A stretch of DNA of 64,000 bases. Source: a virus (taxonomy: Duplodnaviria > Caudoviricetes). Numbering within the stretch: the first letter of the stretch is position 1; each line of letters starts with the position of its first letter. This document shows positions 1-64,000 of this stretch, in pieces. A program made the position numbers and the translations under genes. Where the stretch lies: positions 224,001 through 288,000 of the IMG/VR virus record IMGVR_UViG_3300007171_000004. One strand, given 5' to 3'. The notes below the pieces were generated by a model. That model saw only the letters and a list, made by a program, of their open reading frames with translations, made no database searches and was not told the DNA's origin.

Positions 1-387
1 CCAATAAAATAATTCTTAAATTCTCCACTTCCACCGTATCTGGACACTTTTCTTAGATTTCTTGGCTGCCAATTAGAAAGTACATTACAAAAAATCTTCA
101 TATATTCAATCGAAAAATCATCATAAGAGTCATATAGATAATAATATTGATTGTACCATTCTTGAATATGTAAATTTGGTGGATAAATAGCACAAATCTT
201 ATTATAATACAAATCAATTGCTCTTTGATTATTTGTTTCAAGGGCTTTTTGATATCTTATAATTGCATCTTCTAACTGTGTCTGATATTCTTTAGACTTC
301 TTATCAACTTTGGGTGTTACTACTGACATAATTTTTTAATTTCAAATCTTTCGATCTGAAACTATTTTGCCATAATTATTTAAAAAG

Positions 388-2181
388 TCAAGCTGTTTTA
401 GATGGTTTGATGTCTTCTATGATAAGAGATATGTTTTTCCTACCATAAAATGAATCTTCAGACAATGTAAAAGCGACATCATAGAAATTTCCCTCAATAA
501 ATGTATCAAATAAATATCCTTTGCGCCACCCATTTGCATCAATAGTATTAGTTGATGATTTACTTGAGAATTTTAATTTAAGATGTTTATCATTTGACAT
601 AGTGCTTTTCTTGACTAACTTAAGATTAGAAATTGAAAATACAGGATTTAAGTTCATGGAGCCAAATGGAGAAAGTTTTGTTAATTCTTCATAAGTAAAA
701 CTAGAAACATCACTGAAACTCATTTTAGAATCAATCAAAATCACTTTATCTTCAAAAGAAACTCCAGGTTGATTTTTAGCATACTCATCTAAAGCTTTTT
801 GAAGTGGCTTTAAATTATCTTTATGTAACTCAAATCCTGCAGCAAAAGCATGACCTCCGCAAACAGTAGAACCATCAGCACGTTTCTTAAATAACGCCCA
901 AGCCTTTTCAGATTTTAGAGCATCAAGAATATTAAAATCCCTTACTGAACGACAAGAACCTTTTGCATATCCATCATCTTTTATCGTGCAGCATAAAGTT
1001 GGCTTGTTAAATTTTTCAGCAATCTTTCCAGCAATCAACCCAATTAAACCAGCATGCCAAGATTTAGACCAAACAACAAGAATATTCGTATTATCTAAAT
1101 CGTAATTATTCAATACAAAATTAATAGCATCTTCTGTAGCTTTTTCCTGATCAGTTTGTCGTTTCTTATTAGCATGGTCAAGTTGAGTAGCCAAGAAATT
1201 TGCTCTAACTTCATTCTTTTCCAATAATAAATCTAAAGCTGTTCCAGAATCCGCAAGTCTTCCTATAGCATTAATTCTTGGACCAATTTGAAAGCCAATA
1301 GTAGTTGTATTTACTTCTTTAGCACCAGCAACTTTTAATAAGGCTTTAACACCGGGCTTATTAGAATTTGAAAGTTTATCGCAGCCTAGATGAACTAAGA
1401 TTCTATTCTCGTCAATCATAGGAGCAACATCAGCAACAGTACCTAGAGCAACATATTCAATATTCTCCTCTACCATAGTTTTGATTGAAAATTTCCTAGA
1501 ATGCGCAAGGGCTAACATTACCTTAAAAGCAATGCCAACACCAGCTAAAGCATCAAAAGGATATCGCTTAAAGTCTTTGTTAGATTCATTAGAAAAAATA
1601 TGCCCAGGATAATGTGGATCATCTCTATTTGGATTAATGACAGCCAAACTACAAGGCAAGCTTCCATCTTCCGAGGGGTGGTGGTGATCTGTGATAATCA
1701 AATCTAGACCCTTTTGTTTCGCATATTCAGCAGTTTCAAAAGCAACAATCCCACAGTCAACAGATAGCATTAGGGTAGCATTACGTTTTATTGCTTCATC
1801 TACAGAATGCATTTTAATATCGTAACCATCTTCCATTCTGTGTGGAACTTTGTATTCGATGTTAGCACCAAGAAGATTTAGAGATGTGACAATAACAGCA
1901 GTCGCAGTAACGCCATCAACATCATAATCACCCCAGACAAAAATCTTTTCATTATTATCAATTGCTCTATTTAATCTATCAACTGCAATTCTGATGTCAG
2001 GCAAAAGAAAAGGATTGTGCATTTTTTTAATATTGACATCGAAATATTCATGAGCATCTTCTGGAGTATGAATATTTCTAGATGCCATGATGTTAGCTAC
2101 AGGCAAAGGAATCTCAAGTTCATCAGCCAAATTTGAGGCTATTTCTTTATCAAAATCAATATATTTCCAAACAGTATTCAT
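388..2181 (-). CDS. recJ: Single-stranded DNA 5'-3' exonuclease RecJ (DHH/DHHA1)
   Basis: GDYDVDG, SVDCGI, TDHH, GTVADV, PRINAIGR, GSCRS and GGHAFAAG motifs in RecJ order. Confidence 0.95.
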   Translation of the reverse strand: MNTVWKYIDFDKEIASNLADELEIPLPVANIMASRNIHTPEDAHEYFDVNIKKMHNPFLLPDIRIAVDRLNRAIDNNEKIFVWGDYDVDGVTATAVIVTSLNLLGANIEYKVPHRMEDGYDIKMHSVDEAIKRNATLMLSVDCGIVAFETAEYAKQKGLDLIITDHHHPSEDGSLPCSLAVINPNRDDPHYPGHIFSNESNKDFKRYPFDALAGVGIAFKVMLALAHSRKFSIKTMVEENIEYVALGTVADVAPMIDENRILVHLGCDKLSNSNKPGVKALLKVAGAKEVNTTTIGFQIGPRINAIGRLADSGTALDLLLEKNEVRANFLATQLDHANKKRQTDQEKATEDAINFVLNNYDLDNTNILVVWSKSWHAGLIGLIAGKIAEKFNKPTLCCTIKDDGYAKGSCRSVRDFNILDALKSEKAWALFKKRADGSTVCGGHAFAAGFELHKDNLKPLQKALDEYAKNQPGVSFEDKVILIDSKMSFSDVSSFTYEELTKLSPFGSMNLNPVFSISNLKLVKKSTMSNDKHLKLKFSSKSSTNTIDANGWRKGYLFDTFIEGNFYDVAFTLSEDSFYGRKNISLIIEDIKPSKTA

Positions 2182-2202
2182 ATCTTTATTCCTAAACCTA
2201 AA

Positions 2203-2952
2203 CTATGTAATTTTAACCTTTTTGTGGCCTTTTTCTAAACTATCAATTATCAAATTTTCAAGAAAGTCGCACCCATATTCAAGAGCAAATTCATCTGGAT
2301 CAAGATTCTCTGGTAGCAGTATATTGCAGTAATTCATTTTATGCTCTTCAATTTTCTTGATTTGTTTTTCAGAAGACATTATTCCAGCTTGATCAGAATC
2401 TAGCATTAATACTATATTTCTTGTGTAACGATAAATAAGAGCTAAATGAACTTCTGATAAATTTGTTCCACAGACAGCAACTACATTGTCAATACCTAAA
2501 GATGAAAGAATAATAGCGTCAAAATATCCTTCGACAACTACAACGTAATTTTTATTCTTTATTGAAGTTTTAGCATTATTAAGATTATATAGATGGTTTG
2601 ATTTAGAATAAGACTCATTTATCCATTTGCCTTTAAGCCATTTATTAACTCTATCTTCTTTCTTTTTTGGAGATAAATAAGGATCATTCCAAATTTCAGA
2701 AATCATGGCTTCTTTAAGTGGGTCAAAATGTCTTCCAGCAAAAGCTACATGTCTGTTGTGACAATCTTTGATAGATAAAACAATTCGACCCTTAATAAGA
2801 GGAAACCAGTGTTCATCCTGAGGATTGCATACACCAAGGTTAAACTTATGGAATAATTCTTTTTTTATTCCCCTAGATATTAAGTATTCAATAGCTTCTT
2901 TATTCATATCAAGATTGCTAGCAAATAGTTTATATTTATCTAAAATTTCCAT
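2203..2952 (-). CDS. dnaG: DNA primase catalytic (TOPRIM) domain lacking the N-terminal zinc-binding domain
   Basis: VAFAGR, HLYNL, VVEGYFD, VAVCGT, LMLDSDQAG and LDPDE motifs; no CHC2 zinc finger in this ORF. Confidence 0.9.
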   Translation of the reverse strand: MEILDKYKLFASNLDMNKEAIEYLISRGIKKELFHKFNLGVCNPQDEHWFPLIKGRIVLSIKDCHNRHVAFAGRHFDPLKEAMISEIWNDPYLSPKKKEDRVNKWLKGKWINESYSKSNHLYNLNNAKTSIKNKNYVVVVEGYFDAIILSSLGIDNVVAVCGTNLSEVHLALIYRYTRNIVLMLDSDQAGIMSSEKQIKKIEEHKMNYCNILLPENLDPDEFALEYGCDFLENLIIDSLEKGHKKVKIT

Positions 2953-2991
2953 CTATATAAATAGAAAATGCTCTCTTTCGAGAGCATCATC

Positions 2992-4158
2992 TTACTCCTC
3001 AGTCTGCTCTTCTTGCTCTGTAGGCCCTTCAAGCACGTCAGTAACAAGCTTTGCATAATTTGCCCCAGAGATTTTAATCCTACCACAAATGTACTCGAAT
3101 ACGGTAGCAGAATTATCGTTTCTCGTCTTATTAGACGGGGCTGGTTGGTCCATCAAAGCTTCTAGGAATTCATACTTATCCTTAGATTCAATTACTTCTC
3201 CTGTATCAGGATGAACATAACTGAACTTCTTTCTGACTTCTTTGATATATTCGAAGCCCTTAGACTTTGCCTTGAAAATAAATTCATCAATAAGATTTGG
3301 TGCTTCATCATCTCCAAAGAGAATTCTAAACTCACAAGAGACTCCAGGTTGAGAGTATCGAGCTTTCTCTACTCTACAAACAGATTTGCCACCAATTACT
3401 TCATCGACTCCATTTTCATCTTTACGAGTCACCTTACCAGCAGCTCCGTTAATTTTATTAATCCAGAGTCTTGCACTAGTGAAGTAACTCATAGCATTTC
3501 CACCAGAGGCTTGCTTTACCATAGAACCTGGCATTGCTCCTGAACCCATATAGAGTTGATTGATAATAATTGCCAAAGTATCAGTGGCATTACATTCTGC
3601 AACAAGTTTTTGGACAAAACGCTTTGTAAATCTTGCATGAGCTCCAATGGTAGCCACATCTTCAAGTGACTTATCATGTTCTACCGAAGGAATCATAGCT
3701 GTAATTGAGTCAATTACAATTACTCCTGCTTGACCACTATGAGCAATTTCAAGAGCAAGTTCACCATATAATTCAGCAGTTGCAACATTTTCAATCAGCA
3801 ATAAAGATTCAGTATCTACTCCGCACATTTTTGCTCTACGTGCCAAATATGAACCTTCTACATTTATAAAAACACATTGTTTTCCAAGCTTTTGTGCTTC
3901 TGCAATCACCTTATATGCTAACCAAGTTTTACCTGATTGAGTTTCTCCAGCAAATTCAACCACAATACCCTCAGGTAATCCCATTCCAGGAGCTAGAATT
4001 GCATCAATTTCAGGCACTCCTGTTGGAATATAATTTGGTTCAACTGTTTCACCGCTTGAGAGAGCCTTTTCATTAATCTTAAGAGCCTTCATTTTAGAAG
4101 CAATAAGATTCCTCAGGTCTTTGCCATTTGAATTATTATCTAATTTTACTTTTTCCAT
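2992..4158 (-). CDS. recA: RecA/UvsX-like recombinase
   Basis: IPTG..ID.IL..G.GLP.G, Walker A GETQSGKT, VIVIDSITAMIP, IIINQ, GGNAMSYFTSARL. Confidence 0.92.
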   Translation of the reverse strand: MEKVKLDNNSNGKDLRNLIASKMKALKINEKALSSGETVEPNYIPTGVPEIDAILAPGMGLPEGIVVEFAGETQSGKTWLAYKVIAEAQKLGKQCVFINVEGSYLARRAKMCGVDTESLLLIENVATAELYGELALEIAHSGQAGVIVIDSITAMIPSVEHDKSLEDVATIGAHARFTKRFVQKLVAECNATDTLAIIINQLYMGSGAMPGSMVKQASGGNAMSYFTSARLWINKINGAAGKVTRKDENGVDEVIGGKSVCRVEKARYSQPGVSCEFRILFGDDEAPNLIDEFIFKAKSKGFEYIKEVRKKFSYVHPDTGEVIESKDKYEFLEALMDQPAPSNKTRNDNSATVFEYICGRIKISGANYAKLVTDVLEGPTEQEEQTEE

Positions 4159-4171
4159 AATGTTTAAATCA

Positions 4172-4195
4172 AATTAGCCCCCTAAGGGGCTAATT
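4172..4195. terminator. Hairpin between ssb and recA (terminator or RNA processing site)
   Basis: AATTAGCCCC-CTAA-GGGGCTAATT perfect 10-bp inverted repeat; weak U-tract. Confidence 0.45.
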
Positions 4196-4196
4196 C

Positions 4197-5147
4197 TTAA
4201 TCCCACTCCATCCCTTCGTCAGAAATAGAATCAGTTTCCTCAACAGGTTGAGGCTTAGGCTTTGCCACTGGTTTCTCAACAACAACTTCTTCGACAACCT
4301 TAGTTGGCTTAGATGCTTCTGAGTTATAAGGCTCACGAACTGGAGCAGGTTCAGTCATGACAGGTGTAAACTTAAACATCTTGTCAAGTTGATATCCCCA
4401 TGCGAAATGCTCTTGCCACTCAGGAAGATAGGTGTTATGAGCACGATACTTATTGTACTCTGAACGGCGTTGAGCAACATCATCATCTGAAAGATTTGAA
4501 GCAGCCATCTTAAGTTCAGCCAGCATTTCCTGAGTAAGAGTCAAGTCCTTAGAATCAGCACTAACACTATATTCAATAGATTTTGGTCCAGTAAGACCTG
4601 TCTTACGAGCAGTGATGCGGAAGCATGGAGCACTATGACCACCTGCAAGGGTAGAAAAGTCTTCACGCTCATCCTCATCAAGTTCCATAGATTCATCATA
4701 ACGATTTACTTCCCACTCTGCAATTGGGCGAAAAACGCTCTTACCCTTAGTAAGGATTGCAAGTTCCCAAGTGCCATCTTCATTTCGGACGAAGCAGTTT
4801 TGTGCATACTTTTGAACGCCAACATATCCAAGCTTCTTCCATGGACACTGATTTGGGTCAGCGTGACCAATGCGAGTGATGCGATTGTTGAATTCAGCAT
4901 CTGGAAATGGAGCTAGAACAGTCTTGCCCTTCTCGGAGCCATCATACTTATATGAACCGTACTCTACGAAAGAATATGGAAGGCCTACGAGGCGAACCTT
5001 ATGAGTAATCTTAGACTCAGAGGTCTTTGAAAGTGAGAAGTTTACGAACGTGGCCTTCTTGTAAGTACCACCATTTGACGAGTTGTTGTACGTTTGTTGA
5101 GTGCGCTCTCCGATGATGTCTCGGGCAGAGCTGAAAGTATACGACAT
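4197..5147 (-). CDS. Putative single-stranded DNA-binding protein (T4 gp32-like)
   Basis: Lies between recA and dnaE; KVRLV and aromatic-rich core, Pro/Lys linker, acidic C-terminal tail EETDSISDEGMEWD. Confidence 0.6.
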   Translation of the reverse strand: MSYTFSSARDIIGERTQQTYNNSSNGGTYKKATFVNFSLSKTSESKITHKVRLVGLPYSFVEYGSYKYDGSEKGKTVLAPFPDAEFNNRITRIGHADPNQCPWKKLGYVGVQKYAQNCFVRNEDGTWELAILTKGKSVFRPIAEWEVNRYDESMELDEDEREDFSTLAGGHSAPCFRITARKTGLTGPKSIEYSVSADSKDLTLTQEMLAELKMAASNLSDDDVAQRRSEYNKYRAHNTYLPEWQEHFAWGYQLDKMFKFTPVMTEPAPVREPYNSEASKPTKVVEEVVVEKPVAKPKPQPVEETDSISDEGMEWD

Positions 5148-5226
5148 AATTTATTTTTCTCCTAATAATAAAAGCTAGGCTTTTTCACTAACGACTAATA
5201 ATACCACACTAATCAGAGACTGCAAG

Positions 5227-5967
5227 TTATTTTGAGTTATAATTGAAACTATTTATTCTCACTTCTCTACTAGGTGTTTTTGGAACATCAATTGACCTTG
5301 TTGAAGGGTCATAAGAAATGCTCGCACCTTCACTATACATGCCATTATTAATCTTTGCAATAGCTAATCTCTCTCGATATAACCGTTCCATTTGTAGTGA
5401 ATTAAATTCAATTGTTTTAACGGTGTAATCTAAAAATGTAGCTACTCTTTTTGCTTGGGCGATAGCAATGCTAAGTCTGTTTGTGTAAAAAGTACCAACA
5501 GCATCTTTATCATGCTTTGCGCCTTCTGCTAATTTGACAGTCATCTCTTTAATATTTTTTTGAGCGTTTGTCAAAATCTCTGTATGAGCATTAACGATAT
5601 CTACGAATGCTCTAATTCTATTTCTATATCTAACAAAGTTTGCATAAGTTACATAAATAGAATCCAAATTGTAATTATCTTGATGAGGTAAATCTAATTC
5701 CCAAGAATTGATTTCTTTGCGAATCTGCCCTTCATCAAAGCTAGGAAGCATTTTAATTGCATCAAACCAAGCTTGACATTCTTCCTTAAAATCTTCGACA
5801 GTAATTCCTCTAAGCTTATTACCAATTTCTTTTGAAAAATCCAGAGCAGAATAGTCGATAGTGGGCATATTTTCAGCCCACTCAAATTCAACTCCCTTTA
5901 AGATATCTTTTTTTGATAATAATTCTTGTTCAAAGTCGTTATCTAAATCGTTTTCAAAATCTTCCAT
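5227..5967 (-). CDS. Hypothetical helical protein
   Basis: 246-aa ORF tightly packed in the replication operon; no recognised motif. Confidence 0.8.
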   Translation of the reverse strand: MEDFENDLDNDFEQELLSKKDILKGVEFEWAENMPTIDYSALDFSKEIGNKLRGITVEDFKEECQAWFDAIKMLPSFDEGQIRKEINSWELDLPHQDNYNLDSIYVTYANFVRYRNRIRAFVDIVNAHTEILTNAQKNIKEMTVKLAEGAKHDKDAVGTFYTNRLSIAIAQAKRVATFLDYTVKTIEFNSLQMERLYRERLAIAKINNGMYSEGASISYDPSTRSIDVPKTPSREVRINSFNYNSK

Positions 5968-5975
5968 AATTTACC

Positions 5976-8900
5976 TCAATCAAATAAATCATCATCAAAA
6001 AGCTTAGAGGATGAATTCAGTTTTCTTTCAACTGGTTTCGATTGTCTTATAATCTTACCATCAGTTTTATCAGTTAGAATTTCCGGTGCTGCAGAAATAA
6101 ATTTCCTTTTAGCATCTCTTAATTTTTGCTTTTCTAATTCATTTCTTTTTTCAACAACATTATCCCAGAATTCTAAGAAACTATCTATATCATAAAACTT
6201 CTGGCCTTGCAACAAACAATCTAAAGCACCATTCTCCGCAAGTGCCTTAACCATTCCACGATTTGGTCGAGCTCTTGCAGCAAAATCTTCTAAATTGTCA
6301 AATGGTTGCAACTTAATAAGATCATCAACTCTTGTTCCAACACCCTTAATTGAAGTTAATGGAAGCATAATATCTCCCTTTGTATTAACTAATGTTGTTG
6401 TTCCAGATTCATTGATAGAAGGTTTAGAAATTTGAATGCCATCTAATGCACATTCTCTCCTATAAATAGCAAGCTTGTCCTCATCATCCTTTTCCACATG
6501 TATTGCTGAAGCCATCCATTCGTTAGGGTAATAGAGTCTAAGCCAAGCATTCCAGTAAGACAGAATAGCGTATGTGCAAGCATGGGATTTGTTAAAAGCA
6601 TAGCCCCCAAACTTTTCCATAAGAGACAAAACTTCATCTACAGCCTTCTCAGGTATTTCTCTTTGAATAGCTTTTGTTCTAAATAAATTACATGCATCAT
6701 CAAAATCTTTCCCTGACTTCTTAGAAATTGCTTTACGTAGTTTGTCCACCTCTAGCCAATTGAAACCAGCCATATCTCTTGCCATTTCCATTGCTTGTTC
6801 CTGGTAAACCATAATTCCATACGTTACAGATAAATGTTTTTCAATAATAGGATGAGCATATTTAATTTCATGAGGTCTAGATTTTCCTTGAGCATAAACA
6901 GGAATATAATCTTTAGGACCTGGGCGAAATAGAGCAACAACAGCAATAAGGTCATTCGTACAAGTAGGGTTGATTATTTTTAACGATTCTTGCATACCTT
7001 TAGAAGCACATTGGAATACTGATGAAGTTTTACCTTTAGCATAAATATTCTTAAAAACCATTGGATCTTCAAGAGGTATTTCATTTAAAGTAAGTTTTTT
7101 CCCATGACGTTCTTCTATCAATTTAAATGCATAATCAATCTGTCTTAAATTTGCCAAGCCAAGATAATCATATTTAACTAGACCAACTCTTTCGCAATGC
7201 TTCCACTCTAATGCAGAACAAATTGTGCCTTTAGAGTTTTCAATAGGAGTAGATTCAGAAATTCTATTCTTAGATATCAATACACCAGCAGCATGAATTC
7301 CAAAATTACTAATAGTGCCAACAAGTTCTTTAGCAGTATCAATTTCTTCTCGCCACACACTGTAATAATATTTAAACTCTGGTGATTCTAAAAGAGCTGA
7401 ATCAATGGTAGTATCGGGCATTTTAGGAATTGTGGCAGTAATTTTTAAAGCTTCTTGATGAACATTTGATCCATACTTGTTATTGAATCTTTCAGAAGTT
7501 TTTAAAGCACTTAATACAGCAGCTTTTGCCTTATAAGTACCCCAAGTTCCAATTTGAGCTACATTTTCCTCACCAAATCTATTCTTAGCCCAGTTAATAA
7601 TCCTATCTCTTTTAGAATCATCAACATCAGTATCTACATCGGGTAGTGGAGCAACTTTGGCGATTTTTAGATCTGCCTCAGGAGCTTGATTTGAAATACC
7701 AGAAGCAAGAGCCACCCATGATTGTGCAATATTGTCTTTAACTTCAATATTGTTATCTATCATCTCGCACATATAAGAAGATAAACCTTGATTCTCTAAA
7801 ACCCATAATTCTTTAGCAATTTCAGGCCCTTTATGTGCAAATTCTGGATGATCAAGAAGCCATTGATCAGTCATCTTTTTAAGTCGCAATGAGGCTAAAG
7901 ATTGATCAGCAATACCATGGTTCTTGATATATTCTTTAGATGAATACTCTTTAAAATCAATTTCATATTGTGTGCCACGACCAGGGTTAAGAAATCTTTC
8001 AAACAATAATCCCCATTTAATCGGGTCCACAGGGCAAACTTCTAGGCAAAAATTCACTAATGATCCAACACCAGATCCACGAATACCAAAAAGAATCTCA
8101 TCACCCTTCATAAATTCAACAAGTTCACGTTGAATTAAAAAGTAATCAGTTACACCCATATGCCAGATTTGCTTTAGTTCATATTTTAATCTATCTCTGT
8201 AAGTTGAATTCTTATCAAGCCCAGCACGTTTTAGCCCAGCAAGAGAAAGATATGCTAAATAAGCTTCATTGTCTTTGTGGTACGGAAGATTCTTAGCCTT
8301 AAAATTATTAAAAGCTTCGTTATTTTTAGGAATAATTGCTGAAGGAAGAAGATGAGGAACATCAATTTTAAAATAATCCTCAATAGAATCAGCTAAGTCC
8401 AATGTGTTATAAAGAGCTTCTGGTTTCTTATTGAAAATCATCATCATTTCATCAAAAGATTTTAAGAAGAATTGACGACTTCCATAGGCTTCTTTCTTAC
8501 CATTCTTTTTAGCTACACCAGAAGAAGCTTCACGAAGGTCTCTCATTTGGATCAAGATATCGTGAAGTTTCCAATCCTTAGCTTCTAAATAGTGAACATC
8601 ATTTGAAGCAACATACTTGACGTTATATTTATCCGCAAGTCTTATGAGTTTTGGGAGATTAGATTTCTGTTCTTCTATTTTATGATACTGAAGTTCTACA
8701 AAGTATCTATCGCCATATAGATTTTTGAATTTACTAACTACATTGTTTGCTTCTTCATCATCTTCTTTAATTAGAGCTTGAGATAGTTCACTAGCAAGAC
8801 AGCCAGATAAAGCAATTACGCCTTCTGAATGCTTTTCAAGAACACTCCAGTCAACTCTTGGAGAATAATAAAATGCATTAGGATCTGCCCCATATTCAGT

Positions 8901-9248
8901 GATTCTAAGGAGATTTTTATATCCAGTTTCATTTTGAGCAAGCAGAGTTAAATGGTTGAGTTTCTGCCTTCTATTGTCTTCAGTTCTGGATTTATCAAAG
9001 CGATCTGGACAAGTGTAAACCTCAATGCCAATGATAGGTTTAATAGTCGGATAATCTACAGAAGTTGTCCTACATCCGTCAACAAAATCACAAACACCAC
9101 CTAATTTGCCATGGTCTGTTATTGCCGTGGCCTTAAAACCCATTTCACGAGCTTTTATTGCATAAGCTTGAGGAGATGGCAAAGCATCTTGAATTGAAAA
9201 GTGAGTATGGGCATGTAAATGAACAAAATCTTGTTTACTGTTACACAT
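5976..9248 (-). CDS. dnaE: DNA polymerase III alpha subunit (PHP + Pol C-family domain) with a ~107-aa insertion
   Basis: FVHLHAHTHFS, AITDHG, GIRGSGVGS, FERFLNP, LPDVDTD, GIHAAGV, KYDYLGL, GIMVYQEQ, GYAFNKSH. Confidence 0.97.
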   Translation of the reverse strand: MCNSKQDFVHLHAHTHFSIQDALPSPQAYAIKAREMGFKATAITDHGKLGGVCDFVDGCRTTSVDYPTIKPIIGIEVYTCPDRFDKSRTEDNRRQKLNHLTLLAQNETGYKNLLRITEYGADPNAFYYSPRVDWSVLEKHSEGVIALSGCLASELSQALIKEDDEEANNVVSKFKNLYGDRYFVELQYHKIEEQKSNLPKLIRLADKYNVKYVASNDVHYLEAKDWKLHDILIQMRDLREASSGVAKKNGKKEAYGSRQFFLKSFDEMMMIFNKKPEALYNTLDLADSIEDYFKIDVPHLLPSAIIPKNNEAFNNFKAKNLPYHKDNEAYLAYLSLAGLKRAGLDKNSTYRDRLKYELKQIWHMGVTDYFLIQRELVEFMKGDEILFGIRGSGVGSLVNFCLEVCPVDPIKWGLLFERFLNPGRGTQYEIDFKEYSSKEYIKNHGIADQSLASLRLKKMTDQWLLDHPEFAHKGPEIAKELWVLENQGLSSYMCEMIDNNIEVKDNIAQSWVALASGISNQAPEADLKIAKVAPLPDVDTDVDDSKRDRIINWAKNRFGEENVAQIGTWGTYKAKAAVLSALKTSERFNNKYGSNVHQEALKITATIPKMPDTTIDSALLESPEFKYYYSVWREEIDTAKELVGTISNFGIHAAGVLISKNRISESTPIENSKGTICSALEWKHCERVGLVKYDYLGLANLRQIDYAFKLIEERHGKKLTLNEIPLEDPMVFKNIYAKGKTSSVFQCASKGMQESLKIINPTCTNDLIAVVALFRPGPKDYIPVYAQGKSRPHEIKYAHPIIEKHLSVTYGIMVYQEQAMEMARDMAGFNWLEVDKLRKAISKKSGKDFDDACNLFRTKAIQREIPEKAVDEVLSLMEKFGGYAFNKSHACTYAILSYWNAWLRLYYPNEWMASAIHVEKDDEDKLAIYRRECALDGIQISKPSINESGTTTLVNTKGDIMLPLTSIKGVGTRVDDLIKLQPFDNLEDFAARARPNRGMVKALAENGALDCLLQGQKFYDIDSFLEFWDNVVEKRNELEKQKLRDAKRKFISAAPEILTDKTDGKIIRQSKPVERKLNSSSKLFDDDLFD

Positions 9249-9309
9249 TATAAATTCCTTAGAGCGCCGTCAAAGACAGTCATACACTCATGATTAGTAT
9301 AGAGATAGT

Positions 9310-10050
9310 TTACTTAATTGTCAAGCTAAAATTTGGATTAAGCTTTTTCAATTCTTTTGGTCTAGTTTTAAGAGGTAAACGATATGCCTCTAAAAATTGA
9401 TAAGAATTTGGCAGTTGAGTAATAAGATTGCTGCCAGATAAATATGTTGCTTTATTTTCTGACCTTAGTGCTTGGTATGCTTCAGAAATAGGCTCAATTT
9501 TAATGTTTTTGAGTACTTTAACATGGGGACAATCTCTTAGTGCATTTCTTACAGTAGATTCAGATTGGCCTGTATTTTCACATAAAGATTTGATACTAAT
9601 AGGCCTCTCATCAACATATCTAGACGCAATAAGGCTGATCATAATATTCTTTACATCTTTAGTATTTTTGTAACCATGAGAATCAAACAGGTTTATAGGA
9701 ATTACAAATGGCTCAGATCTATTAATATTAAATTCAATTTTAAGACAAACTTTTTTCAAAGAAATTATATAAAATAGCTTTCTGTCTTTTTTAGATCTAT
9801 TCCAAAAAACATCTTCGCCTTTTTCGATTAGCTTGTAAATATGAGTAGATTGTAAGCCCAAATAATCTGCAGTTAAACTTTTTAATGTGCTAATATGAAA
9901 TTGGCCAGATGAAATGTCCATATTCCTTAGCATAGTCCATAATAGAAATTGAGATGTTAAATCAATCTTTATGAAATGAGAAACTAATTCAGGATTAAAG
10001 ATTAAATTATCAGTCTTGAATTTTTGACCAGATGTGAGATAGTTTTTCAA
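9310..10050 (-). CDS. Hypothetical protein with possible helix-turn-helix
   Basis: ISIKSLCENTGQSESTVRNAL resembles an HTH; basic protein in the replication operon. Confidence 0.55.
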   Translation of the reverse strand: MKNYLTSGQKFKTDNLIFNPELVSHFIKIDLTSQFLLWTMLRNMDISSGQFHISTLKSLTADYLGLQSTHIYKLIEKGEDVFWNRSKKDRKLFYIISLKKVCLKIEFNINRSEPFVIPINLFDSHGYKNTKDVKNIMISLIASRYVDERPISIKSLCENTGQSESTVRNALRDCPHVKVLKNIKIEPISEAYQALRSENKATYLSGSNLITQLPNSYQFLEAYRLPLKTRPKELKKLNPNFSLTIK

Positions 10051-10294
10051 TTTCTTTTTCTGCTCCCTGACGAACTAAATATGCAATAATTTCTTCTTCA
10101 CTATAATCTTTAAATACACTTGAAAGAAGAGTTTTAGCAAAATGAAATCTATGAGCTGATTTGCCTTTGAGTCTGATATTCATTTCAATATAGTCAGGTG
10201 GATTTTTGTATGCTTCTTTTATCTCATCAATATTTGGCATTTGAATATTATTATCCCATATGTCTTTTTGCATGTTCTTTAACTTTATCTCCAA
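10010..10294 (-). CDS. Small hypothetical protein
   Basis: 94-aa ORF overlapping both neighbours in the operon. Confidence 0.6.
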   Translation of the reverse strand: MEIKLKNMQKDIWDNNIQMPNIDEIKEAYKNPPDYIEMNIRLKGKSAHRFHFAKTLLSSVFKDYSEEEIIAYLVRQGAEKEIEKLSHIWSKIQD

Positions 10295-10856
10295 TTTTAT
10301 TCCATATCAAATTAAGTTTATTTGTGTCATTAATATTATATGCATCATCTACATCTAAATATACCCTTTCAAAAAAATCATCTAAAAAGGGATATTTGCT
10401 TTGATATTTATGAATTCTATCAGTTATAGCAAAAAGATATGTATTTTTATTTAAACCACCAATTAATCCACTAGTAAAGCTTCTATTCAAATAATCGTTG
10501 ATAGTACTTTTAATTTTATTTACTGTCAATGACATCTCATATTCTTCAGCTTGTGCAGAAACGCCAGCACAAATTGAAAGCTTTTGTATTGCAGCTGGAA
10601 AAGAGATAGATTCAATCTTTTGAACTAAATTAATTAAATTTCCAGTCTCACCACATCCAAAACAATTAAAATAATCAGATTCAAGATTATAACCAAAAGA
10701 TGGAGACCTGTCGTTATGATCTGGAAAAGGGCATGAACAATTAAGCCAGTTATTTCCAGACTCAACAAATTCTAAATCGTATTCATTTTCTAAAAAAGCC
10801 CTAGAGTCTAGAGCTTTTAGTATTTCTTTAATGTATTCTTGAGAGTATTGAATCAT
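10251..10856 (-). CDS. Stand-alone CHC2 zinc-finger (primase zinc-binding domain) protein
   Basis: CSCPFPDHNDRSPSF...FNCFGCG...GNLINLVQKIESISFPAAIQKL, the DnaG ZBD signature. Confidence 0.9.
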   Translation of the reverse strand: MIQYSQEYIKEILKALDSRAFLENEYDLEFVESGNNWLNCSCPFPDHNDRSPSFGYNLESDYFNCFGCGETGNLINLVQKIESISFPAAIQKLSICAGVSAQAEEYEMSLTVNKIKSTINDYLNRSFTSGLIGGLNKNTYLFAITDRIHKYQSKYPFLDDFFERVYLDVDDAYNINDTNKLNLIWNKIGDKVKEHAKRHMG

Positions 10857-12460
10857 TATAATTTCCAGCCAGATAAATCCATTGTATCGATAATAGAAGA
10901 TGTGTCAAGAGGAGCAAAGTCATCATCATCTTCATCTTTTGAACTTCCTATAATATTAGTTGCTTTAATTTCAGCAGTTGGTTTATCAGTTTTTTGCCCA
11001 TTAGATAGATCATGAAAAGCCATAATAGTTTCTTTCTCTCGTTCATCCATTTCTCTGATTTTATTATATTCTGGATCTAAAGAAATAGGGAATGGGAAGA
11101 AATATGCATCTCTCATTTTGACAGGATGGACAATACAATAATTCTTTTCACGATTGGGTTCAATGGCTACAGCATAGGTACAAAGGTGCAAAAGAGCTTG
11201 TCCTCCAGATGCAGCAGCCTGATCGTAAGACATGAATTTCTTATTTTCTTTTTGCTTTCTTGCATCACGAATTGTTTCTCTATTAATCTGTTGTGCTGTA
11301 ATGACTGGAATACTATATCGCTTTGCCATCTTAAATAATTCATTAACAGCCTTAGTTTGATTTTCCCAATCCTTGGAGCCATTAGGAGCATTTCTGACAG
11401 TCATATTTCCAATATAGTCAACAACAAGAAGATCTGGCTTGCCCTTGGTTTTTATAAGCTCTTTGATTCTAGAGTCAATATATTCTGGAGTAGGATCTTC
11501 CATGTTAACATCGTATTCAAAATATGGGCCATCTTTCATAGATTTTAGGCCATTTAATACTTTCTTTAGTTCTGCTGCATCAAGTTGTTGGTCTTTAACT
11601 TGTGCATAAGGAATTTCAAACTTCAATGAAATGTGCCTAAGTAAACAAAGCCAAGAATTCATTTCAAAGGACATGTACAGAACATTTTTCTTAGCAACTT
11701 CATTTGCATGTAAAGCTGCATTGAGCATAAATACACTCTTACCACCAGAAGATGGAGCCAAGAATACAATAATCTGTCCTGGAAGAAATCCAAAAGTTTT
11801 AGAATCAAGCTCTTTAATTCCACAAGTTATGCCCTTATATAACTCAGGGTTTTCAATTCTCTTTGTATATTCTTTTTCAAAATATTCTGAAGAATCAGCA
11901 ATATCCAAAGTATGGGCTTCTCCACCTCTGTCATGAAGTTCTTTATCTAATTGTTCGACTACTTCTGTAATTGATTTATAAGTTTCATCAAGATTCTTAC
12001 TTACAAGATTATTATGAGTATCATCCATAAGTTGTTTGATGATACGTAAAGCTTGTCGTTTTTTAAGTTCTTCAATTAATTGAGGAAGATCATCAGGATT
12101 AACGTCACAATCATTAATCTCAGACCACAAAAGCATGAATTTAGTGCGTTCAGCTTCACTAACTCCGCTAGAATTTAATTTATGCTGAAATACAAAATCA
12201 GTGTAAGAAGAAACATCATTCTTCTTATAATATGCACAAATCATATTATAAATAGCTCTTACAAATGATTTGTTACTTTCGACATCCATAGAATAGAAAT
12301 GCTTACTTGTAATTGCTTTTTCATTAAATTTATCATAAGTCTTAACGGTAGACTTCAGGTGTGCTAATGCTAGGATTTCAAGTTCAAGTTGGTCAAATTT
12401 ATTCATTTTTGTACGCTCGGCAATTTTATGTTCAAACATTCTTCTAACAGCGAAGTCCAT
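10856..12460 (-). CDS. dnaB: Replicative DNA helicase, DnaB family
   Basis: GITCGIKELD, Walker A APSSGGKS, LYMSFEM, LLVVDYIG, VITAQQINR. Confidence 0.92.
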   Translation of the reverse strand: MDFAVRRMFEHKIAERTKMNKFDQLELEILALAHLKSTVKTYDKFNEKAITSKHFYSMDVESNKSFVRAIYNMICAYYKKNDVSSYTDFVFQHKLNSSGVSEAERTKFMLLWSEINDCDVNPDDLPQLIEELKKRQALRIIKQLMDDTHNNLVSKNLDETYKSITEVVEQLDKELHDRGGEAHTLDIADSSEYFEKEYTKRIENPELYKGITCGIKELDSKTFGFLPGQIIVFLAPSSGGKSVFMLNAALHANEVAKKNVLYMSFEMNSWLCLLRHISLKFEIPYAQVKDQQLDAAELKKVLNGLKSMKDGPYFEYDVNMEDPTPEYIDSRIKELIKTKGKPDLLVVDYIGNMTVRNAPNGSKDWENQTKAVNELFKMAKRYSIPVITAQQINRETIRDARKQKENKKFMSYDQAAASGGQALLHLCTYAVAIEPNREKNYCIVHPVKMRDAYFFPFPISLDPEYNKIREMDEREKETIMAFHDLSNGQKTDKPTAEIKATNIIGSSKDEDDDDFAPLDTSSIIDTMDLSGWKL

Positions 12461-13203
12461 CCAGATACTTTTGAAATCTGGTCATGAGTTCCATTAGATG
12501 AAATTACAGTAGGATATCCAGAATTTAATCTAGCTTTACATATTCTATCCAAAGATTGATTAAAGAATGGATTGTTGTTTGAAATATGTTCTACTCCATC
12601 AATACATACTAACTCATAATTAGCAAAAATATCTTTAACCTCATCAATTTCAGATCTATTGTCAAAATCAGACATAAGACTAACTAAGTCAGACCATTCA
12701 TAGTACATTGTTGTCAAAGATTGATTGATAGCTGATTGTGCAATTACAGAATTAATAAAAGATTTTCCTGAACCTTGATTGCCAGTAAATAAAATAGAAT
12801 GAAGTTTGCTTTTTACATTGCCATCATGTTGTAAATAGATACTCTTGCCTTGAACAATAACTGATAAATTAGACGAATAAAATTTAACTAACTTCTTGAT
12901 ATTTGTACTTGTTATTTGTTGAGATCCTAATGAATTGCCACTAGAATCAGCATGAATATTCCAGTCTTCTATAGTTTTGTGCCAATATTTTCTAGGCAAG
13001 TTTGATTTGATGTAAATTTCTTTAAGCATCTTAGATTTAGCACAAGAGCATACAATAACTTGACCATCTGAATTAAGAGCATATCCACGGTAGCTGCATT
13101 CAACACAGCCCTTACCAGTTTTTTTACGTTCTTCTAAAGCTCTTGAATCAATTGAATCAACATCAACACCTAAAGATTTCAGAAAATTGGAATTAGCACT
13201 CAT
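12403..13203 (-). CDS. DnaC/DnaI-like helicase loader
   Basis: N-terminal CVEC...CSC zinc site, Walker A GNQGSGKS, degenerate Walker B VCIDG, PTVISSN; adjacent to dnaB. Confidence 0.75.
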   Translation of the reverse strand: MSANSNFLKSLGVDVDSIDSRALEERKKTGKGCVECSYRGYALNSDGQVIVCSCAKSKMLKEIYIKSNLPRKYWHKTIEDWNIHADSSGNSLGSQQITSTNIKKLVKFYSSNLSVIVQGKSIYLQHDGNVKSKLHSILFTGNQGSGKSFINSVIAQSAINQSLTTMYYEWSDLVSLMSDFDNRSEIDEVKDIFANYELVCIDGVEHISNNNPFFNQSLDRICKARLNSGYPTVISSNGTHDQISKVSGWTSLLEECLNIKLPSVQK

Positions 13204-13218
13204 GCATCTATTGTACCG

Positions 13219-14781
13219 TTAGAATTTCTGTGATGCATTCCTTGCTCTATTATTTGCCCATTTTCTTAAGGCATTTATTGATTCAGCCATAGTTTTGGAC
13301 AAAGGAACAGTTTCTTTGATAGCTTTTTCTAAATCACTATTATTTATTTCTCTAGAATAATAAAATGCTTCATACATAGCAGATACAATAGAAGCTTCAA
13401 TCTCAGCGCCAGTGAATCCATCAGTTTTTTCAACTAATCTAACAACATCGAAATTTTTTGGGTCTCTATTTCGTTTTTTAAGATGAATTTCAAAAATAAC
13501 TTGTCTTTCGTATGCATCAGGAAGATCTACAAAGAATATTTCGTCGAATCTACCCTTGCGTAAAAGTTCAGGAGGTAATTGAGAAACATCATTGGCAGTA
13601 GCAACAACAAATACAGGACTTTTCTTTTCTTGCATCCATGTTAGCCAAGATCCCATAACTCTTGAAGTTGTTCCACCATCAGTCATAGAAGAGCTTGAAG
13701 TGCCTGACATTCCCTTGTCAATTTCATCACACCATAAAATAGCTGGCGCAACACTTTCTGCAACTTTAAAAACTTGTCTCATGTTGCTTTCAGAGGAGCC
13801 TACTAGACCAGAAAAGATTTTGCCCATATCCAATCTTAGTAGGGGAAAATTCCAATAGTTTGCAACAGCCTTGGCACATAATGATTTACCAGCTCCCTGA
13901 ACTCCAACTAATAATATGCCCTTAGGATTTTCAGGTAAGCCAAATTCTACTGCTTCTTGTGTAAATGCTCGTTTTCTTGTATTAAGCCAGTTTTTGAGCT
14001 CATCTAAACCACCAACTGAATCTAAATCTGCATTTACATCAATCCAATCTAACAACCCTGACTTCCTAATAATATCTTTCTTTTGTTTGATAATTTCTTC
14101 AGGATTTAATTCATTGTTTTTGATAAAATTGTATGCACAAACTTGCTCACACTCAGTTAAAGTTAGTCCCTGAAATGAATCTACAATTTTCTCAAGTTCT
14201 TCTTTTGAATAATCTAATTTTAATTTTGTACTTTTTCTGGACTTAAGAGTTTCTAACATTTGTAGAATTTTTTCATTCAAATGTTCTTTTTCAGGAAGTG
14301 GCCAATCAATAATAGCTACATTTTTTTCTAATTCTTGTGGTAATTCAAGTTCAGGAGAAAGAATTATAAGAGCTTTATTCTTAGTGATGCAATTTATAGA
14401 TAGATTTCTCAAATGTCTTGTCAGAGAAATTTCAATTTGACCTTGTATAGATTTTAGACCAAAAAATTTATTAAAATCTTTCAATATTAAAATAAAAAAC
14501 TTATCTCTGGGAACTTCAAGATCATCGAACCATTGTAAAATTTCTACCTGATCCATTTTTCTTTGAGCTTTGTCAGGCAATAATTCATCTGAAGTTCCTG
14601 ATAAACCGCTAATAATATCCCAGAATCCAATATTAAATTCCATAGTTGCGTTTTTGAATAGATTCTTAATTGATTCTATCACTCGCATTTCTTCATGGGA
14701 TATTAAATAAATGATTGGCCTCTTAGATCTAAGATGCCAATCAAGTTCTTTCAATGCAATGTCGTGGTTAGAGTTATTCAT
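13219..14781 (-). CDS. AAA+ ATPase, Ycf46-like
   Basis: VGGLDELKNWL, GILLVGVQGAGKSLCAK, ILWCDEIDKG, VVATAND, LLRKGRFDEIFFVDLP, GFTGAEIE. Confidence 0.88.
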   Translation of the reverse strand: MNNSNHDIALKELDWHLRSKRPIIYLISHEEMRVIESIKNLFKNATMEFNIGFWDIISGLSGTSDELLPDKAQRKMDQVEILQWFDDLEVPRDKFFILILKDFNKFFGLKSIQGQIEISLTRHLRNLSINCITKNKALIILSPELELPQELEKNVAIIDWPLPEKEHLNEKILQMLETLKSRKSTKLKLDYSKEELEKIVDSFQGLTLTECEQVCAYNFIKNNELNPEEIIKQKKDIIRKSGLLDWIDVNADLDSVGGLDELKNWLNTRKRAFTQEAVEFGLPENPKGILLVGVQGAGKSLCAKAVANYWNFPLLRLDMGKIFSGLVGSSESNMRQVFKVAESVAPAILWCDEIDKGMSGTSSSSMTDGGTTSRVMGSWLTWMQEKKSPVFVVATANDVSQLPPELLRKGRFDEIFFVDLPDAYERQVIFEIHLKKRNRDPKNFDVVRLVEKTDGFTGAEIEASIVSAMYEAFYYSREINNSDLEKAIKETVPLSKTMAESINALRKWANNRARNASQKF

Positions 14782-15632
14782 AATTTGGTTAGCCTATTAT
14801 ATTCTTTTAGTGGCTTACCCTTATAATCCTCATCTCTCCACCATTTTTCATTATAATAGTCTTTGCAATATTTAGATAAAGACACTCTCCAGTCAAGCAT
14901 AGAAAAATTATCTGAATATGGAGAACGGAGAATTGATCTTTGGAATATTTGAGAAACCCTTAATTGAGATTGTATATCGCCTTGTCTAAGCTTTTCAATA
15001 TATGCAATTAGACCTTTAAATACAACATCATAAGAAACTCCCTTATACTGAACGAAATATGTTGCAGCTACGGGAATTCCAAATCTTGCAAAAATTTCAC
15101 TAACCTTGCCTTCTCGATCTGCTTCCTGAATCTCATCTAAAATATTCTCTTCTTGATGTGATCTGTCTATTTTATTATCTTCAACTTGTGGCAAAATTTC
15201 TTCTTGAAAAAAGTAATTAATCATTTTAAAGACAGCATTAGAATCAATAAATGAAGTATGTTTTAGAACTTCATCTGTGTTTTCAAATACCCAGTCGATT
15301 AATTTTTTAGTATAAATTCGTTTATTGACACCATTTGAAGCCATAAATCTCATGATATCGTTGAAAACTTTACCATCAGATCCATAGACTTTTCGGTATT
15401 TATTATTAAACTTCTTATAATACTCCAAAGAAAAATAGTCAACAAATGTTCTTGCAGTCCAATCTTTAACATCATGGGCAAGAAGATTTGGGGTTAATCT
15501 CTTATCTTCAGTTGATATTTTTCTAGTTCTTGTGATTTTGAAAGGGTTTGATAAACTTTCTTTTTCAGGAACAGGTGTAGCCATTATCTCTTTAACCATT
15601 TCTAACAATTCATCGCTCATCGATTGCTTCAA
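14778..15632 (-). CDS. Hypothetical protein
   Basis: 284-aa ORF coupled to neighbours. Confidence 0.8.
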   Translation of the reverse strand: MKQSMSDELLEMVKEIMATPVPEKESLSNPFKITRTRKISTEDKRLTPNLLAHDVKDWTARTFVDYFSLEYYKKFNNKYRKVYGSDGKVFNDIMRFMASNGVNKRIYTKKLIDWVFENTDEVLKHTSFIDSNAVFKMINYFFQEEILPQVEDNKIDRSHQEENILDEIQEADREGKVSEIFARFGIPVAATYFVQYKGVSYDVVFKGLIAYIEKLRQGDIQSQLRVSQIFQRSILRSPYSDNFSMLDWRVSLSKYCKDYYNEKWWRDEDYKGKPLKEYNRLTKL

Positions 15633-16347
15633 TATCCTCTGACAAATTCATTTCATCCATTAAATCATCATAATTCATTTCAACCACAAGAGCATGTTTT
15701 TCTTCGTTGTGTTTTACTTGAAATATTTGATTAGCTGGTTTGCCAAATACATCTACTCTATGAGATGTAAATATTAATTGTATGTTCTCTGACTCAGAAT
15801 ATTCTTTCAGAAAACTAGCTAATTTAATAATCTTGTCGTCAGCAGAAAGATGTTTTAAAGTCTCATCTAGTAATACAGGTCCTTGATATCCCTTAAACTT
15901 TAATAGAGCAAAACTAAATGCTAATCCAACAACTTCAATTAAACCACCGCCTCTAGAATTTACAACACCAGTCTCTAGAATTGAATCATTATAAACTGAT
16001 CTAATTCTAATCTCACATTTAAAATCATTTTTGCCTTTTTCTCTTTGTTCATCATGAGTATCAAAGAAAACAGCATAGTCTGAACCATAAATCTCTTGAA
16101 TAAAGGTAGTTGCAGTTACTTCAAGAAAATCAAAAAACTCTTTCTTTTTTTCAAGTGCGATTCTATTCAAAAGTGCTACAGATTTTACCAATTGATTTTT
16201 AAGAGCTTTATTGTCAGCTATTTTAGATTCTAGTGTTTCAATTCTTTGCTTTAAATCATCTCTAAGGTTGACCTGAGTATTCAAGTCAACCTTATAATTA
16301 TCTAAAAACTGTTTACATTCAAGCAGATTCATTTTCAATGTTCTCAA
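15610..16347 (-). CDS. sbcC: SbcC/Rad50-like ATPase, C-terminal half
   Basis: N-terminal coiled coil, then signature-like SRGGG, Walker B/D-loop VLLDETLKHL and H-loop IFTSH; no Walker A. Confidence 0.8.
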   Translation of the reverse strand: MRTLKMNLLECKQFLDNYKVDLNTQVNLRDDLKQRIETLESKIADNKALKNQLVKSVALLNRIALEKKKEFFDFLEVTATTFIQEIYGSDYAVFFDTHDEQREKGKNDFKCEIRIRSVYNDSILETGVVNSRGGGLIEVVGLAFSFALLKFKGYQGPVLLDETLKHLSADDKIIKLASFLKEYSESENIQLIFTSHRVDVFGKPANQIFQVKHNEEKHALVVEMNYDDLMDEMNLSEDIEAIDER

Positions 16348-16612
16348 TACTCTGATTCAACTTTGTGATTTCTTCCTCTAGCTCAATTGTAAGAGAGTCA
16401 ATCTTTTCTTTCAGCATCTTTGGAAGGCAATTATAAAGTTCTTGGCATTGAGTCTCAAGATCTGTCTTTTCCTTTAGCAATGTCTCATACTGCTCATTAA
16501 GGGTTTTCGTTGCTCCCTTGGCTTCTGAAATCTTGGTGTTAATCTTTTCAATTTCTTCAATATAATTCATCATTCTACTCCTGACTGTAAATAGTATCAC
16601 GCATTCTATCAA
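16319..16612 (-). CDS. Small coiled-coil protein, possibly a middle segment of split SbcC
   Basis: 97 aa with heptad-like charge pattern; lies between sbcD and the SbcC C-half. Confidence 0.6.
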   Translation of the reverse strand: MIECVILFTVRSRMMNYIEEIEKINTKISEAKGATKTLNEQYETLLKEKTDLETQCQELYNCLPKMLKEKIDSLTIELEEEITKLNQSIENIENESA

Positions 16613-17558
16613 CTGACAATGCTATTACATCTTCTTCAATGTTATTTTCTTTGCCATATTCTTTAATAAGTTGAATAGGATCATTAATAAGATTGAATTT
16701 CTTCATATCAATTTCAGAGAGCTTGCGAATATAAGCACTATTAGATTTGATTTCCTTTTTCTTAGTCTCTTTAGCTGAAAAATTAAAAATCATCTCTGCT
16801 GGTAAAGAACTTTCAAGCTTATGATATTCGACATTATAGATAGTACCCTCAAGATCATAAACAACAGATACTACATTAATATCCCTGCAAATAATTTCAG
16901 GTTGCATAGCGTATCTACCAACACTACCCGGATTTATAAACTGAACTCCATCTTCTCGCTTTTGTTGCATAGGAGAATGAATATGTCCACTTAAAACCAA
17001 TTTAGTTGATGGATGAAACTTAGTGTCCTTAAAAATTACACCCTCAAAATCTCTTGCTGGAACTGTCATTAAAGAAGCATGTAAAGCAAGGATAGGATAA
17101 TTTACGTTTTGAAGTTTACCAGCACGAATATCAGCATCAAGTTTAGGATAAAAATGTCCCAAATAGATTCCTAGATGATCTATGCTTTCACAATACTCCA
17201 ATAATCCGCTTGAAAACAATGTATTTAAACTAGACATTGGAAGATTAGACATGTTGTGACCAATATCATGATTGCCAATAACTGCGTAAGATTTAAATGG
17301 CCAAGGTTTACCAGTTTCATCACTTCTTAAAGCATGTAAAAGCTTAGATACAATTGTAGGCTGCACAACTGTTTTATCAAAAATATCTCCAAGAAAAACA
17401 ACAGCATCAACTTTCTGATCCCGCCCAATTTGAAGACACTCTAGAAATTCTTTAGCAGAAGTTTCACAATAATTATCTAATCTTCCCGGAGGTTGCTTTG
17501 ATGCGCAGTGATTATCTCCTACAAATAAAACCTTAAATTTACTCAACTTCTTCTCCAA
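16575..17558 (-). CDS. sbcD: SbcD/Mre11-like metallophosphoesterase nuclease
   Basis: VGDNH, FLGDIFD, IGNHD, LHA, LSGHIH, INPGSVGR motifs. Confidence 0.9.
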   Translation of the reverse strand: MEKKLSKFKVLFVGDNHCASKQPPGRLDNYCETSAKEFLECLQIGRDQKVDAVVFLGDIFDKTVVQPTIVSKLLHALRSDETGKPWPFKSYAVIGNHDIGHNMSNLPMSSLNTLFSSGLLEYCESIDHLGIYLGHFYPKLDADIRAGKLQNVNYPILALHASLMTVPARDFEGVIFKDTKFHPSTKLVLSGHIHSPMQQKREDGVQFINPGSVGRYAMQPEIICRDINVVSVVYDLEGTIYNVEYHKLESSLPAEMIFNFSAKETKKKEIKSNSAYIRKLSEIDMKKFNLINDPIQLIKEYGKENNIEEDVIALSVDRMRDTIYSQE

Positions 17559-18840
17559 TTAAGTTTACTGTACCACAACTTGAGCACTCAAAAGATTTCA
17601 TAGACTTAAGTTTTTCAAGTTGTTCGATCTGCCCATAAAAGAAATCTATCTCTTCCTGTTTTGCTTTTAATGAATTTTTAACTTCATTGTAAGATACGAT
17701 TTGGCTCTTACATGTTGAAAAGAAATTTTGCATATTAACCAAAGCTTCTTTCTTTTCATTGATGGATTTAATTTGAGCTACAATCTTTTTATCAGCTATC
17801 AGTTTACATCGTTCTAGCTCAGCCCTATTCTTATTAATTTTAAGGCTCAAATCTTCATGTTTTTTAACCATTTCCTTAGAAGATCTATATAATGACATTT
17901 TTGATTTAATAACTTCAAATTGTTCAATATTATCTTCTGACAAAATGCTATCATAAATCCGTTTCTTGTTTTTTAAATTGCTAATATTATCAGAGACTTT
18001 ATTATAATTTGATTGAAACGAGGCAAGAGATTGTATAGTCTTGTTGTTTTCTTTAATTAATTGAAAACTAGGCTCATGGTTAGCAATACTTTGATGATAT
18101 TCTAGGCTCTTCTTAGTATTTTTAATCTGCCTTATGTTGTTCAATGCAGTTTGGTAAAAATCACTTAAAATTTCAAGATTAGATTCTTTAACTGAGCAAT
18201 TTTCATAGATTAAAGACATTCTGTTAAGATCGATAAGTTTGTCATCCAAATTATCATAATCTTTCATCTTGTCATTTAATTCAGATAGAGTAGTTAAGTC
18301 GTCTTTAATTTTGCTTTCAACTTGATTGGCTTCAGAGTTCATCTTTTTACCACACGAATCAAAATAATCAAGTTTAATTAGTCTTGATATAAATCTTGGT
18401 AACTCTGTGGAAGATAAGCTAGTAAGACAGGGTGGCGTAAATTGTCCTAGATATGCTAAAGAACCTAAACCAGAATCATCAACTATATCACTGTTTCCAA
18501 GAAGCTTTTTAATTGCATCAGTGTATTTAGAGCCAAAGTTGTGAAATTCTTGAGGTTCTTCATCAGGTGCGTAGTAAGTAAATACATTCTTAGATGGTCC
18601 TTTAGATCTAACAAATTTACGACCATCTACAAGTTCTACTGTGACTGTTGTATATTGAGCGCCTAAAGTTACAAAGCCTTTATCAAACTCATCATGTAGG
18701 ACAAAATTCATAGCTCTATTAATAGCTGTTTTGCCTCCATTACTTGTACCCGTGATAAGGTTAATGTTGCTATCAAAATCAATAACAGTGTGGTGATGAT
18801 TTTGAAAGTTCTCTAATGTAAGTGTTTTAATTTTGTCCAT
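17539..18840 (-). CDS. sbcC: SbcC/Rad50-like ATPase, N-terminal half ending in a CxxC zinc hook
   Basis: LTLENFQNH, Walker A GTSNGGKT, Q-loop YLGQ, long coiled coil, C-terminal FECSSCG; no Walker B. Confidence 0.85.
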   Translation of the reverse strand: MDKIKTLTLENFQNHHHTVIDFDSNINLITGTSNGGKTAINRAMNFVLHDEFDKGFVTLGAQYTTVTVELVDGRKFVRSKGPSKNVFTYYAPDEEPQEFHNFGSKYTDAIKKLLGNSDIVDDSGLGSLAYLGQFTPPCLTSLSSTELPRFISRLIKLDYFDSCGKKMNSEANQVESKIKDDLTTLSELNDKMKDYDNLDDKLIDLNRMSLIYENCSVKESNLEILSDFYQTALNNIRQIKNTKKSLEYHQSIANHEPSFQLIKENNKTIQSLASFQSNYNKVSDNISNLKNKKRIYDSILSEDNIEQFEVIKSKMSLYRSSKEMVKKHEDLSLKINKNRAELERCKLIADKKIVAQIKSINEKKEALVNMQNFFSTCKSQIVSYNEVKNSLKAKQEEIDFFYGQIEQLEKLKSMKSFECSSCGTVNLIGEEVE

Positions 18841-18842
18841 AA

Positions 18843-19334
18843 TTAGTCCAGTAATATTTTATCCATAATAGTAGCAAAGTGCAATGAGATAAATTCTTCT
18901 TTTGGCTGATAATTCATAGATGGGGTTATTTTGTTATGTATCTCAATTCGGTCAATACTAGGATTTATTAATTGTATAGGACTATGAACCAATTCACAGC
19001 ACCTTTCTTGTGAATCACTTAAATTGTAATATCTCTTACAATGCAAACATTCAAAAGCAGATTTTTTGAAATATATAAGAAAACCAAGTTCATTTAGGTT
19101 CAAATCAGATTGAAATTCAAAAATCACTTTGTCATAATTTTTGTAGAATTTTTTAAGAAACCCAAGAGAATGATTTTTGTATATTATTCTTACTTGTTTT
19201 TGGCTGCTAATTGAAAAATTTTTAATATCAATAAGAAATCCACAAGTAGTGAGCATGTTGTTTTCAAAAAGTATCGCATGAAATTTATTAGAATCTTGAG
19301 TAAGAGATTCACGATTTAAAAGAGAGAGATTCAT
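18843..19334 (-). CDS. Hypothetical protein with CxxC...CC motif
   Basis: FECLHC...RCCE; first gene of the minus-strand operon. Confidence 0.6.
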   Translation of the reverse strand: MNLSLLNRESLTQDSNKFHAILFENNMLTTCGFLIDIKNFSISSQKQVRIIYKNHSLGFLKKFYKNYDKVIFEFQSDLNLNELGFLIYFKKSAFECLHCKRYYNLSDSQERCCELVHSPIQLINPSIDRIEIHNKITPSMNYQPKEEFISLHFATIMDKILLD

Positions 19335-19532
19335 ATGATTATTAAAATTGACAGAGATATGATTGTAACTGAATTATATCAACTTAGAGCTATTGTTACA
19401 AATATTTCCACTGACCCATTAGAAACAGAAGACGCTAGAAAAAAGATTGATGAATTAATCAATTTAATTTCTCTAGCGCCTCAAAGTGAAAACAATTCTA
19501 GCTTTCCGAAAATTTCAGTTAAAAGAGGTTAG
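19335..19532 (+). CDS. Small hypothetical protein (start uncertain)
   Basis: 65-aa helical ORF head-to-head with the neighbour with no intergenic space, so one start is probably mis-called. Confidence 0.4.
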   Translation: MIIKIDRDMIVTELYQLRAIVTNISTDPLETEDARKKIDELINLISLAPQSENNSSFPKISVKRG

Positions 19533-20251
19533 ATCTCCAAATCCGGTAATGAAATGTTTACATAAAAAGGCTCATCTGTCTCAACACTAGCGTATACAGA
19601 TGTGGAAATTCGATAAACATTTCTAGATCCTGTGTGCGGACATTCAATTTGCCAGCTGTTATCATCGCAAGGTATAATCTTTCCTCTCTTAAGAGATTTA
19701 GGATTATTGATAGCATATGATGTGGAAGAACTTACCTCTTCATTCCATTTAAAAATTCCGTTAGCTCTTAAACCTTCATCAGACATTTCTTCTTCCGTCA
19801 TATCGTCGAGTAAATCGAGCATATCAATAAGGAAATCTTGTCCATCTTCTGTGGTCACTGTCTCATAGTTAGCCATTGCATCAGAGTTTTCTTGAATTTC
19901 ATCATTGAACTTTGAATTGTCTACAGATGAAACTGAAGATTCTTTTGGAATAATTGAATTGTAAGAACCGCTTTGATAAGTTTTAAATACATCAAAGACA
20001 GAAACATTATTTTGCTTTTGTAATGTGTAAAGAACGCTGTATGCAAGCTTCTTAAATGATGGAGCGAAGCCATTCAGTTTTACAGTACAATTGTCGTCAT
20101 TAAATTCAAGCTTACCAACTTCCATAACACCAACATTGGGAGACAGCAAAGCAGTGAACAATTTCATTCCAGATTCATTTTCTGAGGTTGTCAAATCACT
20201 CATCAATGCTTCAAATCGTTCACGACCACGAGTAAGATTAAAGTTTTCCAT
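19529..20251 (-). CDS. Acidic hypothetical protein
   Basis: 240-aa ORF with typical composition. Confidence 0.75.
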   Translation of the reverse strand: MENFNLTRGRERFEALMSDLTTSENESGMKLFTALLSPNVGVMEVGKLEFNDDNCTVKLNGFAPSFKKLAYSVLYTLQKQNNVSVFDVFKTYQSGSYNSIIPKESSVSSVDNSKFNDEIQENSDAMANYETVTTEDGQDFLIDMLDLLDDMTEEEMSDEGLRANGIFKWNEEVSSSTSYAINNPKSLKRGKIIPCDDNSWQIECPHTGSRNVYRISTSVYASVETDEPFYVNISLPDLEI

Positions 20252-20252
20252 A

Positions 20253-21074
20253 TCAAACAGTATTATACTCAGAAGGCACTAATATGTCAAAGCGAATTTC
20301 AATCGGATAGTCAATTCCGCCAATAGGATAAAAAAAGAATTTATGATTTTCATTCTTTTGCACTTTAATATATAAAAAGTCATTTCTAGAATATGCTTTT
20401 TTAAATCCTGATTCATAAATTGTGTCTTTGTATTTGAAGATTATGTTGCCACTACCGCCTCTTGGACTGTATGACATTTTCAAAATACCTGATTTCTTTA
20501 TATCTACATTTAAACAAACTTCATACCCAAATTGACCATTTATATCATTGGGCGGATTTTCTCCAAGCCTGTGTATTGCGAAATTATCTAACTGATAATT
20601 ATAAACTTTTTTCCAATCATCATCAATAAGTAAGACGTGATTAATTTTTTTAGAAGAATTATCGAAAGAAATTTTAAATACAGAATTTTTTTTAAATTTG
20701 CCTTCTATTGCGCCTGATACGGTTTGATTAGGCTGCAAAATAATAGTTTTTTTAATTTGACCATCAATCTTATTATTTTTAAGAAACGAAACTGTAGCAT
20801 TAGAACCAGCTCTACCAGGATCTTTATCGACATTAAGGCCAAAAGATGCATTAGAAACAAAACTGGAATACAAATTAAATTTGATATTTCTATTTGTTTT
20901 GTTTATATAATGGAAGAAAAATTTATTTTTTGATTCTTCATTGAATCTATGTTCTATAATCGATCCACTTGAATAAATCTTCTCAGGATTATTCAAATAG
21001 ATAAATTTCCCAGGTTGAATCATATTCCAAACTACCAAAAAACAGTATAAAGATAACTTAGAATAATAAAACAT
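20253..21074 (-). CDS. Hypothetical beta-rich protein, possibly exported
   Basis: SD GGAGG upstream, hydrophobic N-terminus. Confidence 0.75.
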   Translation of the reverse strand: MFYYSKLSLYCFLVVWNMIQPGKFIYLNNPEKIYSSGSIIEHRFNEESKNKFFFHYINKTNRNIKFNLYSSFVSNASFGLNVDKDPGRAGSNATVSFLKNNKIDGQIKKTIILQPNQTVSGAIEGKFKKNSVFKISFDNSSKKINHVLLIDDDWKKVYNYQLDNFAIHRLGENPPNDINGQFGYEVCLNVDIKKSGILKMSYSPRGGSGNIIFKYKDTIYESGFKKAYSRNDFLYIKVQKNENHKFFFYPIGGIDYPIEIRFDILVPSEYNTV

Positions 21075-21179
21075 CTCAACCCCTCCAAGGAAAAGAAAGT
21101 CTGTAAGTTGTAATTAAAAAACAAATCACAGATAAAATACTTTTCTGAAAAATCTATTTTTTATCTTTTAGGTCAAGTC

Positions 21180-23501
21180 ATGAAATTCAATCTTTCGAAA
21201 TTAAAAACAGCAGCAAAGCCAACCGCACAAGATTTAGAGAATCAGCTTAGAGCAGAATTAGCACCTTTAGCAGAAATGTATCAACAAGGCAAGATTTCTC
21301 AAAAGGATATTTATAGACTCCTTGGTACTACAATCAAGAACTACCAAAATGAAATTATTGCTGAGGAACTTGAAAGATTTAGAAAGCCAGTTCAAGATTT
21401 AACAAGGCAAATTTCAAAACTTAAACCTGATTATGATCCTTCTGATATTTTATCTGAAGTTATGTCTAGCATTAATGTTGCAGTTATTCCTGAATTAAGA
21501 AGACTTTATATTTTAGCAAAGAAGAGAACAGAAGAATTATTTAAAGAAATTTCAATTACTACTGAACCAGAAAAACAAACCTGGGGCACATTTGTAGCAG
21601 ACGAAAAAACAAGAATTTTAGATGACACTAAAGCATCTTTTGAAGAGTTTGTAGATAAGATTTCTAGTATGTTCGGAAATATTTCTGAAGATGAAGCCAA
21701 AGTCTTAATTAGAAATATTCCTCAGCCAGCTAATATTGAAAAAAATCCTGAGTTGCTTGCAAATAGATTCAGTGGAATTGACTCTTATTTTTCAACAAAT
21801 ATTGTAGAGAAAAATCCACTTCCTCAATCCATGTCCAAATATGTAGAAGCCTCAAAAGCTGTGTTTTCATTTTTGACAGGTATCAGAAATAAGGCAAAAG
21901 AAACTTGGACCCAATATATGTCTGGAAGAGATCCAATGGCATTGGAACATTTGCCTAAGGTTGATATGCAAATTGATACAGACCCTTGGAATTTGTTAGA
22001 TCAAGCTGGTTATCAACTATCTGCTTTAATTGGCCCTATATCATATTGGAAAGTTGAAAATAAATCTGGCAATATTGAAAGCGATAGTAGTATAGATAGA
22101 TCATTCAATTCTGATGATGAAATTATTCGAAGAGTTCAAGAAACAGTAGCACAAGGTTATGATGACGATAGATTATTGTATATTTTAACAGATCCAAAAG
22201 AATTACAAGGCAACCCAATTTTAAATGATCCTAATTACAAAAGATTAAGAGCCTTGTTTACTGAAATTTTAAGAAGTAATCGATCTAGATTTAAAGACAT
22301 CTTGGTAAAAGCTGGTTTTCATGATCTTCCTGAAATTGTAGAAAGAGTAGATAAACTTCAAAAAGATCCTGTCTATGCAGATTTTAATCTTTATGTAAGG
22401 TCAAGACCAGAATCAAAACTATATAAAGTTTTAAGAGACGAATTTGACTTAAATCCATTGCCTTTTGAATCTAATATGAGAATGCCATCAGAATTTCCAT
22501 GGGGCAGTACAATTAAAACAGACTTTCTTTTACCAGCAGATGTCATTCAATATTCTGGTAGTGAATTGACAATTAAAAGACAAATTGTTTTCACTGGTGA
22601 ATATCTCGAAGGCCGAACAAAGTCTCAAGATCCTAAACAATTATATGGAGAAAAGCAATTCTTAGGTCCAGACGGTAAGCCTCATAAATTCAATATTAAT
22701 GTTGGTGGAATTTCAATCTCTAAAGAGATGAAGACTGGTGTTTCAGTAAAAGAACAAGATATTTATAATGCTACTGCTGATTGGAAAAAAGTCGCTCAAC
22801 CTGTTGTAGCATCTATGATTGGTTCAGCATCTCTCTACTTTACTGATGAAGATGCTAGACCTCCATATACTTCAGCTGCTAAAAAATTAGATCAACATTT
22901 TATTATTTACGATTTTGCTGGATGTAATGATGATACATGTGTAGCCATGAATTTACTCAAAAAAGTTGCTTCTGAAAATCCTAATAGTGAAGCTGCAAGA
23001 TATCTCGCTACACCAAGAGAATTTGATCAGAAGAAAAAACAACTTGATTATTTAGATGTTGTAAAGGCTAATTTTTTGATGTCTAAAGTATTTTCTGCTG
23101 CCATTGAGCGTTCATCTTCAAATAGTTTCACAGCAGAGTCCATGTATGCTCATTATGAATATTTGAAACAATTAAATCTTGACGAGCAAGATATTTTAAG
23201 AGAATATAGAAATACTCCAGATCAAAATGAAAAATTAAAACAAATTGCAGAATTAAAATTGTCTTTAAACAATTCACCTATGCAAGAATTTAAAGATAAT
23301 TTCGAAGAAGCTAAAAATCAAAAAAGATTTGCAAGAATTTTAGCTGGTTTTGATTACTTAAAAGAATTAGTAAGAAGCACAGATATATCCGATGTTGATC
23401 TTAGAGTTAAAACTAACGATTTACAAAGAGGCTTAAATATCATGGAGCTTAAAACCTCAGCTGAAAGAATTAAGTTAATTAGAAAATATGCCTCTTCTTA
23501 G
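21180..23501 (+). CDS. Large hypothetical protein, probably virion-associated
   Basis: 773 aa; N-terminus MKFNLSKLKTAA and C-terminus IRKYASS carry K-x-A motifs. Confidence 0.8.
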   Translation: MKFNLSKLKTAAKPTAQDLENQLRAELAPLAEMYQQGKISQKDIYRLLGTTIKNYQNEIIAEELERFRKPVQDLTRQISKLKPDYDPSDILSEVMSSINVAVIPELRRLYILAKKRTEELFKEISITTEPEKQTWGTFVADEKTRILDDTKASFEEFVDKISSMFGNISEDEAKVLIRNIPQPANIEKNPELLANRFSGIDSYFSTNIVEKNPLPQSMSKYVEASKAVFSFLTGIRNKAKETWTQYMSGRDPMALEHLPKVDMQIDTDPWNLLDQAGYQLSALIGPISYWKVENKSGNIESDSSIDRSFNSDDEIIRRVQETVAQGYDDDRLLYILTDPKELQGNPILNDPNYKRLRALFTEILRSNRSRFKDILVKAGFHDLPEIVERVDKLQKDPVYADFNLYVRSRPESKLYKVLRDEFDLNPLPFESNMRMPSEFPWGSTIKTDFLLPADVIQYSGSELTIKRQIVFTGEYLEGRTKSQDPKQLYGEKQFLGPDGKPHKFNINVGGISISKEMKTGVSVKEQDIYNATADWKKVAQPVVASMIGSASLYFTDEDARPPYTSAAKKLDQHFIIYDFAGCNDDTCVAMNLLKKVASENPNSEAARYLATPREFDQKKKQLDYLDVVKANFLMSKVFSAAIERSSSNSFTAESMYAHYEYLKQLNLDEQDILREYRNTPDQNEKLKQIAELKLSLNNSPMQEFKDNFEEAKNQKRFARILAGFDYLKELVRSTDISDVDLRVKTNDLQRGLNIMELKTSAERIKLIRKYASS

Positions 23502-24354
23502 TCCTGAATATATTTCTAAATGGTACTATTTAGAAGATTTAAACAATACAAATAATATTGTTTTAGTTCAGACCTGTAATCAAAATTTAGTAACTTCAGC
23601 AGAATCTAATCAATTAATGACTGGCCATGCTGGATCAATGTCTATAACTCCATCTCAATTTGACTGGAGTACATCTTTAAACAGCCCTATATTAGTAATT
23701 AATAATATAGTTCCAAGTGATTCAAGAATTCATAAAGATTTATTCACATTTGTTAAAGAAAAATATGATTATCTTTGTAATCATTTAAATTATGGCGGAG
23801 AACAATATCCATTAGACTCAAGTTATCTAATGAAAAAGTTCACAATAAAAATTGAAAATGATGTAGAAATAGATGCTGATTTAATTGGCAATATAGGAAG
23901 TTATTTTAAAAATACATTAGCCGTTGATAATGAAAATTATCAATTATCATCAAAAGACTTTATTGCTAGAACTATCAAATTCTATGACATTAATTTTTAT
24001 GTTAATGGAACTCAATTAAAATTGTTGACTGCAGATATTACTGCAAATTTTGATTATTCGAAAAATTATTTTATAAATTCAATGACTAGCATGCCATTTT
24101 ATGGTGTTAATTTTTTAAGAATCAATGGAAGAATAGAGTTCTTAATACCAGTAAGTGAATGGACAAGCTTTTCTGTCATAGAGCAGGAATACAACGCTTT
24201 ATTTACAGAACAAGCAAATGTATCGATACAAATACAAAATGAATATTTAAATCTAGGTCAAATTAATTTAAAAAATAGCCTTACGTTTAATTTAAATGGT
24301 TCATTAACTACAGTCTCCTTGACATTTGAAACGTATGCAAGATATCGAGAATAG
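23488..24354 (+). CDS. Putative tail-tube-like structural protein (paralog 1)
   Basis: Beta-rich, Asn/Thr-rich; paralogous to the next gene (MPLL.P..IS.WY, PILVIN, ARxxKFYD, FxTYxR). The CDS is solid; the function is a guess. Confidence 0.4.
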   Translation: MPLLSPEYISKWYYLEDLNNTNNIVLVQTCNQNLVTSAESNQLMTGHAGSMSITPSQFDWSTSLNSPILVINNIVPSDSRIHKDLFTFVKEKYDYLCNHLNYGGEQYPLDSSYLMKKFTIKIENDVEIDADLIGNIGSYFKNTLAVDNENYQLSSKDFIARTIKFYDINFYVNGTQLKLLTADITANFDYSKNYFINSMTSMPFYGVNFLRINGRIEFLIPVSEWTSFSVIEQEYNALFTEQANVSIQIQNEYLNLGQINLKNSLTFNLNGSLTTVSLTFETYARYRE

Positions 24355-24362
24355 GATCTTTT

Positions 24363-25373
24363 ATGCCACTTCTAGCCCCACAGCTTATTTCTACATGGTA
24401 TTTGTTTCAGCAAAATCTCAATAATCAAAGCCTTATTCGTATTGTTGAAGATTGGACAGAACAACAAACCCAAGATTTAAATGAAAAGAAATTAATACAG
24501 GGTTCAAACGGAACTCATGTAATGGATGTTGGTGGTATTATTTGGGAAAATACAGTTAGAGCACCAGTTTTAATTATTAATCAAGCTACTGGTTATTCTA
24601 GTAGATATACAGACATTTTTGATCTATTATCTTATTCTTTCAATGCAACAAGATCCCCGTTTTTAGATCCTACATTAACTTTTTTAATGAAAAGTGCTGA
24701 TATAACAGTTGATCAATCTGGTGGTAGATGTGATATATCTTATTTATCTCCTATTCCAATGTCAAGAACACTAAATGCAGAAACTTATAAGACTATTGAT
24801 GGAAATGGAAATTATATAAATGTTTCTCCTCCATTTTTAAGAGTTTATGCACCTGAAAATTATAATGTATTGCCAGACTTTATTGGAAGAGTTGCTAGAT
24901 TCTATGATTTTTATGTTTCGTTTTTTGATACTGCAACACAATCATATACATCTTTCCCAGTATTGAATGCAAAGATTAATTTTACTTGTAATATTCAAAA
25001 GAATTATTTTATTGGTTTTTACTCTCAAACTCCATTTTTGTCTGTTCAAGATTATTCTATTTCTGGAACTATGACAATTATGGCAGCTCCAGCAAGTTTT
25101 AGATCTTTTGAAATTGATCCGCAAGTTGGGTATAACTCTGAAGAAAATTCATTTACGGGACCTGGTGTTCTTACTCCTATCAATGTTCAAATGGCAATAG
25201 GAGTAGCTGGTACTGCTTCAGATAGTTCAACAATTAGATCCCCTCAAAGAGAAATTTATTTAGGTTCAGCATCAATGAGATCTAATGTAACAAGAAATAT
25301 GTCTCCTAACGAGATTACAAAGATTACTATAGACTTCAAGACATATACAAGACCATCTACTTCTGTATCTTAA
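24363..25373 (+). CDS. Putative tail-tube-like structural protein (paralog 2)
   Basis: Shares MPLLAPQLISTWY, APVLIIN, ARFYDF, FKTYTR with 23488..24354. Confidence 0.4.
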   Translation: MPLLAPQLISTWYLFQQNLNNQSLIRIVEDWTEQQTQDLNEKKLIQGSNGTHVMDVGGIIWENTVRAPVLIINQATGYSSRYTDIFDLLSYSFNATRSPFLDPTLTFLMKSADITVDQSGGRCDISYLSPIPMSRTLNAETYKTIDGNGNYINVSPPFLRVYAPENYNVLPDFIGRVARFYDFYVSFFDTATQSYTSFPVLNAKINFTCNIQKNYFIGFYSQTPFLSVQDYSISGTMTIMAAPASFRSFEIDPQVGYNSEENSFTGPGVLTPINVQMAIGVAGTASDSSTIRSPQREIYLGSASMRSNVTRNMSPNEITKITIDFKTYTRPSTSVS

Positions 25374-25390
25374 ACTGTACAAAATAATTA

Positions 25391-25876
25391 ATGTGTACTT
25401 ATGAGAGTCTTGAAAATTATCAAGAAATTTTAACCTTTACTATTCCAGGTCGTCCAGCTACTAAAAAAACTTCTCAAAGAGTTGTAAGAATTGGAAGGAT
25501 GACTAAAGTTCTTCCTTCTGTGACTTATGAAAAATACGAGAAGAATTGTAGAGAGCATTGCGAAAACATCTGGAAAAATGCTGGAAATGATCCAATTGAT
25601 TGTGGTATTGGAATTTATTATAAGGTTTATCTAGATTCTTATATCATTGGAGACTCTACAGGATATTTTCAAGCTATTGGTGATATTCTAGAAAAATTTG
25701 GAGTGATTGCTAACGATATGTGGATTCATTGGCTTTCTGATGATACACATGCAATTGCCATAGATAAAGCTAATCCAAGATGTGAAATCAAAATTGTAAG
25801 ATATAAACATCCTTATGAAGCATATAGGATGGAAAAGATTGCTAAAGAAAATAAGAAAAATAAAACCCCAGTTTAA
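25391..25876 (+). CDS. rusA: RusA-like Holliday junction resolvase (divergent)
   Basis: FTIPGRPATKK start, GDSTGYFQAIGDIL (variant of D..N..K...D.L), IANDMW, C-terminal DKANPRCEIKI. Confidence 0.65.
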   Translation: MCTYESLENYQEILTFTIPGRPATKKTSQRVVRIGRMTKVLPSVTYEKYEKNCREHCENIWKNAGNDPIDCGIGIYYKVYLDSYIIGDSTGYFQAIGDILEKFGVIANDMWIHWLSDDTHAIAIDKANPRCEIKIVRYKHPYEAYRMEKIAKENKKNKTPV

Positions 25877-25887
25877 CCTGGGGTTTT
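25862..25887. terminator. Bidirectional intrinsic terminator
   Basis: AAAACCCCAG-TTTAAC-CTGGGGTTTT between convergent genes. Confidence 0.75.
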
Positions 25888-25889
25888 AT

Positions 25890-26225
25890 TTACTCTGCAG
25901 CTGGTTCTTCAACAACTGGAGGAGGAGCTACAGGACGAACATAGTGTGGTTCGGTATCTGTAATACTAAACTCACCTTCAACACCAAGAGGCTCAATTAC
26001 TGTCTTAAATGATTCTTGAAGATCATCTTGTGCCTTCATGATATCGTTGTCGAGAGTTGCCTTTCGCTCCTTGGCTTGCTCATACTGCTTCAAATTCTCT
26101 TCAAAACTCATGAGCCAATCAAGAATGTCCGACTTCTGTGCCTTAAGCTCCAATACAACTTGACGCTTTGCAACGAGCATCAAATAATCATCATGCGAAA
26201 TCTGTGGATCTGTATTTTCTTCCAT
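25890..26225 (-). CDS. Small acidic coiled-coil hypothetical protein
   Basis: 111-aa ORF, SD-like AGG upstream. Confidence 0.75.
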   Translation of the reverse strand: MEENTDPQISHDDYLMLVAKRQVVLELKAQKSDILDWLMSFEENLKQYEQAKERKATLDNDIMKAQDDLQESFKTVIEPLGVEGEFSITDTEPHYVRPVAPPPVVEEPAAE

Positions 26226-26286
26226 AATTTTCCTACCCTTATTAACTAGGTACTTGTATTATACCCAAAATCAGATAGAATAAGAC

Positions 26287-26958
26287 ATGATTATTTACAT
26301 TAGTCCATCTGATTTTGCATTTCTTTATAAGCAATCAAAATGGGGATTTCATCAAAAGTGTATGAAGAATATTCGTAGACCTTTTCTTCCAATGCCAGGT
26401 ATTTTTAATGTTATTGATGCTGGAATGAAAGAATATCTCAAGAGTACTAAAAAACCTAATATTAAAAATACAGATATCTTTAATGATTTTGAATTTAAAT
26501 TTGAAGACGCTGCTGTTTGTTCACGTCCTATTGTAAATTCAGATTTTCCAGATGTTCAAGTATGTCTTCGTGGAAAGCTAGATGGTATTTACACTAATGG
26601 ATCTCAAAACTATTTAATCGACTTAAAGACAAGTTTTACAGACCCTGATTCTCTTAAAAAATACAATTTACAACTTAATTCATATGCTTTTGCTCTTCAA
26701 AATCCTTATGATGAATTTTGTGTAACCATGGACATTTATAAAGCTGGATTAATTGTGTATGAACCAGAGTCTTTTAATGAATTGGGCTTGATGGGCGGAA
26801 TGGCATGGCATGAGACAAAACTGAATTTAAATGCTTTTGAAAAATATATTCAAGATACAATTATTCCATTTTTAGCTGGACCAGAACCTAATGCAGAAGA
26901 ATCAGATCCTTTTTATGATTATTTATATAAATTAGGCTTTAGAAACTCAGAAAGCTAA
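26287..26958 (+). CDS. PD-(D/E)XK nuclease (RecB/Cas4-like superfamily)
   Basis: LRGKLDGI...YLIDLKTS...YNLQLNSYAFAL. Confidence 0.8.
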   Translation: MIIYISPSDFAFLYKQSKWGFHQKCMKNIRRPFLPMPGIFNVIDAGMKEYLKSTKKPNIKNTDIFNDFEFKFEDAAVCSRPIVNSDFPDVQVCLRGKLDGIYTNGSQNYLIDLKTSFTDPDSLKKYNLQLNSYAFALQNPYDEFCVTMDIYKAGLIVYEPESFNELGLMGGMAWHETKLNLNAFEKYIQDTIIPFLAGPEPNAEESDPFYDYLYKLGFRNSES

Positions 26959-26972
26959 AAGGAATTTATGTT

Positions 26973-27003
26973 GACACTCCTGTAAAATAACTTCAGGAGT
27001 GTC
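26973..27003 (+). promoter_or_regulatory. 10-bp hairpin sequestering the SD of the downstream gene (or terminator)
   Basis: GACACTCCTG-TAAAATAACTT-CAGGAGTGTC; SD CAGGAG lies in the 3' arm, ATG at 27011. Confidence 0.55.
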
Positions 27004-27010
27004 TTTTATT

Positions 27011-27979
27011 ATGCCAAAGTTTGTGGATGATTTTGTTTCCGAAAGATTAAAAGATAAATCGTTCTATCCTGAGCTAAGTGAAAAAGAACGCAAGTCTATT
27101 GCATTCGCAATAGCATATAAAACATTAAATGAAAAAAAGCAAAAGAAAAATAAAAAGAAAAGCTTTTTTATTGGTGTTAATACAAGATACTCCGAACTCT
27201 TAAGATTATGTCGTCATTTAGATCATAAAGGTCAATATCGTACTGCTGATAAAATTGTAGAGGCTTTAAACCGTGGAGAATTCTGGATTGAGGATGATGG
27301 CTCCACTATATATGCAGATGGTGATGTTGGTGATTTGAATCATGCAATGGTAGCTGAACAAGAAATGATATCTAGGTTGGGTATTTATTTCGAAGATGAA
27401 ATCTACTCTATCGAAAATGCTAGAGAATTGTTTTATCAATCTATTAATGACGAAGGTGCTTATGGCCCTGATGGTATAGAAGATTATATTCAAGATCTTA
27501 AATCTGATTATGGAGATGATTGGGTTGATGAAGCTTCATTTGATCATTTTATTGTGTGGAATTCTACAAAACAAGCCCATAATCATCCTGCAATGTTAAT
27601 AGAGAGCCAAAAAACTTTAGAAGGATTTAAAGATCCTGTAACTTTTGCAATTGAAAACTATGGATGGATTAGAGCTGAGATTAATAGAAATTATGCAGCA
27701 TTTCAAACTAAAAATTTGAACAAGATGAATTTTGATAAAATCTTAGCATGTCTTCTTGGAGATTATCCTGAAGAGTCTAATATACAGCCAGATTATAAAA
27801 TTTCATTAGAAGTACAATCTCCAGTGGTTACATCTTTAAAATTTAATTATGATGAATTTAATTGGGATCATGTATGGGAAGAATTTAAAAGCTCTATTGG
27901 ATTAAAAGAGCCTGTTTCTGAACCTAATTTAGCTACTCCAAATATGCCTGAGTATTATCAAGGAAGAGAAGGCGATTAA
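27011..27979 (+). CDS. Hypothetical protein with internal LD..G.Y..AD.I helix and C-terminal YQGREGD
   Basis: Start moved to ATG 27011 after SD; LLRLCRHLDHKGQYRTADKI. Confidence 0.8.
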   Translation: MPKFVDDFVSERLKDKSFYPELSEKERKSIAFAIAYKTLNEKKQKKNKKKSFFIGVNTRYSELLRLCRHLDHKGQYRTADKIVEALNRGEFWIEDDGSTIYADGDVGDLNHAMVAEQEMISRLGIYFEDEIYSIENARELFYQSINDEGAYGPDGIEDYIQDLKSDYGDDWVDEASFDHFIVWNSTKQAHNHPAMLIESQKTLEGFKDPVTFAIENYGWIRAEINRNYAAFQTKNLNKMNFDKILACLLGDYPEESNIQPDYKISLEVQSPVVTSLKFNYDEFNWDHVWEEFKSSIGLKEPVSEPNLATPNMPEYYQGREGD

Positions 27980-29448
27980 TGACTAATTCCTTAGAACTAT
28001 TAAAACTTGCGGATTCATTAGATCGTCAAGGCTTTTATAGATTAGCACAAGAAGCCGAAGAATCAGCACAAGAACAAGCAACATCTCAACAAGAATTACA
28101 ACAAAATAATATTAATTTTTATGAAATGACTGGAAATACAGCTGAGTTATACAGTGCATATAATTATTTAAGACAACTTATTGGGCTTGGTCTTAATTCT
28201 AGATATTTTCAACAACTTATAACAACTTATAAATTAAATAATATTGATCAGATGATTGGTGTTTTTGCTAGATTAGGGAATACAAAAGCTGCTGATCTCT
28301 TAAAATCAATAAGTAATAATAAATTTTTAGCAGCTAGACAAAACAAATTATTTACTTATTTGAAAACATTTGAACCAGGAGCGCTTTTTACAGCTGATGA
28401 ATTGAAAATTCTTCAGAATGCTACAAAATATAATGCTCCTGCAATTGGGTCTGGTTTAAATACTATTGAAAGATTTAAAAATCTTTCTGGTATTTCACAA
28501 GAAGTTATTAACGCAAATCCAACTAAATTCAGAGATGTTTTAAGATTTATTGGAAATGGCCAAATCGAAGAAGCAGCAAATATTTTAAAAAGCATCGAAG
28601 GTTTAAATTCAAGTCAAGTGGATGCAATCTTATTTAATTCAAAAGCTATTCAAAGTGAAATAAAAGCTGCTGAAAATGTTTTAAAATTTGATCAAGTAGC
28701 CCTTCAAAAGGGTAATTCTGTATTCACAGCTTTAAGAGCTATGGCAGCAGAAATTCCCGTCATTGGTAAAGTAATTCAAGTTCTAGAATGGGGTATGTCA
28801 AAAGGACTTCCTATTCTTGGTATTATTGCTGGAGCTGTAGAAGTGGTTGCATATTCAAACCAACTTAAAAGTGCTCCAGAAGAAGAAAAAGCAGATATTA
28901 GAATGGACATTGCACAGGGAGTAATTAATATAATTGGTAATATTTTAATGCTTGTCCCAAATCCAATAGCACAATCAGCAGGTGGCATAATTCTTGGTTT
29001 AAATTTAGCTGCAGATGTAGTACAAGGTAAATCAAAAGATTGGATGGCACAAGCTGAAGGTTTCGATAATGCAGAGCAGATGAAACAAACAAAGCAAATT
29101 GCCGAACAAGATCTTTCTGTTGTTTCAAGCAATCCTGAAGTAACAAAAGCAATGGATTATCTAATCAAAAAAAATTGGGTGTATTTTGAATCCCCAGCTA
29201 GATATAAAAATGAAATTTCTCAAAAGTTAATGCCAAACAATGCTCTTGCAGATGTTGGTGGACTTTATGGTAGTGATAGAAATGCAAACTTTTGGAAGTG
29301 GTCTGGAAATACAAATTCTCCTGAATATTTAGAATTTGTTCAATCTCTGACTCAGTTGAAAAAGAAACTCTTTGATAGTTTTAGGCAACCTAGACAAATG
29401 ACTCAAAGAACTTCATGTAGAGCTAAAATTAAGCTAAAATATGCTTAA
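27979..29448 (+). CDS. Leader-bearing protein with hydrophobic helical hairpin (candidate ejection/membrane-inserting protein)
   Basis: N-terminal LLKLADSLDRQGFYRLAQ; hydrophobic GLPILGIIAGAVEVV and GVINIIGNILMLV..AGGIILGLNLAA. Confidence 0.6.
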   Translation: MTNSLELLKLADSLDRQGFYRLAQEAEESAQEQATSQQELQQNNINFYEMTGNTAELYSAYNYLRQLIGLGLNSRYFQQLITTYKLNNIDQMIGVFARLGNTKAADLLKSISNNKFLAARQNKLFTYLKTFEPGALFTADELKILQNATKYNAPAIGSGLNTIERFKNLSGISQEVINANPTKFRDVLRFIGNGQIEEAANILKSIEGLNSSQVDAILFNSKAIQSEIKAAENVLKFDQVALQKGNSVFTALRAMAAEIPVIGKVIQVLEWGMSKGLPILGIIAGAVEVVAYSNQLKSAPEEEKADIRMDIAQGVINIIGNILMLVPNPIAQSAGGIILGLNLAADVVQGKSKDWMAQAEGFDNAEQMKQTKQIAEQDLSVVSSNPEVTKAMDYLIKKNWVYFESPARYKNEISQKLMPNNALADVGGLYGSDRNANFWKWSGNTNSPEYLEFVQSLTQLKKKLFDSFRQPRQMTQRTSCRAKIKLKYA

Positions 29449-29485
29449 AATTGTATAAATAAAAATAAAAAAAGGAATTGATATT

Positions 29486-29737
29486 ATGGACAGAACATTT
29501 GTAATTTTTGATGTAACAGAAGTTGATAAGGTTGACTTCACCCAAGTACTTGAAACATCTGCAGATACTTTGAGAAAGAGTGTTGATGGAACTAAGACTT
29601 TCGTTAAGTGGGAAAGTGCAGAACCTACATTCTTAGCAGATCTTGAAACAAAGAGTGATCTTTATTCTTATGAAGAAATTCTTGCAATTCTTCAAACTCC
29701 AGAATGGACTGCACCAATGGATATGCCTACTCCTTAG
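29486..29737 (+). CDS. Small conserved-looking phage protein
   Basis: SD AAGG; VDFTQVLETSADTLRKSVDGTKTFVKW resembles a small protein type recalled from aquatic tailed phages (not verified). Confidence 0.7.
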   Translation: MDRTFVIFDVTEVDKVDFTQVLETSADTLRKSVDGTKTFVKWESAEPTFLADLETKSDLYSYEEILAILQTPEWTAPMDMPTP

Positions 29738-29915
29738 TCTTTTTCTTTCCTAAGGTTTTTAAATAAGCCTCAAGATTCTGACATATTTCTTGTTGAGATA
29801 ATTCAGTTTCTTGAGGCTTTGGTTTATAATTTATTAAAAAACCAATTAATATTCCACAAAAGAAAAAGAATATTAGGATTTTAAATTGCGAGATAATATT
29901 TCCAGTTTTCATCAA
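29727..29915 (-). CDS. Possible small membrane protein
   Basis: Single hydrophobic stretch ILIFFFFCGILIGFLI. Confidence 0.4.
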   Translation of the reverse strand: MMKTGNIISQFKILIFFFFCGILIGFLINYKPKPQETELSQQEICQNLEAYLKTLGKKKTKE

Positions 29916-30387
29916 TTGAATCTTTATGTTTACTTAAAATAGTACTAAATGAATATCGGGGTACTTTTGGACTAGACAAAAGCTTCATTCCAGATTTTTC
30001 TAAAGTTTTGCCAGCCTTTTTATAATTACATTTCTTGCAGCTTGTTACTAAATTTTGCCAAGATGTAATTCCACCTAAATGTCTTGGATAAACATGATCA
30101 AGAGTCAAATCAATATGTTTTTGACCACAATATTGACATGTAAAATTATCTCTTGCATAAACACCATAACGAGAAACTTTAAATTCAGTTCTAAACTTTC
30201 TCTTAGCCTTATAATTTAATCTAATAACAGAGGGAATTTCAAAACTTAATCCTCCACCTGAAACAAAAGTATCACCACTATAATGAAGAACATCAGCTTT
30301 ATTAAGAATAATTAATTTAATCGCTTTGTGAAGGGTGCAAATATTCAAAGGCTCATAATCTGAATTAAGCAAAAGAACTCTAGACAT
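29881..30387 (-). CDS. HNH endonuclease (McrA-like with Zn ribbons)
   Basis: VLLLNSDYEPL, PSVIRL, RDNFTCQYCG, TLDHVYPRHLGG, NLVTSCKKCN. Confidence 0.92.
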   Translation of the reverse strand: MSRVLLLNSDYEPLNICTLHKAIKLIILNKADVLHYSGDTFVSGGGLSFEIPSVIRLNYKAKRKFRTEFKVSRYGVYARDNFTCQYCGQKHIDLTLDHVYPRHLGGITSWQNLVTSCKKCNYKKAGKTLEKSGMKLLSSPKVPRYSFSTILSKHKDSIDENWKYYLAI

Positions 30388-30420
30388 GTTTTATTCTACC
30401 ATCTATTATGATCATCTACA

Positions 30421-30456
30421 AAAAAATTACCCCAGCTTTTTTGCCGGGGTAATTTT
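30421..30456 (-). terminator. Intrinsic terminator downstream of dnaK
   Basis: AAAATTACCCC...GGGGTAATTTT with A-run on the plus strand (U-tract on minus). Confidence 0.75.
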
Positions 30457-30470
30457 CTTTCCGATGATTT

Positions 30471-32291
<1,821 letters not shown>

Positions 32292-32462
32292 TTACCTCTC
32301 ATTTAAAATATATTGTAAATTATACAAAGTTCCGAAAAATCATGAACTTTCTTTACAGATTTTAAGCAACCTAATTATACCACATTAGGCCAAAAAAGGA
32401 AATCTGAACCGAAACTTTATAACATCATAAGTAAGAAAAAAGTTTCTAAGGATTTTTTTAAT

Positions 32463-33788
32463 ATGAGAGAAGTTTTTGCTAGTATCAATTATGTAATCAA
32501 CAAACTTGAAGAAAAGAATTTATTCAAGATTGCACAAGAAGGACATGATATCTTTGCAGCCGTTTATAGATTTGTTGGACAAGATGGCGAATTAGTAAGA
32601 CCTGATGATGATAAATCTGAGCAGTATTATGAGTCTGCAGTCCCTAGTAATATGTTTGAAAATGATCTATATAGCCCTATGGATAAAAATAAGCAAAGAA
32701 AGTGGCGTGTAAAGAGTGAAGTTCCTAGTGAATACGGAACAGCACCAGCATCTCCTGCATCTCCAAACGCAACAGAAACTCCAAGCGCAGAAACATTTAC
32801 TCCAGAAGCTCCAAGTGCAGGGCCATCAGTAGCTCCAGAAAGTGCATTGGTTACAATTACTGCACCTTCTTATAATGGTGGATCTGCAGGGACATCTTCT
32901 GAATCATCTTCTGACAATAGCGAAATCCGGGATCTCCAACATCATGAGTATTTTGATCCTCAAGAGGGAATTCCTATGATTGGAGAAAGATCCGAAGAAA
33001 GTAATTTTGGAACAAGTTCTTACGAGCCAACAAGTACTGGATTATTTGGTGAAAGCTCAAGTCCAAAAATGTTAGAAGAGCGTAGTATTTTTGATCGTGA
33101 AGAGAATGATGAAAATTATACAAACGAAGAAAAAATTGCCGAATTAGTATTTAAAAGATTGAAAGAAAAGAATTATAAAATTCTTTCAAATCCCACAGTA
33201 ATTGAAATGGCAAAAGATCCTAACTCAGGGTTAAAAGATCAATTAGCACACAATGGTTATTATTTAATTATTCCCGAAGGTGATGTAATCAATCTTGGTG
33301 TTTCAACAGATAGAAATACATATTTAAATAAAAAGAATGTCCTTCATAAAGCCAGGGGTAGATCTTCTGCATCTGCAAAAGAAGTTCTTTCTATGACCAA
33401 TACATTCATTACAAATCTTGAGAATTATGGTTTAAAGAGAGAAGCTGAAGCTATGCATGATGTATTTGTAAAAATTGCCAATGCATATGATCTTGTTAAT
33501 AGACCTGGCGTTTCTGTTCAAGCAAAGAAGTGGATTCAAGATAATGTAGCAAATATTGATGCTATGACAAATTTGCAACTTGTTAATATGATGGCAAATC
33601 TTCCATTAAATGTGCAAACAGAACTTAAGCAGATTATCACTAATTATAAGAATACACAAGGTTATAAGCAAAACAAGCCTATGGGATATCAACAACCTAA
33701 TCAGCAAATGTATCAACAGGGATATCAACAAGGTTATCAACAACAGAACATGTATCAAAATCAAGGCGGTATGGTTAGACCGCAATAA
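32463..33788 (+). CDS. Largely disordered protein with two leader-like helices and a Q/Y/G-rich tail
   Basis: VFASINYVINKLEEKNLFKIAQE and ITNLENYGLKREAEAMHDVFVKIA; P/S/E/T-rich middle; YQQG repeats. Confidence 0.8.
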   Translation: MREVFASINYVINKLEEKNLFKIAQEGHDIFAAVYRFVGQDGELVRPDDDKSEQYYESAVPSNMFENDLYSPMDKNKQRKWRVKSEVPSEYGTAPASPASPNATETPSAETFTPEAPSAGPSVAPESALVTITAPSYNGGSAGTSSESSSDNSEIRDLQHHEYFDPQEGIPMIGERSEESNFGTSSYEPTSTGLFGESSSPKMLEERSIFDREENDENYTNEEKIAELVFKRLKEKNYKILSNPTVIEMAKDPNSGLKDQLAHNGYYLIIPEGDVINLGVSTDRNTYLNKKNVLHKARGRSSASAKEVLSMTNTFITNLENYGLKREAEAMHDVFVKIANAYDLVNRPGVSVQAKKWIQDNVANIDAMTNLQLVNMMANLPLNVQTELKQIITNYKNTQGYKQNKPMGYQQPNQQMYQQGYQQGYQQQNMYQNQGGMVRPQ

Positions 33789-33789
33789 C

Positions 33790-33820
33790 AAAAAAGGGGA
33801 GATTCATTCTCCCCTTTTTT
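33790..33820. terminator. Bidirectional intrinsic terminator
   Basis: AAAAAAGGGGAGA-TTCAT-TCTCCCCTTTTTT between convergent genes. Confidence 0.8.
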
Positions 33821-35147
33821 ATAATCCATAACGGGATTTTGTTAAGTTGTAATAAGCTAGAATTTCTGATGATGATAAAGCTCGGTTATAAATTCTTAAT
33901 TGCGATATGTTTCCTGCAAAAGTTTCTGAAATGTAACTATTACCGCCAACAAAAACATTATTTGTTGTGACTGGATTCGAATTTAAACTTGAAAGATTTT
34001 CAGTTGTAGAAGAATTATTTAGACTAAATGTTATTACTGGATTTGAAATTGTACCAGATACACTTATAGCTGCAAAATTCCATGTATTATTTGTTATAGA
34101 ACCCAAATTTTTATTTTGATAACTTCCAGCAGATAAACTAGTATAATAAGTTACTATATTATTATCAACTCTAAATAGAGAAATCAAATATCCTCCACCA
34201 GTACTAGAATAATTTGCATATAGTGTTGAATATTGTTTTGTTGAAGTTTGATAAAACCAACAAATTATAGTAACATTTATTTGAAGAGTTCTTAAATATG
34301 TATTGTTACCTAGACTTATATAATCATTTGTTCCATCAAAAACCCATGTTCCGCCGTTGCTTGAACTAAAAGATACACCGTTTGTTAAAGCTCCATTATT
34401 ATTATAAATTGAAAGATCATTTGCTAAAGTCGAAGAGGGCTCACTAAAACTATAAGGATTACCAGCATCTAGAACTAGTACAGCAGAATCGTTAGAGAAT
34501 GGGTAGCTATAAGTTACTTGTTTAAAATGAAGAAGATTTGTGGAAGATATAAATTTCTCTACAACGCCAACAATTAAAATTTCTTGAGCAATGGAATTAA
34601 CATTAACTTTAACCAATTTTCCAGCATTGACACCAGAACCGAAAGTGAGTAAATCTCCAGAATTAAAATCTATTTGTGTAGTGTAATCTAAACCATAATC
34701 ACCATGCAAAACTCTAACAAACTGATCTGTAATGAAAATATTGTTAGGTTGATTATAAACAGCCAATCCTCTACGTGAAATAACCATGTTTTCTGATGGA
34801 TTATAGGGCTTATTCAAAGATTCATTAAGATTATCATTCAAAGCTCTTTTTGTTGTTAAAACTTCATTATTTTCAGTGCGTATAAAACTGTAAGAGCTAT
34901 CAATATAACTTGAACCAATAACATCTGGAACTATTATTGTGTTTGCAGCAGAAGAATGATCAGATGTAGCAAAACCTAAGAACTTTCCAATTTTTTGAGA
35001 TAATGTTTTTTGGAATATTAAAGAATTATCAGCTTTAACCACTCTTCCATTATCATCTCTCATAAGTGCCATTCCAGCTTTAAAATCAACATCAACAAAG
35101 ATATCAACATTTTCTACTGCATTTGAAGTTACTGTAAAGATTGCCAT
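33819..35147 (-). CDS. LamG/concanavalin A-like lectin-domain virion protein, paralog 5
   Basis: Conserved ~210-aa N-domain plus LDAGNP...FDGTNDY...WNFAAIS...F.GNISQLRIYNRALS. Confidence 0.85.
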   Translation of the reverse strand: MAIFTVTSNAVENVDIFVDVDFKAGMALMRDDNGRVVKADNSLIFQKTLSQKIGKFLGFATSDHSSAANTIIVPDVIGSSYIDSSYSFIRTENNEVLTTKRALNDNLNESLNKPYNPSENMVISRRGLAVYNQPNNIFITDQFVRVLHGDYGLDYTTQIDFNSGDLLTFGSGVNAGKLVKVNVNSIAQEILIVGVVEKFISSTNLLHFKQVTYSYPFSNDSAVLVLDAGNPYSFSEPSSTLANDLSIYNNNGALTNGVSFSSSNGGTWVFDGTNDYISLGNNTYLRTLQINVTIICWFYQTSTKQYSTLYANYSSTGGGYLISLFRVDNNIVTYYTSLSAGSYQNKNLGSITNNTWNFAAISVSGTISNPVITFSLNNSSTTENLSSLNSNPVTTNNVFVGGNSYISETFAGNISQLRIYNRALSSSEILAYYNLTKSRYGL

Positions 35148-36445
35148 TATAAACCATACCTAGATTTTGTTAAGTTGTAATATGCCGAAATTTGATCGAG
35201 TGTAAGAGCCGTAAAGTAAATTCTCATTTCAGATAAATACATTCGAGCGTAAGAATGCGGGCTTGTTTTAACACTTCTAGCACCAATTCCAAGATCTTCA
35301 TTGTTTGAACCCATATCCCCAGTAGTTGCAACTATATTTGTCAAAGAGTTATTTATATAAGCCTTTTGATTTGTTTTATCATATGTTACAGTAATTAGTT
35401 TCCAAGCTGAAGAATCCATAGGCGCAATACTTCTCCATTGCCAAGCTGGAAGATAAGCATAATCGAATGAATTACTATAATATCCAGTTTCATATATATT
35501 TTCTTTATTTAGGATAATATTTCCACCTAAAGAATCAGTAGGAAATCCATCAATTTTCACCCATGTCATTGTAGTAAGTTGTCTTGTTCCTGGATTTAAG
35601 CTTGGGCTGTCTAAGACTCTTATGTAATCATTTGTTCCATCAAAATAAAAAGAACCGCCTCCAAAACTACTATAAGATACTCCATTATATAAAACTCCAT
35701 TGTTATTATTTGGGGTTAAATCATATACAGTGTTTCCAGAAATGTATGAATAAGGATTTGCAGCATCTATGGCAAATTGTAAGTTATTAGATTGAAATGT
35801 TACTAAATATGGGGCCTGTCTAAAATGAAGAAGATTAGAAGTTGAGATAAATTTTTCTACAATGCCAACAATTAAAACATCTGGGCCAATAGAATTCACA
35901 TTTATCTTTACAAGTTTTCCAGCATTTATTCCAGATCCAAAAGTTAGCAAATCTCCAGCATTAAAATCTATTTGTGCTGTTGAGTCTACTCCAAAATCTC
36001 CATGTAATACTCTTGAAAATTGATCCGTTATGAAGATGTTGTTTGGTTGATTGTATACTGCTAATCCTCTTCTAGATGTTGTTAATGTTTCTGAAGGATT
36101 ATAGATTTTGATGTTAGTTTCATCTTGGTTATCATTTAAGGCTCTTTTTGCTAATATTACTTCATTATTTTCAGTTCTAATATAATTGTAAGAATTGTCA
36201 ATATAACTAGATCCAATTATATCTGGAACAATGATTGTATTTGAAGCTGAGGAATGATCACTGGAAGCAAAACCCAAGAACTTGCCGATTTTTTGTTCAT
36301 TTGTTTTATAGAGTAGTAAACTATTATCAGCAGGAACAGCTCTACCGTTATCATCTCTCATTAACGCCATACCAGACTTGAAAGATGATGAATAGAATAT
36401 ATCTACATTTAATACTTCGTTAGATGTTACGGTGAAAATAGCCAT
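35147..36445 (-). CDS. LamG lectin-domain virion protein, paralog 4
   Basis: Same N-domain; IDAANP...FDGTNDY...WKLITVTYD...MRIYFTALT. Confidence 0.85.
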   Translation of the reverse strand: MAIFTVTSNEVLNVDIFYSSSFKSGMALMRDDNGRAVPADNSLLLYKTNEQKIGKFLGFASSDHSSASNTIIVPDIIGSSYIDNSYNYIRTENNEVILAKRALNDNQDETNIKIYNPSETLTTSRRGLAVYNQPNNIFITDQFSRVLHGDFGVDSTAQIDFNAGDLLTFGSGINAGKLVKINVNSIGPDVLIVGIVEKFISTSNLLHFRQAPYLVTFQSNNLQFAIDAANPYSYISGNTVYDLTPNNNNGVLYNGVSYSSFGGGSFYFDGTNDYIRVLDSPSLNPGTRQLTTMTWVKIDGFPTDSLGGNIILNKENIYETGYYSNSFDYAYLPAWQWRSIAPMDSSAWKLITVTYDKTNQKAYINNSLTNIVATTGDMGSNNEDLGIGARSVKTSPHSYARMYLSEMRIYFTALTLDQISAYYNLTKSRYGL

Positions 36446-37734
36446 TATAAACCATATCGGGATTTGTTAAGGTTGTATTGATTTAAAACTTCTTGAGATG
36501 ATAATACTTTAGTATAAATTTTTAAGTATCCAAAAGAAGATCTTGTTCTTTCATTATTAAATTGATTCGTAGCAGATGCTAAAGCGAACGCTGTCAGTGT
36601 ATTATTTACTAATGATGAAGAATAAATGGAGACTCCATTTACAAAAATTTGATGTGCTGCAGCATTTTTTACCAATGTAATATGCGTATATTGTCCCAAT
36701 AATAAAGTGTATGATGTATTGATCCAACCTGATCCTTGCACATATAAATGTATATTATTTAAAGGATAAACTCCACCTGTCCCAAGAGCTATGATTGCTG
36801 AATTTCCGTCTCCATCAAATATCCTGTTAAGTGCTAGTTGCCCAGTAAGTTGATATACATTTACAAACATTTCTAAAGTATAATTAGAAATAGAAAATCC
36901 AGAAGAAGAACTAGAGTCATCAGCACCATCAAAAACAATTTCACCATTATAAGCGCTTGTATATGAGACTCCATTCAAAAGAGTCATATTGTAGTTATTT
37001 GAAGCTAAATTATACCAAGTACTCCCTGTTTTTGGATATGATAAGAGATTAGCAGCATCATAGTTTAATAAAGTAAAATTTCCAAAGCTTAAGCTAAAAC
37101 TTACTTGTCTAAAATGTAATAGATTTGTTGATGATACATATTTTTCAACAATACCCACAATCAATAATTCAGGGCCAAAAGAATTAACATTTACCTTAAC
37201 AAGTTTCCCGGCATTAACTCCACCACCAAAAGTAAGTAAATCACCAGGGTTTAATGCAACAGTGTCTAATCCATCAAGGCCATAATCTCCATGTAAAACA
37301 GGCTTAAATTGATCTGTTATGAAGATATTATTAGGTTGGTTATATACTGCAAGGCCACGTCTCGAAATTATATTTTTATCAGATGGATTATATAAATTTG
37401 GAATTCCCTCATTTAAATTATCAACTAGCCCTCTCTTAGAAATTACAACCTCATTATTTTCAGTTCTTATGTAGTTGTAAGAATTATCAATATAACTTGA
37501 TCCAATGACATCTGGAATAATTATAGTGTTTGAATAAGCTGAATGATCGCTTGTTGCAAAACCTAAGAATTTACCAACTTTTTGTTCGAGAGTTTTAAAT
37601 ACTAACAATTGACTATCTGCTGGAACTCCTCTACCATTATCATCCCTCATTAAAGCCATACCAGCCTTAAATGATGTAGAAATCATGATGTCTACATTTT
37701 CAACAGCATTAGAAGTTACAGTAAATATAGCCAT
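36445..37734 (-). CDS. LamG lectin-domain virion protein, paralog 3
   Basis: Same N-domain; YDAAN..SYP..GSTWYNL...FDGADD...YTHITLV...LKIYTKVLS. Confidence 0.85.
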   Translation of the reverse strand: MAIFTVTSNAVENVDIMISTSFKAGMALMRDDNGRGVPADSQLLVFKTLEQKVGKFLGFATSDHSAYSNTIIIPDVIGSSYIDNSYNYIRTENNEVVISKRGLVDNLNEGIPNLYNPSDKNIISRRGLAVYNQPNNIFITDQFKPVLHGDYGLDGLDTVALNPGDLLTFGGGVNAGKLVKVNVNSFGPELLIVGIVEKYVSSTNLLHFRQVSFSLSFGNFTLLNYDAANLLSYPKTGSTWYNLASNNYNMTLLNGVSYTSAYNGEIVFDGADDSSSSSGFSISNYTLEMFVNVYQLTGQLALNRIFDGDGNSAIIALGTGGVYPLNNIHLYVQGSGWINTSYTLLLGQYTHITLVKNAAAHQIFVNGVSIYSSSLVNNTLTAFALASATNQFNNERTRSSFGYLKIYTKVLSSQEVLNQYNLNKSRYGL

Positions 37735-39044
37735 TAAGATACAAGCCTTGGATAAATAGCATTATGATTTCTTTGAGCTTGTTCTGCTGTAAATCCAGTG
37801 TTATAGAATCTTACTGCAGCGATTTTTCCAGCTGTTTGCCAAGATGCCCATACAGTAATTTGAATTTCATGAGTATTTGTATAGTTATTTGGGTTATATA
37901 TAGAATCATCAAAAATACCATTAATATAAGATGTCATTACGCCAGCAGTTCTTGTAAATATGATAGAATACCAAGTGTTAATATATACAGGTCTTTTTCC
38001 TCTTAAGAAAATTCCACTTGGTGTTGTCAGTGGGTTCCAGAAAATCGGATTACCTGCGAACCATGATCCAATTACCCAAGAGTTTCCAGAAGGTACGCCA
38101 CCAGTATTTGCCTTAGCTAAAATACCAGTAAGAAAACCCTCTAATGCATAAAAAACAATTTCAACTGTAAAATCTCCTGAAAAATCCATAATTGCATTGT
38201 GTGGAATTGTCAAACGGTCATCAATTGTATCAAGAACAATTACTCCCCCGTTTTCAGCCGACCAAAAAGCTCCATTATTCATAGAACCATTTAAGTTATT
38301 TCCACTCAAGTCATACCAAGTTGTGCCAGTTCCAGGATAAGATACTGGACTGGAAGCATCTAAATTCAAATAAAGCCCTGTTGTAGCAATCGAAACTGTA
38401 TTACTATAAGTTTCTAAAATATGCCTAAAATAAAGAACTTTTGAGGCAGAATCATGCTTTTCTACAGAGCCTATAATAATTACTGAAGGACCATTGCCAG
38501 ATAAATCAGCTTTTACTAATTTACCAGCATTAACACCAGCTCCAAATGTTAAAAGATCTCCTGGAGAAAGAATTACATCTACATTTGAATCTTCTGCAAC
38601 AGCCATGGCTAATTTTGTTGCAAATTGGTCTGTGATATAAATTTCTCCTTGGAGATTATATACGCCAGTACCCCTTATGGTTTCTGGATTGTTATTGGAT
38701 ATTTGATAAAAATTATTTACATTCTCATCTCTGTAATCTAAAATAGATCTTTTAGGAGCAGCATAAGGAGCATTTGTATTATCGTAAAATGCTGAATCAA
38801 TATTGTAATTACTGCCTACTGGATCGTTATTAATAATTGTGCTAGTAGTTGAGTGATCATTAGAAGAAAATCCAATAAATTTGCTTCTTTGTTCTGCTAA
38901 GCTATCAAAACTGAAAGAAGCTCTATCAGCTAAAACAGCTCGTCCATTATTATCAAACATAAGAGCAGAACCAGCTTTAAAGTCAGTTGAAATTGACACT
39001 GGAATATTTACTACGTACTTATTGAAAAGAGGAAAGATTGCCAT
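37734..39044 (-). CDS. LamG lectin-domain virion protein, paralog 2
   Basis: MAIFPL subtype N-domain; LDASSP.SYPGTGTTWYDLSGN...WYSIIFTR...VRFYN. Confidence 0.85.
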   Translation of the reverse strand: MAIFPLFNKYVVNIPVSISTDFKAGSALMFDNNGRAVLADRASFSFDSLAEQRSKFIGFSSNDHSTTSTIINNDPVGSNYNIDSAFYDNTNAPYAAPKRSILDYRDENVNNFYQISNNNPETIRGTGVYNLQGEIYITDQFATKLAMAVAEDSNVDVILSPGDLLTFGAGVNAGKLVKADLSGNGPSVIIIGSVEKHDSASKVLYFRHILETYSNTVSIATTGLYLNLDASSPVSYPGTGTTWYDLSGNNLNGSMNNGAFWSAENGGVIVLDTIDDRLTIPHNAIMDFSGDFTVEIVFYALEGFLTGILAKANTGGVPSGNSWVIGSWFAGNPIFWNPLTTPSGIFLRGKRPVYINTWYSIIFTRTAGVMTSYINGIFDDSIYNPNNYTNTHEIQITVWASWQTAGKIAAVRFYNTGFTAEQAQRNHNAIYPRLVS

Positions 39045-40342
39045 TAAATTAATTTACCCATACTTGCATTATAATTTTGTCTTACTTGTTCTGCTGTCAT
39101 ACCTTGGGAATATAAGCGTACAAATGGAGTTTTCAATTTTGACCATAAACCATAAGAGTCCCAAGATCCAATAACAAAACCAGTGGAAGTATTTAAGCTT
39201 AAACTGTTATTAAAAGAAAATCTCAAAGTACCATTATAATAACAATTGATAACACCACTATTACGAGTTACAATTACATGGTTATACTTAGTAAAAGAAT
39301 TTTCTCCACCCCATTGATCTAAAGCTGGGGGATACCAAGATCCACTATATCTGATTAAAAACCACATAGAATTGCCACCAGTTGCAGACAATACCCAGTT
39401 AGCCTCTGCGTCTGAACTTCTTCTATGTAACCAACCTCCGCCTCCAACTTGTTTAATCAATGCTCCTTCAATGGTAAAATCTCCAGGAAAATCTAATAGT
39501 GAATTATCTGCTACAAGGGCTTGGTCATTAGTCCCGTCAAATGTCATTACACCACCATTTTCGCTTGACCAAAGTACACCATTCTGGAGTTCAGCATTCA
39601 ATCCATTACCACTCAAATCATACCAAGTAGTTCCTGACCCTGAATATGATGTAGGATTGCTTGCGTCTAAATGAACTGTGATACCTGTTGTAAATAACGA
39701 CACTGTATTATTGTAACTTTCTAATACATGTCTAAAATACAATAAATTACTGGCTGCATCAAACTTCTCAACTACTCCAATAATCAATACAGAAGGACTA
39801 ATAGCTGAAGTATCTGCCTTTACTAATTTTCCAGCATTGATTCCAGCTCCATAAGTAAGTAAATCACCAACATTAAAATCTACTTGAGCTGTACCATCAG
39901 AATCAATAAATAAACTTGCAACTCTTGAAAATTGGTCTGTAATATAAATTTCGCCTTGAAGATTGTAAATTCCAATGCCTCTTTTAGAATATTCGGAAAA
40001 TAATACTCCAGAAACTGATTCGTCTCTAAATTCATAAATAGATCTTTTACTTGCAGAATAATGAGAATTAACATTATCTACAAATTTATTATCAGATGAA
40101 ATATAATTACTGCCTACAGGATCAGACATTAAAATAGAAGATAAATTAGTGTGATCTCCTGAAGCAAAACCTAGAAATTTACCAGATCCTTCAACGATTG
40201 AATTATAACTAATATTACTTCTGTCCGCTTTAACAGCATTACCATTTGAATCAATAACAAGCGCCATACCAGAAGTAAAGCTCTCATTAGCAATTACTGG
40301 GAAATTTACTGCATGTTTATTATATAGAGGAAAAATTGCCAT
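39044..40342 (-). CDS. LamG lectin-domain virion protein, paralog 1
   Basis: MAIFPL subtype N-domain; LDASNP.SYSGSGTTWYDLSGN...FDGTND...NHVIVTR...VRLY. Confidence 0.85.
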   Translation of the reverse strand: MAIFPLYNKHAVNFPVIANESFTSGMALVIDSNGNAVKADRSNISYNSIVEGSGKFLGFASGDHTNLSSILMSDPVGSNYISSDNKFVDNVNSHYSASKRSIYEFRDESVSGVLFSEYSKRGIGIYNLQGEIYITDQFSRVASLFIDSDGTAQVDFNVGDLLTYGAGINAGKLVKADTSAISPSVLIIGVVEKFDAASNLLYFRHVLESYNNTVSLFTTGITVHLDASNPTSYSGSGTTWYDLSGNGLNAELQNGVLWSSENGGVMTFDGTNDQALVADNSLLDFPGDFTIEGALIKQVGGGGWLHRRSSDAEANWVLSATGGNSMWFLIRYSGSWYPPALDQWGGENSFTKYNHVIVTRNSGVINCYYNGTLRFSFNNSLSLNTSTGFVIGSWDSYGLWSKLKTPFVRLYSQGMTAEQVRQNYNASMGKLI

Positions 40343-40439
40343 AGTTATATATTTTGTCCAAAGCCCGGTGAAATCCTAGTAGGGCTAAACATAAAAGAGC
40401 TTGTAAAATATATTTAGATTATAAAGAGGAAAGTAAATT

Positions 40440-43400
40440 TTGAAAAGATTATCACAAGAAGAAGAAATTCAAGTGCCACCACAAGAAGTTCAAATTACTC
40501 CAGAAGAAAGAGAAGCCTGGTTTCAAAATTCTATACCTCTATTAGAAAAGTATCAAGTTCCACAAGAATATTATCCATATTATAGACAACTAGCTAATAT
40601 TTCAGCATCAGAAAGACTTTATACGATTGCTGTTAATAATTGGGGTAAATATATTGATCAAATCAAAAATGGTTTAGATACTCCAGAAGATTATCAAGCA
40701 ATACAAATATTAAGAAAAAATCCAGGATTCAATAATTTTCCCCAAGAGAGAATTAAAGATTACATTAGATTTCTTCAAAATTATCCAGATCTATATGAAA
40801 AATATAACTGGTCTTTTTATCAGTCAATCATGGAGAATCCAAATTTTTTCCAAGATGACAATAAACAGCTATTACTTAGTAGGTTCTTTTACTTTGGTTC
40901 ATCTCATCCTAAAAAACAAATTGATGATGCAATAAATTTTATCGAAAGAATATCTGCATACCCAGAGATATTTAATTATCTTGTAGATGAATCAAATGAA
41001 AAATATGAAATTACAAAAACTTATTTAGATTTTTGTAATAAGTATCCAGATCAAGTAGATTTTTTCGCACAAGGTCTTAGAAGATTTAAGTTTATAAACT
41101 CTTTTTATAATTTTATTAACCAATTTGCTGAAAATAATTCAATTAATTTCAAAGAAGCAAGAGAAGCTTTTGAATTAATTGATAATGAAACTTCAAAACT
41201 AACCGCATATAATATTAAAAAGGTAAAAGAAAATCTTAAAACTCCTGAAGATATAGAAACTTTTAATAAAGTTACTAGAAGATTTTTTGACGGCACTTTA
41301 GCTACCCCATATGAACGTGACTTGAGAGAATCTAGCAGTAAAGAAGAGTATGGCTTTTTTAGTAATGTAGATCAACATAGAGAAATTGATTCATTAATTT
41401 TTCTTGCTAAAACCACAATTGGTAAAGGAGCTGCAAATCTGCCCGATGGTAAACTATATATTTATTTAGGCGGAATGTACAAAGATGCTTTAAATCAATT
41501 AATTAAAGTTTATTATTTCTATAAAAATAATGGAAATCTGTCAGATGAAGAAATAATTGAAAAATGCAATGATTTAAAATTATTTGATGAATCAGGTGCA
41601 TCTAATATTAGCATACAAAAAGTTTTATCTAATAATCAAGATTATCAAAATATTGTACTTCAAAAATCAGGATTATCACACTTAAAAAACGACGGCAACT
41701 TGGATTTTTTGAAAGATTTTTATTATATATTTACTTATTTAAATCAAGATACTATTCAAAAAATTCTTCAAGAAATCTCTCATAAATTAAATATAACTCT
41801 AACTAGTGATAATGTCGAACTTATCAAAAGCCAGTTTAATTTAATTCAACCAAGAATCATATCGCTTTTGCAAGCAAAAGATACATTATCAAGAACATTT
41901 ATTCCAAATAGCTTCATCAAAGATTTTCTGAATTTCTTTTTTAACAAATATCCATATCATTATAGTAATATTCTTAAAAGTTTAATTGATAATATTCAAC
42001 AAATTCCTACTGAAAAATTTTCACCACGTTATTTTGATGAATTAGTTATTAAATATATCAAATCAGATCTTAAATATTCAAGATTTGACGACTTTGAAGG
42101 TGATATATTAGATTATGTTTCTTTATATGAAACAGGAAATACTTACTTAAATAAACTTGATTTATCTGATGAGCAAATTGAAAAAATCAAGCAATTATAT
42201 GATCAATATTCTAAAGAATTTAGATTTCCAAAATCAACTCTTATCAATTTAGCAATATTAGAAGTTACACAAGGAGTTGAATTATCAGGTGAGTTTGCAA
42301 AAAATTTTAAAAACCATGATTTGCTTGATAAAATTTCTGACACAATATTTGAATCAAAAAATAAAAATCCTAAAGATATAGAATTTATCTTAAATAAATT
42401 TTCAAATTTAGTTACACCATATTTTCTTGTAGCAATTGCAAATTCTTTAAAATATAAGACACAAAGATTTATTGAACAAATAAAATCATTACCTCTTGAA
42501 ATTATGTTATGTTTGATTTTGGATGGGGATGATGTTGAGCTTTTTGAACTAGATGATTCAGAAGCTAGAGATTATATAAACAAATTTGATAGACAATATA
42601 GAAATTTACATAAAAATACAAGAGAATATTTTGTAGTTTTATGTTTCACAATTACATATAAAAATTTATTTGGAATGCCATCAAATTTAATGATTTCTGG
42701 AATAAATAATGATATTGATAAAGATGGAAGTTATGAAGTCATTGAACAAAGTACAGATGCTTATTCATTTTTATTATTAATTTTTGGAAAAAACATTACC
42801 AATTGGCTTAGAAAATTTAATGATCCACATGATGCTGTTCAAGGTTTTAATATAGATTTTAATTGGCCAAGAAGTGAAAAAGCATTTGGTGATTATTTAT
42901 TGAAAGCGACTTTGGGATATAAAAATCTTTCTACTTTTCCAACTCAAAAAATTAAAATGATCCAAAATTATTGGCTCGAATTGACTGAAGAAGAAAAACA
43001 ACTTCCATTTGCTCAATTATATAGCGTTTGTGATGTCAAAAATTTCAAAAAAATTCATAGTGAATATGATGTAAAAAGTGATAAATTCGCTTCTGAGTAT
43101 CAATCAGCAGCCATGAAATCTGGTTTTGAACCACTTCAAGAACATTATTTAAATTCTTTGAATGTACCGCTTCCAAGTTGGTCTAATGTCGTAATTAGTA
43201 AAGGTGGATATACAGGAAGATTTTTGCCAAGAAGTGACGCAAGAGGTATTTTTTTAGGCAAGCACACAGATTGCTGTCAATCCCCTGGCGATGCAGGAGA
43301 AGGAGCAGCTCTTTATGGGCAAATTGAACCTACTTCTGCTTTCTTTGTTGTTGAAAATAAAAAAGGTCAGATTATAGCTCAATCTTGGGTTTGGGAAGAT

Positions 43401-43769
43401 GTTTCTAAAAAAATCATTGTATTTGACAATATTGAGGGAAAAGGATTAGGATACAATGATGATGACACTGATGAAGAAAGACTGCAGAAATTAAAAAGAC
43501 AAAAACAAATATTTGAACTTTACACTGCATTCTCAAATATGATGCCAGATGAGTATTCTGTTTATGTTGGTGGTGGATATTCCAAAGTTGATCTTGAAGA
43601 ATTAGCTGATGAAGATAAAGTAGAGCAAGAATTTGATTATAAAGCGTCAATACCTAGAAAAAATTATGTATTAGACACTGATAGAAATCGTATAATAATT
43701 GACGACGATAAAATTTATTCTGATGCATATAAGCAATTTAGAATTTTAAGGAGTAATAATAGTGAATAA
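40440..43769 (+). CDS. Large hypothetical protein with conserved-looking C-terminal domain (LG..TDCCQ...AQSWVW...VFDNIE)
   Basis: 1109 aa, TTG start after SD GAGG; MKRLSQ N-terminus; helical body; function not established. Confidence 0.8.
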   Translation: MKRLSQEEEIQVPPQEVQITPEEREAWFQNSIPLLEKYQVPQEYYPYYRQLANISASERLYTIAVNNWGKYIDQIKNGLDTPEDYQAIQILRKNPGFNNFPQERIKDYIRFLQNYPDLYEKYNWSFYQSIMENPNFFQDDNKQLLLSRFFYFGSSHPKKQIDDAINFIERISAYPEIFNYLVDESNEKYEITKTYLDFCNKYPDQVDFFAQGLRRFKFINSFYNFINQFAENNSINFKEAREAFELIDNETSKLTAYNIKKVKENLKTPEDIETFNKVTRRFFDGTLATPYERDLRESSSKEEYGFFSNVDQHREIDSLIFLAKTTIGKGAANLPDGKLYIYLGGMYKDALNQLIKVYYFYKNNGNLSDEEIIEKCNDLKLFDESGASNISIQKVLSNNQDYQNIVLQKSGLSHLKNDGNLDFLKDFYYIFTYLNQDTIQKILQEISHKLNITLTSDNVELIKSQFNLIQPRIISLLQAKDTLSRTFIPNSFIKDFLNFFFNKYPYHYSNILKSLIDNIQQIPTEKFSPRYFDELVIKYIKSDLKYSRFDDFEGDILDYVSLYETGNTYLNKLDLSDEQIEKIKQLYDQYSKEFRFPKSTLINLAILEVTQGVELSGEFAKNFKNHDLLDKISDTIFESKNKNPKDIEFILNKFSNLVTPYFLVAIANSLKYKTQRFIEQIKSLPLEIMLCLILDGDDVELFELDDSEARDYINKFDRQYRNLHKNTREYFVVLCFTITYKNLFGMPSNLMISGINNDIDKDGSYEVIEQSTDAYSFLLLIFGKNITNWLRKFNDPHDAVQGFNIDFNWPRSEKAFGDYLLKATLGYKNLSTFPTQKIKMIQNYWLELTEEEKQLPFAQLYSVCDVKNFKKIHSEYDVKSDKFASEYQSAAMKSGFEPLQEHYLNSLNVPLPSWSNVVISKGGYTGRFLPRSDARGIFLGKHTDCCQSPGDAGEGAALYGQIEPTSAFFVVENKKGQIIAQSWVWEDVSKKIIVFDNIEGKGLGYNDDDTDEERLQKLKRQKQIFELYTAFSNMMPDEYSVYVGGGYSKVDLEELADEDKVEQEFDYKASIPRKNYVLDTDRNRIIIDDDKIYSDAYKQFRILRSNNSE

Positions 43770-44121
43770 AAAAATAATGATTCTATTATCTGTAAGTTTC
43801 TTGTTAATGGGAAGTTATGTAGAAAAAACAAAATCTTTGGAATTTAGTGGACAACGATATTTTAAGATTGTTGATACTAATGGAAGATTCGATAAAGTAC
43901 AAGAACGATTCAATGCCTTATGTTTGAGATATGGTGTTAAAAGCTCTGATGTTTCTGAAGCAAAAGTAAATGGAAATTGGTGTGTAGTTGTTGGAGATAA
44001 AGTTCTTGTAACTGTAACAAATGCAGATTCCAAACTACATAAAACTTCACATGAAAAATTAGCTAAAATATGGGCAAAAAACGTAGCAAAACATATTGAA
44101 TCTGTAACACCATTAAATTAA
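43762..44121 (+). CDS. Small exported protein
   Basis: Signal-peptide-like MNKKIMILLSVSFLLMG; LVTVTNAD...LAKIWA. Confidence 0.75.
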   Translation: MNKKIMILLSVSFLLMGSYVEKTKSLEFSGQRYFKIVDTNGRFDKVQERFNALCLRYGVKSSDVSEAKVNGNWCVVVGDKVLVTVTNADSKLHKTSHEKLAKIWAKNVAKHIESVTPLN

Positions 44122-44142
44122 TTTTTAACTTGATATTTAATT

Positions 44143-44171
44143 AAAAAGGAGCCTATTTCTAGGCTCCTTTT
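44143..44171. terminator. Bidirectional intrinsic terminator
   Basis: AAAAAGGAGCCT-ATTTCT-AGGCTCCTTTT between convergent genes. Confidence 0.8.
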
Positions 44172-44176
44172 ATTTG

Positions 44177-45145
44177 TTATCTTACTGGAAAACCAGCCTG
44201 GTCTAGAATCTGTTGTCCTGTTGGGTAATAACTCTTACCCCAGAGGAAGTTGTTTGGATTAATAGTTGCTTCAAAACGATGAAACTTTGCATGTCCATCA
44301 GCAAATACATAATTAGAACCACCTGTATGACGACCTGGCTCCATGAACCGAATATGCAGTCCGCCATCAGCTGCAACGGATCTACATCCACCAGTACCAT
44401 TTTGTGCACTAGAATCAGATGGTCCACCCCAGCCCTCAGCTCCTTCTGCAGCAGCCTTAGTAATAGCAAAGATTGATCCTGACGCATCCGCAAAACTTTG
44501 TCCTGCCCATTGACCGCCAGAAACTGTACGCATTATGGCATTTGTTGGTCGGTGAGACTTGTTTCTTCGTTCAGTATTGAGTTGGCCAGTTGAACCTAAA
44601 AAGATACAATTTAAGTGATTAGTTGCTTCTGCAATGGCAATAACATCAGCTGGAGCATCAATTGCAGCGATAGGAACAACGTTTGGAGCATCTTGAGGGC
44701 CACGCTTACGAGGAAGAACAGCCGAATTAGGAACATAGGAAAGACGAGGAACCTGAGCTTCGCATCCAAGGGTATTTACATCTGTCCAAGGCATACAAGG
44801 AGGATTGTCTGGACCTACTCCACCGTTCTTATCAGATGGACATACCCAAACTTTGTCACTCTTGATATATGGCTGTACCATTGCAGAATAATGAATATAT
44901 CCACCAGCTGATCCGCCATTAGTCGTTGCGGTGTTGTTCTTGTACATGTATGCAGTCGGATAGGTTTCATCATAATCCTGAGTGTACATCATAAGACCAA
45001 TTCCAATTTGCTTCTCATTCGACAAACAACTTGCCGATCGGGCCTTCTCACGAGCCTGGGCAAACACTGGGAAGAGGATAGCTGCCAAAATCGCAATAAT
45101 AGCAATGACAACTAAGAGTTCAATTAAAGTAAAAGCTTTTTTCAT
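44177..45145 (-). CDS. Prepilin-type N-terminal cleavage/methylation protein with DUF1559 and H-X9-DG C-terminal motif
   Basis: [42 protein letters not shown]...MYTQDYDE; C-terminal [16 protein letters not shown]. Confidence 0.93.
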
Positions 45146-45268
45146 ATTTTTTGACCTTTCGCTTTGCGCTAATATAATATTCCACGTAAATAATCATAAA
45201 ATATTAAGTGATTGTTAAGAAACTTATTTTTGCAAGAACTATTCAAAAATTTCTTAAAAATTATAACT

Positions 45269-45877
45269 ATGTGGCATATAATCGACTATATTCAATTAAA
45301 ACTAAAAGGCTATAAAGCTATCGGCCATGTTAGATATAAAAATGAATCTATGGCCCCAAATGAATGGAAAAGATCATTATGGGATAGGTTAAAACACAAT
45401 GATCTTTTTTCTCCAATAAATATAAATTCAGAAGAGCATAAGAAAGAATTTAGAGTATTTATTCAAGGCAAAGTTATTATAGTTGCAGTTAACATTTTTC
45501 TTTTCTCTTTCATATACTCGTTTGCAAAAGACTCATATACAATCTTAAAAGCTAAATATAACCTCTATAAAATCGAAAGTATAGATTTTAATAAAGAAAT
45601 TCCAAAAGATTTAGCAACATCATATAACTGGAAAAAATTTAAAAGAGATCAATATTTAAAATCTAATGAAATAGATAAATATACACAATCAAATAAAGAG
45701 ATAATTGAAATAGATAGATGGATAGAATATTCCAGAGAGAAATCTAAAAAAGATTATTTTGAATACAATTATGATCTAATAAAAAGCAATTTGTTTTCTT
45801 TTGGTAATAATCTACTTATAATATATATGATTTCTAAATATTACTGGAAAAGAAATAAAAAGCGAAATACAGAATAA
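45269..45877 (+). CDS. Membrane protein with two hydrophobic segments
   Basis: VIIVAVNIFLFSFIYSF and C-terminal LLIIYMIS; start placed at MWHIIDY. Confidence 0.7.
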   Translation: MWHIIDYIQLKLKGYKAIGHVRYKNESMAPNEWKRSLWDRLKHNDLFSPININSEEHKKEFRVFIQGKVIIVAVNIFLFSFIYSFAKDSYTILKAKYNLYKIESIDFNKEIPKDLATSYNWKKFKRDQYLKSNEIDKYTQSNKEIIEIDRWIEYSREKSKKDYFEYNYDLIKSNLFSFGNNLLIIYMISKYYWKRNKKRNTE

Positions 45878-45884
45878 AAACATT

Positions 45885-46244
45885 ATGAAAAGATATGCTG
45901 ACAAATTTCAAGATCAATTGCAAAATATGATCAATATTCTCGACCAATTCAATTCTCTTTATTCTGAAACAAGTAGATATGGAAATAAAGATGTTTCTGC
46001 ATTAGATGCTCAAGCAGAAATGTTACAATCTGAATTTTCAAGATTAATGAGATTATATATTGAAAGCAAATCTGGAGAAGTTACAAGAAGATATTTAGAT
46101 AGAGTAGATAGAGCTGATACACCAGGGCAATTAGATAGAATTAAAAGAAAAATGCAAACTGAAAAATTCCCTGTAGATCAAGAAGCTGTATTAAATGCCA
46201 TATCTGAAAAACTTAAATCAAGAGGATATGATGATGTGGTATAA
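45885..46244 (+). CDS. Hypothetical helical protein (MKRYA N-terminus)
   Basis: 119-aa ORF; its stop overlaps the next start (ATGTGGTATAA). Confidence 0.75.
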   Translation: MKRYADKFQDQLQNMINILDQFNSLYSETSRYGNKDVSALDAQAEMLQSEFSRLMRLYIESKSGEVTRRYLDRVDRADTPGQLDRIKRKMQTEKFPVDQEAVLNAISEKLKSRGYDDVV

Positions 46245-46797
46245 ACTTGCTGCTATAAGAGTCAATGACCAAGAAGTTCCAGAAGAAGATTTCCTTAAAA
46301 AATTTATCAATGTTGCTACTAATGTTAATAAACAACATTATTGGATAGTTAATGGCGAAAAGTATGCTCCACCAGAAAACTATGGACATAACTACACTGC
46401 CATGATGCTTAAATTACAACATGGTGTCTATCCAAATGATCCAGATTTTAATGAAACACCTATTGAATTTGTTGGAAGAGGAATTGGGAGCATGGCTAAT
46501 GGCGGAACAATAAGAGTTAGCCAGATGTTAGATGATGCTGATCTTTCTATATATGGACCTGTCAGCGATAATACTCTTGAAAACATACTAAAATTTATAT
46601 CCCCAGACTGTATAGGTCAATGGGAAATTCTTAATGTTGCTGGAAACCCAAATGGAAGAGGATTTGATTCTCTTAAACAAACAATCCAGAATCTTACATT
46701 AGGACTTAATCAAAACACAAAAGAAGAAATTGACACTGCTCCTATCAAAAGAGTTGACAACACTCCATCATTTTATAAAGGCAGATCTGGAGACTAA
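46234..46797 (+). CDS. MWYK-leader protein with C-terminal YKGRSGD
   Basis: MWYKLAA start after GAGG; ends TPSFYKGRSGD. Confidence 0.8.
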   Translation: MWYKLAAIRVNDQEVPEEDFLKKFINVATNVNKQHYWIVNGEKYAPPENYGHNYTAMMLKLQHGVYPNDPDFNETPIEFVGRGIGSMANGGTIRVSQMLDDADLSIYGPVSDNTLENILKFISPDCIGQWEILNVAGNPNGRGFDSLKQTIQNLTLGLNQNTKEEIDTAPIKRVDNTPSFYKGRSGD

Positions 46798-46821
46798 TTT
46801 TAGCCTCAAAATCATCTAATT

Positions 46822-47190
46822 TCACTCAGTTACACAATAAGATATACAAACAGTTGGCTCCCAGAAAGATTGCAAATATCGTACCTTTACAGAATTAACA
46901 TATCTAGTAGTGTCATTAGGAACAATTTTTGCTCTTACTAATAAATCTACAATAGGTTTTATCAAATTGTCAGAGTCGTGTTTCATCTTCCAATTCATAT
47001 CTGCCATAACTAAAATTTCTACATCAACTGGAAATGAATCAGCTGGCAACATAGATTCAACAATTATTGGTAAATTCTTATCTATCCATTCTCTATATTT
47101 TTTACTTTTAATTAATTTGCCATAAGCTACTGGAGTGTACATCTTATTTGCTGAAAATGGATGTGTAATAGTACAATACTTCTTAAGCAT
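46822..47190 (-). CDS. rusA: RusA-family Holliday junction resolvase
   Basis: PFSANKMY, SKKYREW, KHDSDNLIKPIVDLL, IVPNDT. Confidence 0.8.
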   Translation of the reverse strand: MLKKYCTITHPFSANKMYTPVAYGKLIKSKKYREWIDKNLPIIVESMLPADSFPVDVEILVMADMNWKMKHDSDNLIKPIVDLLVRAKIVPNDTTRYVNSVKVRYLQSFWEPTVCISYCVTE

Positions 47191-47238
47191 ATATTTCTTT
47201 TACAGGGATATAGGAGTAAAATCGGTAAAATTAAAATC

Positions 47239-48924
47239 ATGTGGTATCGAATATCTAATCAATTACAATTACCTGAAACTGATGTCCCTCAAAATCCTGT
47301 AGAACCAGAAGTCCAGGAAGAAGAGCAAGAGCAACCTCAGCTTTTAGAAACAGAAAAACCAACGCAAAGCTTATTTTTTAGTGAATGGGCTAAGGATCAT
47401 TATGTTCCAACTCAACCTGTTTATCATGGGACGACTCACGACTTTGACGAATTTCAAATTATCAACACTGGAGATAATTCTTTAGGTGATGGTTTCTATT
47501 TCACTAGTGAAGACAAAGAAGCTGAAAAATTCTATACAGGAAAAGGCGGAGATCAACTGCGACAAATTGATCGAATCGCCACAGATTTTGCTGATTCATA
47601 TTATGGCAACGATGATGAACTATTTGAATTGTTTGGTGATAAATATCCAGAATGTTTCCAAGATGGCGAAGTTAAAGATGCTTATGAATTAGGTGAAAAA
47701 ATTGGATCTGATCGAATTCTTGGAGGAAAACCTAAAGTAATTCCAGCTCATATTAGAATGAAAAATCCATTTGTCTTAACTCAAATGAATCCTAACTTTC
47801 CTTACAGCCCAACTATGTTTTATGATGATTTCCAAGAAGAAGAAATTCCAGAAGCTGATGGGGATGATGGATATGACCCTGAAAATAATGAATCGCCAGA
47901 AAAATTAATTATTGAAAAAGATGGAGAGAAAAAATATTCTTTCAAAACATTAATTCACAAACTCTATGATATTTTATTAGAATATTATGAAGATTATAAT
48001 GCTTATGAATTTATTAACCAAGTAATATTAGATAATGCAAACCCTGGTGCAGATATCAACGCAATGCATATTTTCCAATCTATAACAAATCAAACTGAAT
48101 ATTTCAAACATCAATATGAAGATGATTACCATAGCGAAATAGTAAAAAAACTTATGGAATCTTTAGGTTTTGACAGCATTATCCAAGACCCAAAGGCATT
48201 CTGGCCATCTAATGAATATGAACCAGGAACACAACATTATTTCTTATGGAAGCCTGAGAACATTAAACACGCTAGAGAAAATATTGAATTTAATCCTGAT
48301 AGCAGAAAAATTTATTCAGCCTATATGTTTAATCCAGAAGGTCAAGGTGTTTTAGATTTAGGCATCAAGCTAAAATATGACCCATCTAATTATGAAGCTA
48401 GAATTGAGAAAGAAAGAAATGACAAGAATTCTCACATGCTAGATATTGGAGCTTATATTAAAGGTACAAATATCAAACTAGGACAGATTGATTTATTTTG
48501 TGATAAATCAGTTCCACCTGAAGAAAGATATGTAGATGTTGAATTAGTTTTAGTCTATGATAATAATAAAAGTTTTAAACAACAACTAAGACAACAATAT
48601 AATCCACTTGAAATAGATGAATTTAGTGGATCAAGAGTTAAATGGGGTATTGGAGAATTTCTTTATAACGCTGCAAGAAAATTGATCCAAGAAAAAATGC
48701 CTGAAGTGAAATATATTGCTGGTAATATTCATAGTAAAGAAGCATTCAAAGCAAGAAATAAAGCGTTCGGTGATCCTTTAGAAATAAAAGATGTTAATAC
48801 AGACACTAATGTTTCTCAATTAGATGCTCAAAAACAAATTCCATATATGGTTTTTGATGAATATACAGAACAACCAGAATTTCGAACAGATGACGCATTT
48901 TGGGTAAAACATAATGTGGTATAA
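47239..48924 (+). CDS. MWYR-leader polyvalent protein: ADP-ribosyltransferase-like domain plus possible C-terminal GNAT
   Basis: PVYHGTTHDFDEF, LGDGFYFTS..EA..FY, VIPAHIRMKNPF, LGFDSII; C-terminal RVKWGIGEFLYNAA. Confidence 0.65.
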   Translation: MWYRISNQLQLPETDVPQNPVEPEVQEEEQEQPQLLETEKPTQSLFFSEWAKDHYVPTQPVYHGTTHDFDEFQIINTGDNSLGDGFYFTSEDKEAEKFYTGKGGDQLRQIDRIATDFADSYYGNDDELFELFGDKYPECFQDGEVKDAYELGEKIGSDRILGGKPKVIPAHIRMKNPFVLTQMNPNFPYSPTMFYDDFQEEEIPEADGDDGYDPENNESPEKLIIEKDGEKKYSFKTLIHKLYDILLEYYEDYNAYEFINQVILDNANPGADINAMHIFQSITNQTEYFKHQYEDDYHSEIVKKLMESLGFDSIIQDPKAFWPSNEYEPGTQHYFLWKPENIKHARENIEFNPDSRKIYSAYMFNPEGQGVLDLGIKLKYDPSNYEARIEKERNDKNSHMLDIGAYIKGTNIKLGQIDLFCDKSVPPEERYVDVELVLVYDNNKSFKQQLRQQYNPLEIDEFSGSRVKWGIGEFLYNAARKLIQEKMPEVKYIAGNIHSKEAFKARNKAFGDPLEIKDVNTDTNVSQLDAQKQIPYMVFDEYTEQPEFRTDDAFWVKHNVV

Positions 48925-49816
48925 ATTCGCTGCTCAAGGAATAATTCAACACCAAGTATCTGACCAAGAAATAGATGCGCTTGTAGATAGATCTCTTATT
49001 GACACTGGATCAACATATTTAATCAATCAATTCTCCCTAAGAGATGGATTGCTGGATTTATTCCCAAGCCTTAATAATGTCAAATTTCAAAGCCTACCTG
49101 ATGAATTTGGACTCTATAATATCACAACTCAAGAATTAATATTAGAAGATGAAATTGCAAAAGAAGATTTAGGCCTTTTTAAAACCAATTTACATCACGA
49201 ACTTCAACATGTAGCAGATCCAAATCTTAAAAGAAATCATGAATATATTAATAAAATAGCTGATGATGCAACTTTAGCTCTTATTATTGATATTCCTGAA
49301 GTTGATGAAGATACAGTTTTCCCAACATATGAAGAGACTGTAAACAAAATTTTCCTCAAATACATGAATAGAAAACCAACAGAATATGACACTCCATTCT
49401 TAGACAAAATTAAAAATAAATATTCAGAAGAACAATTCAATGATGTTATTAATAGAATTAAATCTGGAGATCATCCCTATTATAATTCTCCTATTGAAAA
49501 AGCAGCAAATTTAAAAGATTTCACAAGAATTTTCTCTGTAAGCAATCTATTAGGAATAAAAGATTTAATTTCTAAAAAACCATCATATACAATGGAAAAA
49601 CATATCAAGGTTATTAGCGATATCTTAAGATCTCCATCCTCAGATAAATTTAAAGCTGTACTTGGATTGTTAGAAATAAAATATCCAGAAGCTGAACAAA
49701 CTATTGACCCTCTGTTTATCTTAAATGCCAACACAAGCCCAAAATATGAAAAGCAATTTAAAAAACAATTGGGAAATATTATCAACGAATTACAAGAATT
49801 ATTAAAAGAGAACTAA
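48914..49816 (+). CDS. MWYK-leader protein with HExxH zinc metallopeptidase motif
   Basis: GLYN...LIL..., NLHHELQHVAD, later YYNSPIEK.A. Confidence 0.65.
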   Translation: MWYKFAAQGIIQHQVSDQEIDALVDRSLIDTGSTYLINQFSLRDGLLDLFPSLNNVKFQSLPDEFGLYNITTQELILEDEIAKEDLGLFKTNLHHELQHVADPNLKRNHEYINKIADDATLALIIDIPEVDEDTVFPTYEETVNKIFLKYMNRKPTEYDTPFLDKIKNKYSEEQFNDVINRIKSGDHPYYNSPIEKAANLKDFTRIFSVSNLLGIKDLISKKPSYTMEKHIKVISDILRSPSSDKFKAVLGLLEIKYPEAEQTIDPLFILNANTSPKYEKQFKKQLGNIINELQELLKEN

Positions 49817-49817
49817 C

Positions 49818-50327
49818 ATGTGGTACAAAAAAGCAATTCTTCTTACAGATATTGAAATCGAAATGGAACTTCTTCATAATGCAAAAACCACTGAAGATAT
49901 ACATAAGAATTACAGAAATCTATCTAAAAGACACCACCCTGATGTAAATCCTGATCCAGACTCTACTAAAAATTTTCAAAACATTCAAAATATTTATGAT
50001 GAAGTGAAAGATCAACCACTCTACTCAACTGAAGATTTTACAAGCAGAGAAATGACAGAAGATGATGTTAGAGATAATATAGAACTTCAAGATAATTTTC
50101 TAAATACAGATGAAGAAGCACTTAAAATGGGCATACTTCAATCTGTAGAAACATACTTCAATAATAATGTTCCAGATAATTATGACACACCTGATTTTGA
50201 AATGTATGAATCTTTAACCGAACAAATTTATAATCAAGTTAAAGATATTCAGCCAACACCATATGAAACAATTGCAAATCTAATTAATAATATGGCTGGA
50301 AACTACATTAGAGAAAATTATAGCTAA
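49818..50327 (+). CDS. MWYK-leader J-domain (DnaJ type III) protein
   Basis: EDIHKNYRNLSKRHHPDVNP...FQNIQNIYDEV with intact HPD (49935-49943). Confidence 0.85.
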   Translation: MWYKKAILLTDIEIEMELLHNAKTTEDIHKNYRNLSKRHHPDVNPDPDSTKNFQNIQNIYDEVKDQPLYSTEDFTSREMTEDDVRDNIELQDNFLNTDEEALKMGILQSVETYFNNNVPDNYDTPDFEMYESLTEQIYNQVKDIQPTPYETIANLINNMAGNYIRENYS

Positions 50328-50545
50328 TTCTTCTTCAAACTCTTAGCATATTTTAACATACTATCCACCTGAGCTTTTGATGGAATTTCAGGACTGTCTC
50401 TTCTATACATGTCATAAATTGTTTTCCGAAGATCTTTTGTTTTAGGATTTTTAAACAATATTGCAGCAGGTTCGTGGCATCCAATACAACGTTCCTTATA
50501 TTCAATCTTAGGATCTATTAACATTAAAAATAATATTAACTCCAC
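50324..50545 (-). CDS. Putative miniature c-type cytochrome
   Basis: Short hydrophobic N-terminus, CIGCH haem-attachment motif, candidate Met ligand (TIYDMY), C-terminal helix AQVDSMLKYAKSL. Confidence 0.5.
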   Translation of the reverse strand: MELILFLMLIDPKIEYKERCIGCHEPAAILFKNPKTKDLRKTIYDMYRRDSPEIPSKAQVDSMLKYAKSLKKN

Positions 50546-51141
50546 TGAACATCACACTCTTCTCTAATACAAAAATCTGCCAAAGCTTCTAACTGTAATA
50601 ACTTACCCTCAATATAATTTACATCAATTCCGCCACCGTATGTTCTGGGGCCGTCTTCATCAGGTCTAGTGAATTCTTCTAATATCCTAGAACCTTTAAC
50701 ACTTTCAATTTTCCTCAGTAATGCTAAAGGCGAAATAGAACCCACATCATCACTATTATCTATATTCAACAACTGGAAAATTGTGCGGGCATTCATATTT
50801 GACAATTGAACAGTATAAGAATCAGAAGGCATATGGGCAATACAACTTAAACTCATTACAACTTTACCATTTTTAACAATATTAAATTCTGGAAAAGCAC
50901 CACCCTCATCCATTACCAGATTACCAAACTGCCTGTACTCAGAAATCCAAAATGATAAAGGCTGATAACCATTCTTCTGTACATATTTATAAAAATAATA
51001 AGCCATATCATCATCATATTTATCAGCTAAGATTTTTCTTAAAGAACCATCAGGATCTTCATAAATACGTTCATGACAAAATTCATACAGGGTGTCATCA
51101 TTAACTTCTTTGCGCAAATTAGCACTAAATTCAATACTCAT
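50536..51141 (-). CDS. Hypothetical protein
   Basis: 201-aa acidic ORF. Confidence 0.75.
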   Translation of the reverse strand: MSIEFSANLRKEVNDDTLYEFCHERIYEDPDGSLRKILADKYDDDMAYYFYKYVQKNGYQPLSFWISEYRQFGNLVMDEGGAFPEFNIVKNGKVVMSLSCIAHMPSDSYTVQLSNMNARTIFQLLNIDNSDDVGSISPLALLRKIESVKGSRILEEFTRPDEDGPRTYGGGIDVNYIEGKLLQLEALADFCIREECDVQWS

Positions 51142-51239
51142 AATACTTTTTTTATAAAATTAATGTTAAAAATACCTTCAAGAGGATTTTTTAAAGATAT
51201 TCAGTAAAAATATGTTAATACCTCAAAAAGTAAAACATT

Positions 51240-51917
51240 ATGAATAAAAGACAAATCCTAGCATCATTAAATAATATAGCTTCCACACTTGATAAATTAA
51301 ATTTATTTCAAGAAGCTGATTCAATCACTCTAGTAATGAATAGATTGGCATCATCTGAATCAGATTATGATCAAAGGAGAAAGTATCAAGAACTTTTTGA
51401 TCAAAAATCTTTGTCAGAATTATTAAATGACTTAAAAAAAGTAATAGATGACATTAATATCAAATTAGAAAATGATGCAAAGACAAATTTAGAAAATAAA
51501 TTCAAAAAATTTAAATTAAATAATCCTGAAGCTACATATGAAGATTTTCAAAAAGCAAGTGTATTTAATAGACCAAGAATAGAATATAAAAATCCTATTG
51601 ATGAACTTGTAGCAAAATACGATATAAATGATAACTCAAGCGTAAATCAATTTAATCAATTTGAAAGCGAATTAATGAAAGAAATTGGTAGAGGCTTTTA
51701 TAGCTTTCCTTTTGAAGTTGATGGCCTGAGTTTTGATGGTACTAAATATAATTTAACTTTTCTATTTGACATGATTAGAAAAAAATTAAGAAATAATCCT
51801 GAAGTATTACCATTCAATAATGTACCTCTTCCGCCAACTGAAGGAGAAGATTCAGAAGAAGATGTTTCGAATTTATTAGAATGGGCTAGAAATCCTTATG
51901 AAAAGAGAACATTATGA
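51240..51917 (+). CDS. MNKRQI-leader hypothetical protein
   Basis: MNKRQILASLNNIASTLDKLNLFQEADSITLVMNRLA leader plus unique body. Confidence 0.8.
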   Translation: MNKRQILASLNNIASTLDKLNLFQEADSITLVMNRLASSESDYDQRRKYQELFDQKSLSELLNDLKKVIDDINIKLENDAKTNLENKFKKFKLNNPEATYEDFQKASVFNRPRIEYKNPIDELVAKYDINDNSSVNQFNQFESELMKEIGRGFYSFPFEVDGLSFDGTKYNLTFLFDMIRKKLRNNPEVLPFNNVPLPPTEGEDSEEDVSNLLEWARNPYEKRTL

Positions 51918-52435
51918 ATAAAAGACAAATTATTGCTTCATTAAATAATATTGCTAATGAACTGGATAATAATTATTTATATAAAGAAGCTAACACTCTC
52001 ACTAATATTATGATTAAAGTGGCAGATGAATTTAATATCGAACCAAATTCTCAACCTGTAAACAATTCGCCAGAACAATCAAATAATATTCAACAAAATC
52101 AACCTCAGCCTTTTATTAAATTTGATCTTCTTACAACAAAAGGAAATAGTCAATCCTTTACTAAAACAGAGGGATTTACGATTGGAAGACAGGGCGATAT
52201 AGTAACTCCACCCGAAATCAATACAGTTTCAAGACAACATTGTCACATAACAAGAAATAGATATGGGAAATGGGCAGTATATGACCTTGGTAGTAAAGCT
52301 GGCACAAAACTTAATAGAAATCAATTATCACCAAGGGTAGGGCAAGAATTAGAAATTCATGATGGTATATTTCTAGATCCTTGGGTTGTAATTGAAATCA
52401 TGGATATGTATCCTCTTCCAAGTGAAAAAGAATAA
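51914..52435 (+). CDS. MNKRQI-leader FHA-domain protein
   Basis: FTIGRQGD...TVSRQHCHI...VYDLGSKAGTKLN (G-R, S-R-x-H and D-x-x-S-x-x-G-T of FHA). Confidence 0.85.
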   Translation: MNKRQIIASLNNIANELDNNYLYKEANTLTNIMIKVADEFNIEPNSQPVNNSPEQSNNIQQNQPQPFIKFDLLTTKGNSQSFTKTEGFTIGRQGDIVTPPEINTVSRQHCHITRNRYGKWAVYDLGSKAGTKLNRNQLSPRVGQELEIHDGIFLDPWVVIEIMDMYPLPSEKE

Positions 52436-52451
52436 TAAAGAAAGAAAGCAA

Positions 52452-53012
52452 ATGAATAAAAGACAAATTTTAGCATCCCTTAATAAGATTGCAAATACAT
52501 TAGATAATACTGGAATGTATGTTGAAGCTAATTCTGTAACTAAAGTAATGACAAGATTAGCAGATGAATTTAATATCGAAACCCCAGCTGATGAAAGAGA
52601 AAATAAGAGACAAAGAATTATCACTGAAGCTTTAAATACTCAAGTCAGAAAAGATAATTTGCCTAAAACAATGCAATATTATATACCTGGTGGACCTTTA
52701 CTTACTATGAAAGAAATTGCAGATGCTATAATTGAGAAGGCAGATAGAGATGCAGATGCTCTTATTGCTATGCTTAATCGAGGAAAAATGGGTACTGAAG
52801 TAATTGTGCAAAATTCTTTAAAAATGTTGAGTAGTTTCAAAGAGCAATTATTAGATGTATTTAAAATGTATGGTATTCCTTCTGCTCCAGTTTTTTATTA
52901 TATTGACCAAGCACATAAACCAATTATTGCAAAGTTAAATCAAAAAATCAAAGAATACAACGAATACCATGATGAAGATTTGTTTAAAGATGAAGAAAAT
53001 AATCCTACCTAA
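52452..53012 (+). CDS. MNKRQI-leader hypothetical protein
   Basis: MNKRQILASLNKIANTLDNTGMYVEANSVTKVMTRLADEF; start moved to 52452. Confidence 0.8.
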   Translation: MNKRQILASLNKIANTLDNTGMYVEANSVTKVMTRLADEFNIETPADERENKRQRIITEALNTQVRKDNLPKTMQYYIPGGPLLTMKEIADAIIEKADRDADALIAMLNRGKMGTEVIVQNSLKMLSSFKEQLLDVFKMYGIPSAPVFYYIDQAHKPIIAKLNQKIKEYNEYHDEDLFKDEENNPT

Positions 53013-53244
53013 GATTATTCATAAAAGCATCCAATAATCTACAAATCATAATAAAACTAAACATAATATTAGAAAGATATAACCAAGCTAATTTATAACT
53101 CTTGCGATTCTCAATATGATATCGCCAGAAATAATAACCACAAATCCATAAACAAATTAAATACAATAATAATGATAAACCAAACTCAGATGTATAAGCA
53201 AAAAAAGAAAAAGCTAACATCTGAAAAATAAATATTAAAGACAT
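53005..53244 (-). CDS. Small multi-pass membrane protein
   Basis: Three hydrophobic stretches in 79 aa. Confidence 0.6.
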   Translation of the reverse strand: MSLIFIFQMLAFSFFAYTSEFGLSLLLYLICLWICGYYFWRYHIENRKSYKLAWLYLSNIMFSFIMICRLLDAFMNNLR

Positions 53245-53263
53245 ACAAATATTATAAAAGAAG

Positions 53264-53291
53264 AAAGAGAGATCTAAAGATCTCTCTTTTT
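53264..53291. terminator. Hairpin terminator
   Basis: AAAGAGAGATC-TAAA-GATCTCTCTTTT. Confidence 0.6.
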
Positions 53292-53306
53292 ATTTATTAA
53301 CCTAAA

Positions 53307-54323
53307 TTACACATGAGGAAACATTAACAATAACTTGCTTAAATTAAATGCTGCTCTATTTATTTTCATTTGGATCATTGTGGAATTATTTAAAAATTCC
53401 ATCATACTATCATAATATTCTTTACTAATTCTTTTACCTTTAAGAGCTGGAATAAGATCATGAGGATCAGTGTAAAGATTATCCACAATGTGTACTATAT
53501 CAATATAAGAAAACTTACCACCAGGAAGTGATTTGAATTTACTTTTCTTTTCATCCCTTAAGAAAAATTTTAAAGCATTTTCTCTAACTTCTTCATGACT
53601 TGCATCTGGATGGTCTTTAATATATTTCTCTACAAAATTCACTACAATTTTATTCTTTGGATTTTTCTTTATCAAAAATTCTATATGAGGATTTACAACT
53701 TTTGTTTTTAATAAGTTTACACCCGACTTATGCTCATCTTCTCTTGATTCTTCTAAAAAATACTCTACAGCAGATACACCCATGGATAAAGAAGGAATAT
53801 CAATATGACTACGAAGATCTATATGCATTAAAAAATTCAACATTTTAGAAATTGAATTAAATACTGCAAATAAATGAGTAGCTACACCATGCATACCACC
53901 AGAAGCTTTAAAATGCTCTTTAAATATTTTGACACGTAAAGACGAATCCTCAATACCCTCAAGCTGCTTACATACTTCCAATAAATTATATATGTCAGTA
54001 ATTATACCCATTAAACTAAATTGCTTCTTGATTAACAATTGAAGAGGCTTTTGTTGCTCAAAAATTTTAACAACATTAGATAAAATAGGAACTAATTCAT
54101 GAGAAACTTTCAATATCGAATTAGAGAGATTTTTAAATTTTTCAGAATCAGGATCTAAACCACCAAAATGATAAAGTTCATCTAATTTTTCTTTGCTGCC
54201 TTCTAAACCGGATAATAGTTTTTCAGGAACAATTTTAATTCTACCATCCCTTGACTCAACATCAGTCTCAGTAGAATTAAATCCAGATAAGTTTGATAAA
54301 TTTATTGCAATTCTATACCACAT
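53307..54323 (-). CDS. MWYR-leader hypothetical protein
   Basis: MWYRIAIN start; helical body with central hydrophobic segment. Confidence 0.8.
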   Translation of the reverse strand: MWYRIAINLSNLSGFNSTETDVESRDGRIKIVPEKLLSGLEGSKEKLDELYHFGGLDPDSEKFKNLSNSILKVSHELVPILSNVVKIFEQQKPLQLLIKKQFSLMGIITDIYNLLEVCKQLEGIEDSSLRVKIFKEHFKASGGMHGVATHLFAVFNSISKMLNFLMHIDLRSHIDIPSLSMGVSAVEYFLEESREDEHKSGVNLLKTKVVNPHIEFLIKKNPKNKIVVNFVEKYIKDHPDASHEEVRENALKFFLRDEKKSKFKSLPGGKFSYIDIVHIVDNLYTDPHDLIPALKGKRISKEYYDSMMEFLNNSTMIQMKINRAAFNLSKLLLMFPHV

Positions 54324-54431
54324 AAATACATAATTCTATATATTAAATATCAATCCCTAAATAATAAGATAAAAGGACTTAAATGCTTATAAAAGAATTA
54401 ATATAATAAGATCTACATAGGGATTAACAAT

Positions 54432-55100
54432 ATGAATAAAAAACAAATATTAGCTTCTTTGAATAATATAGCTAATAGACTTGATCAAAAATCTGAATAT
54501 GAACAGGCTGATAAGATTACTGGTTTAATGGTGAAAATATCCCAAATGCCCATCAAACAAGCTGGATTCATGGACGTTCTATCAACTATCGGAAGTGGAC
54601 TATATGAAGCTGGCGGAAGTGCTTTACAAGGATTTCAGGGAATTGGCTCAGCATTAGTATCAAACGCAGGAGGAATAGGAGGGGTATTAGCAGGGGGAAT
54701 AACAGGAGGACTAGGAGGAGCAGCAGGAACAGGAGCAGTTGTAAACAATTACCTAAATTCCAAAAACTATCAAAATCACCTTAAAGACAAAGCATACAGA
54801 GAAAAAGATAAAATGCGAGTATATGTTGAAGCTGAAACTCAAAAAATTATTACAGAAATAACAAACCTTATCAAAAATAACAAAAACATAACTCCAGAAG
54901 CTGCAAAACAACAAGCCATAAATAAAGCTCAATCTCATCCATATTTTCAACAAATTAACGCCTACTGCACAACTTATAATAAAATGAGCTTTACTGATAT
55001 TATTGCCACAAAATTCGATTCCTATGTTGCTAAATTATTACCACAGAAAAATATAGCAGTGAAACCTAATGTTTGGGTCCCACCTGTCGAAAAATATTAA
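54432..55100 (+). CDS. MNKKQI-leader protein with glycine-zipper-like hydrophobic segment
   Basis: MNKKQILASLNNIANRLDQKSEYEQADKITGLMVKISQ; GGIGGVLAGGITGGLGGAAGTGAVV. Confidence 0.75.
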   Translation: MNKKQILASLNNIANRLDQKSEYEQADKITGLMVKISQMPIKQAGFMDVLSTIGSGLYEAGGSALQGFQGIGSALVSNAGGIGGVLAGGITGGLGGAAGTGAVVNNYLNSKNYQNHLKDKAYREKDKMRVYVEAETQKIITEITNLIKNNKNITPEAAKQQAINKAQSHPYFQQINAYCTTYNKMSFTDIIATKFDSYVAKLLPQKNIAVKPNVWVPPVEKY

Positions 55101-55102
55101 TC

Positions 55103-55618
55103 TTAACATCTATCCCAAACAACACCACACCCAACTTCATCACAATAAGAACACAATCTATCTAAACATAATAAAACAGACAATGTATCAGAATCATTCC
55201 CCATCTTAATTAATTCTAAAACCCTATCAGACAAATTATTAAAATCTCCCAATAAACTAAATATCTCATCACTTACAATAACATCATGATTATCCCTGAC
55301 AAAATCTACAGGAATCATATCTATAGAAAGTAATAATCTACCATTCAAAAATAAATTCATACCACCATCAAAAAATACAACATCACCAAACTTACTAAAT
55401 TGACTCTTTAAACTACTAACCCTGGCAAACTTAAATAAATCAAAATCGCCAGGCTCATAAAACACAAGATCATCACGCAAAGATTCCAATATTCCACAAA
55501 CATCATCCCCACTACTAAGAGAATATAATGTAGAAGAATTTATCCTAATAACATGATCCGCACGAAATAAATACAATCTATATCTCCAATAAATAATAAA
55601 CACGCAAAGACAAAACAT
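55103..55618 (-). CDS. Hypothetical protein with extreme G/T-skewed coding strand
   Basis: Open frame in a region where the plus strand has almost no G; rich in D/V/L/F/G/S/C. Confidence 0.5.
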   Translation of the reverse strand: MFCLCVFIIYWRYRLYLFRADHVIRINSSTLYSLSSGDDVCGILESLRDDLVFYEPGDFDLFKFARVSSLKSQFSKFGDVVFFDGGMNLFLNGRLLLSIDMIPVDFVRDNHDVIVSDEIFSLLGDFNNLSDRVLELIKMGNDSDTLSVLLCLDRLCSYCDEVGCGVVWDRC

Positions 55619-55799
55619 TACGCATCAACATACCATAATGATCCCCAACAACATCATACACACATAACTTATAAATACCAGATTCATAACTCAAACTATA
55701 ATCATAATCTGTATCACCAAAATTAAACTCCCCTAGAGAAAAATCTAAACCCAATACATAATCAGAATAATTAACCCTAAATATTTCCACATCATTCAT
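55578..55799 (-). CDS. Small hypothetical protein, G/T-skewed
   Basis: MNDVEIFRVNY start; same skew as neighbour. Confidence 0.5.
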   Translation of the reverse strand: MNDVEIFRVNYSDYVLGLDFSLGEFNFGDTDYDYSLSYESGIYKLCVYDVVGDHYGMLMRNVLSLRVYYLLEI

Positions 55800-55800
55800 A

Positions 55801-55970
55801 ATATATACCAAAAGAAAAAGGATGGTTAAATTCTCCAGAAAACAAGAAAATTTTACCACCCCCCCTATAACTCTACAAAAGAACACATCCCATAAAAATT
55901 ATATATATACCGGAAACAAAAGGGATGGTTAAAATTCTAGGAAAACGAAAAAAATATAAGCCCCCCCTAT
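55801..55970. repeat. Imperfect ~68-bp direct repeat, period ~102 bp
   Basis: ATATATACC...GGATGGTTAAA.TTCT..GAAAAC...CCCCCCCTAT at 55801-55868 and 55903-55970. Confidence 0.75.
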
Positions 55971-56219
55971 CGTTCCCCCAGATTCTTGACATGCATATAA
56001 GTGAAAACAATTGTCCATAATAAAAACACAAAGAATAATCCAGACAACAAGATCTTAAAAATAATACTCATAAATAAATTCCCCCAATATGTTTAATAAT
56101 AACACCAAAACAAAAGGCTCCAAATTCTCTGTAAACGATAGGCGGATTTTTAAGGGGGTCGAAAAAAATTGACGGGGGGTGGAACTATTCCTTGGGACTC
56201 CTAAATGTTAAAGTACCCC

Positions 56220-56579
56220 CTAGGTGTTTTTATATATATCCCCTATGAGGTTTATATTATAACATACTAATTGATAGGTTGCAAGGGTAGTTCCATTATC
56301 ATCTTTTAAAAATCCATGACCTAGATAAACATAATTATACTTTCCTAAAGACCAAAGATACTTAGCAACTTCCTCCGACACAATTATTATATCAGACTCC
56401 TCAACATCTGCAAGGTTTTCAACATAATTTATTTCACATTGACGAAATATAATTCCACCAATAGTTTTGTCATTTTTGTTTAAGTTTAATGATGCTTTTT
56501 TGCCAACAGATGGAAATGTTACAAACTGCCCATTTATATTAATAGCAACAGTCTTACCAGTTTTATTTATTATATTCAT
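56220..56579 (-). CDS. Hypothetical phage protein
   Basis: 119-aa ORF, MNIINKTGKTVAI..G..V.FPS.G..A. Confidence 0.7.
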   Translation of the reverse strand: MNIINKTGKTVAININGQFVTFPSVGKKASLNLNKNDKTIGGIIFRQCEINYVENLADVEESDIIIVSEEVAKYLWSLGKYNYVYLGHGFLKDDNGTTLATYQLVCYNINLIGDIYKNT

Positions 56580-56756
56580 TTACCAGTTAACTTTTCAAAA
56601 AATTCTAGGGTCTTTTTATTTTGTGACAGGAGACCAATTAAAAAATATATCATGGCACAAATAAAGAAAACAGCAGTGCATTTAAATAACATAATCATAC
56701 CAGTCCCCCAAATAAATTATATCATACTTATTCGGGGGATTTAACTTTCCTTCTTT

Positions 56757-57062
56757 TTAGATTTCCAGTTTTTTAAGCCTACTGTAACTTGCCTTGGATA
56801 TATTAAGATTAGCAGGTATATCTTTTTCCGAAATTCCCTGTTCTTTCAAATTCTTAACCCTATTCAAAAGGTCTGTGTAATCTTTCTTTGGACGACCTAA
56901 TTGTTTTGTTGAAAATTCTCCACGGTCGATAATTCTAACAGTAGCAACCAGATTATCTTCTTCGTCGTAATAATGCTTAATCTTATCAATATTTGTAACA
57001 TCTGAAAGAATCAATTGGAAGATATCGTTCTCTAAGGCAGATGTTTCAATTTTATACTTCAT
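56757..57062 (-). CDS. Putative DNA-binding protein (GRPK motif plus C-terminal HTH)
   Basis: SD GGAGG(A)AA; LGRPKK, then LKEQGISEKDIPANLNISKASYSRLKK. Confidence 0.65.
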   Translation of the reverse strand: MKYKIETSALENDIFQLILSDVTNIDKIKHYYDEEDNLVATVRIIDRGEFSTKQLGRPKKDYTDLLNRVKNLKEQGISEKDIPANLNISKASYSRLKKLEI

Positions 57063-57140
57063 GACTTTCCTCCCATAAATTATATCAGAAAAGAATACGA
57101 GAGGCAAAAAAATAACCCCTATATTTCAAGGGGCTATGTT

Positions 57141-57410
57141 TTAATCCAATATGTTAGCGAGGCGGTCTTCTTTAGTTTTTACATGACCAGAGAACCAGCC
57201 TGTCCTTCTTGGTTCACTACTTTCAGACAATTCAAGAACCTTAAGCAGATTCTTGTAAGTTTCTTCTTCTCTTTCAATCTGGTATGAAATCTTTGTTGCA
57301 ACGTCAGGATTGGATTTCAACAGGTCGATTTGAATATCCTTAAGTGCAACAATCTGATGACGCTTCGCTACCAGAATCTCTTTCAAACGGTCAGAATTTT
57401 TTGTCTTCAT
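57141..57410 (-). CDS. Small coiled-coil hypothetical protein
   Basis: SD AAGGAG; terminator-like hairpin downstream at about 57108-57137. Confidence 0.75.
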   Translation of the reverse strand: MKTKNSDRLKEILVAKRHQIVALKDIQIDLLKSNPDVATKISYQIEREEETYKNLLKVLELSESSEPRRTGWFSGHVKTKEDRLANILD

Positions 57411-57447
57411 TCTTAACTCCTTGTATGTATCTTATCACAAATATTAA

Positions 57448-57915
57448 ATGACGCAAGCAGAAATAATATCTTTGTTTCCAGATATTATTCATGATACTAT
57501 AAGCCATCACACGAAAGGTTTAGGGGAGATGGTTTTCTACAATAAGGAATGGGAGAATCCACTTTATTGGTTTGACAAGTTGTTGAAATATTCCAATCAT
57601 GCTGAGTTACGTAGTTATGAGCGTGATTTGCCATTAATAGATTTCTTGCCAATAGATTCAAAATTTCTATACAGCACTAGGAAAATAGATGTATATTCTA
57701 TGACTTTTGAAACAACTATTAAAGGCAAGAGGGTGGAAATCGCAATCAACTCTTTAGGTGCTGTAATGACTGTGTATCCTATCATCAACACCATAGCAGA
57801 TAAGTTTCAGTTCAAATATAAGCGGTATCTTGGTGCATTTAAACAGCCTGATGATTATATTCCACCAATCATTACAGAATATGATTTAAACGATGTAGAC
57901 ATGGAGTATTTATAA
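57448..57915 (+). CDS. Hypothetical protein
   Basis: 155-aa ORF followed by a terminator. Confidence 0.7.
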   Translation: MTQAEIISLFPDIIHDTISHHTKGLGEMVFYNKEWENPLYWFDKLLKYSNHAELRSYERDLPLIDFLPIDSKFLYSTRKIDVYSMTFETTIKGKRVEIAINSLGAVMTVYPIINTIADKFQFKYKRYLGAFKQPDDYIPPIITEYDLNDVDMEYL

Positions 57916-57924
57916 GGTAATTTC

Positions 57925-57951
57925 AAAGCAGGGTTTTTACTCTGCTTTTTT
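57925..57951 (+). terminator. Intrinsic terminator
   Basis: AAAGCAG...CTGCTTT followed by a T-run. Confidence 0.65.
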
Positions 57952-57991
57952 ATTTATATAAGAGCAAAAGTTTCCAATTGATGGCAAAGAC

Positions 57992-58028
57992 AAAAAAAAT
58001 CCCCTAGAGTTTTTAAGGCTCTAGGGGA
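57992..58028 (-). terminator. Intrinsic terminator ending the candidate ncRNA transcript
   Basis: Minus strand TCCCCTAGAG-CCTTAAAAA-CTCTAGGGGA-TTTTTTTT. Confidence 0.8.
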
Positions 58029-58072
58029 TAAAGGAGTTACACATGAAACACAAACAGAAACAGGTTTTGAAA

Positions 58073-58346
58073 TGTGGTTGGCTGGAGTTCAACCAGTACG
58101 GAACACAAGGGCAGTTCTTTCGATGGTCTCTGCCTCCGATGGTATTCTTGTCTCATATGAGAGCATAATACCCAACCACATATTATATGCCTTGACATAA
58201 CTGTTTGCGTCAGTCCCTGCCAAGGACAGTAAGAACTTGTGGCTTTTTGACCACCCCAAGGTTGCTACCCTTATTTGAATCTCGCAATAGATTCTAGCCG
58301 TTCTGGATTCTTACTGGTTGAGGGAGGTTCTAGACTCCATCCCTAC
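58073..58346 (-). ncRNA. Candidate structured ncRNA (~275 nt) with tRNA-like 3' domain
   Basis: No ORF of 60 aa or more; own sigma70-type promoter and terminator; many hairpins including 9-bp CAGTAAGAA/TTCTTACTG, 10-bp ATGTGGTTGG/CCAACCACAT, T-arm-like CTGG-TTGAACT-CCAG and a GAAA tetraloop. Confidence 0.6.
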
Positions 58347-58352
58347 ACCAAT

Positions 58353-58381
58353 ATATTACGCCATCTCTAAGTAATCTGCAA
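58353..58381 (-). promoter_or_regulatory. Sigma70-type promoter for the candidate ncRNA
   Basis: TTGCAG-N17-TAATAT. Confidence 0.6.
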
Positions 58382-58403
58382 GGGCTATTTTCATCTATTT
58401 TTT

Positions 58404-58459
58404 GTTATTTGGATCATTCTGTCGGGGGGTTAACCCCCCGAGGACTTGTTTTAAATAAT
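58404..58459. repeat. Symmetric element copy 1
   Basis: GTTATTT-N12-CGGGGGGTTAACCCCCCG(58423-58440)-N12-AAATAAT. Confidence 0.95.
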
Positions 58460-58480
58460 ATTTTTTAGTATAGAATTTGC

Positions 58481-58515
58481 AAAAAAAATCCCCTTCAAGA
58501 TTTAACAAGAAGGGG
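58481..58515 (-). terminator. Intrinsic terminator
   Basis: CCCCTTC...GAAGGGG with A8 run on the plus strand. Confidence 0.7.
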
Positions 58516-58540
58516 TTGGAGGTGAACACCACATTCACAG

Positions 58541-58990
58541 TTATAGTTTACAGGCAATATCTTCTGTTGTCAAGGTGTATTCTGGAAGAAATTCCTTAAC
58601 AAGTTTCCATCCATCTTTTTCGTAAACATTGTAAACTTGCCAGACATTATTAACATACAGATAAAAGTAATCTACACTGGAAGAATATATGTTGTGTAAT
58701 TCATCCATTGAGGTAATTACAGCATCTACGCCATCTTCCCCACGGTCTCTGTTATAGAATACTGTTACACCCTCTTCTGGGTTATCAAAAGTATGTTCAC
58801 CTTCAGGATGTAATTCAGATGTAAGATAACTCATATCACCAAAACTAAGCAATTCATTGATGCTATCTACTGTATTGTAATTTGCAACCAGAGTTTGACC
58901 TACACCATCAGGATATCCATCAAAGTGACAATAAGAATGCTTGATTGTTCCATCATAAAGCATAATACCGATTCTAGCGTGAGTTGACAT
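58541..58990 (-). CDS. Conserved-type phage hypothetical protein (YCHxDGYP motif)
   Basis: MSTHARIGI..DG....YCHFDGYPDGVG..L; SD AAGGAG. Confidence 0.85.
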   Translation of the reverse strand: MSTHARIGIMLYDGTIKHSYCHFDGYPDGVGQTLVANYNTVDSINELLSFGDMSYLTSELHPEGEHTFDNPEEGVTVFYNRDRGEDGVDAVITSMDELHNIYSSSVDYFYLYVNNVWQVYNVYEKDGWKLVKEFLPEYTLTTEDIACKL

Positions 58991-59027
58991 ATTTATCTCC
59001 TTGGATTAAGTATATCACAATTTAAAT

Positions 59028-59348
59028 TTACAGAATGATATATTTAAATTGCTCTTTGCCTTGCCATGCCCGTGAAAGTCCTGCCAATGTCATCCAAACT
59101 AAAGACAAGAAACTAACACCACAGACACAACCTACAAATGTCATAGTATTGTGAATGTTGCCAATCAAAATGTATTCAATCAAACAAGCAATTGGCATTA
59201 CACAAGCAACAGCAAATGATAATAGTACAGAGTATTCAAGCATATTATGAAACACTTTTGGCATATGCTTTGTAATCTGCCAAAATGCGACAAAACCGCC
59301 TGTGTAAAGAAAAACCTGCATTGTTCTATTAATAATCTCTTCGTTCAT
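59028..59348 (-). CDS. Membrane protein with about three TM segments
   Basis: Three hydrophobic stretches; coupled to the upstream gene. Confidence 0.7.
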   Translation of the reverse strand: MNEEIINRTMQVFLYTGGFVAFWQITKHMPKVFHNMLEYSVLLSFAVACVMPIACLIEYILIGNIHNTMTFVGCVCGVSFLSLVWMTLAGLSRAWQGKEQFKYIIL

Positions 59349-59566
59349 CCTGCTATCTCCCATTGTTCAGAAAGTATATCTTCTGCTGTAAACCTATAAC
59401 AAGCCCAGAAACTCATTTCTTCTCCAGTAGACCAAATACATTTAAATCTTAGTTTTGATTCTTCCATCTTAACTAAAATAACAGTAGTGGATTTTGGATT
59501 CCATTTCTTGCTTCTGGTGATTGTTTTACCATCACGCATAAAGGGCAATACTTGTTCAAGTTTCAT
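59345..59566 (-). CDS. Small phage protein (DUF2829-like)
   Basis: MKLEQVL..MRDGK.ITR..W...EDILSEQWEI pattern. Confidence 0.65.
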   Translation of the reverse strand: MKLEQVLPFMRDGKTITRSKKWNPKSTTVILVKMEESKLRFKCIWSTGEEMSFWACYRFTAEDILSEQWEIAG

Positions 59567-59572
59567 ACACCT

Positions 59573-59600
59573 ATATTATCATAAAATATTACTGCGTCAA
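59573..59600 (-). promoter_or_regulatory. Sigma70-type promoter
   Basis: TTGACG-N16-TAATAT with TG just upstream of the -10. Confidence 0.65.
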
Positions 59601-59611
59601 GGATAAAAAAC

Positions 59612-59667
59612 ATTATTTGTTTCCACCTGTCGGGGGGTTAACCCCCCGAAGACTGGAGTTAAATAAT
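59612..59667. repeat. Symmetric element copy 2 (between divergent promoters)
   Basis: ATTATTT-N12-CGGGGGGTTAACCCCCCG(59631-59648)-N12-AAATAAT. Confidence 0.95.
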
Positions 59668-59678
59668 AAAAAAAAGAT

Positions 59679-59706
59679 TTGCATCATATATTATTTTTGA
59701 TATAAT
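59679..59706 (+). promoter_or_regulatory. Sigma70-type promoter with extended -10
   Basis: TTGCAT-N16-TATAAT, TGaTATAAT. Confidence 0.7.
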
Positions 59707-59766
59707 GTATGCATCGTTGAGGTTTAGAACCCTCCTGCGGGGTGAATCGCAGGGCTGGAGGCTGAT

Positions 59767-60147
59767 ATGCGTAACTTGTATGACAAGATGTGTTGCTGGT
59801 GCAAGGGTCACGTTCGTGCGGGCGAGGGTCAGGCTTGGAACTATCGTGGGCGATGGTATGCGGGATGCCCTACCTGCCTTGAGGAGCGTAAAGGTTCTAA
59901 GGCTAAGGCGGATATTCGCATTGAGTATCCATGCGTGATGGCAACGTCCAGTACCAATGTATACGGCGTGTTCAAGTATGACACATACCCTGCAAGTTCG
60001 GTTCTGGCAGGTGCGGAACGGCGTACGTGGCTTGATGAGTTTGCAACGCTTGAGGAGGCTATTAAGGCTTACCCTAAGGCAACCAAGCACTGTGGTCCCG
60101 GCTACCATGAAGACAACTACGAGTGGCTCTCTGAGGAGGAGGACTAA
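59767..60147 (+). CDS. GC-rich hypothetical protein with CxxC...CxxC zinc-ribbon-like N-terminus
   Basis: SD GGAGG; CCWC...CPTC; 30/60 and 37/60 G+C in 59761-59880. Confidence 0.8.
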   Translation: MRNLYDKMCCWCKGHVRAGEGQAWNYRGRWYAGCPTCLEERKGSKAKADIRIEYPCVMATSSTNVYGVFKYDTYPASSVLAGAERRTWLDEFATLEEAIKAYPKATKHCGPGYHEDNYEWLSEEED

Positions 60148-60153
60148 AGCCTT

Positions 60154-60178
60154 GACCCCTTCGGGGGTCTTTTTTTTT
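60154..60178 (+). terminator. Intrinsic terminator with cUUCGg loop
   Basis: GACCCC-TTCG-GGGGTC-T9. Confidence 0.9.
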
Positions 60179-60199
60179 ATCTATAGCAATCTAAAATTT

Positions 60200-60257
60200 A
60201 TTATTTAACTCAAGTCTTCGGGGGGTTAACCCCCCCCGACAGAAAGATACAAATAAT
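60200..60257. repeat. Symmetric element copy 3 (inverted flanks, two extra C)
   Basis: ATTATTT-N12-CGGGGGGTTAACCCCCCCCG(60219-60238)-N12-AAATAAT. Confidence 0.93.
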
Positions 60258-60268
60258 AAAAAATAGTC

Positions 60269-60296
60269 TTGCATCAGTTATTATTTTTGATATAAT
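60269..60296 (+). promoter_or_regulatory. Sigma70-type promoter with extended -10
   Basis: TTGCAT-N16-TATAAT, nearly identical to 59679-59706. Confidence 0.7.
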
Positions 60297-60316
60297 AAGA
60301 GCATAAGGAGTTTGGA

Positions 60317-60589
60317 ATGAAAGTTAACTTGAAAGAGTATGGTCTCTGTGACGTTGTAAAGAACGAGTATCCTAACGGTAATCTCGCATTGTCCCTCAAG
60401 GATGCGTACGGTTCTCCAATCGCTAGCGTTAGCACAAACATCATCCCCCTGTTCGACAATGAGTTTGTTCTTGATGTAAACAACCTGTCTCTTATCCTTG
60501 ATGAGATTCTTGAATCCGGGTTGTTTCAGGACACGGGAGACAAGGTGCAATCAGGGTTTGTAGAATATCCAATCTACAGGTTGGTATAA
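60317..60589 (+). CDS. DUF4313-like protein
   Basis: YPNGNLAL.L.....PIA.VSTN.....FVLDVNN...DTG..VQSGFVEYPIY; SD AAGGAG. Confidence 0.7.
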   Translation: MKVNLKEYGLCDVVKNEYPNGNLALSLKDAYGSPIASVSTNIIPLFDNEFVLDVNNLSLILDEILESGLFQDTGDKVQSGFVEYPIYRLV

Positions 60590-60590
60590 G

Positions 60591-60622
60591 ATAGGGGGCT
60601 TGAAAAAGCCCCCTATTGTTTT
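60591..60622 (+). terminator. Intrinsic terminator
   Basis: ATAGGGGGCT-TGAAAA-AGCCCCCTAT then TGTTTT. Confidence 0.7.
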
Positions 60623-60685
60623 ATCTAGGCTTGCTAAAAAACCTTATTTGAAAAAAGTTGTCGTATAAGATATTTGAGGTGAAAA

Positions 60686-61072
60686 ATGGAACAAGCTGTA
60701 ATGATTGGTTTGGTATCGGTTTTATTTTGTTTCAATGTCTGGTTAATTGGTGCAAATGAATCAATCAAGAATCAAAATGAAACTCTAAAGAATCTTAACA
60801 ACAATTTGAATAAAGATTTAGAAGAATTAAAGAGTAAAAATTCTTCTCTTTGGCATGAAACATTAGAATTAAAAGAACACATTGAATCTTATAAATTTCC
60901 TGTAGGTTCTAAGGTTAAGTGGTTAGATCGCACAGGAGAAGAAGAATTTGGAATTGTCTATGATGATTATGAGATTCTAGATAAGCATTATGTTGTTATT
61001 AAAAGATTGAAAGATGACAAATTAATTGGCTCTCCACTTTCAATTAAGGCAGAAAAATTAACAGTATTATAA
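60686..61072 (+). CDS. Membrane-anchored coiled-coil protein with SH3-like C-terminus
   Basis: SD GAGGTG; N-terminal TM, heptad region, FPVGSKVKW...GIV. Confidence 0.75.
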   Translation: MEQAVMIGLVSVLFCFNVWLIGANESIKNQNETLKNLNNNLNKDLEELKSKNSSLWHETLELKEHIESYKFPVGSKVKWLDRTGEEEFGIVYDDYEILDKHYVVIKRLKDDKLIGSPLSIKAEKLTVL

Positions 61073-61109
61073 AAAAAAATCCCCCTTGAATAATCTTGGG
61101 GGATAACTT

Positions 61110-61313
61110 TTACTTTACGGAATATTGGGTATAAAATCTGCTACCGTCATTTAATACCCATTCTGTTTTATATTTCCTAGCACACGTTTCACCTAACTCT
61201 TGTGCATTAGACCCAGAAGCCAAAAGCAATCCATTCCTAAACGCAGAAAACTTAAGTCTAGGAAAGTTAGTTACAAAACGAACCTCAATCTTATCTTGCA
61301 AATCCATGTCCAT
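61110..61313 (-). CDS. Small hypothetical protein
   Basis: SD AAGGAG; terminator at about 61073-61105. Confidence 0.7.
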   Translation of the reverse strand: MDMDLQDKIEVRFVTNFPRLKFSAFRNGLLLASGSNAQELGETCARKYKTEWVLNDGSRFYTQYSVK

Positions 61314-61340
61314 CTCCTTACAAAAATAGTATATCAGAAA

Positions 61341-61838
61341 TCATTTAAGAGTCAAGAGTTTACTGCTTAAATAAGGGTCATTTTTAAATCTTTTTAGCCC
61401 CATCTTTGTATATCCCAATGCATTTAATCTATCACCATTTTTAATACAAAGACTAACAAGAGAGTGAAAAGTAGTGGCGGGACAATCTTTAAAACGGATA
61501 GCACTTTCATAATAACGGATTGATAATTGTTCATCTTTCTTCATCGACCTATAAAACATACCAGTAAATTCATAAGACCTATATCCATTAGGCATTAGGG
61601 ACAAATATCTCTTAGTAAAAATTTCAGCATCATTTAACCAGCTTGAATCTTTACTATTAATACTCATAGACCACATAAGCCAAATCATATTCTCCCAAGC
61701 ATCACGGTCTTTGTAATCTATCTTAAGCACTTCTTTGTATAGATTAATAATTTTGGGATAGTCACCAGTTTTAGTATCTGTGCCATGCCAAAGAGTTTCA
61801 ATAGTTTTCTTTAAATATTCTAGTTTACGAGTTTGCAC
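61341..61838 (-). CDS. TPR-like helical repeat protein
   Basis: GDYPKIINLY..VL..D.....AW...IWLMWS; ..YYESAIRF; helical repeats. Confidence 0.6.
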   Translation of the reverse strand: MQTRKLEYLKKTIETLWHGTDTKTGDYPKIINLYKEVLKIDYKDRDAWENMIWLMWSMSINSKDSSWLNDAEIFTKRYLSLMPNGYRSYEFTGMFYRSMKKDEQLSIRYYESAIRFKDCPATTFHSLVSLCIKNGDRLNALGYTKMGLKRFKNDPYLSSKLLTLK

Positions 61839-62160
61839 TTGCTTCTAACTCCAATTCTTCTGCATCATAAGTATTTAAAATATGATTACTAACATTCTGC
61901 GGTAATTCTACATTCTTCATAAAACCTAAAAGAATAATTTTCTTCTTAAAATTTTCGTAAACAGTTTTTCTTTTACGTTGAGAATTATCCCACTCATATG
62001 TAAATAAATTCATATCATTTAAAATTGAAGAGTGACTAAATTCAATAAGATAAGTACCATCCATATGAATAAAAGAATCAAAACCGGAAATTATATCATC
62101 TCCCTTTAATTCATATCCTGTGCCAGTTTTAGAAAAATATATCCAGACTTTTGTTTCCAT
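61825..62160 (-). CDS. Hypothetical protein (possibly leaderless transcript)
   Basis: ATG 62160 lies 5 nt below the -10 box TAAAAT; no SD. Confidence 0.7.
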   Translation of the reverse strand: METKVWIYFSKTGTGYELKGDDIISGFDSFIHMDGTYLIEFSHSSILNDMNLFTYEWDNSQRKRKTVYENFKKKIILLGFMKNVELPQNVSNHILNTYDAEELELEASANS

Positions 62161-62165
62161 GTCAA

Positions 62166-62194
62166 ATTTTACCATATATATTTAATGTCTGCAA
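62166..62194 (-). promoter_or_regulatory. Sigma70-type promoter
   Basis: TTGCAG-N17-TAAAAT, with TG before the -10. Confidence 0.6.
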
Positions 62195-62207
62195 TTATCT
62201 AAAAAAG

Positions 62208-62263
62208 ATTATTTGAAACATTCTGTCGGGGGGTTAACCCCCCGAGGACTTGAAACAAATAAT
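62208..62263. repeat. Symmetric element copy 4
   Basis: ATTATTT-N12-CGGGGGGTTAACCCCCCG(62227-62244)-N12-AAATAAT. Confidence 0.95.
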
Positions 62264-62284
62264 AAAAAATAGTTCATCTGAGAC

Positions 62285-62312
62285 AAAAAAAGACCCCGTT
62301 TCAGGGGTCTTT
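62285..62312 (-). terminator. Intrinsic terminator
   Basis: A7-GACCCC-GTTTCA-GGGGTC. Confidence 0.8.
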
Positions 62313-62315
62313 AGA

Positions 62316-62576
62316 TTACAGTTCGATATTGATGTAAGATACACCGATTAAGTTATGGATAGAATATTCTTTCCAGTTCTTAAGAAGGGTCTCTGCAAAC
62401 TCATGTCCTTCCAGAGCCTTTTTGATAGCATCTGAGAACTTGTTCGTCCTTACCAGAGTATAAGTGGTTTTATCATCACCGTATGTAAACTCATCAAGGA
62501 CATCGTTGCAAACATCTGTGTCAAGTTCCAGAGTGTAAAAGATGTCTGATGCATCTGCGAATGTTACCTGTCTCAT
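62316..62576 (-). CDS. Small hypothetical protein
   Basis: SD AAGGAGGT; flanked by its own promoter and terminator. Confidence 0.8.
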   Translation of the reverse strand: MRQVTFADASDIFYTLELDTDVCNDVLDEFTYGDDKTTYTLVRTNKFSDAIKKALEGHEFAETLLKNWKEYSIHNLIGVSYINIEL

Positions 62577-62600
62577 GTCAACCTCCTTGGTTACAGGTTA

Positions 62601-62628
62601 ATAATATCATAAATGATTTGTGATGCAA
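62601..62628 (-). promoter_or_regulatory. Sigma70-type promoter
   Basis: TTGCAT-N16-TATTAT, TGaTATTAT. Confidence 0.65.
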
Positions 62629-62650
62629 TGGGTATTTTAAACTATTTTTT

Positions 62651-62706
62651 ATTATTTAAATCATTCCTTCGGGGGGTTAACCCCCCGACGACTGGAAACA
62701 AATAAT
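62651..62706. repeat. Symmetric element copy 5
   Basis: ATTATTT-N12-CGGGGGGTTAACCCCCCG(62670-62687)-N12-AAATAAT. Confidence 0.95.
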
Positions 62707-62727
62707 AAATTTTAGATTGACAAAAGC

Positions 62728-62757
62728 AAAAAAAAGCCCCCGTTTCAGGGGGGGCTT
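62728..62757 (-). terminator. Intrinsic terminator homologous to 62285-62312
   Basis: A8-GCCCCC-GTTTCA(G)-GGGGGGC. Confidence 0.75.
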
Positions 62758-62758
62758 G

Positions 62759-63478
62759 CTACGCCATCGGCAGAATCTTTAATGCCTTTTTAATCTTTTT
62801 ATCTGTTCCAGTATCAGGGGCGAACAGAATCACAAGTTTACGGCGGTGGAGGTGCTTATCCTGCATACAAAGCCCGCAGGACTTGCAAGAGTCGGTTTTC
62901 TTGACCTGATAGGGACAAGGGATACCAGTAAAGCCGTTTCCAAGGTTCACAGGGCGATGTGATTCGTGTTTAGTAGGAACGACCAGACTACAGGCATAAC
63001 CACGGTCATGCTCTACTTGTAACTGTTCCACGGATTCGCACGAACGCAGAATACTAACATCGCCCCAAACATTACGGGGAACATCCAATGCATGGGTGTA
63101 TGTCCAAACCCGTTTGCCGGAACGCTTTATATAAGCATTATACGCTTCTGATACAATCCGGGCGGCTTCCACGGTTTTACAATCACCGACAACATGACCC
63201 CGCAGGTCATACTTGCCTTTAAGACGGTTCACGGCATCCGCTTCAAAACGGGCTATCTGTTCCGGTGTAAACATTCCAATGGACTGTGCTAGGTTCAATC
63301 GTTTTGTTGTAATACCTGCATGACCTGTTTCGGCATAACATCCTGCATTATAGAAGGAACAGTTAGATGGGCATGAACCTTGACTTGCCCAAGTAGCGGA
63401 CACCGTTTTGTCGGTGGAAAGTTTACGGTCGGCAGACCGCTCTACGGCAATGGCTGGGGCTGTGTATGTGTAACTCAT
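62759..63478 (-). CDS. Cysteine-rich phage protein (Gp88-like)
   Basis: SCPSNCSF...GCYA..G, R.HVVGD, WTYTH, C-terminal CP......CKSCGLC; GC-rich codons. Confidence 0.55.
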   Translation of the reverse strand: MSYTYTAPAIAVERSADRKLSTDKTVSATWASQGSCPSNCSFYNAGCYAETGHAGITTKRLNLAQSIGMFTPEQIARFEADAVNRLKGKYDLRGHVVGDCKTVEAARIVSEAYNAYIKRSGKRVWTYTHALDVPRNVWGDVSILRSCESVEQLQVEHDRGYACSLVVPTKHESHRPVNLGNGFTGIPCPYQVKKTDSCKSCGLCMQDKHLHRRKLVILFAPDTGTDKKIKKALKILPMA

Positions 63479-63484
63479 GACATC

Positions 63485-63512
63485 ATTATATCGACATTAT
63501 ATAAAAATACAA
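63485..63512 (-). promoter_or_regulatory. Sigma70-type promoter
   Basis: TTGTAT-N16-TATAAT. Confidence 0.65.
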
Positions 63513-63533
63513 TGGCATTTTGAACTATTTTTT

Positions 63534-63589
63534 ATTATTTAAAACATTCCTTCGGGGGGTTAACCCCCCGACGACTGGAAACAAATAAT
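63534..63589. repeat. Symmetric element copy 6
   Basis: ATTATTT-N12-CGGGGGGTTAACCCCCCG(63553-63570)-N12-AAATAAT. Confidence 0.95.
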
Positions 63590-63651
63590 GTTTTTCAGAT
63601 TGACAAATGCCAAAAAATGCCCCCCATTTCTGGAGGGCTGGTTGGTTGATT

Positions 63652-63969
63652 TTAGAACAACCGGGAATATGGTTTGGTTGCCAATGCACCGTCTGGTATG
63701 GCAATGCTGTAGTGGTTGCTAAGTTTACCGAACAGGTTTGGGAGGCTCTTGTGGAGGTGTGCAAAGGCGAATGTCTTGCCCTTGGAGGTTACCTTCATCG
63801 ATACGTGAACACGGTTCAGAGCGTCAACGTAAAGGTGAACATCGACCTCAGAAGAGCGGAAAACGACATATTCGTTGCTGTCCACCTTCTCAGATACACG
63901 CTCATAGGACGCAGGGAGAGACTCTGCAAGCGTATTAATGAAGGCATCCAAAGCACGGGGCATGGACAC
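63652..63969 (-). CDS. GC-rich hypothetical protein (start uncertain, near window edge)
   Basis: About 50% GC ORF followed by a terminator-like hairpin at about 63612-63637. Confidence 0.65.
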   Translation of the reverse strand: MSMPRALDAFINTLAESLPASYERVSEKVDSNEYVVFRSSEVDVHLYVDALNRVHVSMKVTSKGKTFAFAHLHKSLPNLFGKLSNHYSIAIPDGALATKPYSRLF

Positions 63970-64000
63970 AGGGGCGACATTGAGGAATGGTTCGGAGACA

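Follow-up and report, generated by a model that had tools for sequence, protein, structure and literature searches.

A conserved 37-residue N-terminal module on unrelated small proteins of jumbo phages: a candidate capsid-targeting propeptide

Background

Of all phage products, the proteins injected together with the DNA act first in the infected cell, and they are hard to spot from sequence. Several described systems bear on how such proteins could enter a capsid. Herpesvirus assemblins cut between A and S in (V/L/I)-X-A-S, and we know of no cargo-tag function of their substrates. The P22-type scaffold ends in a helix-turn-helix coat-binding domain that is not cleaved and has served to bring foreign cargo into P22 shells. 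In phage T4, the head-packaged ADP-ribosyltransferase Alt loses a 7-residue propeptide to the prohead protease gp21 (PMC9026906), and IPI*, one of the internal proteins, blocks a host restriction enzyme (PMC3012670). In the phiKZ-like phage SPN3US, gp245, a gp21-like protease, removes N-terminal propeptides at a motif of three residues, which recurs in head proteins, and portal processing occurs as well (PMC10052503).

The window considered here, a stretch of 64,000 nucleotides (positions 224,001 to 288,000 of the record IMGVR_UViG_3300007171_000004), comes from a ~350-kb jumbo phage in which four neighbouring genes (51240, 51914, 52452 and 54432) have a 37-aa N-terminal leader in common. An earlier note on this DNA had read the leader as a capsid-loading tag with a protease site. 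That reading is supported in part, by the modularity of the leader, the lack of a Pfam or PHROG family, an end motif enriched in head proteins, a protease of the gp21 fold and an ADP-ribosyltransferase with a second tag. We tentatively propose, at close to an even chance, that the module is a capsid-targeting propeptide which the prohead protease cuts off. It would be an analogue of the T4 capsid-targeting sequence (CTS), with a sequence, size and cleavage rule of its own.

The leader module in the window

The four strong leaders are present at the starts that the earlier note had given:

51240..51917, plus strand: leader gene 1, 225 aa; leader at 51240-51350, ending in RLA before S; acidic, unannotated payload
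51914..52435, plus strand: leader gene 2, 173 aa; leader at 51914-52024, ending in KVA before D
52452..53012, plus strand: leader gene 3, 186 aa; leader at 52452-52562, ending in RLA before D; helical payload
54432..55100, plus strand: leader gene 4, 222 aa; leader at 54432-54542, ending in KIS before Q; basic payload

When all ORFs of the 129-kb record were searched with an HMM built from these sequences, the four leaders scored E values of 1e-26 to 1e-28. In their alignment, 16 of 41 columns are invariant, and the other three leaders are 46-66% identical to the 52452 copy, so that "near-identical", as they had been called, is too strong a term. The module, for which no described family had come to notice, is covered by neither Pfam nor PHROGs. 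The parts that follow the leader are indeed unrelated to one another: an all-against-all BLASTP comparison of the payloads gave nothing better than E 0.002, and that over a Gly-rich stretch only. The payload of leader gene 2 contains an FHA domain at ~52178-52366 (Pfam, E 4.1e-11), that of leader gene 4 includes a GxxxG-rich, glycine-zipper-like stretch (read directly from the sequence), and for that of leader gene 1 there is a nearly identical homolog from metagenomes (P0177).

The start of leader gene 2 overlaps the stop of leader gene 1 (ATGA). The third gene, which the ORF lister begins at TTG 52392, has its conserved start at ATG 52452. The leader, with a pI of 8-10, is charged and amphipathic. 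It was also considered, and rejected, as a Sec/Tat signal peptide: there is no hydrophobic core of ~10 or more residues behind a basic N-region, and the sequence logo alternates between polar and apolar positions, N, D, E and K being conserved along its whole length.

A leader family with diverse payloads

Among 1.84 billion proteins, the four-leader profile matched 672 cluster representatives at E<=1e-3, a minority of which are TPR proteins, some with multiple repeats. The leader is N-terminal in 239 of the 250 matches that were fetched, and 220 leader proteins fall into 53 unrelated payload families with lengths of 42-459 aa. Almost all payloads are without a Pfam domain, and their folds differ, including an FHA beta-sandwich, Zn ribbons, Lcl_C, a Gly-zipper-like stretch and helical bundles. 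The leader is absent from 185,579 prokaryotic species genomes, and a search of 50,697 deposited phage records with the 186-aa product of the 52452 gene gave no relative.

Related phage contigs of 260-360 kb carry 4-15 leader copies each, and the payloads vary between syntenic genomes. The genome G002, which is syntenic with the window's record (66% identity in the portal, 58% in the protease), has eight clustered leader genes that share only the leader with the four of the window. In orthologs of the 52452 protein, the leader is more than 90% identical, with identity of the body down to 50-57%; together with the synonymous differences among the four window copies, this points to selection on the protein. 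These comparisons support the conclusion that the leader is modular and more strongly constrained than its cargo.

In a set of 205 unique leaders, conservation is mostly 90-100% over residues 1-37, and residues 1-6 are near-invariant, which points to a need for N-terminal placement. The module ends with R or K at residue 35 (97%), L, I or V at residue 36 (97%) and A, S or V at residue 37; conservation drops sharply at residue 38, where the sequence passes into an acidic linker. In ~10% of the leaders, R-L-V-[VM]-A-D replaces the plain tripeptide.

The head-protein motif and the prohead protease

The leader end, [RK][LIV][AS], matches a motif that is enriched in proteins of the head module. This motif, [KR][ILVT]A[QSA], occurs 40 times as compared to 11.4 +/- 3.3 in shuffles, and its density in the head modules of two genomes is 3.4-4.0 per 1000 aa, versus 0.53 elsewhere (~7-fold; Fisher 1.5e-8 and 2e-13), an enrichment that does not amount to a blind test, the motif having been defined after viewing these same sequences. 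In 14 homologs of the protease polyprotein, the positions of the motif are kept, with K/R and I/L/V/T swapped, and one site lies immediately after the protease domain; the portal has conserved motif sites at its N-terminal and C-terminal parts. The major capsid protein, in this phage, has 284 aa and is without a long propeptide (phrog_2522). We infer from the distribution of these sites that the head-enriched motif is the cleavage motif of the prohead protease. The leaders fit it imperfectly: the residue after the tripeptide (P1') is D, E or M in 44% of them, as against S, A or Q in head proteins.

The protease itself matches the PHROG family of head maturation proteases (phrog_18299, E 6.7e-17). 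Its structural model, which is of moderate quality (mean pLDDT 65, core 70-93), finds T4 gp21 as the best fold match in the PDB (5jbl, probability 1.0), followed by the assemblins of EBV, KSHV, HSV and HCMV, so the enzyme is predicted to have the gp21/assemblin fold of clan SH.

A second tag class and the genomic context

Upstream of the leader genes, and once among them, there are genes with another recurrent start:

46234..50327, plus strand: four genes (46234, 47239, 48914 and 49818) recognised by the start sequence MWY[KR]x[AS]
53307..54323, minus strand: 338-aa gene with the start MWYRIA, inside the leader cluster; its G002 ortholog has the same position

The 47239 gene encodes an ADP-ribosyltransferase domain (ART-PolyVal, 47416-47550) and the 49818 gene a J domain (DnaJ). 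Judged by sequence, MWY[KR]x[AS] appears to be a second class of tag with the same [KR]-x-A end. The leader cluster is situated ~65 kb from the head module, beside small, early-looking genes and the J-domain gene, and a phage DnaK lies 20 kb from it.

Comparison with the described systems

The closest parallel is that with the CTS of the T4 internal proteins IPI-III. In both cases, a conserved N-terminal tag is carried by unrelated, fast-evolving small proteins; the T4 tag ends in the short cleavage motif of gp21, and the leader may likewise end in that of its own prohead protease; the two proteases share a fold. Both systems, moreover, include an ADP-ribosyltransferase with a tag of 6-7 residues (PMC9026906, PMC3012670). 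There are also differences. By inspection, the two tags do not resemble each other; the T4 CTS has ~10 residues, whereas the leader has 37 and is predicted to form a helix-turn-helix; T4 cuts after Glu in (L/I)-X-E, whereas the cut here would follow Ala or Ser, with K/R ahead of it. Internal proteins number a handful in T4, as compared to probably hundreds of candidate cargo families here. The leader thus appears to be an analogue of the T4 CTS rather than a member of that family.

The phiKZ-like giant phages are, like the phage considered here, jumbo phages, and they have many internal head proteins. The SPN3US propeptides, with lengths of 20-254 residues, do not share a single sequence and end in Glu, in contrast to the one invariant leader that is reused here, and the two groups are unrelated as far as the leader-gene query of deposited phage genomes shows. 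With the assemblin sites, the candidate cleavage code has Ala at P1 and Ser at P1' in common; in the fold comparison of the protease model, the assemblins rank directly behind gp21. A further likeness is that the protease continues into a long, scaffold-like C-terminal part, in which internal sites lie. The P3 residue is hydrophobic in assemblin sites but basic here. As for P22, the coat-binding domain is a helical hairpin, as the leader is predicted to be, and a hairpin of this size (~30-40 residues) would be enough to retain a protein within the procapsid; the P22 domain is C-terminal on the scaffold, whereas the leader hairpin, as predicted, is N-terminal on small non-scaffold proteins. A scaffold-like 562-aa protein of G002 gave no match to the leader HMM.

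The propeptide scenario and its alternatives

The scenario that we consider can be envisaged as follows. In a clade of uncultivated ~350-kb jumbo phages, a shared propeptide would bring fast-changing small proteins into the assembling prohead. The two amphipathic helices of the leader (~residues 3-19 and 23-37) would fold into a TPR-like hairpin that docks on a component of the prohead interior, be it the scaffold, the protease polyprotein, the portal or the inner face of the capsid shell. The protease of the gp21/assemblin fold would then cleave after [RK]-[LIV]-[AS], at residues 35-37, setting the payload free inside the head, and the payload would leave with the DNA at infection. Docking, packaging, cleavage at the motif and ejection are all steps that we infer. 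A broader version, somewhat less likely than not, has a widespread clade of such phages use the two tags (the 37-residue helix-turn-helix and MWY[KR]xA), both read by an Ala-specific protease of the gp21/assemblin type, to bring a hypervariable set of otherwise unannotated protein families, dozens at the least and probably hundreds, into the capsid for co-injection. Several observations count against the propeptide reading: the ~65-kb distance, the P1' mismatch, the R-L-V-[VM]-A-D variants, the copies without a motif and the placement of the putative site. In the AlphaFold2 model of the 52452 protein, helices 3-19 and 23-40 are followed by a dip in pLDDT at residues 41-50 and then by a confident helical body, which places the site inside helix 2; the clan of this protease binds extended substrates.

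The fold also brings in the question of whether the leader is a known stand-alone domain. It belongs to no Pfam or PHROG family, yet it resembles one TPR hairpin: the leader profile aligns with a KLC-type hairpin at an hhalign probability of 97% over 25 columns, a score biased upward by the choice of comparison TPR proteins for their match to the leader. Within a TPR_10/TPR_12 repeat, the part that aligns with leader residues 6-30 runs from helix A through the turn into the beginning of helix B. Pfam TPR_10 gave only 15.5 and 13.6 bits (E 0.018-0.07) on the window leaders, below the gathering threshold of 27.5, and two of the four had no Pfam TPR match whatever. Furthermore, the leader is one hairpin, not a tandem array of three or more repeats, the 52452 body is a different helical domain, and the invariant N-terminal MNK[RK]QI and the basic-aliphatic-Ala end are foreign to TPRs. 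The resemblance to a single hairpin suggests a generic protein-binding fold and does not refute the capsid-tag idea. It does lend some substance to an alternative that we regard as unlikely, namely that the hairpin serves for docking or oligomerisation in general and has nothing to do with the capsid. It would then stay attached, and through it numerous small proteins of the phage would bind to each other or to a common hub, for example the phage's own DnaK/J-domain chaperone pair, a host complex or a membrane site. Such a module would accord with the position of the cluster outside the head module, close to the chaperone genes, and with copies at C-termini and internal positions that no cleavage motif follows; in G002 (74637-80511), hairpin-like copies of this kind occupy the C-termini of two ~1000-aa proteins without an assigned function, encoded outside the head module. 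It leaves unexplained why a near-invariant [RK]-[LIV]-[AS] stands exactly at the module boundary, why this tripeptide corresponds to a motif that is 7-fold denser in head proteins, and why residues 1-6 hardly vary.

Since the leader genes form tandem arrays, they could also be ordinary paralogs that kept an N-terminal domain and diverged past recognition in their C-terminal parts, with no exchange of modules. The identity of synonymous codons between window leaders, slightly above expectation (e.g. 15 vs 10.8), fits common descent, and rapid divergence is conceivable for the many payloads that are helical or disordered; nevertheless, payload folds as distinct as those listed above, the 53 families with their wide range of lengths, and an abrupt rather than gradual change of conservation at residue 37/38 make this reading improbable. 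Very improbable, in our view, is that the leader acts as a nucleic acid, i.e. as a translation-initiation or regulatory RNA element, or as another signal (for secretion, for the membrane, or a degron that times turnover). The residues encoded by codons 1-6 hardly vary and the first 15 nt are nearly the same in all four window genes, but over the rest of the leader the synonymous positions vary (61-72% nucleotide identity between the window leaders), and there is no evident consensus RNA structure or common upstream sequence in these genes.

If the leader is, as we tentatively propose, a packaging tag, injected proteins could be named straight from metagenomes, and the 53 payload families, nearly all unannotated, with an FHA phosphothreonine reader among them, would become candidates for roles in anti-defence or host takeover. 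The tag would then be a key for listing, from sequence, the effectors that uncultured phages inject, and could serve as a ready-made packaging tag for large capsids. It would also follow that T4-like, tag-based cargo loading arose in an unrelated lineage of jumbo phages with another structure and cleavage rule, and that a phage protease of clan SH can use the assemblin-like Ala-Ser specificity. Should the leader be only a docking hairpin, it would still be an undescribed, very conserved and abundant phage-specific domain.

Shared DNA, promoter-like sites and weaker copies

Three DNA elements lie at or near the leaders:

52022..52042, plus strand: 21-nt string encoding ADEFNIE, repeated at 52560-52580
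54374..54398, plus strand: promoter-like site AGGA-N17-GAAT, located from 58 nt to 33 nt upstream of leader gene 4
51183-51208, plus strand: weaker promoter-like site AGGA-N18-TAAA, preceding leader gene 1

The 21-mer at the leader-payload junction has exactly two occurrences, in the two genes (51914 and 52452) that had been noted. The recent module shuffling deduced from it is weakly founded: ADEFNI is a conserved variant of the linker, found in many family members with differing payloads, and, given the same amino acids, seven identical codons are expected by chance with P ~0.024; the leaders as such differ in synonymous positions. Sites of the form AGGA-N18-GAA[TC] are found upstream of the protease and of two more genes of the head block (302 aa and 537 aa). 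The strict motif is not conserved in G002, and the hint of a promoter common to the leader genes and the head block is a weak one, specific to this genome.

The weaker leader-like copies that had been listed lie farther upstream, where one more head-type motif site is found:

32463..33788, plus strand: 441-aa protein with two leader-like copies, recognised by the leader HMM and the motif ends
27979..29448, plus strand: 489-aa protein with a short leader-like N-terminus at 27979-28047, ending in RLA before Q (HMM E 0.11)
27191..27274, plus strand: hairpin-like stretch inside the 26999/27011-27979 gene, found by HMM and not significant
21180..23501, plus strand: 773-aa protein with the motif site KTA-A at residues 9-12

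Statistical support extends to the 32463 protein, which has a Q/Y-rich tail and matches the 205-sequence HMM with E 2.2e-5 as a whole, from two stretches: a short N-terminal hairpin (32463-32534, ending in KIA before Q) and an internal full-length copy (~33381-33479, ending in KIA before N). The other two are not significant on their own. The internal stretch at 27191..27274 has E 0.065 with the 4-sequence HMM and 0.56 with the 205-sequence one, and no cleavage-type motif follows it; both it and the 27979 N-terminus fit a degenerate pattern, L..LA..LD..G.Y, that occurs at many N-termini in a related genome. In the 27979 protein, a motif site is located at residue 21, and the later segments are hydrophobic and Gly-rich. 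The terminal tripeptides that had been read from the four leaders, the 27979 copy and the second 32463 copy (RLA, KVA, RLA, KIS, RLA and KIA) were all found. In the 773-aa protein, the KTA-A site is kept in the G002 ortholog despite an overall identity of 28%.

One leader on unrelated proteins

The same 37 residues open four genes of the window, 51240, 51914, 52452 and 54432 (named by their start positions). The first three form an operon, in which the stop of 51240 overlaps the start of 51914. Of the 41 columns in the leader alignment 16 do not vary, the other copies are 46-66% identical to that of 52452, and the bodies behind the leaders are mutually unrelated:

51240: acidic, unannotated body
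51914: FHA domain
52452: all-helical domain, confidently modeled by AlphaFold2
54432: GxxxG-rich segment

An HMM built from the four leaders recovers them at E 1e-26 to 1e-28, with the rest of the record far behind. The sharing of a leader by unrelated bodies, as described in the earlier note, is borne out far beyond chance. The weaker copies named there fare unevenly: only gene 32463 is supported (E 2e-5), which has two forms, one N-terminal and short, closing with KIA↓Q, the other internal and full-length, closing with KIA↓N. Neither the stretch at 27979 (E 0.11) nor the one inside 27011 (E 0.56) reaches significance alone.

Searched against 1.84 billion cluster representatives, the four-leader profile matched 672 proteins at E<=1e-3, of which 300 reach E<=1e-10. 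Among the best 150 matches, about 12 are long proteins in which numerous kinesin-light-chain-type TPR repeats align with leader positions 6-29; the others carry a single leader, almost always from residue 1. BLASTP single-linkage clustering, restricted to bodies of at least 40 residues, sorted 220 leader proteins into 53 payload families, of mixed charge and a median payload size of 143 aa. Pfam recognized only FHA, Lcl_C and zinc ribbons in 69 payload representatives, and Pfam and PHROGs together gave almost nothing for the leader proteins, these representatives and ten further tagged proteins of the related contig G002. Scanning the genome and IMG/VR with the leader, as had been proposed, returned the four strong copies in the record and 26 leader-bearing loci in IMG/VR, where the whole 52452 protein as query had found no match and the leader alignment succeeded. 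Five large contigs (114-358 kb) hold 4-15 leader-like copies apiece, the strong ones in a tandem cluster and the weak ones scattered. The leader is missing from 185,579 prokaryotic species genomes (GTDB) and corresponds to no Pfam or PHROG family; a literature search found no publication describing it, a Foldseek search with the model of 52452 gave nothing at E<=1e-3 among predicted structures of viral proteins, and an ESM Atlas feature search yielded no lead. Taken together, the leader is a new, highly conserved, phage-restricted N-terminal domain joined to many unrelated bodies. Three metagenomic proteins (P0086, P0090 and P0190) carry two leaders each, the second internal yet beginning Met-Asn; here adjoining genes may have become fused, or translation may start internally.

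Anatomy of the leader

Across 205 unique leaders, conservation reaches 92-100% at positions 1-6 (MNK[RK]QI) and 90-100% at most other positions up to 33. Position 35 is R/K in 97% and position 36 is L/I/V in 97%; position 37 is A in 74%, S in 13% and V in 10%, the V cases continuing [VM]-A-D. Conservation collapses at position 38, where an acidic, proline-containing linker follows. AlphaFold2 models of 52452 and its orthologs place helices at 3-19 and 23-40 (pLDDT about 81), with a dip in pLDDT at residues 41-50, ahead of the body. For an alignment of the leader profile with one TPR_10/12-type hairpin, hhalign gives 97% over 25 columns, and the Pfam TPR_10 scores of the leader stay under threshold; we read the predicted fold as a protein-binding helical hairpin rather than a TPR member. 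L10, I13, A14, L17, A26, T30 and M33 make up its conserved face.

G002 encodes two neighbouring paralogs with function unassigned, each about 950-1000 aa long (74637-80511, minus strand; L036/L037), whose C-terminal end is a hairpin resembling the leader (KIAQKLD...Y.LADK). G001 and G005 encode similar proteins of ~900-1000 aa with weak leader matches.

At the DNA level the four leaders of the window share only 61-72% identity, with differences at synonymous sites; therefore, conservation acts on the protein, and recent gene conversion or a DNA-level or RNA element is rejected as the source of their likeness. Orthologs of 52452 retain more than 90% identity in the leader, the body falling to 50-57%. 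Between the window's record and G002, the portal is 66% and the protease 58% identical, and the leader genes align over the leader alone; as judged from these alignments, the cargo set is replaced and the tag retained. The earlier note took a 21-mer common to 51914 and 52452 as a sign of recent shuffling. The shared string is real and encodes ADEFNIE, but ADEFNI is a linker variant in many family members with differing bodies, and the identical codons, given the same amino acids, have a P of about 0.024; the 21-mer is thus weak evidence of recent shuffling, and its use as such a sign is rejected.

The head module and its protease

The window covers bases 34399-98398 of a 129,429-bp IMG/VR virus record (G000; GC 32.6%, 36% complete by CheckV). 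Left of it lie:

G000 ...1-3805 (-), L003: protease polyprotein, >1268 aa; residues 54-242 match head maturation protease
G000 3886-6291 (-), L003: portal with C-terminal DUF559/endonuclease-like domain
G000 16075-19290 (-): large terminase with LAGLIDADG_3 domain (intein or homing-endonuclease insertion)

G002 (358,269 bp, 89% complete) is largely syntenic with this record. Beside the protease it adds a scaffold-like protein of 562 aa, a further one of 217 aa and the major head protein (284 aa; phrog_2522, E 5e-68); its portal, protease, scaffold-like and major head genes fall at 40446-50499. Given these packaging and head genes and the synteny, the record represents part of a tailed jumbo-phage genome of ~350 kb. 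Neither blastn with the leader-gene region (50000-56000) nor tblastn with the protein of 52452 found a relative among 50,697 deposited phage records; membership of the published bS21-encoding phage clade is ruled out, PF01165 being missing from five records.

The motif [KR][ILVT]A[QSA], drawn from the leader ends after inspection and hence not blind, occurs 40 times in the 129-kb record vs 11.4 +/- 3.3 in shuffled proteins, and 12 vs 2.2 times within the first 60 residues. Its density per 1000 residues is 3.39 in the head module vs 0.53 elsewhere (Fisher 1.5e-8), and in G002 3.99 vs 0.53 (2e-13). Between the two genomes several protease sites keep their positions, as do the site at the N-terminus of the portal and two at its C-terminus; across 14 homologs of the protease polyprotein (~1400 aa) the positions are likewise kept, with K/R, I/L/V/T and S/A/Q exchanges, one site lying directly behind the protease domain.

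Sequence searches of PDB and Pfam found no match for the protease, which is classified by fold search only: its moderate model (mean pLDDT 65, core 70-93) best matches T4 gp21 (probability 1.0), then herpesvirus assemblins. Since the fold matches gp21 and the assemblins, and assemblins cut (V/L/I)-X-A↓S, an Ala-specific cleavage code for this gp21/assemblin-clan protease is plausible. The proteases of T4, phiKZ and SPN3US cleave after Glu (PMC9026906, PMC10052503).

In this polyprotein, which is highly abundant in metagenomes (283 matches; homologs P0254-P0373), the protease forms the N-terminal domain, roughly the first 300 residues. Conserved [KR]xA[QSA] sites lie near residues 30, 299, 541, 606 and 968, and the arrangement suggests a self-processing protease-scaffold fusion.

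A second putative tag and possibly shared promoters

The leader cluster sits among genes beginning MWY[KR]x[AS], a second class of tag found in at least eight genes, one of them between the portal and the adjacent 502-aa head-block gene:

46234-50327 (+): MWY-tag genes 46234, 47239, 48914 and 49818
47416-47550: ART-PolyVal ADP-ribosyltransferase domain of 47239 (E 1.6e-11)
49818-50327 (+): J domain in 49818
53307-54323 (-): MWY-tag gene 53307
G000 6317-6694 (-) and 125621-128055 (+): further MWY-tag genes

The G002 ortholog of 47239 begins MWYKLAQ, and the six-residue start closes with the same basic-x-Ala as the long leader. In T4, the ADP-ribosyltransferase Alt is built into the prohead core, gp21 removes its 7-residue N-terminal propeptide, and Alt is ejected into the host (PMC9026906). 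The MWY start recalls this propeptide, and an ADP-ribosyltransferase figures in both systems. The parallel is close, in that a variable island of small proteins here bears two kinds of tag, each with a basic-x-Ala end.

A strict AGGA-N18-GAA[TC] site precedes three head-block genes of this record, and a version one base shorter precedes 54432; the loosened motif has 8 matches vs 2.8 expected. In G002 the strict motif shows no enrichment, and an exploratory test of an AAAGG[AT] box chosen post hoc gave p 0.002 in G002 and 0.11 in the window's record. Promoter sharing between leader and head genes is suggestive in the window's record.

Capsid propeptide or docking hairpin?

The earlier note envisaged the leader as a capsid-loading tag with a protease site for exchangeable, injected effectors, comparable to T4 internal proteins. 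The most likely function of the leader, rated by us at slightly short of an even chance, would be that of a capsid-targeting propeptide cut off by the prohead protease. It would then act like the T4 capsid targeting sequence yet not belong to that family, since sequence, length, fold and cleavage residue differ. Several observations speak against such a propeptide: the leader cluster is about 65 kb away from the head genes, the P1' residue of the leader is often acidic or Met, unlike head-protein sites, and the proposed cut falls inside a helix of the AlphaFold2 model. Moreover, hairpin-like copies lacking the motif exist at the C-termini of the two ~1000-aa G002 proteins and inside 27011, and the promoter sharing with head genes is not kept as a strict motif in G002. 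The main rival, a docking or oligomerisation hairpin unconnected with the capsid, appears rather unlikely to us.

Other genes of the phage

The stretch that separates the head module from the replication genes encodes two sigma-70-family factors (regions 2 and 4; G000 20904-21455 and 24659-25450, both minus strand; L004). The phage also encodes a full-length DnaK of 605 aa (window 30471-32288, minus strand), as well as the separate J-domain protein at 49818-50327 (+). Compared with DnaK coding regions from records labelled as Enterococcus, Listeria and Staphylococcus phages, which may be host DNA, the DnaK is ~62% identical. A protein resembling type IV pilins (window 44177-45145, minus strand) has an N-terminal methylation motif as well as a DUF1559 domain; its family is typical of Planctomycetota and related phyla, so that the protein may hint at the host. 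The tandem paralogs at window 33819-40342 (minus strand), five in number and each about 430-440 aa long, combine ~215 N-terminal residues matching the 217-aa G002 gene that adjoins the major head protein with a C-terminal half formed by a Laminin_G_3 lectin-type domain (Pfam E 7e-16); these could be variable capsid-decoration or adhesin proteins.

What the first reader, a model, noticed from the sequence alone, without database searches (positions are those of the whole stretch)
46234..54323. Second leader class: five unrelated proteins begin M-W-Y-[K/R]-x-[A/S]
Seen: MWYKLAA (46234), MWYRISN (47239), MWYKFAA (48914), MWYKKAI (49818) and MWYRIAI (54323, minus strand). Payloads are unknown, ART/GNAT, HExxH peptidase, J-domain and helical. 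Codons vary (TAT/TAC; AAA/CGA/AGA), so the constraint is on the peptide rather than the DNA. MKRLSQ (40440), MKRYAD (45885) and MKFNLSKLKTAA (21180) end the same way. Inference: a 6-residue minimal version of the capsid-targeting and cleavage tag, comparable in size to the T4 10-aa CTS.
Basis: partly seen in the sequence, partly recalled or inferred. Interest (0 to 1): 0.75.

Follow-up and report, generated by a model that had tools for sequence, protein, structure and literature searches.

The report
Six-residue address tag on phage proteins
An uncultured giant water-borne phage related to Bacillus phage G starts many unrelated proteins with the same six residues (Met-Trp-Tyr-Lys/Arg-x-Ala/Ser), most likely a minimal label for loading enzymes into the virus head and trimming them there, though no experiment has tested this.

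Summary
All five starts are at the stated coordinates. The 129-kb contig holds eight MWY[KR]x[AS] N-termini against 0.008 expected. Internal WY[KR] occurs at chance level. Near-complete relatives carry 13-16 such genes each, on at least 26 unrelated payload families. Seven Lys/Arg codons and both Tyr codons are used, so the constraint is on the peptide.

Orthologues of the HExxH payload begin either with MWYK-x-AAQ or with a 33-residue helical leader that ends ...TAAQ at the same junction. The two leader classes are therefore interchangeable. Stand-alone ART payloads in other phage lineages carry other short tags of the same build (hydrophobic, basic, Ala/Ser, Gln), including phage-G-like ones.

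Capsid targeting plus cleavage remains an inference. The support is indirect:
- One member is the conserved gene just upstream of the portal.
- The [KR]-x-[AS] motif flanks the assemblin-like head-protease domain at conserved positions.
- Some of these genes share a promoter type with head genes.
- The payloads resemble T4 Alt and polyvalent-protein modules.

No cleavage or virion data exist, and no paper mentions the motif. The scan had already noted related leaders and the cleavage motif on other parts of this genome. Verdict: a new variant of the T4 capsid-targeting-sequence idea.

The parts
46234..46797 (+). MWYKLAA protein, 187 aa. Payload unknown; LPD26 is a weak hit below the cut-off.
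   Evidence: An AAGAGGA box lies 7 nt before this ATG.
47239..48924 (+). MWYRISN protein, 561 aa. Order: tag, about 50-aa acidic Pro/Glu/Gln linker, ART-PolyVal domain, then a C-terminal domain shared with another MWY-tagged family (MWYREAVTRVDPSGQ...).
   Evidence: PF18760, E 2e-11; homologues are internal domains of 1200-5200-aa proteins, or tagged stand-alone forms.
48914..49816 (+). MWYKFAA protein, 300 aa, with an HExxH (HELQH) zincin-like motif. Its orthologues carry either the MWY tag or a 33-aa helical leader.
   Evidence: alignment A3; LPD23 and SprT-like as leads only.
49818..50327 (+). MWYKKAI protein, 169 aa, J domain (HPD) starting about residue 15.
   Evidence: PF00226, E 8e-11; the orthologue in L121 starts MWYRLAI.
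53307..54323 (-). MWYRIAI protein, 338 aa, all-helical, no family match.
   Evidence: M1 W2 Y3 R4 A6 I7 invariant down to 49% identity; model of low confidence; residues 1-56 have pLDDT below 50, i.e. they are not confidently modelled.
54333..54358 (-). Promoter-like element AGG-N17-TAGAAT ending 9 nt before the ATG of the MWYRIAI gene. The same two-box type stands before head genes.
40440..43769 (+). 1109-aa protein with a TTG start, MKRLSQ. A short tag of the phage-G type.
45885..46244 (+). MKRYAD protein, 119 aa, first gene of the operon that continues with MWYKLAA. A -10-like CAGAAT lies 9 nt before its ATG.
21180..23501 (+). MKFNLSKLKTAA protein, 773 aa, short tag ending K-T-A-A.
51240..53012 (+). 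Three genes with the long helical leader MNKRQI[LI]ASLN...M-x-[KR]-[LV]-A-[SD] (payloads include FHA). They adjoin the MWY genes.
54432..55100 (+). Fourth long-leader gene (MNKKQILASLN...MVKISQ), divergent from the MWYRIAI gene, with its own AGG-N16-AAGAAT element.

Best explanation
MWY[KR]-x-[AS] is the shortest member of a set of N-terminal leaders that this clade of about 300-360-kb phage-G-like phages attaches to about 40 proteins per genome. I read it as a head-loading and processing tag.

Proposed mechanism:
1. The aromatic-basic-hydrophobic-small peptide (P5 Trp, P4 Tyr, P3 Lys/Arg, P2 hydrophobic, P1 Ala/Ser) is recognised inside the assembling prohead.
2. The most likely receptor is the assemblin-like protease that is fused to a roughly 1000-residue scaffold-like protein encoded next to the portal gene.
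3. The carrier is thereby trapped in the head, and the tag is cut off after the Ala/Ser.
4. The payloads (ADP-ribosyltransferase, Nudix, zincin, J domain, PcfJ-like and others) would then be ejected with the DNA, as T4 Alt and the T4 internal proteins are.

Shown here: the tag exists, it is constrained at the peptide level, it is portable, it is lineage-specific, and it is interchangeable with the helical leader. Inferred: loading into the head, cleavage, and ejection.
For: Enrichment
- 8 observed against 0.008 expected in this contig, and 13 against 0.02 in the near-complete relative G006.
- The DNA pattern occurs 13 times against 0-1 for the reversed control in two near-complete relatives.

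Peptide-level constraint
- Seven Lys/Arg codons and both Tyr codons are used.

Link to the head
- The small gene directly upstream of the portal starts MWY[KR] in all 56 related loci that hold it, and MSWYR in a 52%-identity clade.

Equivalence with the helical leader
- HExxH orthologues have either tag at the same junction.
- In G006 five consecutive MWY genes follow two helical-leader genes in one operon.

Lineage-specific tags on one payload
- Stand-alone ART homologues carry MWYKRAQ, MWWRKSQ, MSKLLRVSQ, MLRLSQ, MFKKAQ and others before the same QPSLFF block.
- Phage G head-module genes gp5, 9, 10, 12, 13, 17, 20, 38 and 53 start with M..R[LI].KK.[AS].

Candidate cleavage motif
- [KR]-phi-[AS]-Q is 4.5-fold enriched in the first 45 residues of G006 proteins: 28 against 4.05 +/- 2.1 in shuffles.
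- [KR]TAS at residue 30 and [KR][LVI]AQ at residue 304 flank the protease domain in all relatives. Four more conserved sites lie downstream.

Protease
- PHROG 'head maturation protease', best E-value 8e-22 among the 16 members scanned (7.5e-18 for this contig's own copy).
- The top Foldseek rows are herpesvirus proteases, but weak (E 0.016 or worse).

Co-regulation
- The AGG-N16-17-[AT]AGAA element stands before the protease gene and a 302-aa head-module gene, and also before MWY operons. Tagged genes are about 6-fold more often in operons headed by it (p 0.005 and 2e-5).

Payload type
- ART-PolyVal is an internal module of 1200-5200-aa proteins.
- T4 Alt, an ART, is packaged in the head and injected (PMC5512222).
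- The T4 CTS is a conserved N-terminal peptide on diverse internal proteins (PMC3012670).
- A helical-leader glucosaminidase in a relative fits a virion-borne entry enzyme.
Against: - No virion proteomics, N-terminal sequencing or cleavage assay exists for any phage of this clade. The phage G head paper (PMC7316594) is not held, and the 2025 phage G paper gives no N-terminal data.
- Most MWY genes in the window lie far from the head module.
- Only 3 of 8 MWY genes here and 6 of 16 in G006 sit in operons with the strict promoter match.
- The protease fold match is not significant, and Pfam Peptidase_S77 finds nothing.
- A six-residue peptide is short for a targeting signal.
- Position 7 (the putative P1') is variable: Q, I, A or K.
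- In the pre-portal family the Ala/Ser lies at position 8, not 6.
- A ClpX-like unfoldase gene lies 1-3 kb from MWY genes in three relatives, which would also fit a different reader of the tag.
Confidence: 0.5

Rival explanations
1. The tag is a handle for an AAA+ unfoldase or protease (ClpX-like, with ClpP), not for the capsid. It would act as an N-terminal degron that times the turnover of phage effectors, or as a recognition peptide for remodelling.
For: - W-Y-K-L has the hydrophobic-hydrophobic-basic-hydrophobic build of ClpX N-terminal recognition motif 1 (lambda O, Dps). This is from my own knowledge of Flynn et al. 2003 and was not checked here.
- A ClpP-like gene is in this contig, and ClpP is in two relatives.
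- A 447-464-aa ClpX-like gene (AAA_2, Zn-finger N-terminus) lies 1-3 kb from MWY genes, inside clusters of tagged genes, in G006, G007 and G009.
- The 2025 phage G paper reports ClpP and ClpX in particle proteomics.
Against: - The tag is interchangeable with a 33-residue helical hairpin leader, which is not degron-like.
- The same motif type sits on stable head-module proteins and at conserved internal sites flanking the head protease.
- The oldest and most conserved carrier is the gene next to the portal.
Confidence: 0.12
2. The tag is a docking peptide for some other phage hub that is not the capsid interior, for instance the phage Hsp70/J-protein system, a tail or baseplate assembly factor, or a membrane or secretion adaptor. 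It is not cleaved.
For: - The phage encodes Hsp70 and several J-domain proteins, one of them MWY-tagged.
- Nothing here shows cleavage.
- The residue after the Ala/Ser is variable.
- Tagged genes are scattered over the genome.
Against: - The motif shared with the helical leaders also marks conserved sites around the protease domain.
- Tags are followed by acidic or polar linkers rather than hydrophobic stretches, so this is not a Sec, Tat or lipoprotein signal.
- The only universally conserved carrier is in the head module.
Confidence: 0.15
3. The conservation is at the RNA level. AUGUGGUAYARR would be a translation-initiation context, perhaps for leaderless mRNAs, and the peptide would be a by-product.
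For: In 8 of 11 operon-first MWY genes a -10-like TA[GA]AAT ends exactly 9 nt before the ATG. These mRNAs may therefore have almost no leader.
Against: - Position 4 uses AAA, AAG, AGA, AGG, CGA, CGG and CGC, but almost never other codons. Position 6 uses eight Ala/Ser codons.
- MWY is kept in genes inside operons that have Shine-Dalgarno boxes or overlapping stop-start codons.
- Variants with one or two residues before the Trp (MSWYR, MSPWYK) keep WY[KR].
Confidence: 0.04
4. The shared start is a neutral relic of recombination between neighbouring cassettes (a shared 5' gene end used as a crossover point), with no function of its own.
For: - Leader-bearing genes come and go between strains. 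One related strain lacks the two leader genes between 51143 and 52450.
- One orthologue pair differs by presence or absence of the tag.
Against: - The shared DNA is only about 9-11 bases and varies at synonymous sites.
- M-W-Y-[KR] is invariant over orthologues down to 49% identity while flanking residues drift.
- Enrichment is about 1000-fold over chance in several genomes.
Confidence: 0.04

Closest known systems
Capsid targeting sequence (CTS) of phage T4 internal proteins IPI-III and the processed N-terminus of Alt
   Same: A short conserved N-terminal peptide sits on otherwise diverse proteins. T4 loads these into the scaffolding core, trims them with the head protease and injects them (PMC3012670, PMC5512222). 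One payload here is an ADP-ribosyltransferase, as Alt is. The size is comparable: 6-7 residues here, about 10 in T4.
   Different: There is no sequence similarity. The putative cleavage motif is [KR]-x-[AS], not [LI]-x-Glu. The tag coexists with, and swaps with, a 33-residue helical leader. It sits on at least 26 payload families. Loading and cleavage are not shown here.
N-terminal propeptides of head and ejection proteins of phiKZ-like phages (SPN3US gp245, phiKZ gp175 substrates)
   Same: These are jumbo phages with roughly 50 head proteins. Many are cut by an assemblin/gp21-like prohead protease at a short motif and ejected into the host (PMC10052503, PMC7411985, abstracts).
   Different: Those propeptides are long and dissimilar to each other, and they end in [SAG]-x-Glu. 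Here there is a single near-invariant hexapeptide at the very N-terminus.
Herpesvirus assemblin with its release and maturation sites (cleavage Ala|Ser; from my own knowledge)
   Same: A protease domain is fused to a scaffold protein and is flanked by short sites with Ala at P1. Here [KR]TAS and [KR][LVI]AQ flank the protease domain, and the top fold matches are herpes proteases.
   Different: The fold match is weak (E 0.016 or worse). The order of residues in the motif differs. No cleavage is shown.
Polyvalent proteins of phages and conjugative elements (Iyer et al. 2017, PMC5512222)
   Same: The payload families overlap: ART-PolyVal above the cut-off, with LPD26 and LPD23 as leads only. PcfJ-like is a further payload, but that paper does not mention it. 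The inferred role is the same, namely effectors delivered with the DNA.
   Different: Here the modules are separate small proteins, each with its own tag, instead of 2-15 domains in one polypeptide. In effect this is an unbundled version.
Encapsulin cargo-loading peptides (from my own knowledge)
   Same: A short terminal peptide is enough to load unrelated cargo into a shell made of an HK97-fold protein.
   Different: Those peptides are usually C-terminal and Gly/Ser/Leu-rich, they bind the shell protein itself, and they are not cleaved.
N-terminal M..R[LI].KK.[AS] starts of Bacillus phage G head-module genes
   Same: Same position, same build (hydrophobic, basic, small) and the same kinds of carrier. 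These include the gene after the protease (gp20), small genes before the portal, and gp53, whose N-terminal region (MHGTSS...) looks like an ART start by eye; it was not run against any family library.
   Different: No Trp-Tyr. As far as I could find, this has not been described in the literature either.

Membership tests
T4-type capsid targeting sequence / protease-removed N-terminal tag | The same short N-terminal peptide on otherwise unrelated proteins of one phage | tested here: met
   8 proteins in 8 BLAST clusters here and at least 26 clusters in relatives; 8 observed against 0.008 expected.
T4-type capsid targeting sequence / protease-removed N-terminal tag | The tag ends in the cleavage consensus of the phage's own prohead protease | tested here: inconclusive
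   [KR]-x-[AS] matches a motif conserved on both sides of the protease domain and enriched at N-termini. The protease's specificity is unknown.
T4-type capsid targeting sequence / protease-removed N-terminal tag | The phage encodes a gp21/assemblin-type prohead protease | tested here: inconclusive
   PHROG head maturation protease matches all 16 relatives, best E-value 8e-22. Foldseek ranks herpes proteases first but with E 0.016 or worse on a model of pLDDT 59. Pfam Peptidase_S77 finds nothing.
T4-type capsid targeting sequence / protease-removed N-terminal tag | Carriers are present in mature heads with the tag removed | not testable with these tools
   No cultured member. The phage G proteomics tables are not held.
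T4-type capsid targeting sequence / protease-removed N-terminal tag | The tag alone loads a foreign protein into the head | not testable with these tools
   Needs an experiment.
Polyvalent proteins (Iyer 2017) | Payload domains belong to families defined from polyvalent proteins | tested here: met
   ART-PolyVal at 45.3 bits against a cut-off of 31.2. Its homologues are internal to 1200-5200-aa proteins. LPD26 is below the cut-off, and LPD23 is a language-model lead only.
Polyvalent proteins (Iyer 2017) | Two to fifteen effector domains in one polypeptide | tested here: not met
   The tagged proteins are 72-738 aa with one or two domains.
ClpX N-terminal recognition signals | Free N-terminal hydrophobic-hydrophobic-basic-hydrophobic peptide, and a ClpX/ClpP present | tested here: inconclusive
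   The pattern fits by eye. ClpP-like and ClpX-like genes are present in the clade. Degradation cannot be tested, and the swap with a helical leader argues against.
Sec/Tat/lipoprotein signal peptides | Hydrophobic core of 10 or more residues after a basic N-region | tested here: not met
   Tags are followed by polar or acidic linkers or directly by the domain.

The most novel reading that the evidence does not exclude
The hexapeptide is nothing more than a complete recognition site of the head protease placed at the extreme N-terminus, and substrate binding to the protease-scaffold fusion is itself the loading mechanism. These phages would then carry an 'unbundled polyvalent protein': some 40 separately tagged enzymes per genome that are captured, trimmed and injected. 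On this reading any protein could be sent into the head by six added residues.
Probability: 0.25. Interest if true: 0.8.

Novelty: new variant of a known kind. Interest (0 to 1): 0.62.

Why it matters
If the tag loads proteins into the head, it gives a sequence-only way to list the injected arsenal of a whole clade of uncultured 300-360-kb phages: about 15 MWY proteins and about 40 tagged proteins per genome, including ADP-ribosyltransferases, Nudix hydrolases, zincins and J proteins. It would also be one of the shortest known cargo tags for an HK97-type shell, which is useful for packaging foreign proteins. The same logic appears in cultured Bacillus phage G (MKRL-type starts), so the idea can be tested now in the laboratory. 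The natural swap between a 6-residue tag and a 33-residue helical leader on one payload is a ready-made experiment on what such a signal minimally needs.

Tried and rejected
- Structure of the 338-aa payload from 11 orthologues: pLDDT 49, not usable, so no fold search was run.
- Language-model search for the 187-aa payload: no usable hit.
- Pfam on the C-terminal half of the ART protein: no GNAT or any other family.
- Pfam Peptidase_S77 in five genomes: nothing.
- PDB sequence search with the giant post-portal protein: nothing.
- PHROGs on the tagged proteins: no annotated families.
- Literature: no paper holds MWYK, MWYR, MKRLIKK or the like in a relevant sense. The phage G head-structure paper is not held. 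The 2025 phage G paper has no N-terminal or cleavage data and no held supplements.
- Public runs: only assembled contigs with small shares, one labelled metatranscriptomic. They cannot show transcript starts or expression. Parts without cover mean nothing.
- Orthologues of the 187-aa and 738-aa payloads were not found in the loci I held.
- Considered and rejected: a signal peptide (no hydrophobic core); a DNA-level repeat (synonymous variation); mis-called starts (orthologues and Shine-Dalgarno spacing agree with MWY).

Full report
**What the window is.** The window is bases 34399-98398 of a single 129,429-bp virus contig with 33% G+C. The contig encodes a portal, a large terminase, a Pol III alpha subunit, ribonucleotide reductase, Hsp70 and rIIB. 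Its portal has 69 relatives in IMG/VR at 52-97% identity. Several of these sit on contigs of 260-358 kb that CheckV rates 73-99% complete, so this contig is about a third of a jumbo-phage genome. An identical protein is on record on a 300,536-bp contig. The closest cultured phage is Bacillus phage G, with 30% portal identity.

**The observation.** All five N-termini are at the stated coordinates with the stated codons. A six-frame scan of the whole contig finds WY[KR] 17 times. Eight of these follow an ATG, and all eight open an ORF. The three outside the window are:
- a 125-aa gene directly upstream of the portal (L001:6317-6694 -, MWYRIAQ);
- a pair near the contig end (L004:9621-9839 MWYRYSG and L004:9839-12055 MWYKFAA).

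From composition, 0.008 such starts are expected among 150 ORFs and eight are observed, all with Ala/Ser at position 6 (p about 5e-22). Internal WY[KR] is at chance. The eight payloads do not match each other. Pfam confirms ART-PolyVal and DnaJ. The HExxH is visible in the sequence. The 'GNAT' label is not confirmed.

**Relatives.**
- The gene before the portal starts MWY[KR] in all 56 loci that hold it, although the following residues drift. In the most distant clade it starts MSWYR.
- The DNA pattern ATGTGGTAY[AC][AG]N occurs 13 times in each of two near-complete relatives, against 0 and 1 for the reversed control.
- In G006 (358 kb), WYR is the commonest residue 2-4 tripeptide of 401 ORFs. 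Fifteen ORFs start MWY and one starts MSPWYK.
- Across the loci I collected 87 non-redundant MWY proteins in 26 BLAST clusters.
- The cluster-weighted logo is M, W, Y, R 0.61/K 0.34, variable, A 0.69/S 0.19, then Q/I/A/K.
- Position 4 uses seven codons (AGA 34, AAA 24, CGA 10, AAG 9, AGG 3, CGG 1, CGC 1). Tyr is TAT 53 and TAC 29. Position 6 uses four Ala and four Ser codons. The constraint is therefore on the peptide.
- Further payloads include NUDIX and PcfJ-like domains.
- One orthologue pair differs by presence or absence of the tag.
- The 99%-complete distant relative G008 has WY[KR] only on the pre-portal protein and uses starts such as MSKIFKKIAQ and MGGIFKKSQ instead. The multi-gene MWY family is therefore specific to the nearer clade.

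**Relation to the other leaders.** This is the most informative result. Of 91 database homologues of the HExxH protein, about 60 start MWY[KR][FLI]AAQGII and 27 start M[HY]IKDLLEQAYLLDKKGYYKEADNVTRIIT[AS]AQGII. The alignment places MWYK on the first four residues of the helical leader and x-AAQ on its last four. The MWY tag thus equals the helical leader without its 25-residue hairpin, joined to the payload at the same residue. The two classes are interchangeable in nature.

They also share operons. In G006 two helical-leader genes are followed by five consecutive MWY genes. In the window the MWY genes adjoin four MNKRQI-leader genes.

The ART payload shows the same thing across lineages. Its domain is internal to many 1200-5200-aa proteins of the polyvalent type. 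Stand-alone forms carry, just before a conserved QPSLFF block, MWYKRAQ, MWYKYAQ, MWWRKSQ, MSKLLRVSQ, MSRLRRVSQ, MPKFRRVSQ, MLRLSQ, MFKKAQ, MAIFKKAQ or MGIIKSQ. The tag follows the phage lineage, not the payload.

Phage G itself starts gp5, 9, 10, 12, 13, 17, 20, 38 and 53 with M..R[LI].KK.[AS]. gp20 follows the head protease gp19, and gp53's N-terminal region looks ART-like by eye, though I did not scan it against a family library. The window's MKRLSQ (TTG start at 40440) and MKRYAD are of this type.

**What could read the tag.**
- Downstream of the portal, all relatives encode a 1380-1800-aa protein. Its residues 54-242 match PHROG families of head maturation proteases (best E-value 8e-22 among 16 relatives).
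- A model of the first 320 residues (pLDDT 59) ranks herpesvirus proteases first in the PDB, but not significantly.
- Two relatives have an intein-like insertion right after the invariant DVSMG[CA]. This is consistent with, but does not show, a catalytic site there.
- The domain is flanked in every relative by [KR]T[AS]S at residue 30 and [KR][LVI]AQ at residue 304. Four more conserved [KR]-x-A-[SQA] sites lie in the scaffold-like remainder.
- The same motif closes the helical leaders (M-x-[KR]-[LVI]-[AS]) and the short tags.
- In G006, [KR]-phi-[AS]-Q occurs 28 times in the first 45 residues against 4.05 +/- 2.1 in shuffles. It is 4.5-fold denser there than elsewhere.

Read in this register, MWYKLA is Trp at P5, Tyr at P4, Lys at P3, Leu at P2 and Ala at P1. 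That is a complete site with nothing in front of it. I used it as a lead and tested it in the ways just listed. It remains unproven.

**Expression.** A two-box element, AGG-N16-17-[AT]AGAA, stands before the protease gene and a 302-aa head-module gene. It also stands before the MWYRIAI gene, the MWYRYSG-MWYKFAA operon and one long-leader gene. Tagged genes are about six times more likely than untagged ones to lie in operons headed by it, both in this contig and in G006 (p 0.005 and 2e-5). The strict pattern covers only 3 of 8 and 6 of 16 MWY genes. Looser -10-like boxes (TAAAAT, TAGTAT, GAGAAT) lie before most of the others, ending 9 nt before the ATG in 8 of 11 operon-first genes. These mRNAs may therefore be nearly leaderless. 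This prompted the RNA-level rival, which the codon data reject.

**Best explanation and rivals.** Taken together, the tag most likely marks proteins for incorporation into the prohead and for trimming. The payloads would be injected enzymes, as in T4, where Alt (an ART) and the internal proteins carry a conserved N-terminal targeting sequence and are cut by gp21 (PMC3012670, PMC5512222). I put this at about 0.5.

The main rivals are:
- recognition by the clade's ClpX-like unfoldase, whose gene lies inside clusters of tagged genes in three relatives;
- docking to some other phage hub without cleavage.

Nothing here shows cleavage, virion location or a binding partner. The public runs that hold related DNA are contigs only and gave no usable information on transcripts.

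**Novelty.** No paper in the library mentions the motif. In kind it is a variant of the capsid-targeting-sequence idea. The new elements are:
- the sequence itself and its extreme brevity;
- the natural swap with a helical leader;
- the number of payload families;
- the link to polyvalent-protein modules, which here occur as separately tagged proteins;
- the parallel tag in cultured phage G, which makes the hypothesis testable.

Earlier notes of this scan had already flagged the helical leader, the cleavage motif and the promoter on other windows of this genome.

Noticed in passing
L151-L152 (relative G008, bases 14479-33178): About 36 tandem small ORFs of 50-77 aa all start MINTDCV and continue with irregular x-Q-V-[WR] repeats. 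This is a large array of mini-genes in the 99%-complete distant relative.
   Followed up: no
L035:12495-17915 and L067:12244-17586: The post-portal protease gene carries an intein-like insertion directly after the invariant DVSMGC in two relatives. The proteins are about 400 aa longer than in the other relatives.
   Followed up: partly
window 44177-45145 (-): Prepilin-type protein with an N-terminal methylation motif and DUF1559 (PF07963, PF07596), a family typical of Planctomycetota and Verrucomicrobiota. A similar gene lies near the head module of L051. Many genes here have Shine-Dalgarno boxes. Both facts hint at a host outside the Bacteroidota.
   Followed up: partly
window 54324-54358, and upstream of other MWY genes in G006: A -10-like TA[GA]AAT ends exactly 9 nt before the ATG in 8 of 11 operon-first MWY genes, so these transcripts may have almost no leader.
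   Followed up: partly
L129, L130, L131 (relatives G009, G007, G006): A conserved cluster holds a ClpX-like AAA+ protein (447-464 aa, Zn-finger N-terminus), a 330-aa J-domain protein, two MWY genes, short-tag genes (MSKF[VI]KV[AS]) and helical-leader genes.
   Followed up: partly
L130:3439-4332 (+): A glucosaminidase (PF01832) carries the N-terminal MMNFRKIAQ plus a helical leader. It is a candidate virion-borne cell-wall hydrolase.
   Followed up: no
window 51143-52450: A contig of a related strain (run X6) joins 51143 to 52450 with 104 other letters between. That strain therefore lacks the two long-leader genes found here, which suggests cassette-like gain and loss of tagged genes.
   Followed up: no
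window 33819-40342 (-): Five tandem paralogues of 429-442 aa start MAIF[TP]... and have a C-terminal Laminin_G_3 domain. Their N-termini resemble the 216-238-aa gene that sits just before the major capsid gene in relatives (MAIRALN...).
   Followed up: no
window 40440-40829: The 979-aa ORF called from ATG 40830 is open upstream to a TTG at 40440 with an AAGAGGAAAG box. The real protein is probably 1109 aa and starts MKRLSQ.
   Followed up: partly
window 48313-48924 (+): The C-terminal about 200 aa of the ART protein are homologous to a separate MWY-tagged family (MWYREAVTRVDPSGQ..., 220-437 aa) found in relatives. This indicates domain shuffling among tagged proteins.
   Followed up: partly

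Follow-up and report, generated by a model that had tools for sequence, protein, structure and literature searches.

A new family of structured phage RNA with a tRNA-like 3' module

What is encoded by a 625-nt gap between a 149-aa gene and a 155-aa gene of an uncultured phage, in which a structured RNA with a tRNA-like 3' domain had been predicted from the sequence? The gap, as delimited by the list of open reading frames, lies within a 64,000-nt stretch of DNA (here called the window) that is a portion of a 129-kb viral contig with a CheckV completeness of 36%. This contig encodes homologues of DnaE, DnaB, RecJ and DnaK, and a search for a close cultured relative of the phage found none. Contigs related to it reach 316-358 kb, and the window's phage is therefore taken to be very large as well as uncultured. 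A tRNA cluster of the same phage lies ~9-11 kb from the RNA on the same strand. The original prediction placed the RNA at 58073-58346 on the minus strand, between a promoter and a strong terminator. The flanking genes and the transcription signals read from the sequence are as follows, in window coordinates:

57448-57915, plus strand: the 155-aa gene, convergent with the RNA and the next confirmed gene in the window
57992-58027, minus strand: intrinsic terminator (CCCCUAGAG, a 9-nt loop, CUCUAGGGG, A, U8)
58353-58381, minus strand: promoter-like site (-35 TTGCAG at 58376-58381, 17-nt spacer, -10 TAATAT at 58353-58358)
58541-58990, minus strand: the 149-aa gene, upstream of the RNA

Transcription from this site would start near 58346 and give a predicted RNA of ~290 nt to the end of the cloverleaf described below, or ~355 nt to the terminator. 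Both signals are present as sequences and have equivalents in the homologues, but the window's own copies went unflagged in a generic consensus scan of the window: the TTGCAG-17-TAATAT site because its first hexamer is a 3/6 match, and the terminator because its 9-nt loop exceeds the scanner's limit. Equivalent -35 and -10 boxes lie upstream of 82 homologues, with TTGACA, TTGCAT or TTGCAA as the -35, TAATAT (50 homologues) or TATTAT (15) as the -10, and a 17-nt spacer in 66. A perfect-stem hairpin followed by a T run is found 3' of the cloverleaf in 63 of 79 homologues, at a median distance of 23 nt. The structure described below contains many G-U pairs (e.g. alignment columns 162/192 are GU in 35 sequences and columns 220/244 are UG in 65); these would be A-C on the opposite strand, so only the minus strand fits. 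Promoter and terminator are oriented the same way, and the minus-strand call of the original prediction is right. Taken together, the signals show the RNA gene to be a discrete predicted transcription unit with its own putative sigma-70-type promoter and intrinsic terminator.

Homologues were gathered by neighbour-gene searches and by DNA pattern scans of IMG/VR and metagenomes. IMG/VR contributed about 21 contigs with the element and the metagenomes at least 120; among the matches listed there are at least 127 full-length copies, at least 104 of them distinct and at least 86 below 97.5% identity. Every genome examined carries one copy. Some scans returned chance matches, as with the 17-mer AAGGGTAGCAACCTTGG (7 extra loci) and the pattern GGGTAGCAACC..TGACRCAA (5 extra loci), and of the 47 further loci picked up by AACGGCT..GGTAGCAACC, 0 passed the covariance model R1 introduced below. 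A blastn search of the region against 50,697 deposited phage records gave no match. The sole match in a collection of species-representative genomes was on a 4.3-kb contig of a Crocinitomicaceae MAG, and the RNA was not found in 150 other Crocinitomicaceae genomes; we therefore regard the family as phage-borne, and suspect that this contig is a mis-binned phage fragment. We found no published description of the RNA, although it may be among the 10,006 candidate viral structured RNAs catalogued in PMC10690425.

Comparison of the window with one homologous locus (L002) gives a measure of the conservation. Over 341 nt the RNA itself is 90% identical, against 57% for the upstream protein, and the flanks otherwise barely align; judged from these sequences, the RNA evolves at a far lower rate than the DNA around it. 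Gene order around the RNA is reshuffled from locus to locus, the downstream genes differ too, and of 126 loci only 60 have the 149-aa gene within ~0.9 kb on the upstream side. Since its neighbours shuffle in this way, the RNA is an independent gene rather than a piece of a fixed operon. No reverse transcriptase or nuclease gene was found adjoining the RNA, as would be expected for the guide or template RNA of a retroelement or RNA-guided nuclease; the neighbours are small, uncharacterised proteins without relevant domains. In five carrier genomes (G000-G004), profile searches found neither RVT_1 nor RtcB nor PolyA_pol (the CCA-adding enzyme). TROVE/Ro60 (PF05731) was likewise absent from these five, which include 89%- and 100%-complete records, in a search that matched the control genomes and covered phage records only. 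No protein partner for the RNA was identified among the neighbours or by the profile searches of carrier genomes.

To assess the fold, we aligned 79 homologues on an explicit structure. The window sequence on its own has a minimum free energy of -94.1 kcal/mol (z = -3.34 relative to 200 shuffles), and RNAalifold run on the 79 homologues returns helices that match those of this structure. The proposed pairs are standard in 95.9% of pair cells across the 79 sequences. Changes on both sides of a pair occur at 34 of 79 pairs, compared to 21.2 +/- 1.8 in column shuffles (0 of 500 reach 34), and fall to 3-7 pairs when the partners are slid by 1-3 columns. The members of the family are fairly close (mean column identity 74%) and the significance from shuffling is accordingly inflated; the slid-partner controls are unaffected. 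The structure divides into a 5' hairpin (P0), a first domain (domain 1) and the tRNA-like 3' domain (domain 2). The 5' portion, on the basis of covariation and, for domain 1, of covariance model R1, comprises:

58321-58344, minus strand: P0 (helix 1), 5'-terminal hairpin AGGGA/TCCCT (58340-58344 with 58321-58325), seen in the sequence and by covariation; 3 of 5 pairs change on both sides
58190-58316, minus strand: domain 1, a four-way junction P1-P4 plus hairpin P5
58307-58316 with 58227-58236, minus strand: P1, closing helix CAGTAAGAA(T) / (G)TTCTTACTG; 5 of 10 pairs change on both sides
58277-58294, minus strand: P2, GAATCT/AGATTC with loop AUUGCG; 5 of 6 pairs change on both sides
58258-58272, minus strand: P3, AAGG-GUAGCAA-CCUU, invariant
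58239-58254, minus strand: P4, GTGG/CCAC; 3 of 5 pairs change on both sides
58190-58225, minus strand: P5, long hairpin with an internal loop and apical loop ACGCAAA; 5 of 11 pairs in its two helices change on both sides
58283-58287 with 58205-58209, minus strand: loop-loop (kissing) pairing of UUGCG in the P2 loop with CGCAA in the P5 loop

The window's domain 1 scores 135.7 bits with R1. The loop-loop pairing, overlooked in the first reading of the sequence, consists of 5 bp that are perfect and invariant in 77 of the 79 sequences. Two variants (L136 and L226) have UUGUG/CGCAA, which substitutes a G-U pair, and the most distant member of the family (L010) has UUGUG/CACAA, i.e. one compensatory change. 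P0 is variable in sequence, with at least two forms in the family, and is missing from L010. The 5' hairpin AGGGA/TCCCT had been correctly located on the minus strand by the original prediction, as had the multibranch domain and its inner stems; the closing helix, given there as 9 bp, is 10 bp in most members, and what had been described as 'two more hairpins' is really the single long hairpin P5 with its internal loop. Covariation is silent on P3 and on the T arm of domain 2 because neither ever varies. Invariant unpaired bases concentrate in junctions and loops: AACGGCU (one of the invariant joining strands of domain 1), CAAA, GUAGCAA, UGACRCAA, CCAUCGAAAGAACUG and CGUACUGGUU. A pairing of 3-4 bp may also form between GCU(A) of J1/2 and (U)AGC of the P3 loop; it lies beyond the reach of covariation as both sides are invariant. 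A scan for extra Watson-Crick contacts between the domains yielded only phylogenetic noise.

The 3' domain, defined by covariation and by covariance model R2, is made up as follows:

58073-58180, minus strand: domain 2, an anticodon-less, tRNA-shaped cloverleaf
58172-58180 with 58073-58081, minus strand: acceptor-like stem GTGGTTGG/CCAACCAC; 4 of 9 pairs change on both sides
58142-58171, minus strand: long D-position arm, including GTATT/AATAC; 3 of 5 pairs of the outer helix and 3 of 5 of the inner helix change on both sides
58099-58138, minus strand: central arm CGG/CCG (G-C changed to U-A or A-U in 13 sequences), GGCAG/CUGCC (2 of 5 pairs change on both sides) and UC-GAAA-GA, with the tetraloop at 58118-58121
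58082-58096, minus strand: T arm CUGG-UUGAACU-CCAG, invariant

All of the elements listed in the original prediction of a structured minus-strand RNA at 58073-58346 are present at their predicted coordinates, and matching helices are recovered from the 79 homologues, with covariation above both the shuffled and the slid controls.

Could the region instead be explained by decayed tRNA genes, or by a gene for a small protein, and lack a function as RNA? Short ORFs (53 and 56 aa) do overlap it, and parts of the fold are cloverleaf-like in shape. However, the overlapping ORFs are not conserved: the two longest are open in only 29 and 18 of the 79 homologues, with lengths that span all three classes modulo 3, from which we conclude that the RNA is non-coding. 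The distinct sequences and the compensatory changes in 34 pairs, the far better conservation of the RNA than of its flanking genes, and the retention of promoter and terminator across homologues all point the same way. Covariation and conservation already contradict an explanation by decay or by a protein, which we regard as extremely improbable. What the comparisons show is a conserved, structured, non-coding, single-copy phage gene with two separable modules (see below) and, as predicted from its sequence, transcription of its own.

How tRNA-like is the 3' domain? The window's copy scores 139.3 bits with R2, and the predicted 107-nt domain (58073-58179), with its acceptor-like stem, D-like arm and GAAA-capped arm, is present in full. 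Four helices converge on a single junction. The acceptor stem GUGGUUGG/CCAACCAC (8 bp) abuts the T stem CUGG/CCAG (4 bp), giving 12 bp with no linker. The 7-nt T loop, UU[G/A]AAnU, meets the tRNA consensus at U54, U55, R57 and A58 and deviates only at position 56 (C in tRNA), just as predicted. The remainder of the cloverleaf is less faithful. The central arm has no anticodon loop: in all but one of the 79 sequences it ends in UC-GAAA-GA (one has GAUA), and a 6-nt bulge sits beneath the tetraloop. Nor does the domain have a single-stranded 3' NCCA, its 3' side being CCACAAAU, with positions -1 and 73 paired in 71 of 79. The D-position arm, 30 nt long, is a hairpin of two helices whose loop varies (3-6 nt) and is not a GG loop, so that a true tRNA elbow is only putative. 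The junction linkers are 0/3/2/0 nt compared to 2/1/5/0 in tRNA. In 5 of the 79 aligned members and at least one more (L202), an additional hairpin separates the central arm from the T arm, at the position of the extra (long variable) arm of class II tRNAs.

Searches for tRNAs gave matching results. ARAGORN called 0 tRNA or tmRNA genes in the window; the tRNA covariance model (RF00005, gathering threshold 29 bits) did not match domain 2 even at E<=10 on 131 nt; and R2 did not match the true tRNAs of carrier genomes G000, G001 and G004 or of T4. Domain 2 is tRNA-shaped in its acceptor/T half only. The description of the RNA as a tRNA mimic therefore stands for the acceptor/T stack and the T loop, but not for the anticodon loop, a free CCA or a score on the tRNA model, which are missing.

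These same features bear on the function first proposed, that of a decoy soaking up a host anticodon nuclease or a sensor of uncharged tRNA. Phages counter tRNA-targeting defences with tRNAs of their own, the 3' domain is tRNA-shaped, and P3 of domain 1 resembles an anticodon stem-loop. Against this, domain 2 presents a GAAA tetraloop at the position of the anticodon loop, its 3' end is sealed rather than a free CCA, and it gets no score from the tRNA model; P3, for its part, is invariant and lies outside a tRNA context. A decoy role is thus disfavoured by the structure, and we consider it very unlikely.

Is the RNA a member of a known family? At gathering thresholds, Rfam 15 gave no match anywhere in the window, and at E<=10, with the intergenic region and each domain alone as queries, nothing overlapped 58073-58346; the matches from the intergenic scan all fell in the flanking terminator and intergenic segments. 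One of these, STnc50 at 57919-57999 (41.8 bits, cut-off 55), lies over the terminator region outside the RNA and was treated as chance. With Rfam empty over the RNA, its predicted novelty holds, and it represents a new family of phage structured RNA with a tRNA-like module that is absent from Rfam. Both of the checks that the original prediction had named as able to overturn it, a match in Rfam and a lack of covariation among homologues, have thus come out in its favour. As a consequence of the gap in Rfam, annotation of phage genomes leaves the gene blank. The string CAGAACGGCUA resembles the CR-V motif of RNase P RNA; this assignment was ruled out by the lack of a P4 partner strand and of an Rfam RNase P match.

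Phage tRNA look-alikes and ornate RNAs are known (T4 species 1 and 2, YrlA, GOLLD and ROOL), the cellular role of most being unclear, and several share individual traits with the RNA described here. T4 species 1 RNA (rnaC) is likewise a phage RNA that is not a tRNA and has a tRNA-type T arm beside a terminal helix; the T4 record annotates it as a 'small, stable RNA' beside tRNA genes, and its fold shows CCGGGUUCGAAUCCCGG. We know of no function assigned to rnaC. However, rnaC is 139 nt, lacks a separate 5' domain and sits inside a tRNA transcription unit, whereas the RNA here has its own predicted promoter and terminator; R2 did not match the T4 region, and there is no sequence or model similarity to rnaC. 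GOLLD and ROOL are structured phage or prophage RNAs with invariant loops, variable peripheral insertions and a genomic association with tRNAs, and they have no known cellular function. They are 500-800 nt long, unrelated in sequence and architecture to the RNA here, and gave no Rfam match at E<=10. tmRNAs, which occur in large phages, resemble domain 2 in joining an acceptor/T-arm mimic without an anticodon arm to other structured parts. In tmRNA, however, the two ends form the acceptor stem and there is a free CCA and a tag ORF, none of which holds here: domain 1 lies 5' of the entire cloverleaf and not within it, and no ORF is conserved.

The YrlA RNAs are non-coding Y RNAs of bacteria, found in phages too, that mimic tRNA by means of a T arm, a D-position arm and an acceptor-like stem whilst the anticodon part is missing; their genes lie within 4 kb of a Ro60 (rsr) gene, and they have a GNCGAAN0-1G motif near the 5' end and a terminal Ro-binding stem (PMC4201824). 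That motif is absent from near the 5' end of our RNA, the nearest string, AUCGAAAG, being the apical hairpin of domain 2. Furthermore, the tRNA-like module of YrlA lies inside a long stem formed by the 5' and 3' ends, but here it is a 3' appendage to another domain.

The RNA had been proposed as a single unit. The homologues show instead that it consists of two separable modules, with domain 1 as the portable one. Seven members have a structured insertion of ~110 nt between the domains. In L013, a single 104-kb contig that shares almost no proteins with the window's phage and may be a chimeric assembly, a near-identical version of the window's domain 1 (135 bits with R1) is joined to an unrelated tRNA-like element. 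The latter falls slightly short of the cut-off of the Rfam tRNA model (28.5 bits against 29) and has a 7-bp acceptor, a D arm and a canonical T arm, GGUUCGAGGCC; its 16-nt central arm has a short hairpin and no anticodon loop. No second occurrence of this module was found in IMG/VR. In L010, an 84-kb phage that is rated 100% complete, has a G+C content of 45% (33% in the window's phage) and shares very few proteins with it, domain 1 (120 bits with R1) is immediately preceded by a promoter, TTGACA-17-TAACAT; some 20 nt beyond its 3' end come AAGGGG and the start codon (ATG) of an 88-aa ORF. This arrangement is known from this single contig. The L010 phage shares dUTPase, CHAP, SNase, a weak Tad2-like match and tail-fibre-like repeats with the large phages; none of these is RNA-related. 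Domain 2 was never found without domain 1 among the matches listed, either with R2 or by pattern scanning, in which CCATCGAAAGAACTG returned no copy of domain 2 alone. Nature thus provides a dissection of the RNA, with domain 1 attached to three 3' partners: the usual cloverleaf, an unrelated anticodon-less near-tRNA, and an mRNA. That one and the same domain 1 is followed by either of two unrelated tRNA shapes, both lacking an anticodon, argues that the shape itself matters, and hence for recognition of the acceptor/T minihelix and elbow or, more simply, for a very stable 3' cap.

The exchange of tRNA-like modules also fits a model in which the transcript is a precursor cut in two, the tRNA-shaped module being a signal for RNase P (and 3'-end) processing, as in MALAT1/mascRNA. 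Cleavage at about 58179/58180 would free domain 1 with a defined 3' end, together with a small cloverleaf RNA. RNase P measures a 12-bp acceptor/T stack, the length found in domain 2; the G that opens the stem is preceded by a U, a feature of many pre-tRNAs; and the distance between the domains is free to vary, as the ~110-nt insertion illustrates. MALAT1 and MEN-beta likewise consist of a functional upstream RNA followed by a tRNA-shaped, non-decoding element, but they are eukaryotic and their cleavage by RNase P/Z and CCA addition have been demonstrated, whereas here an extra pair closes off the stem at its base. The YrlA RNA of M. smegmatis, with a 7-bp acceptor stem, is cut by RNase P, whilst YrlA RNAs without a 7-bp stem escape cutting (PMC4201824). 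The pairing of the bases that flank the stem (the -1:73 pair, in 71 of 79) and the absence of a 3' RCCA make efficient RNase P cleavage less likely. In addition, the conservation of domain 2 far exceeds what a generic signal would need, CCAUCGAAAGAACUG being nearly invariant. We regard processing as unlikely.

The arrangement in L010 keeps alive a cis-regulatory role, in which domain 1 would be a riboswitch aptamer or an RNA-polymerase-modifying antiterminator in the leader of downstream genes, setting how far transcription reads through into them. Besides its placement there between a promoter and the AAGGGG/ATG of an ORF, the invariant bases in junctions and loops are aptamer-like, and a same-strand gene lies a few hundred nt beyond the RNA's terminator in about 50 loci. 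However, placement of domain 1 in a 5'-UTR is seen in L010 only, and about 125 of the 127 listed copies run from domain 1 through domain 2 and a variable spacer into a terminator. No alternative pairing between aptamer and terminator is evident, the window's next confirmed gene is convergent (57448-57915, plus strand), the downstream genes vary among loci and Rfam gave no riboswitch or leader match. On balance a leader function seems quite improbable.

The position of domain 1 at the 5' end of three different cargoes, its compact fold (several helices, unpaired bases that are invariant, and two loops locked together by a tertiary contact), and the fact that small ribozymes are common in phage genomes could also be accounted for if domain 1 were a self-cleaving or otherwise catalytic RNA that trims its own transcript. 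Yet there is no match to an Rfam ribozyme family at E<=10 and no cleavage site is suggested by the sequence; this proposal is purely inferential and we give it very little weight.

The reading that we favour, if tentatively, is that of a stand-alone, trans-acting phage ncRNA of a new family, in which domain 1 is the working part and the tRNA-shaped module a handle. P0 would be a stabilising 5' hairpin. Domain 1, a compact unit in which the four-way junction P1-P4 appears to be locked to P5 by the 5-bp loop-loop pairing, would act as the effector, offering a ligand, protein or RNA a pocket or surface to bind. Domain 2 would be a tRNA-shaped handle that seals and stabilises the 3' end and may be read, via a tRNA elbow and the acceptor/T minihelix, by host or phage tRNA-handling machinery; candidate readers include RNase P, RNase Z, enzymes that modify the T loop, or some other elbow-binding factor. 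The RNA would presumably act in trans during infection. Among the points on the other side, domain 1 of L010 lies right before a ribosome-binding site and the 88-aa ORF, which fits a cis role, and domain 2 fails every formal tRNA test. The family provides a small and well-defined case (~290 nt, >100 natural variants and a covariation-backed fold) that makes testable both the use of a tRNA shape without an anticodon and what the invariant 5' domain binds or does.

A more far-reaching version, which we rate as rather unlikely, takes domain 1 to be a new portable functional RNA (aptamer or ribozyme) that together with domain 2 forms a split tRNA mimic, which could contact the ribosome, or another machine that binds tRNA, at two sites and so reprogram it during infection; or else the loop-loop contacts may be intermolecular and drive assembly, as in ROOL/GOLLD. 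In the split mimic, P3 would be the anticodon-like part and domain 2 would supply the acceptor/T elbow. P3 is indeed shaped like an anticodon stem-loop, with a 5-bp stem and an invariant 7-nt loop, G-U-AGC-A-A, that has a U at the position of U33 and A at positions 37/38.

An insertion of ~110 nt separates domain 1 of the RNA from domain 2, its tRNA-shaped cloverleaf, in the homologue at locus L004 (about 6880-7000) and is also present in L029, L179, L198, L202, L207 and L221. It is closed by a long stem of its own (CGUUACUUGUAA / UUACAGUAACG), and an Rfam search with this insertion gave no match. A smaller 'variable arm' insertion, an extra hairpin between the central and T arms of domain 2, occurs in L021, L120, L153, L225 and L228. 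The motif GGAUUG(C)AA(A)CC is common to both insertions.

True tRNA genes also lie near the RNA. Those encoded by the large phage G000 (locus L241) are:
L241 3260-5144 and 14382-14455 (G000 about 101.5-103.4 kb and 112.7 kb), same strand as the RNA: tRNA-Arg(tct), Thr(tgt), Gln(ttg), Glu(ttc), Asn(gtt) and Lys(ttt)
Five of the six are clustered, ~9-11 kb upstream of the RNA, and the same five recur as a cluster ~5 kb upstream of it in several related contigs (L015, L021, L034 and L024). In one metagenome contig (L226), a tRNA-Leu(taa) gene (2928-3010) begins only ~25 nt past the end of the cloverleaf; given this spacing, a single transcript may carry both the RNA and this true tRNA there.

Between the promoter of the RNA and the terminator of the upstream 149-aa gene lies a G+C-rich perfect palindrome, TCGGGGGGTTAACCCCCCGA (window 58422-58441). 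The terminator scan of the window scored it as a terminator on the plus strand; a binding site for a protein, or a terminator that works in both directions, would be an equally good reading.

Other genes in the window include a replication module, with an adjoining gene for a phage-encoded chaperone, and a gene for a protein with an ADP-ribosyltransferase domain of the type found in polyvalent proteins (ART-PolyVal):
388-2181: RecJ
5976-9248: DnaE
10856-12460: DnaB
13219-14781: AAA ATPase
30471-32288, minus strand: full-length Hsp70/DnaK (Pfam HSP70, E 7e-247)
47161-48924, plus strand: 587-aa protein with an ART-PolyVal domain (E 1.6e-11)

Five paralogous minus-strand genes (window 33819-40342) are arranged head-to-tail; their products (429-442 aa) share 31-67% pairwise identity, and the one paralogue tested has a Laminin_G_3/concanavalin-like domain. 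Several proteins of the 84-kb phage G004 match G000 at 14.4-16.0 kb, a site distinct from this array. These look like receptor-binding protein arrays. The 84-kb phage (L294 16153-16461) also shares a 103-aa protein with the large phage G001 (123.8-124.1 kb); this protein has a weak Tad2-like (Thoeris anti-defence) match, short of the cut-off (E 0.0013).
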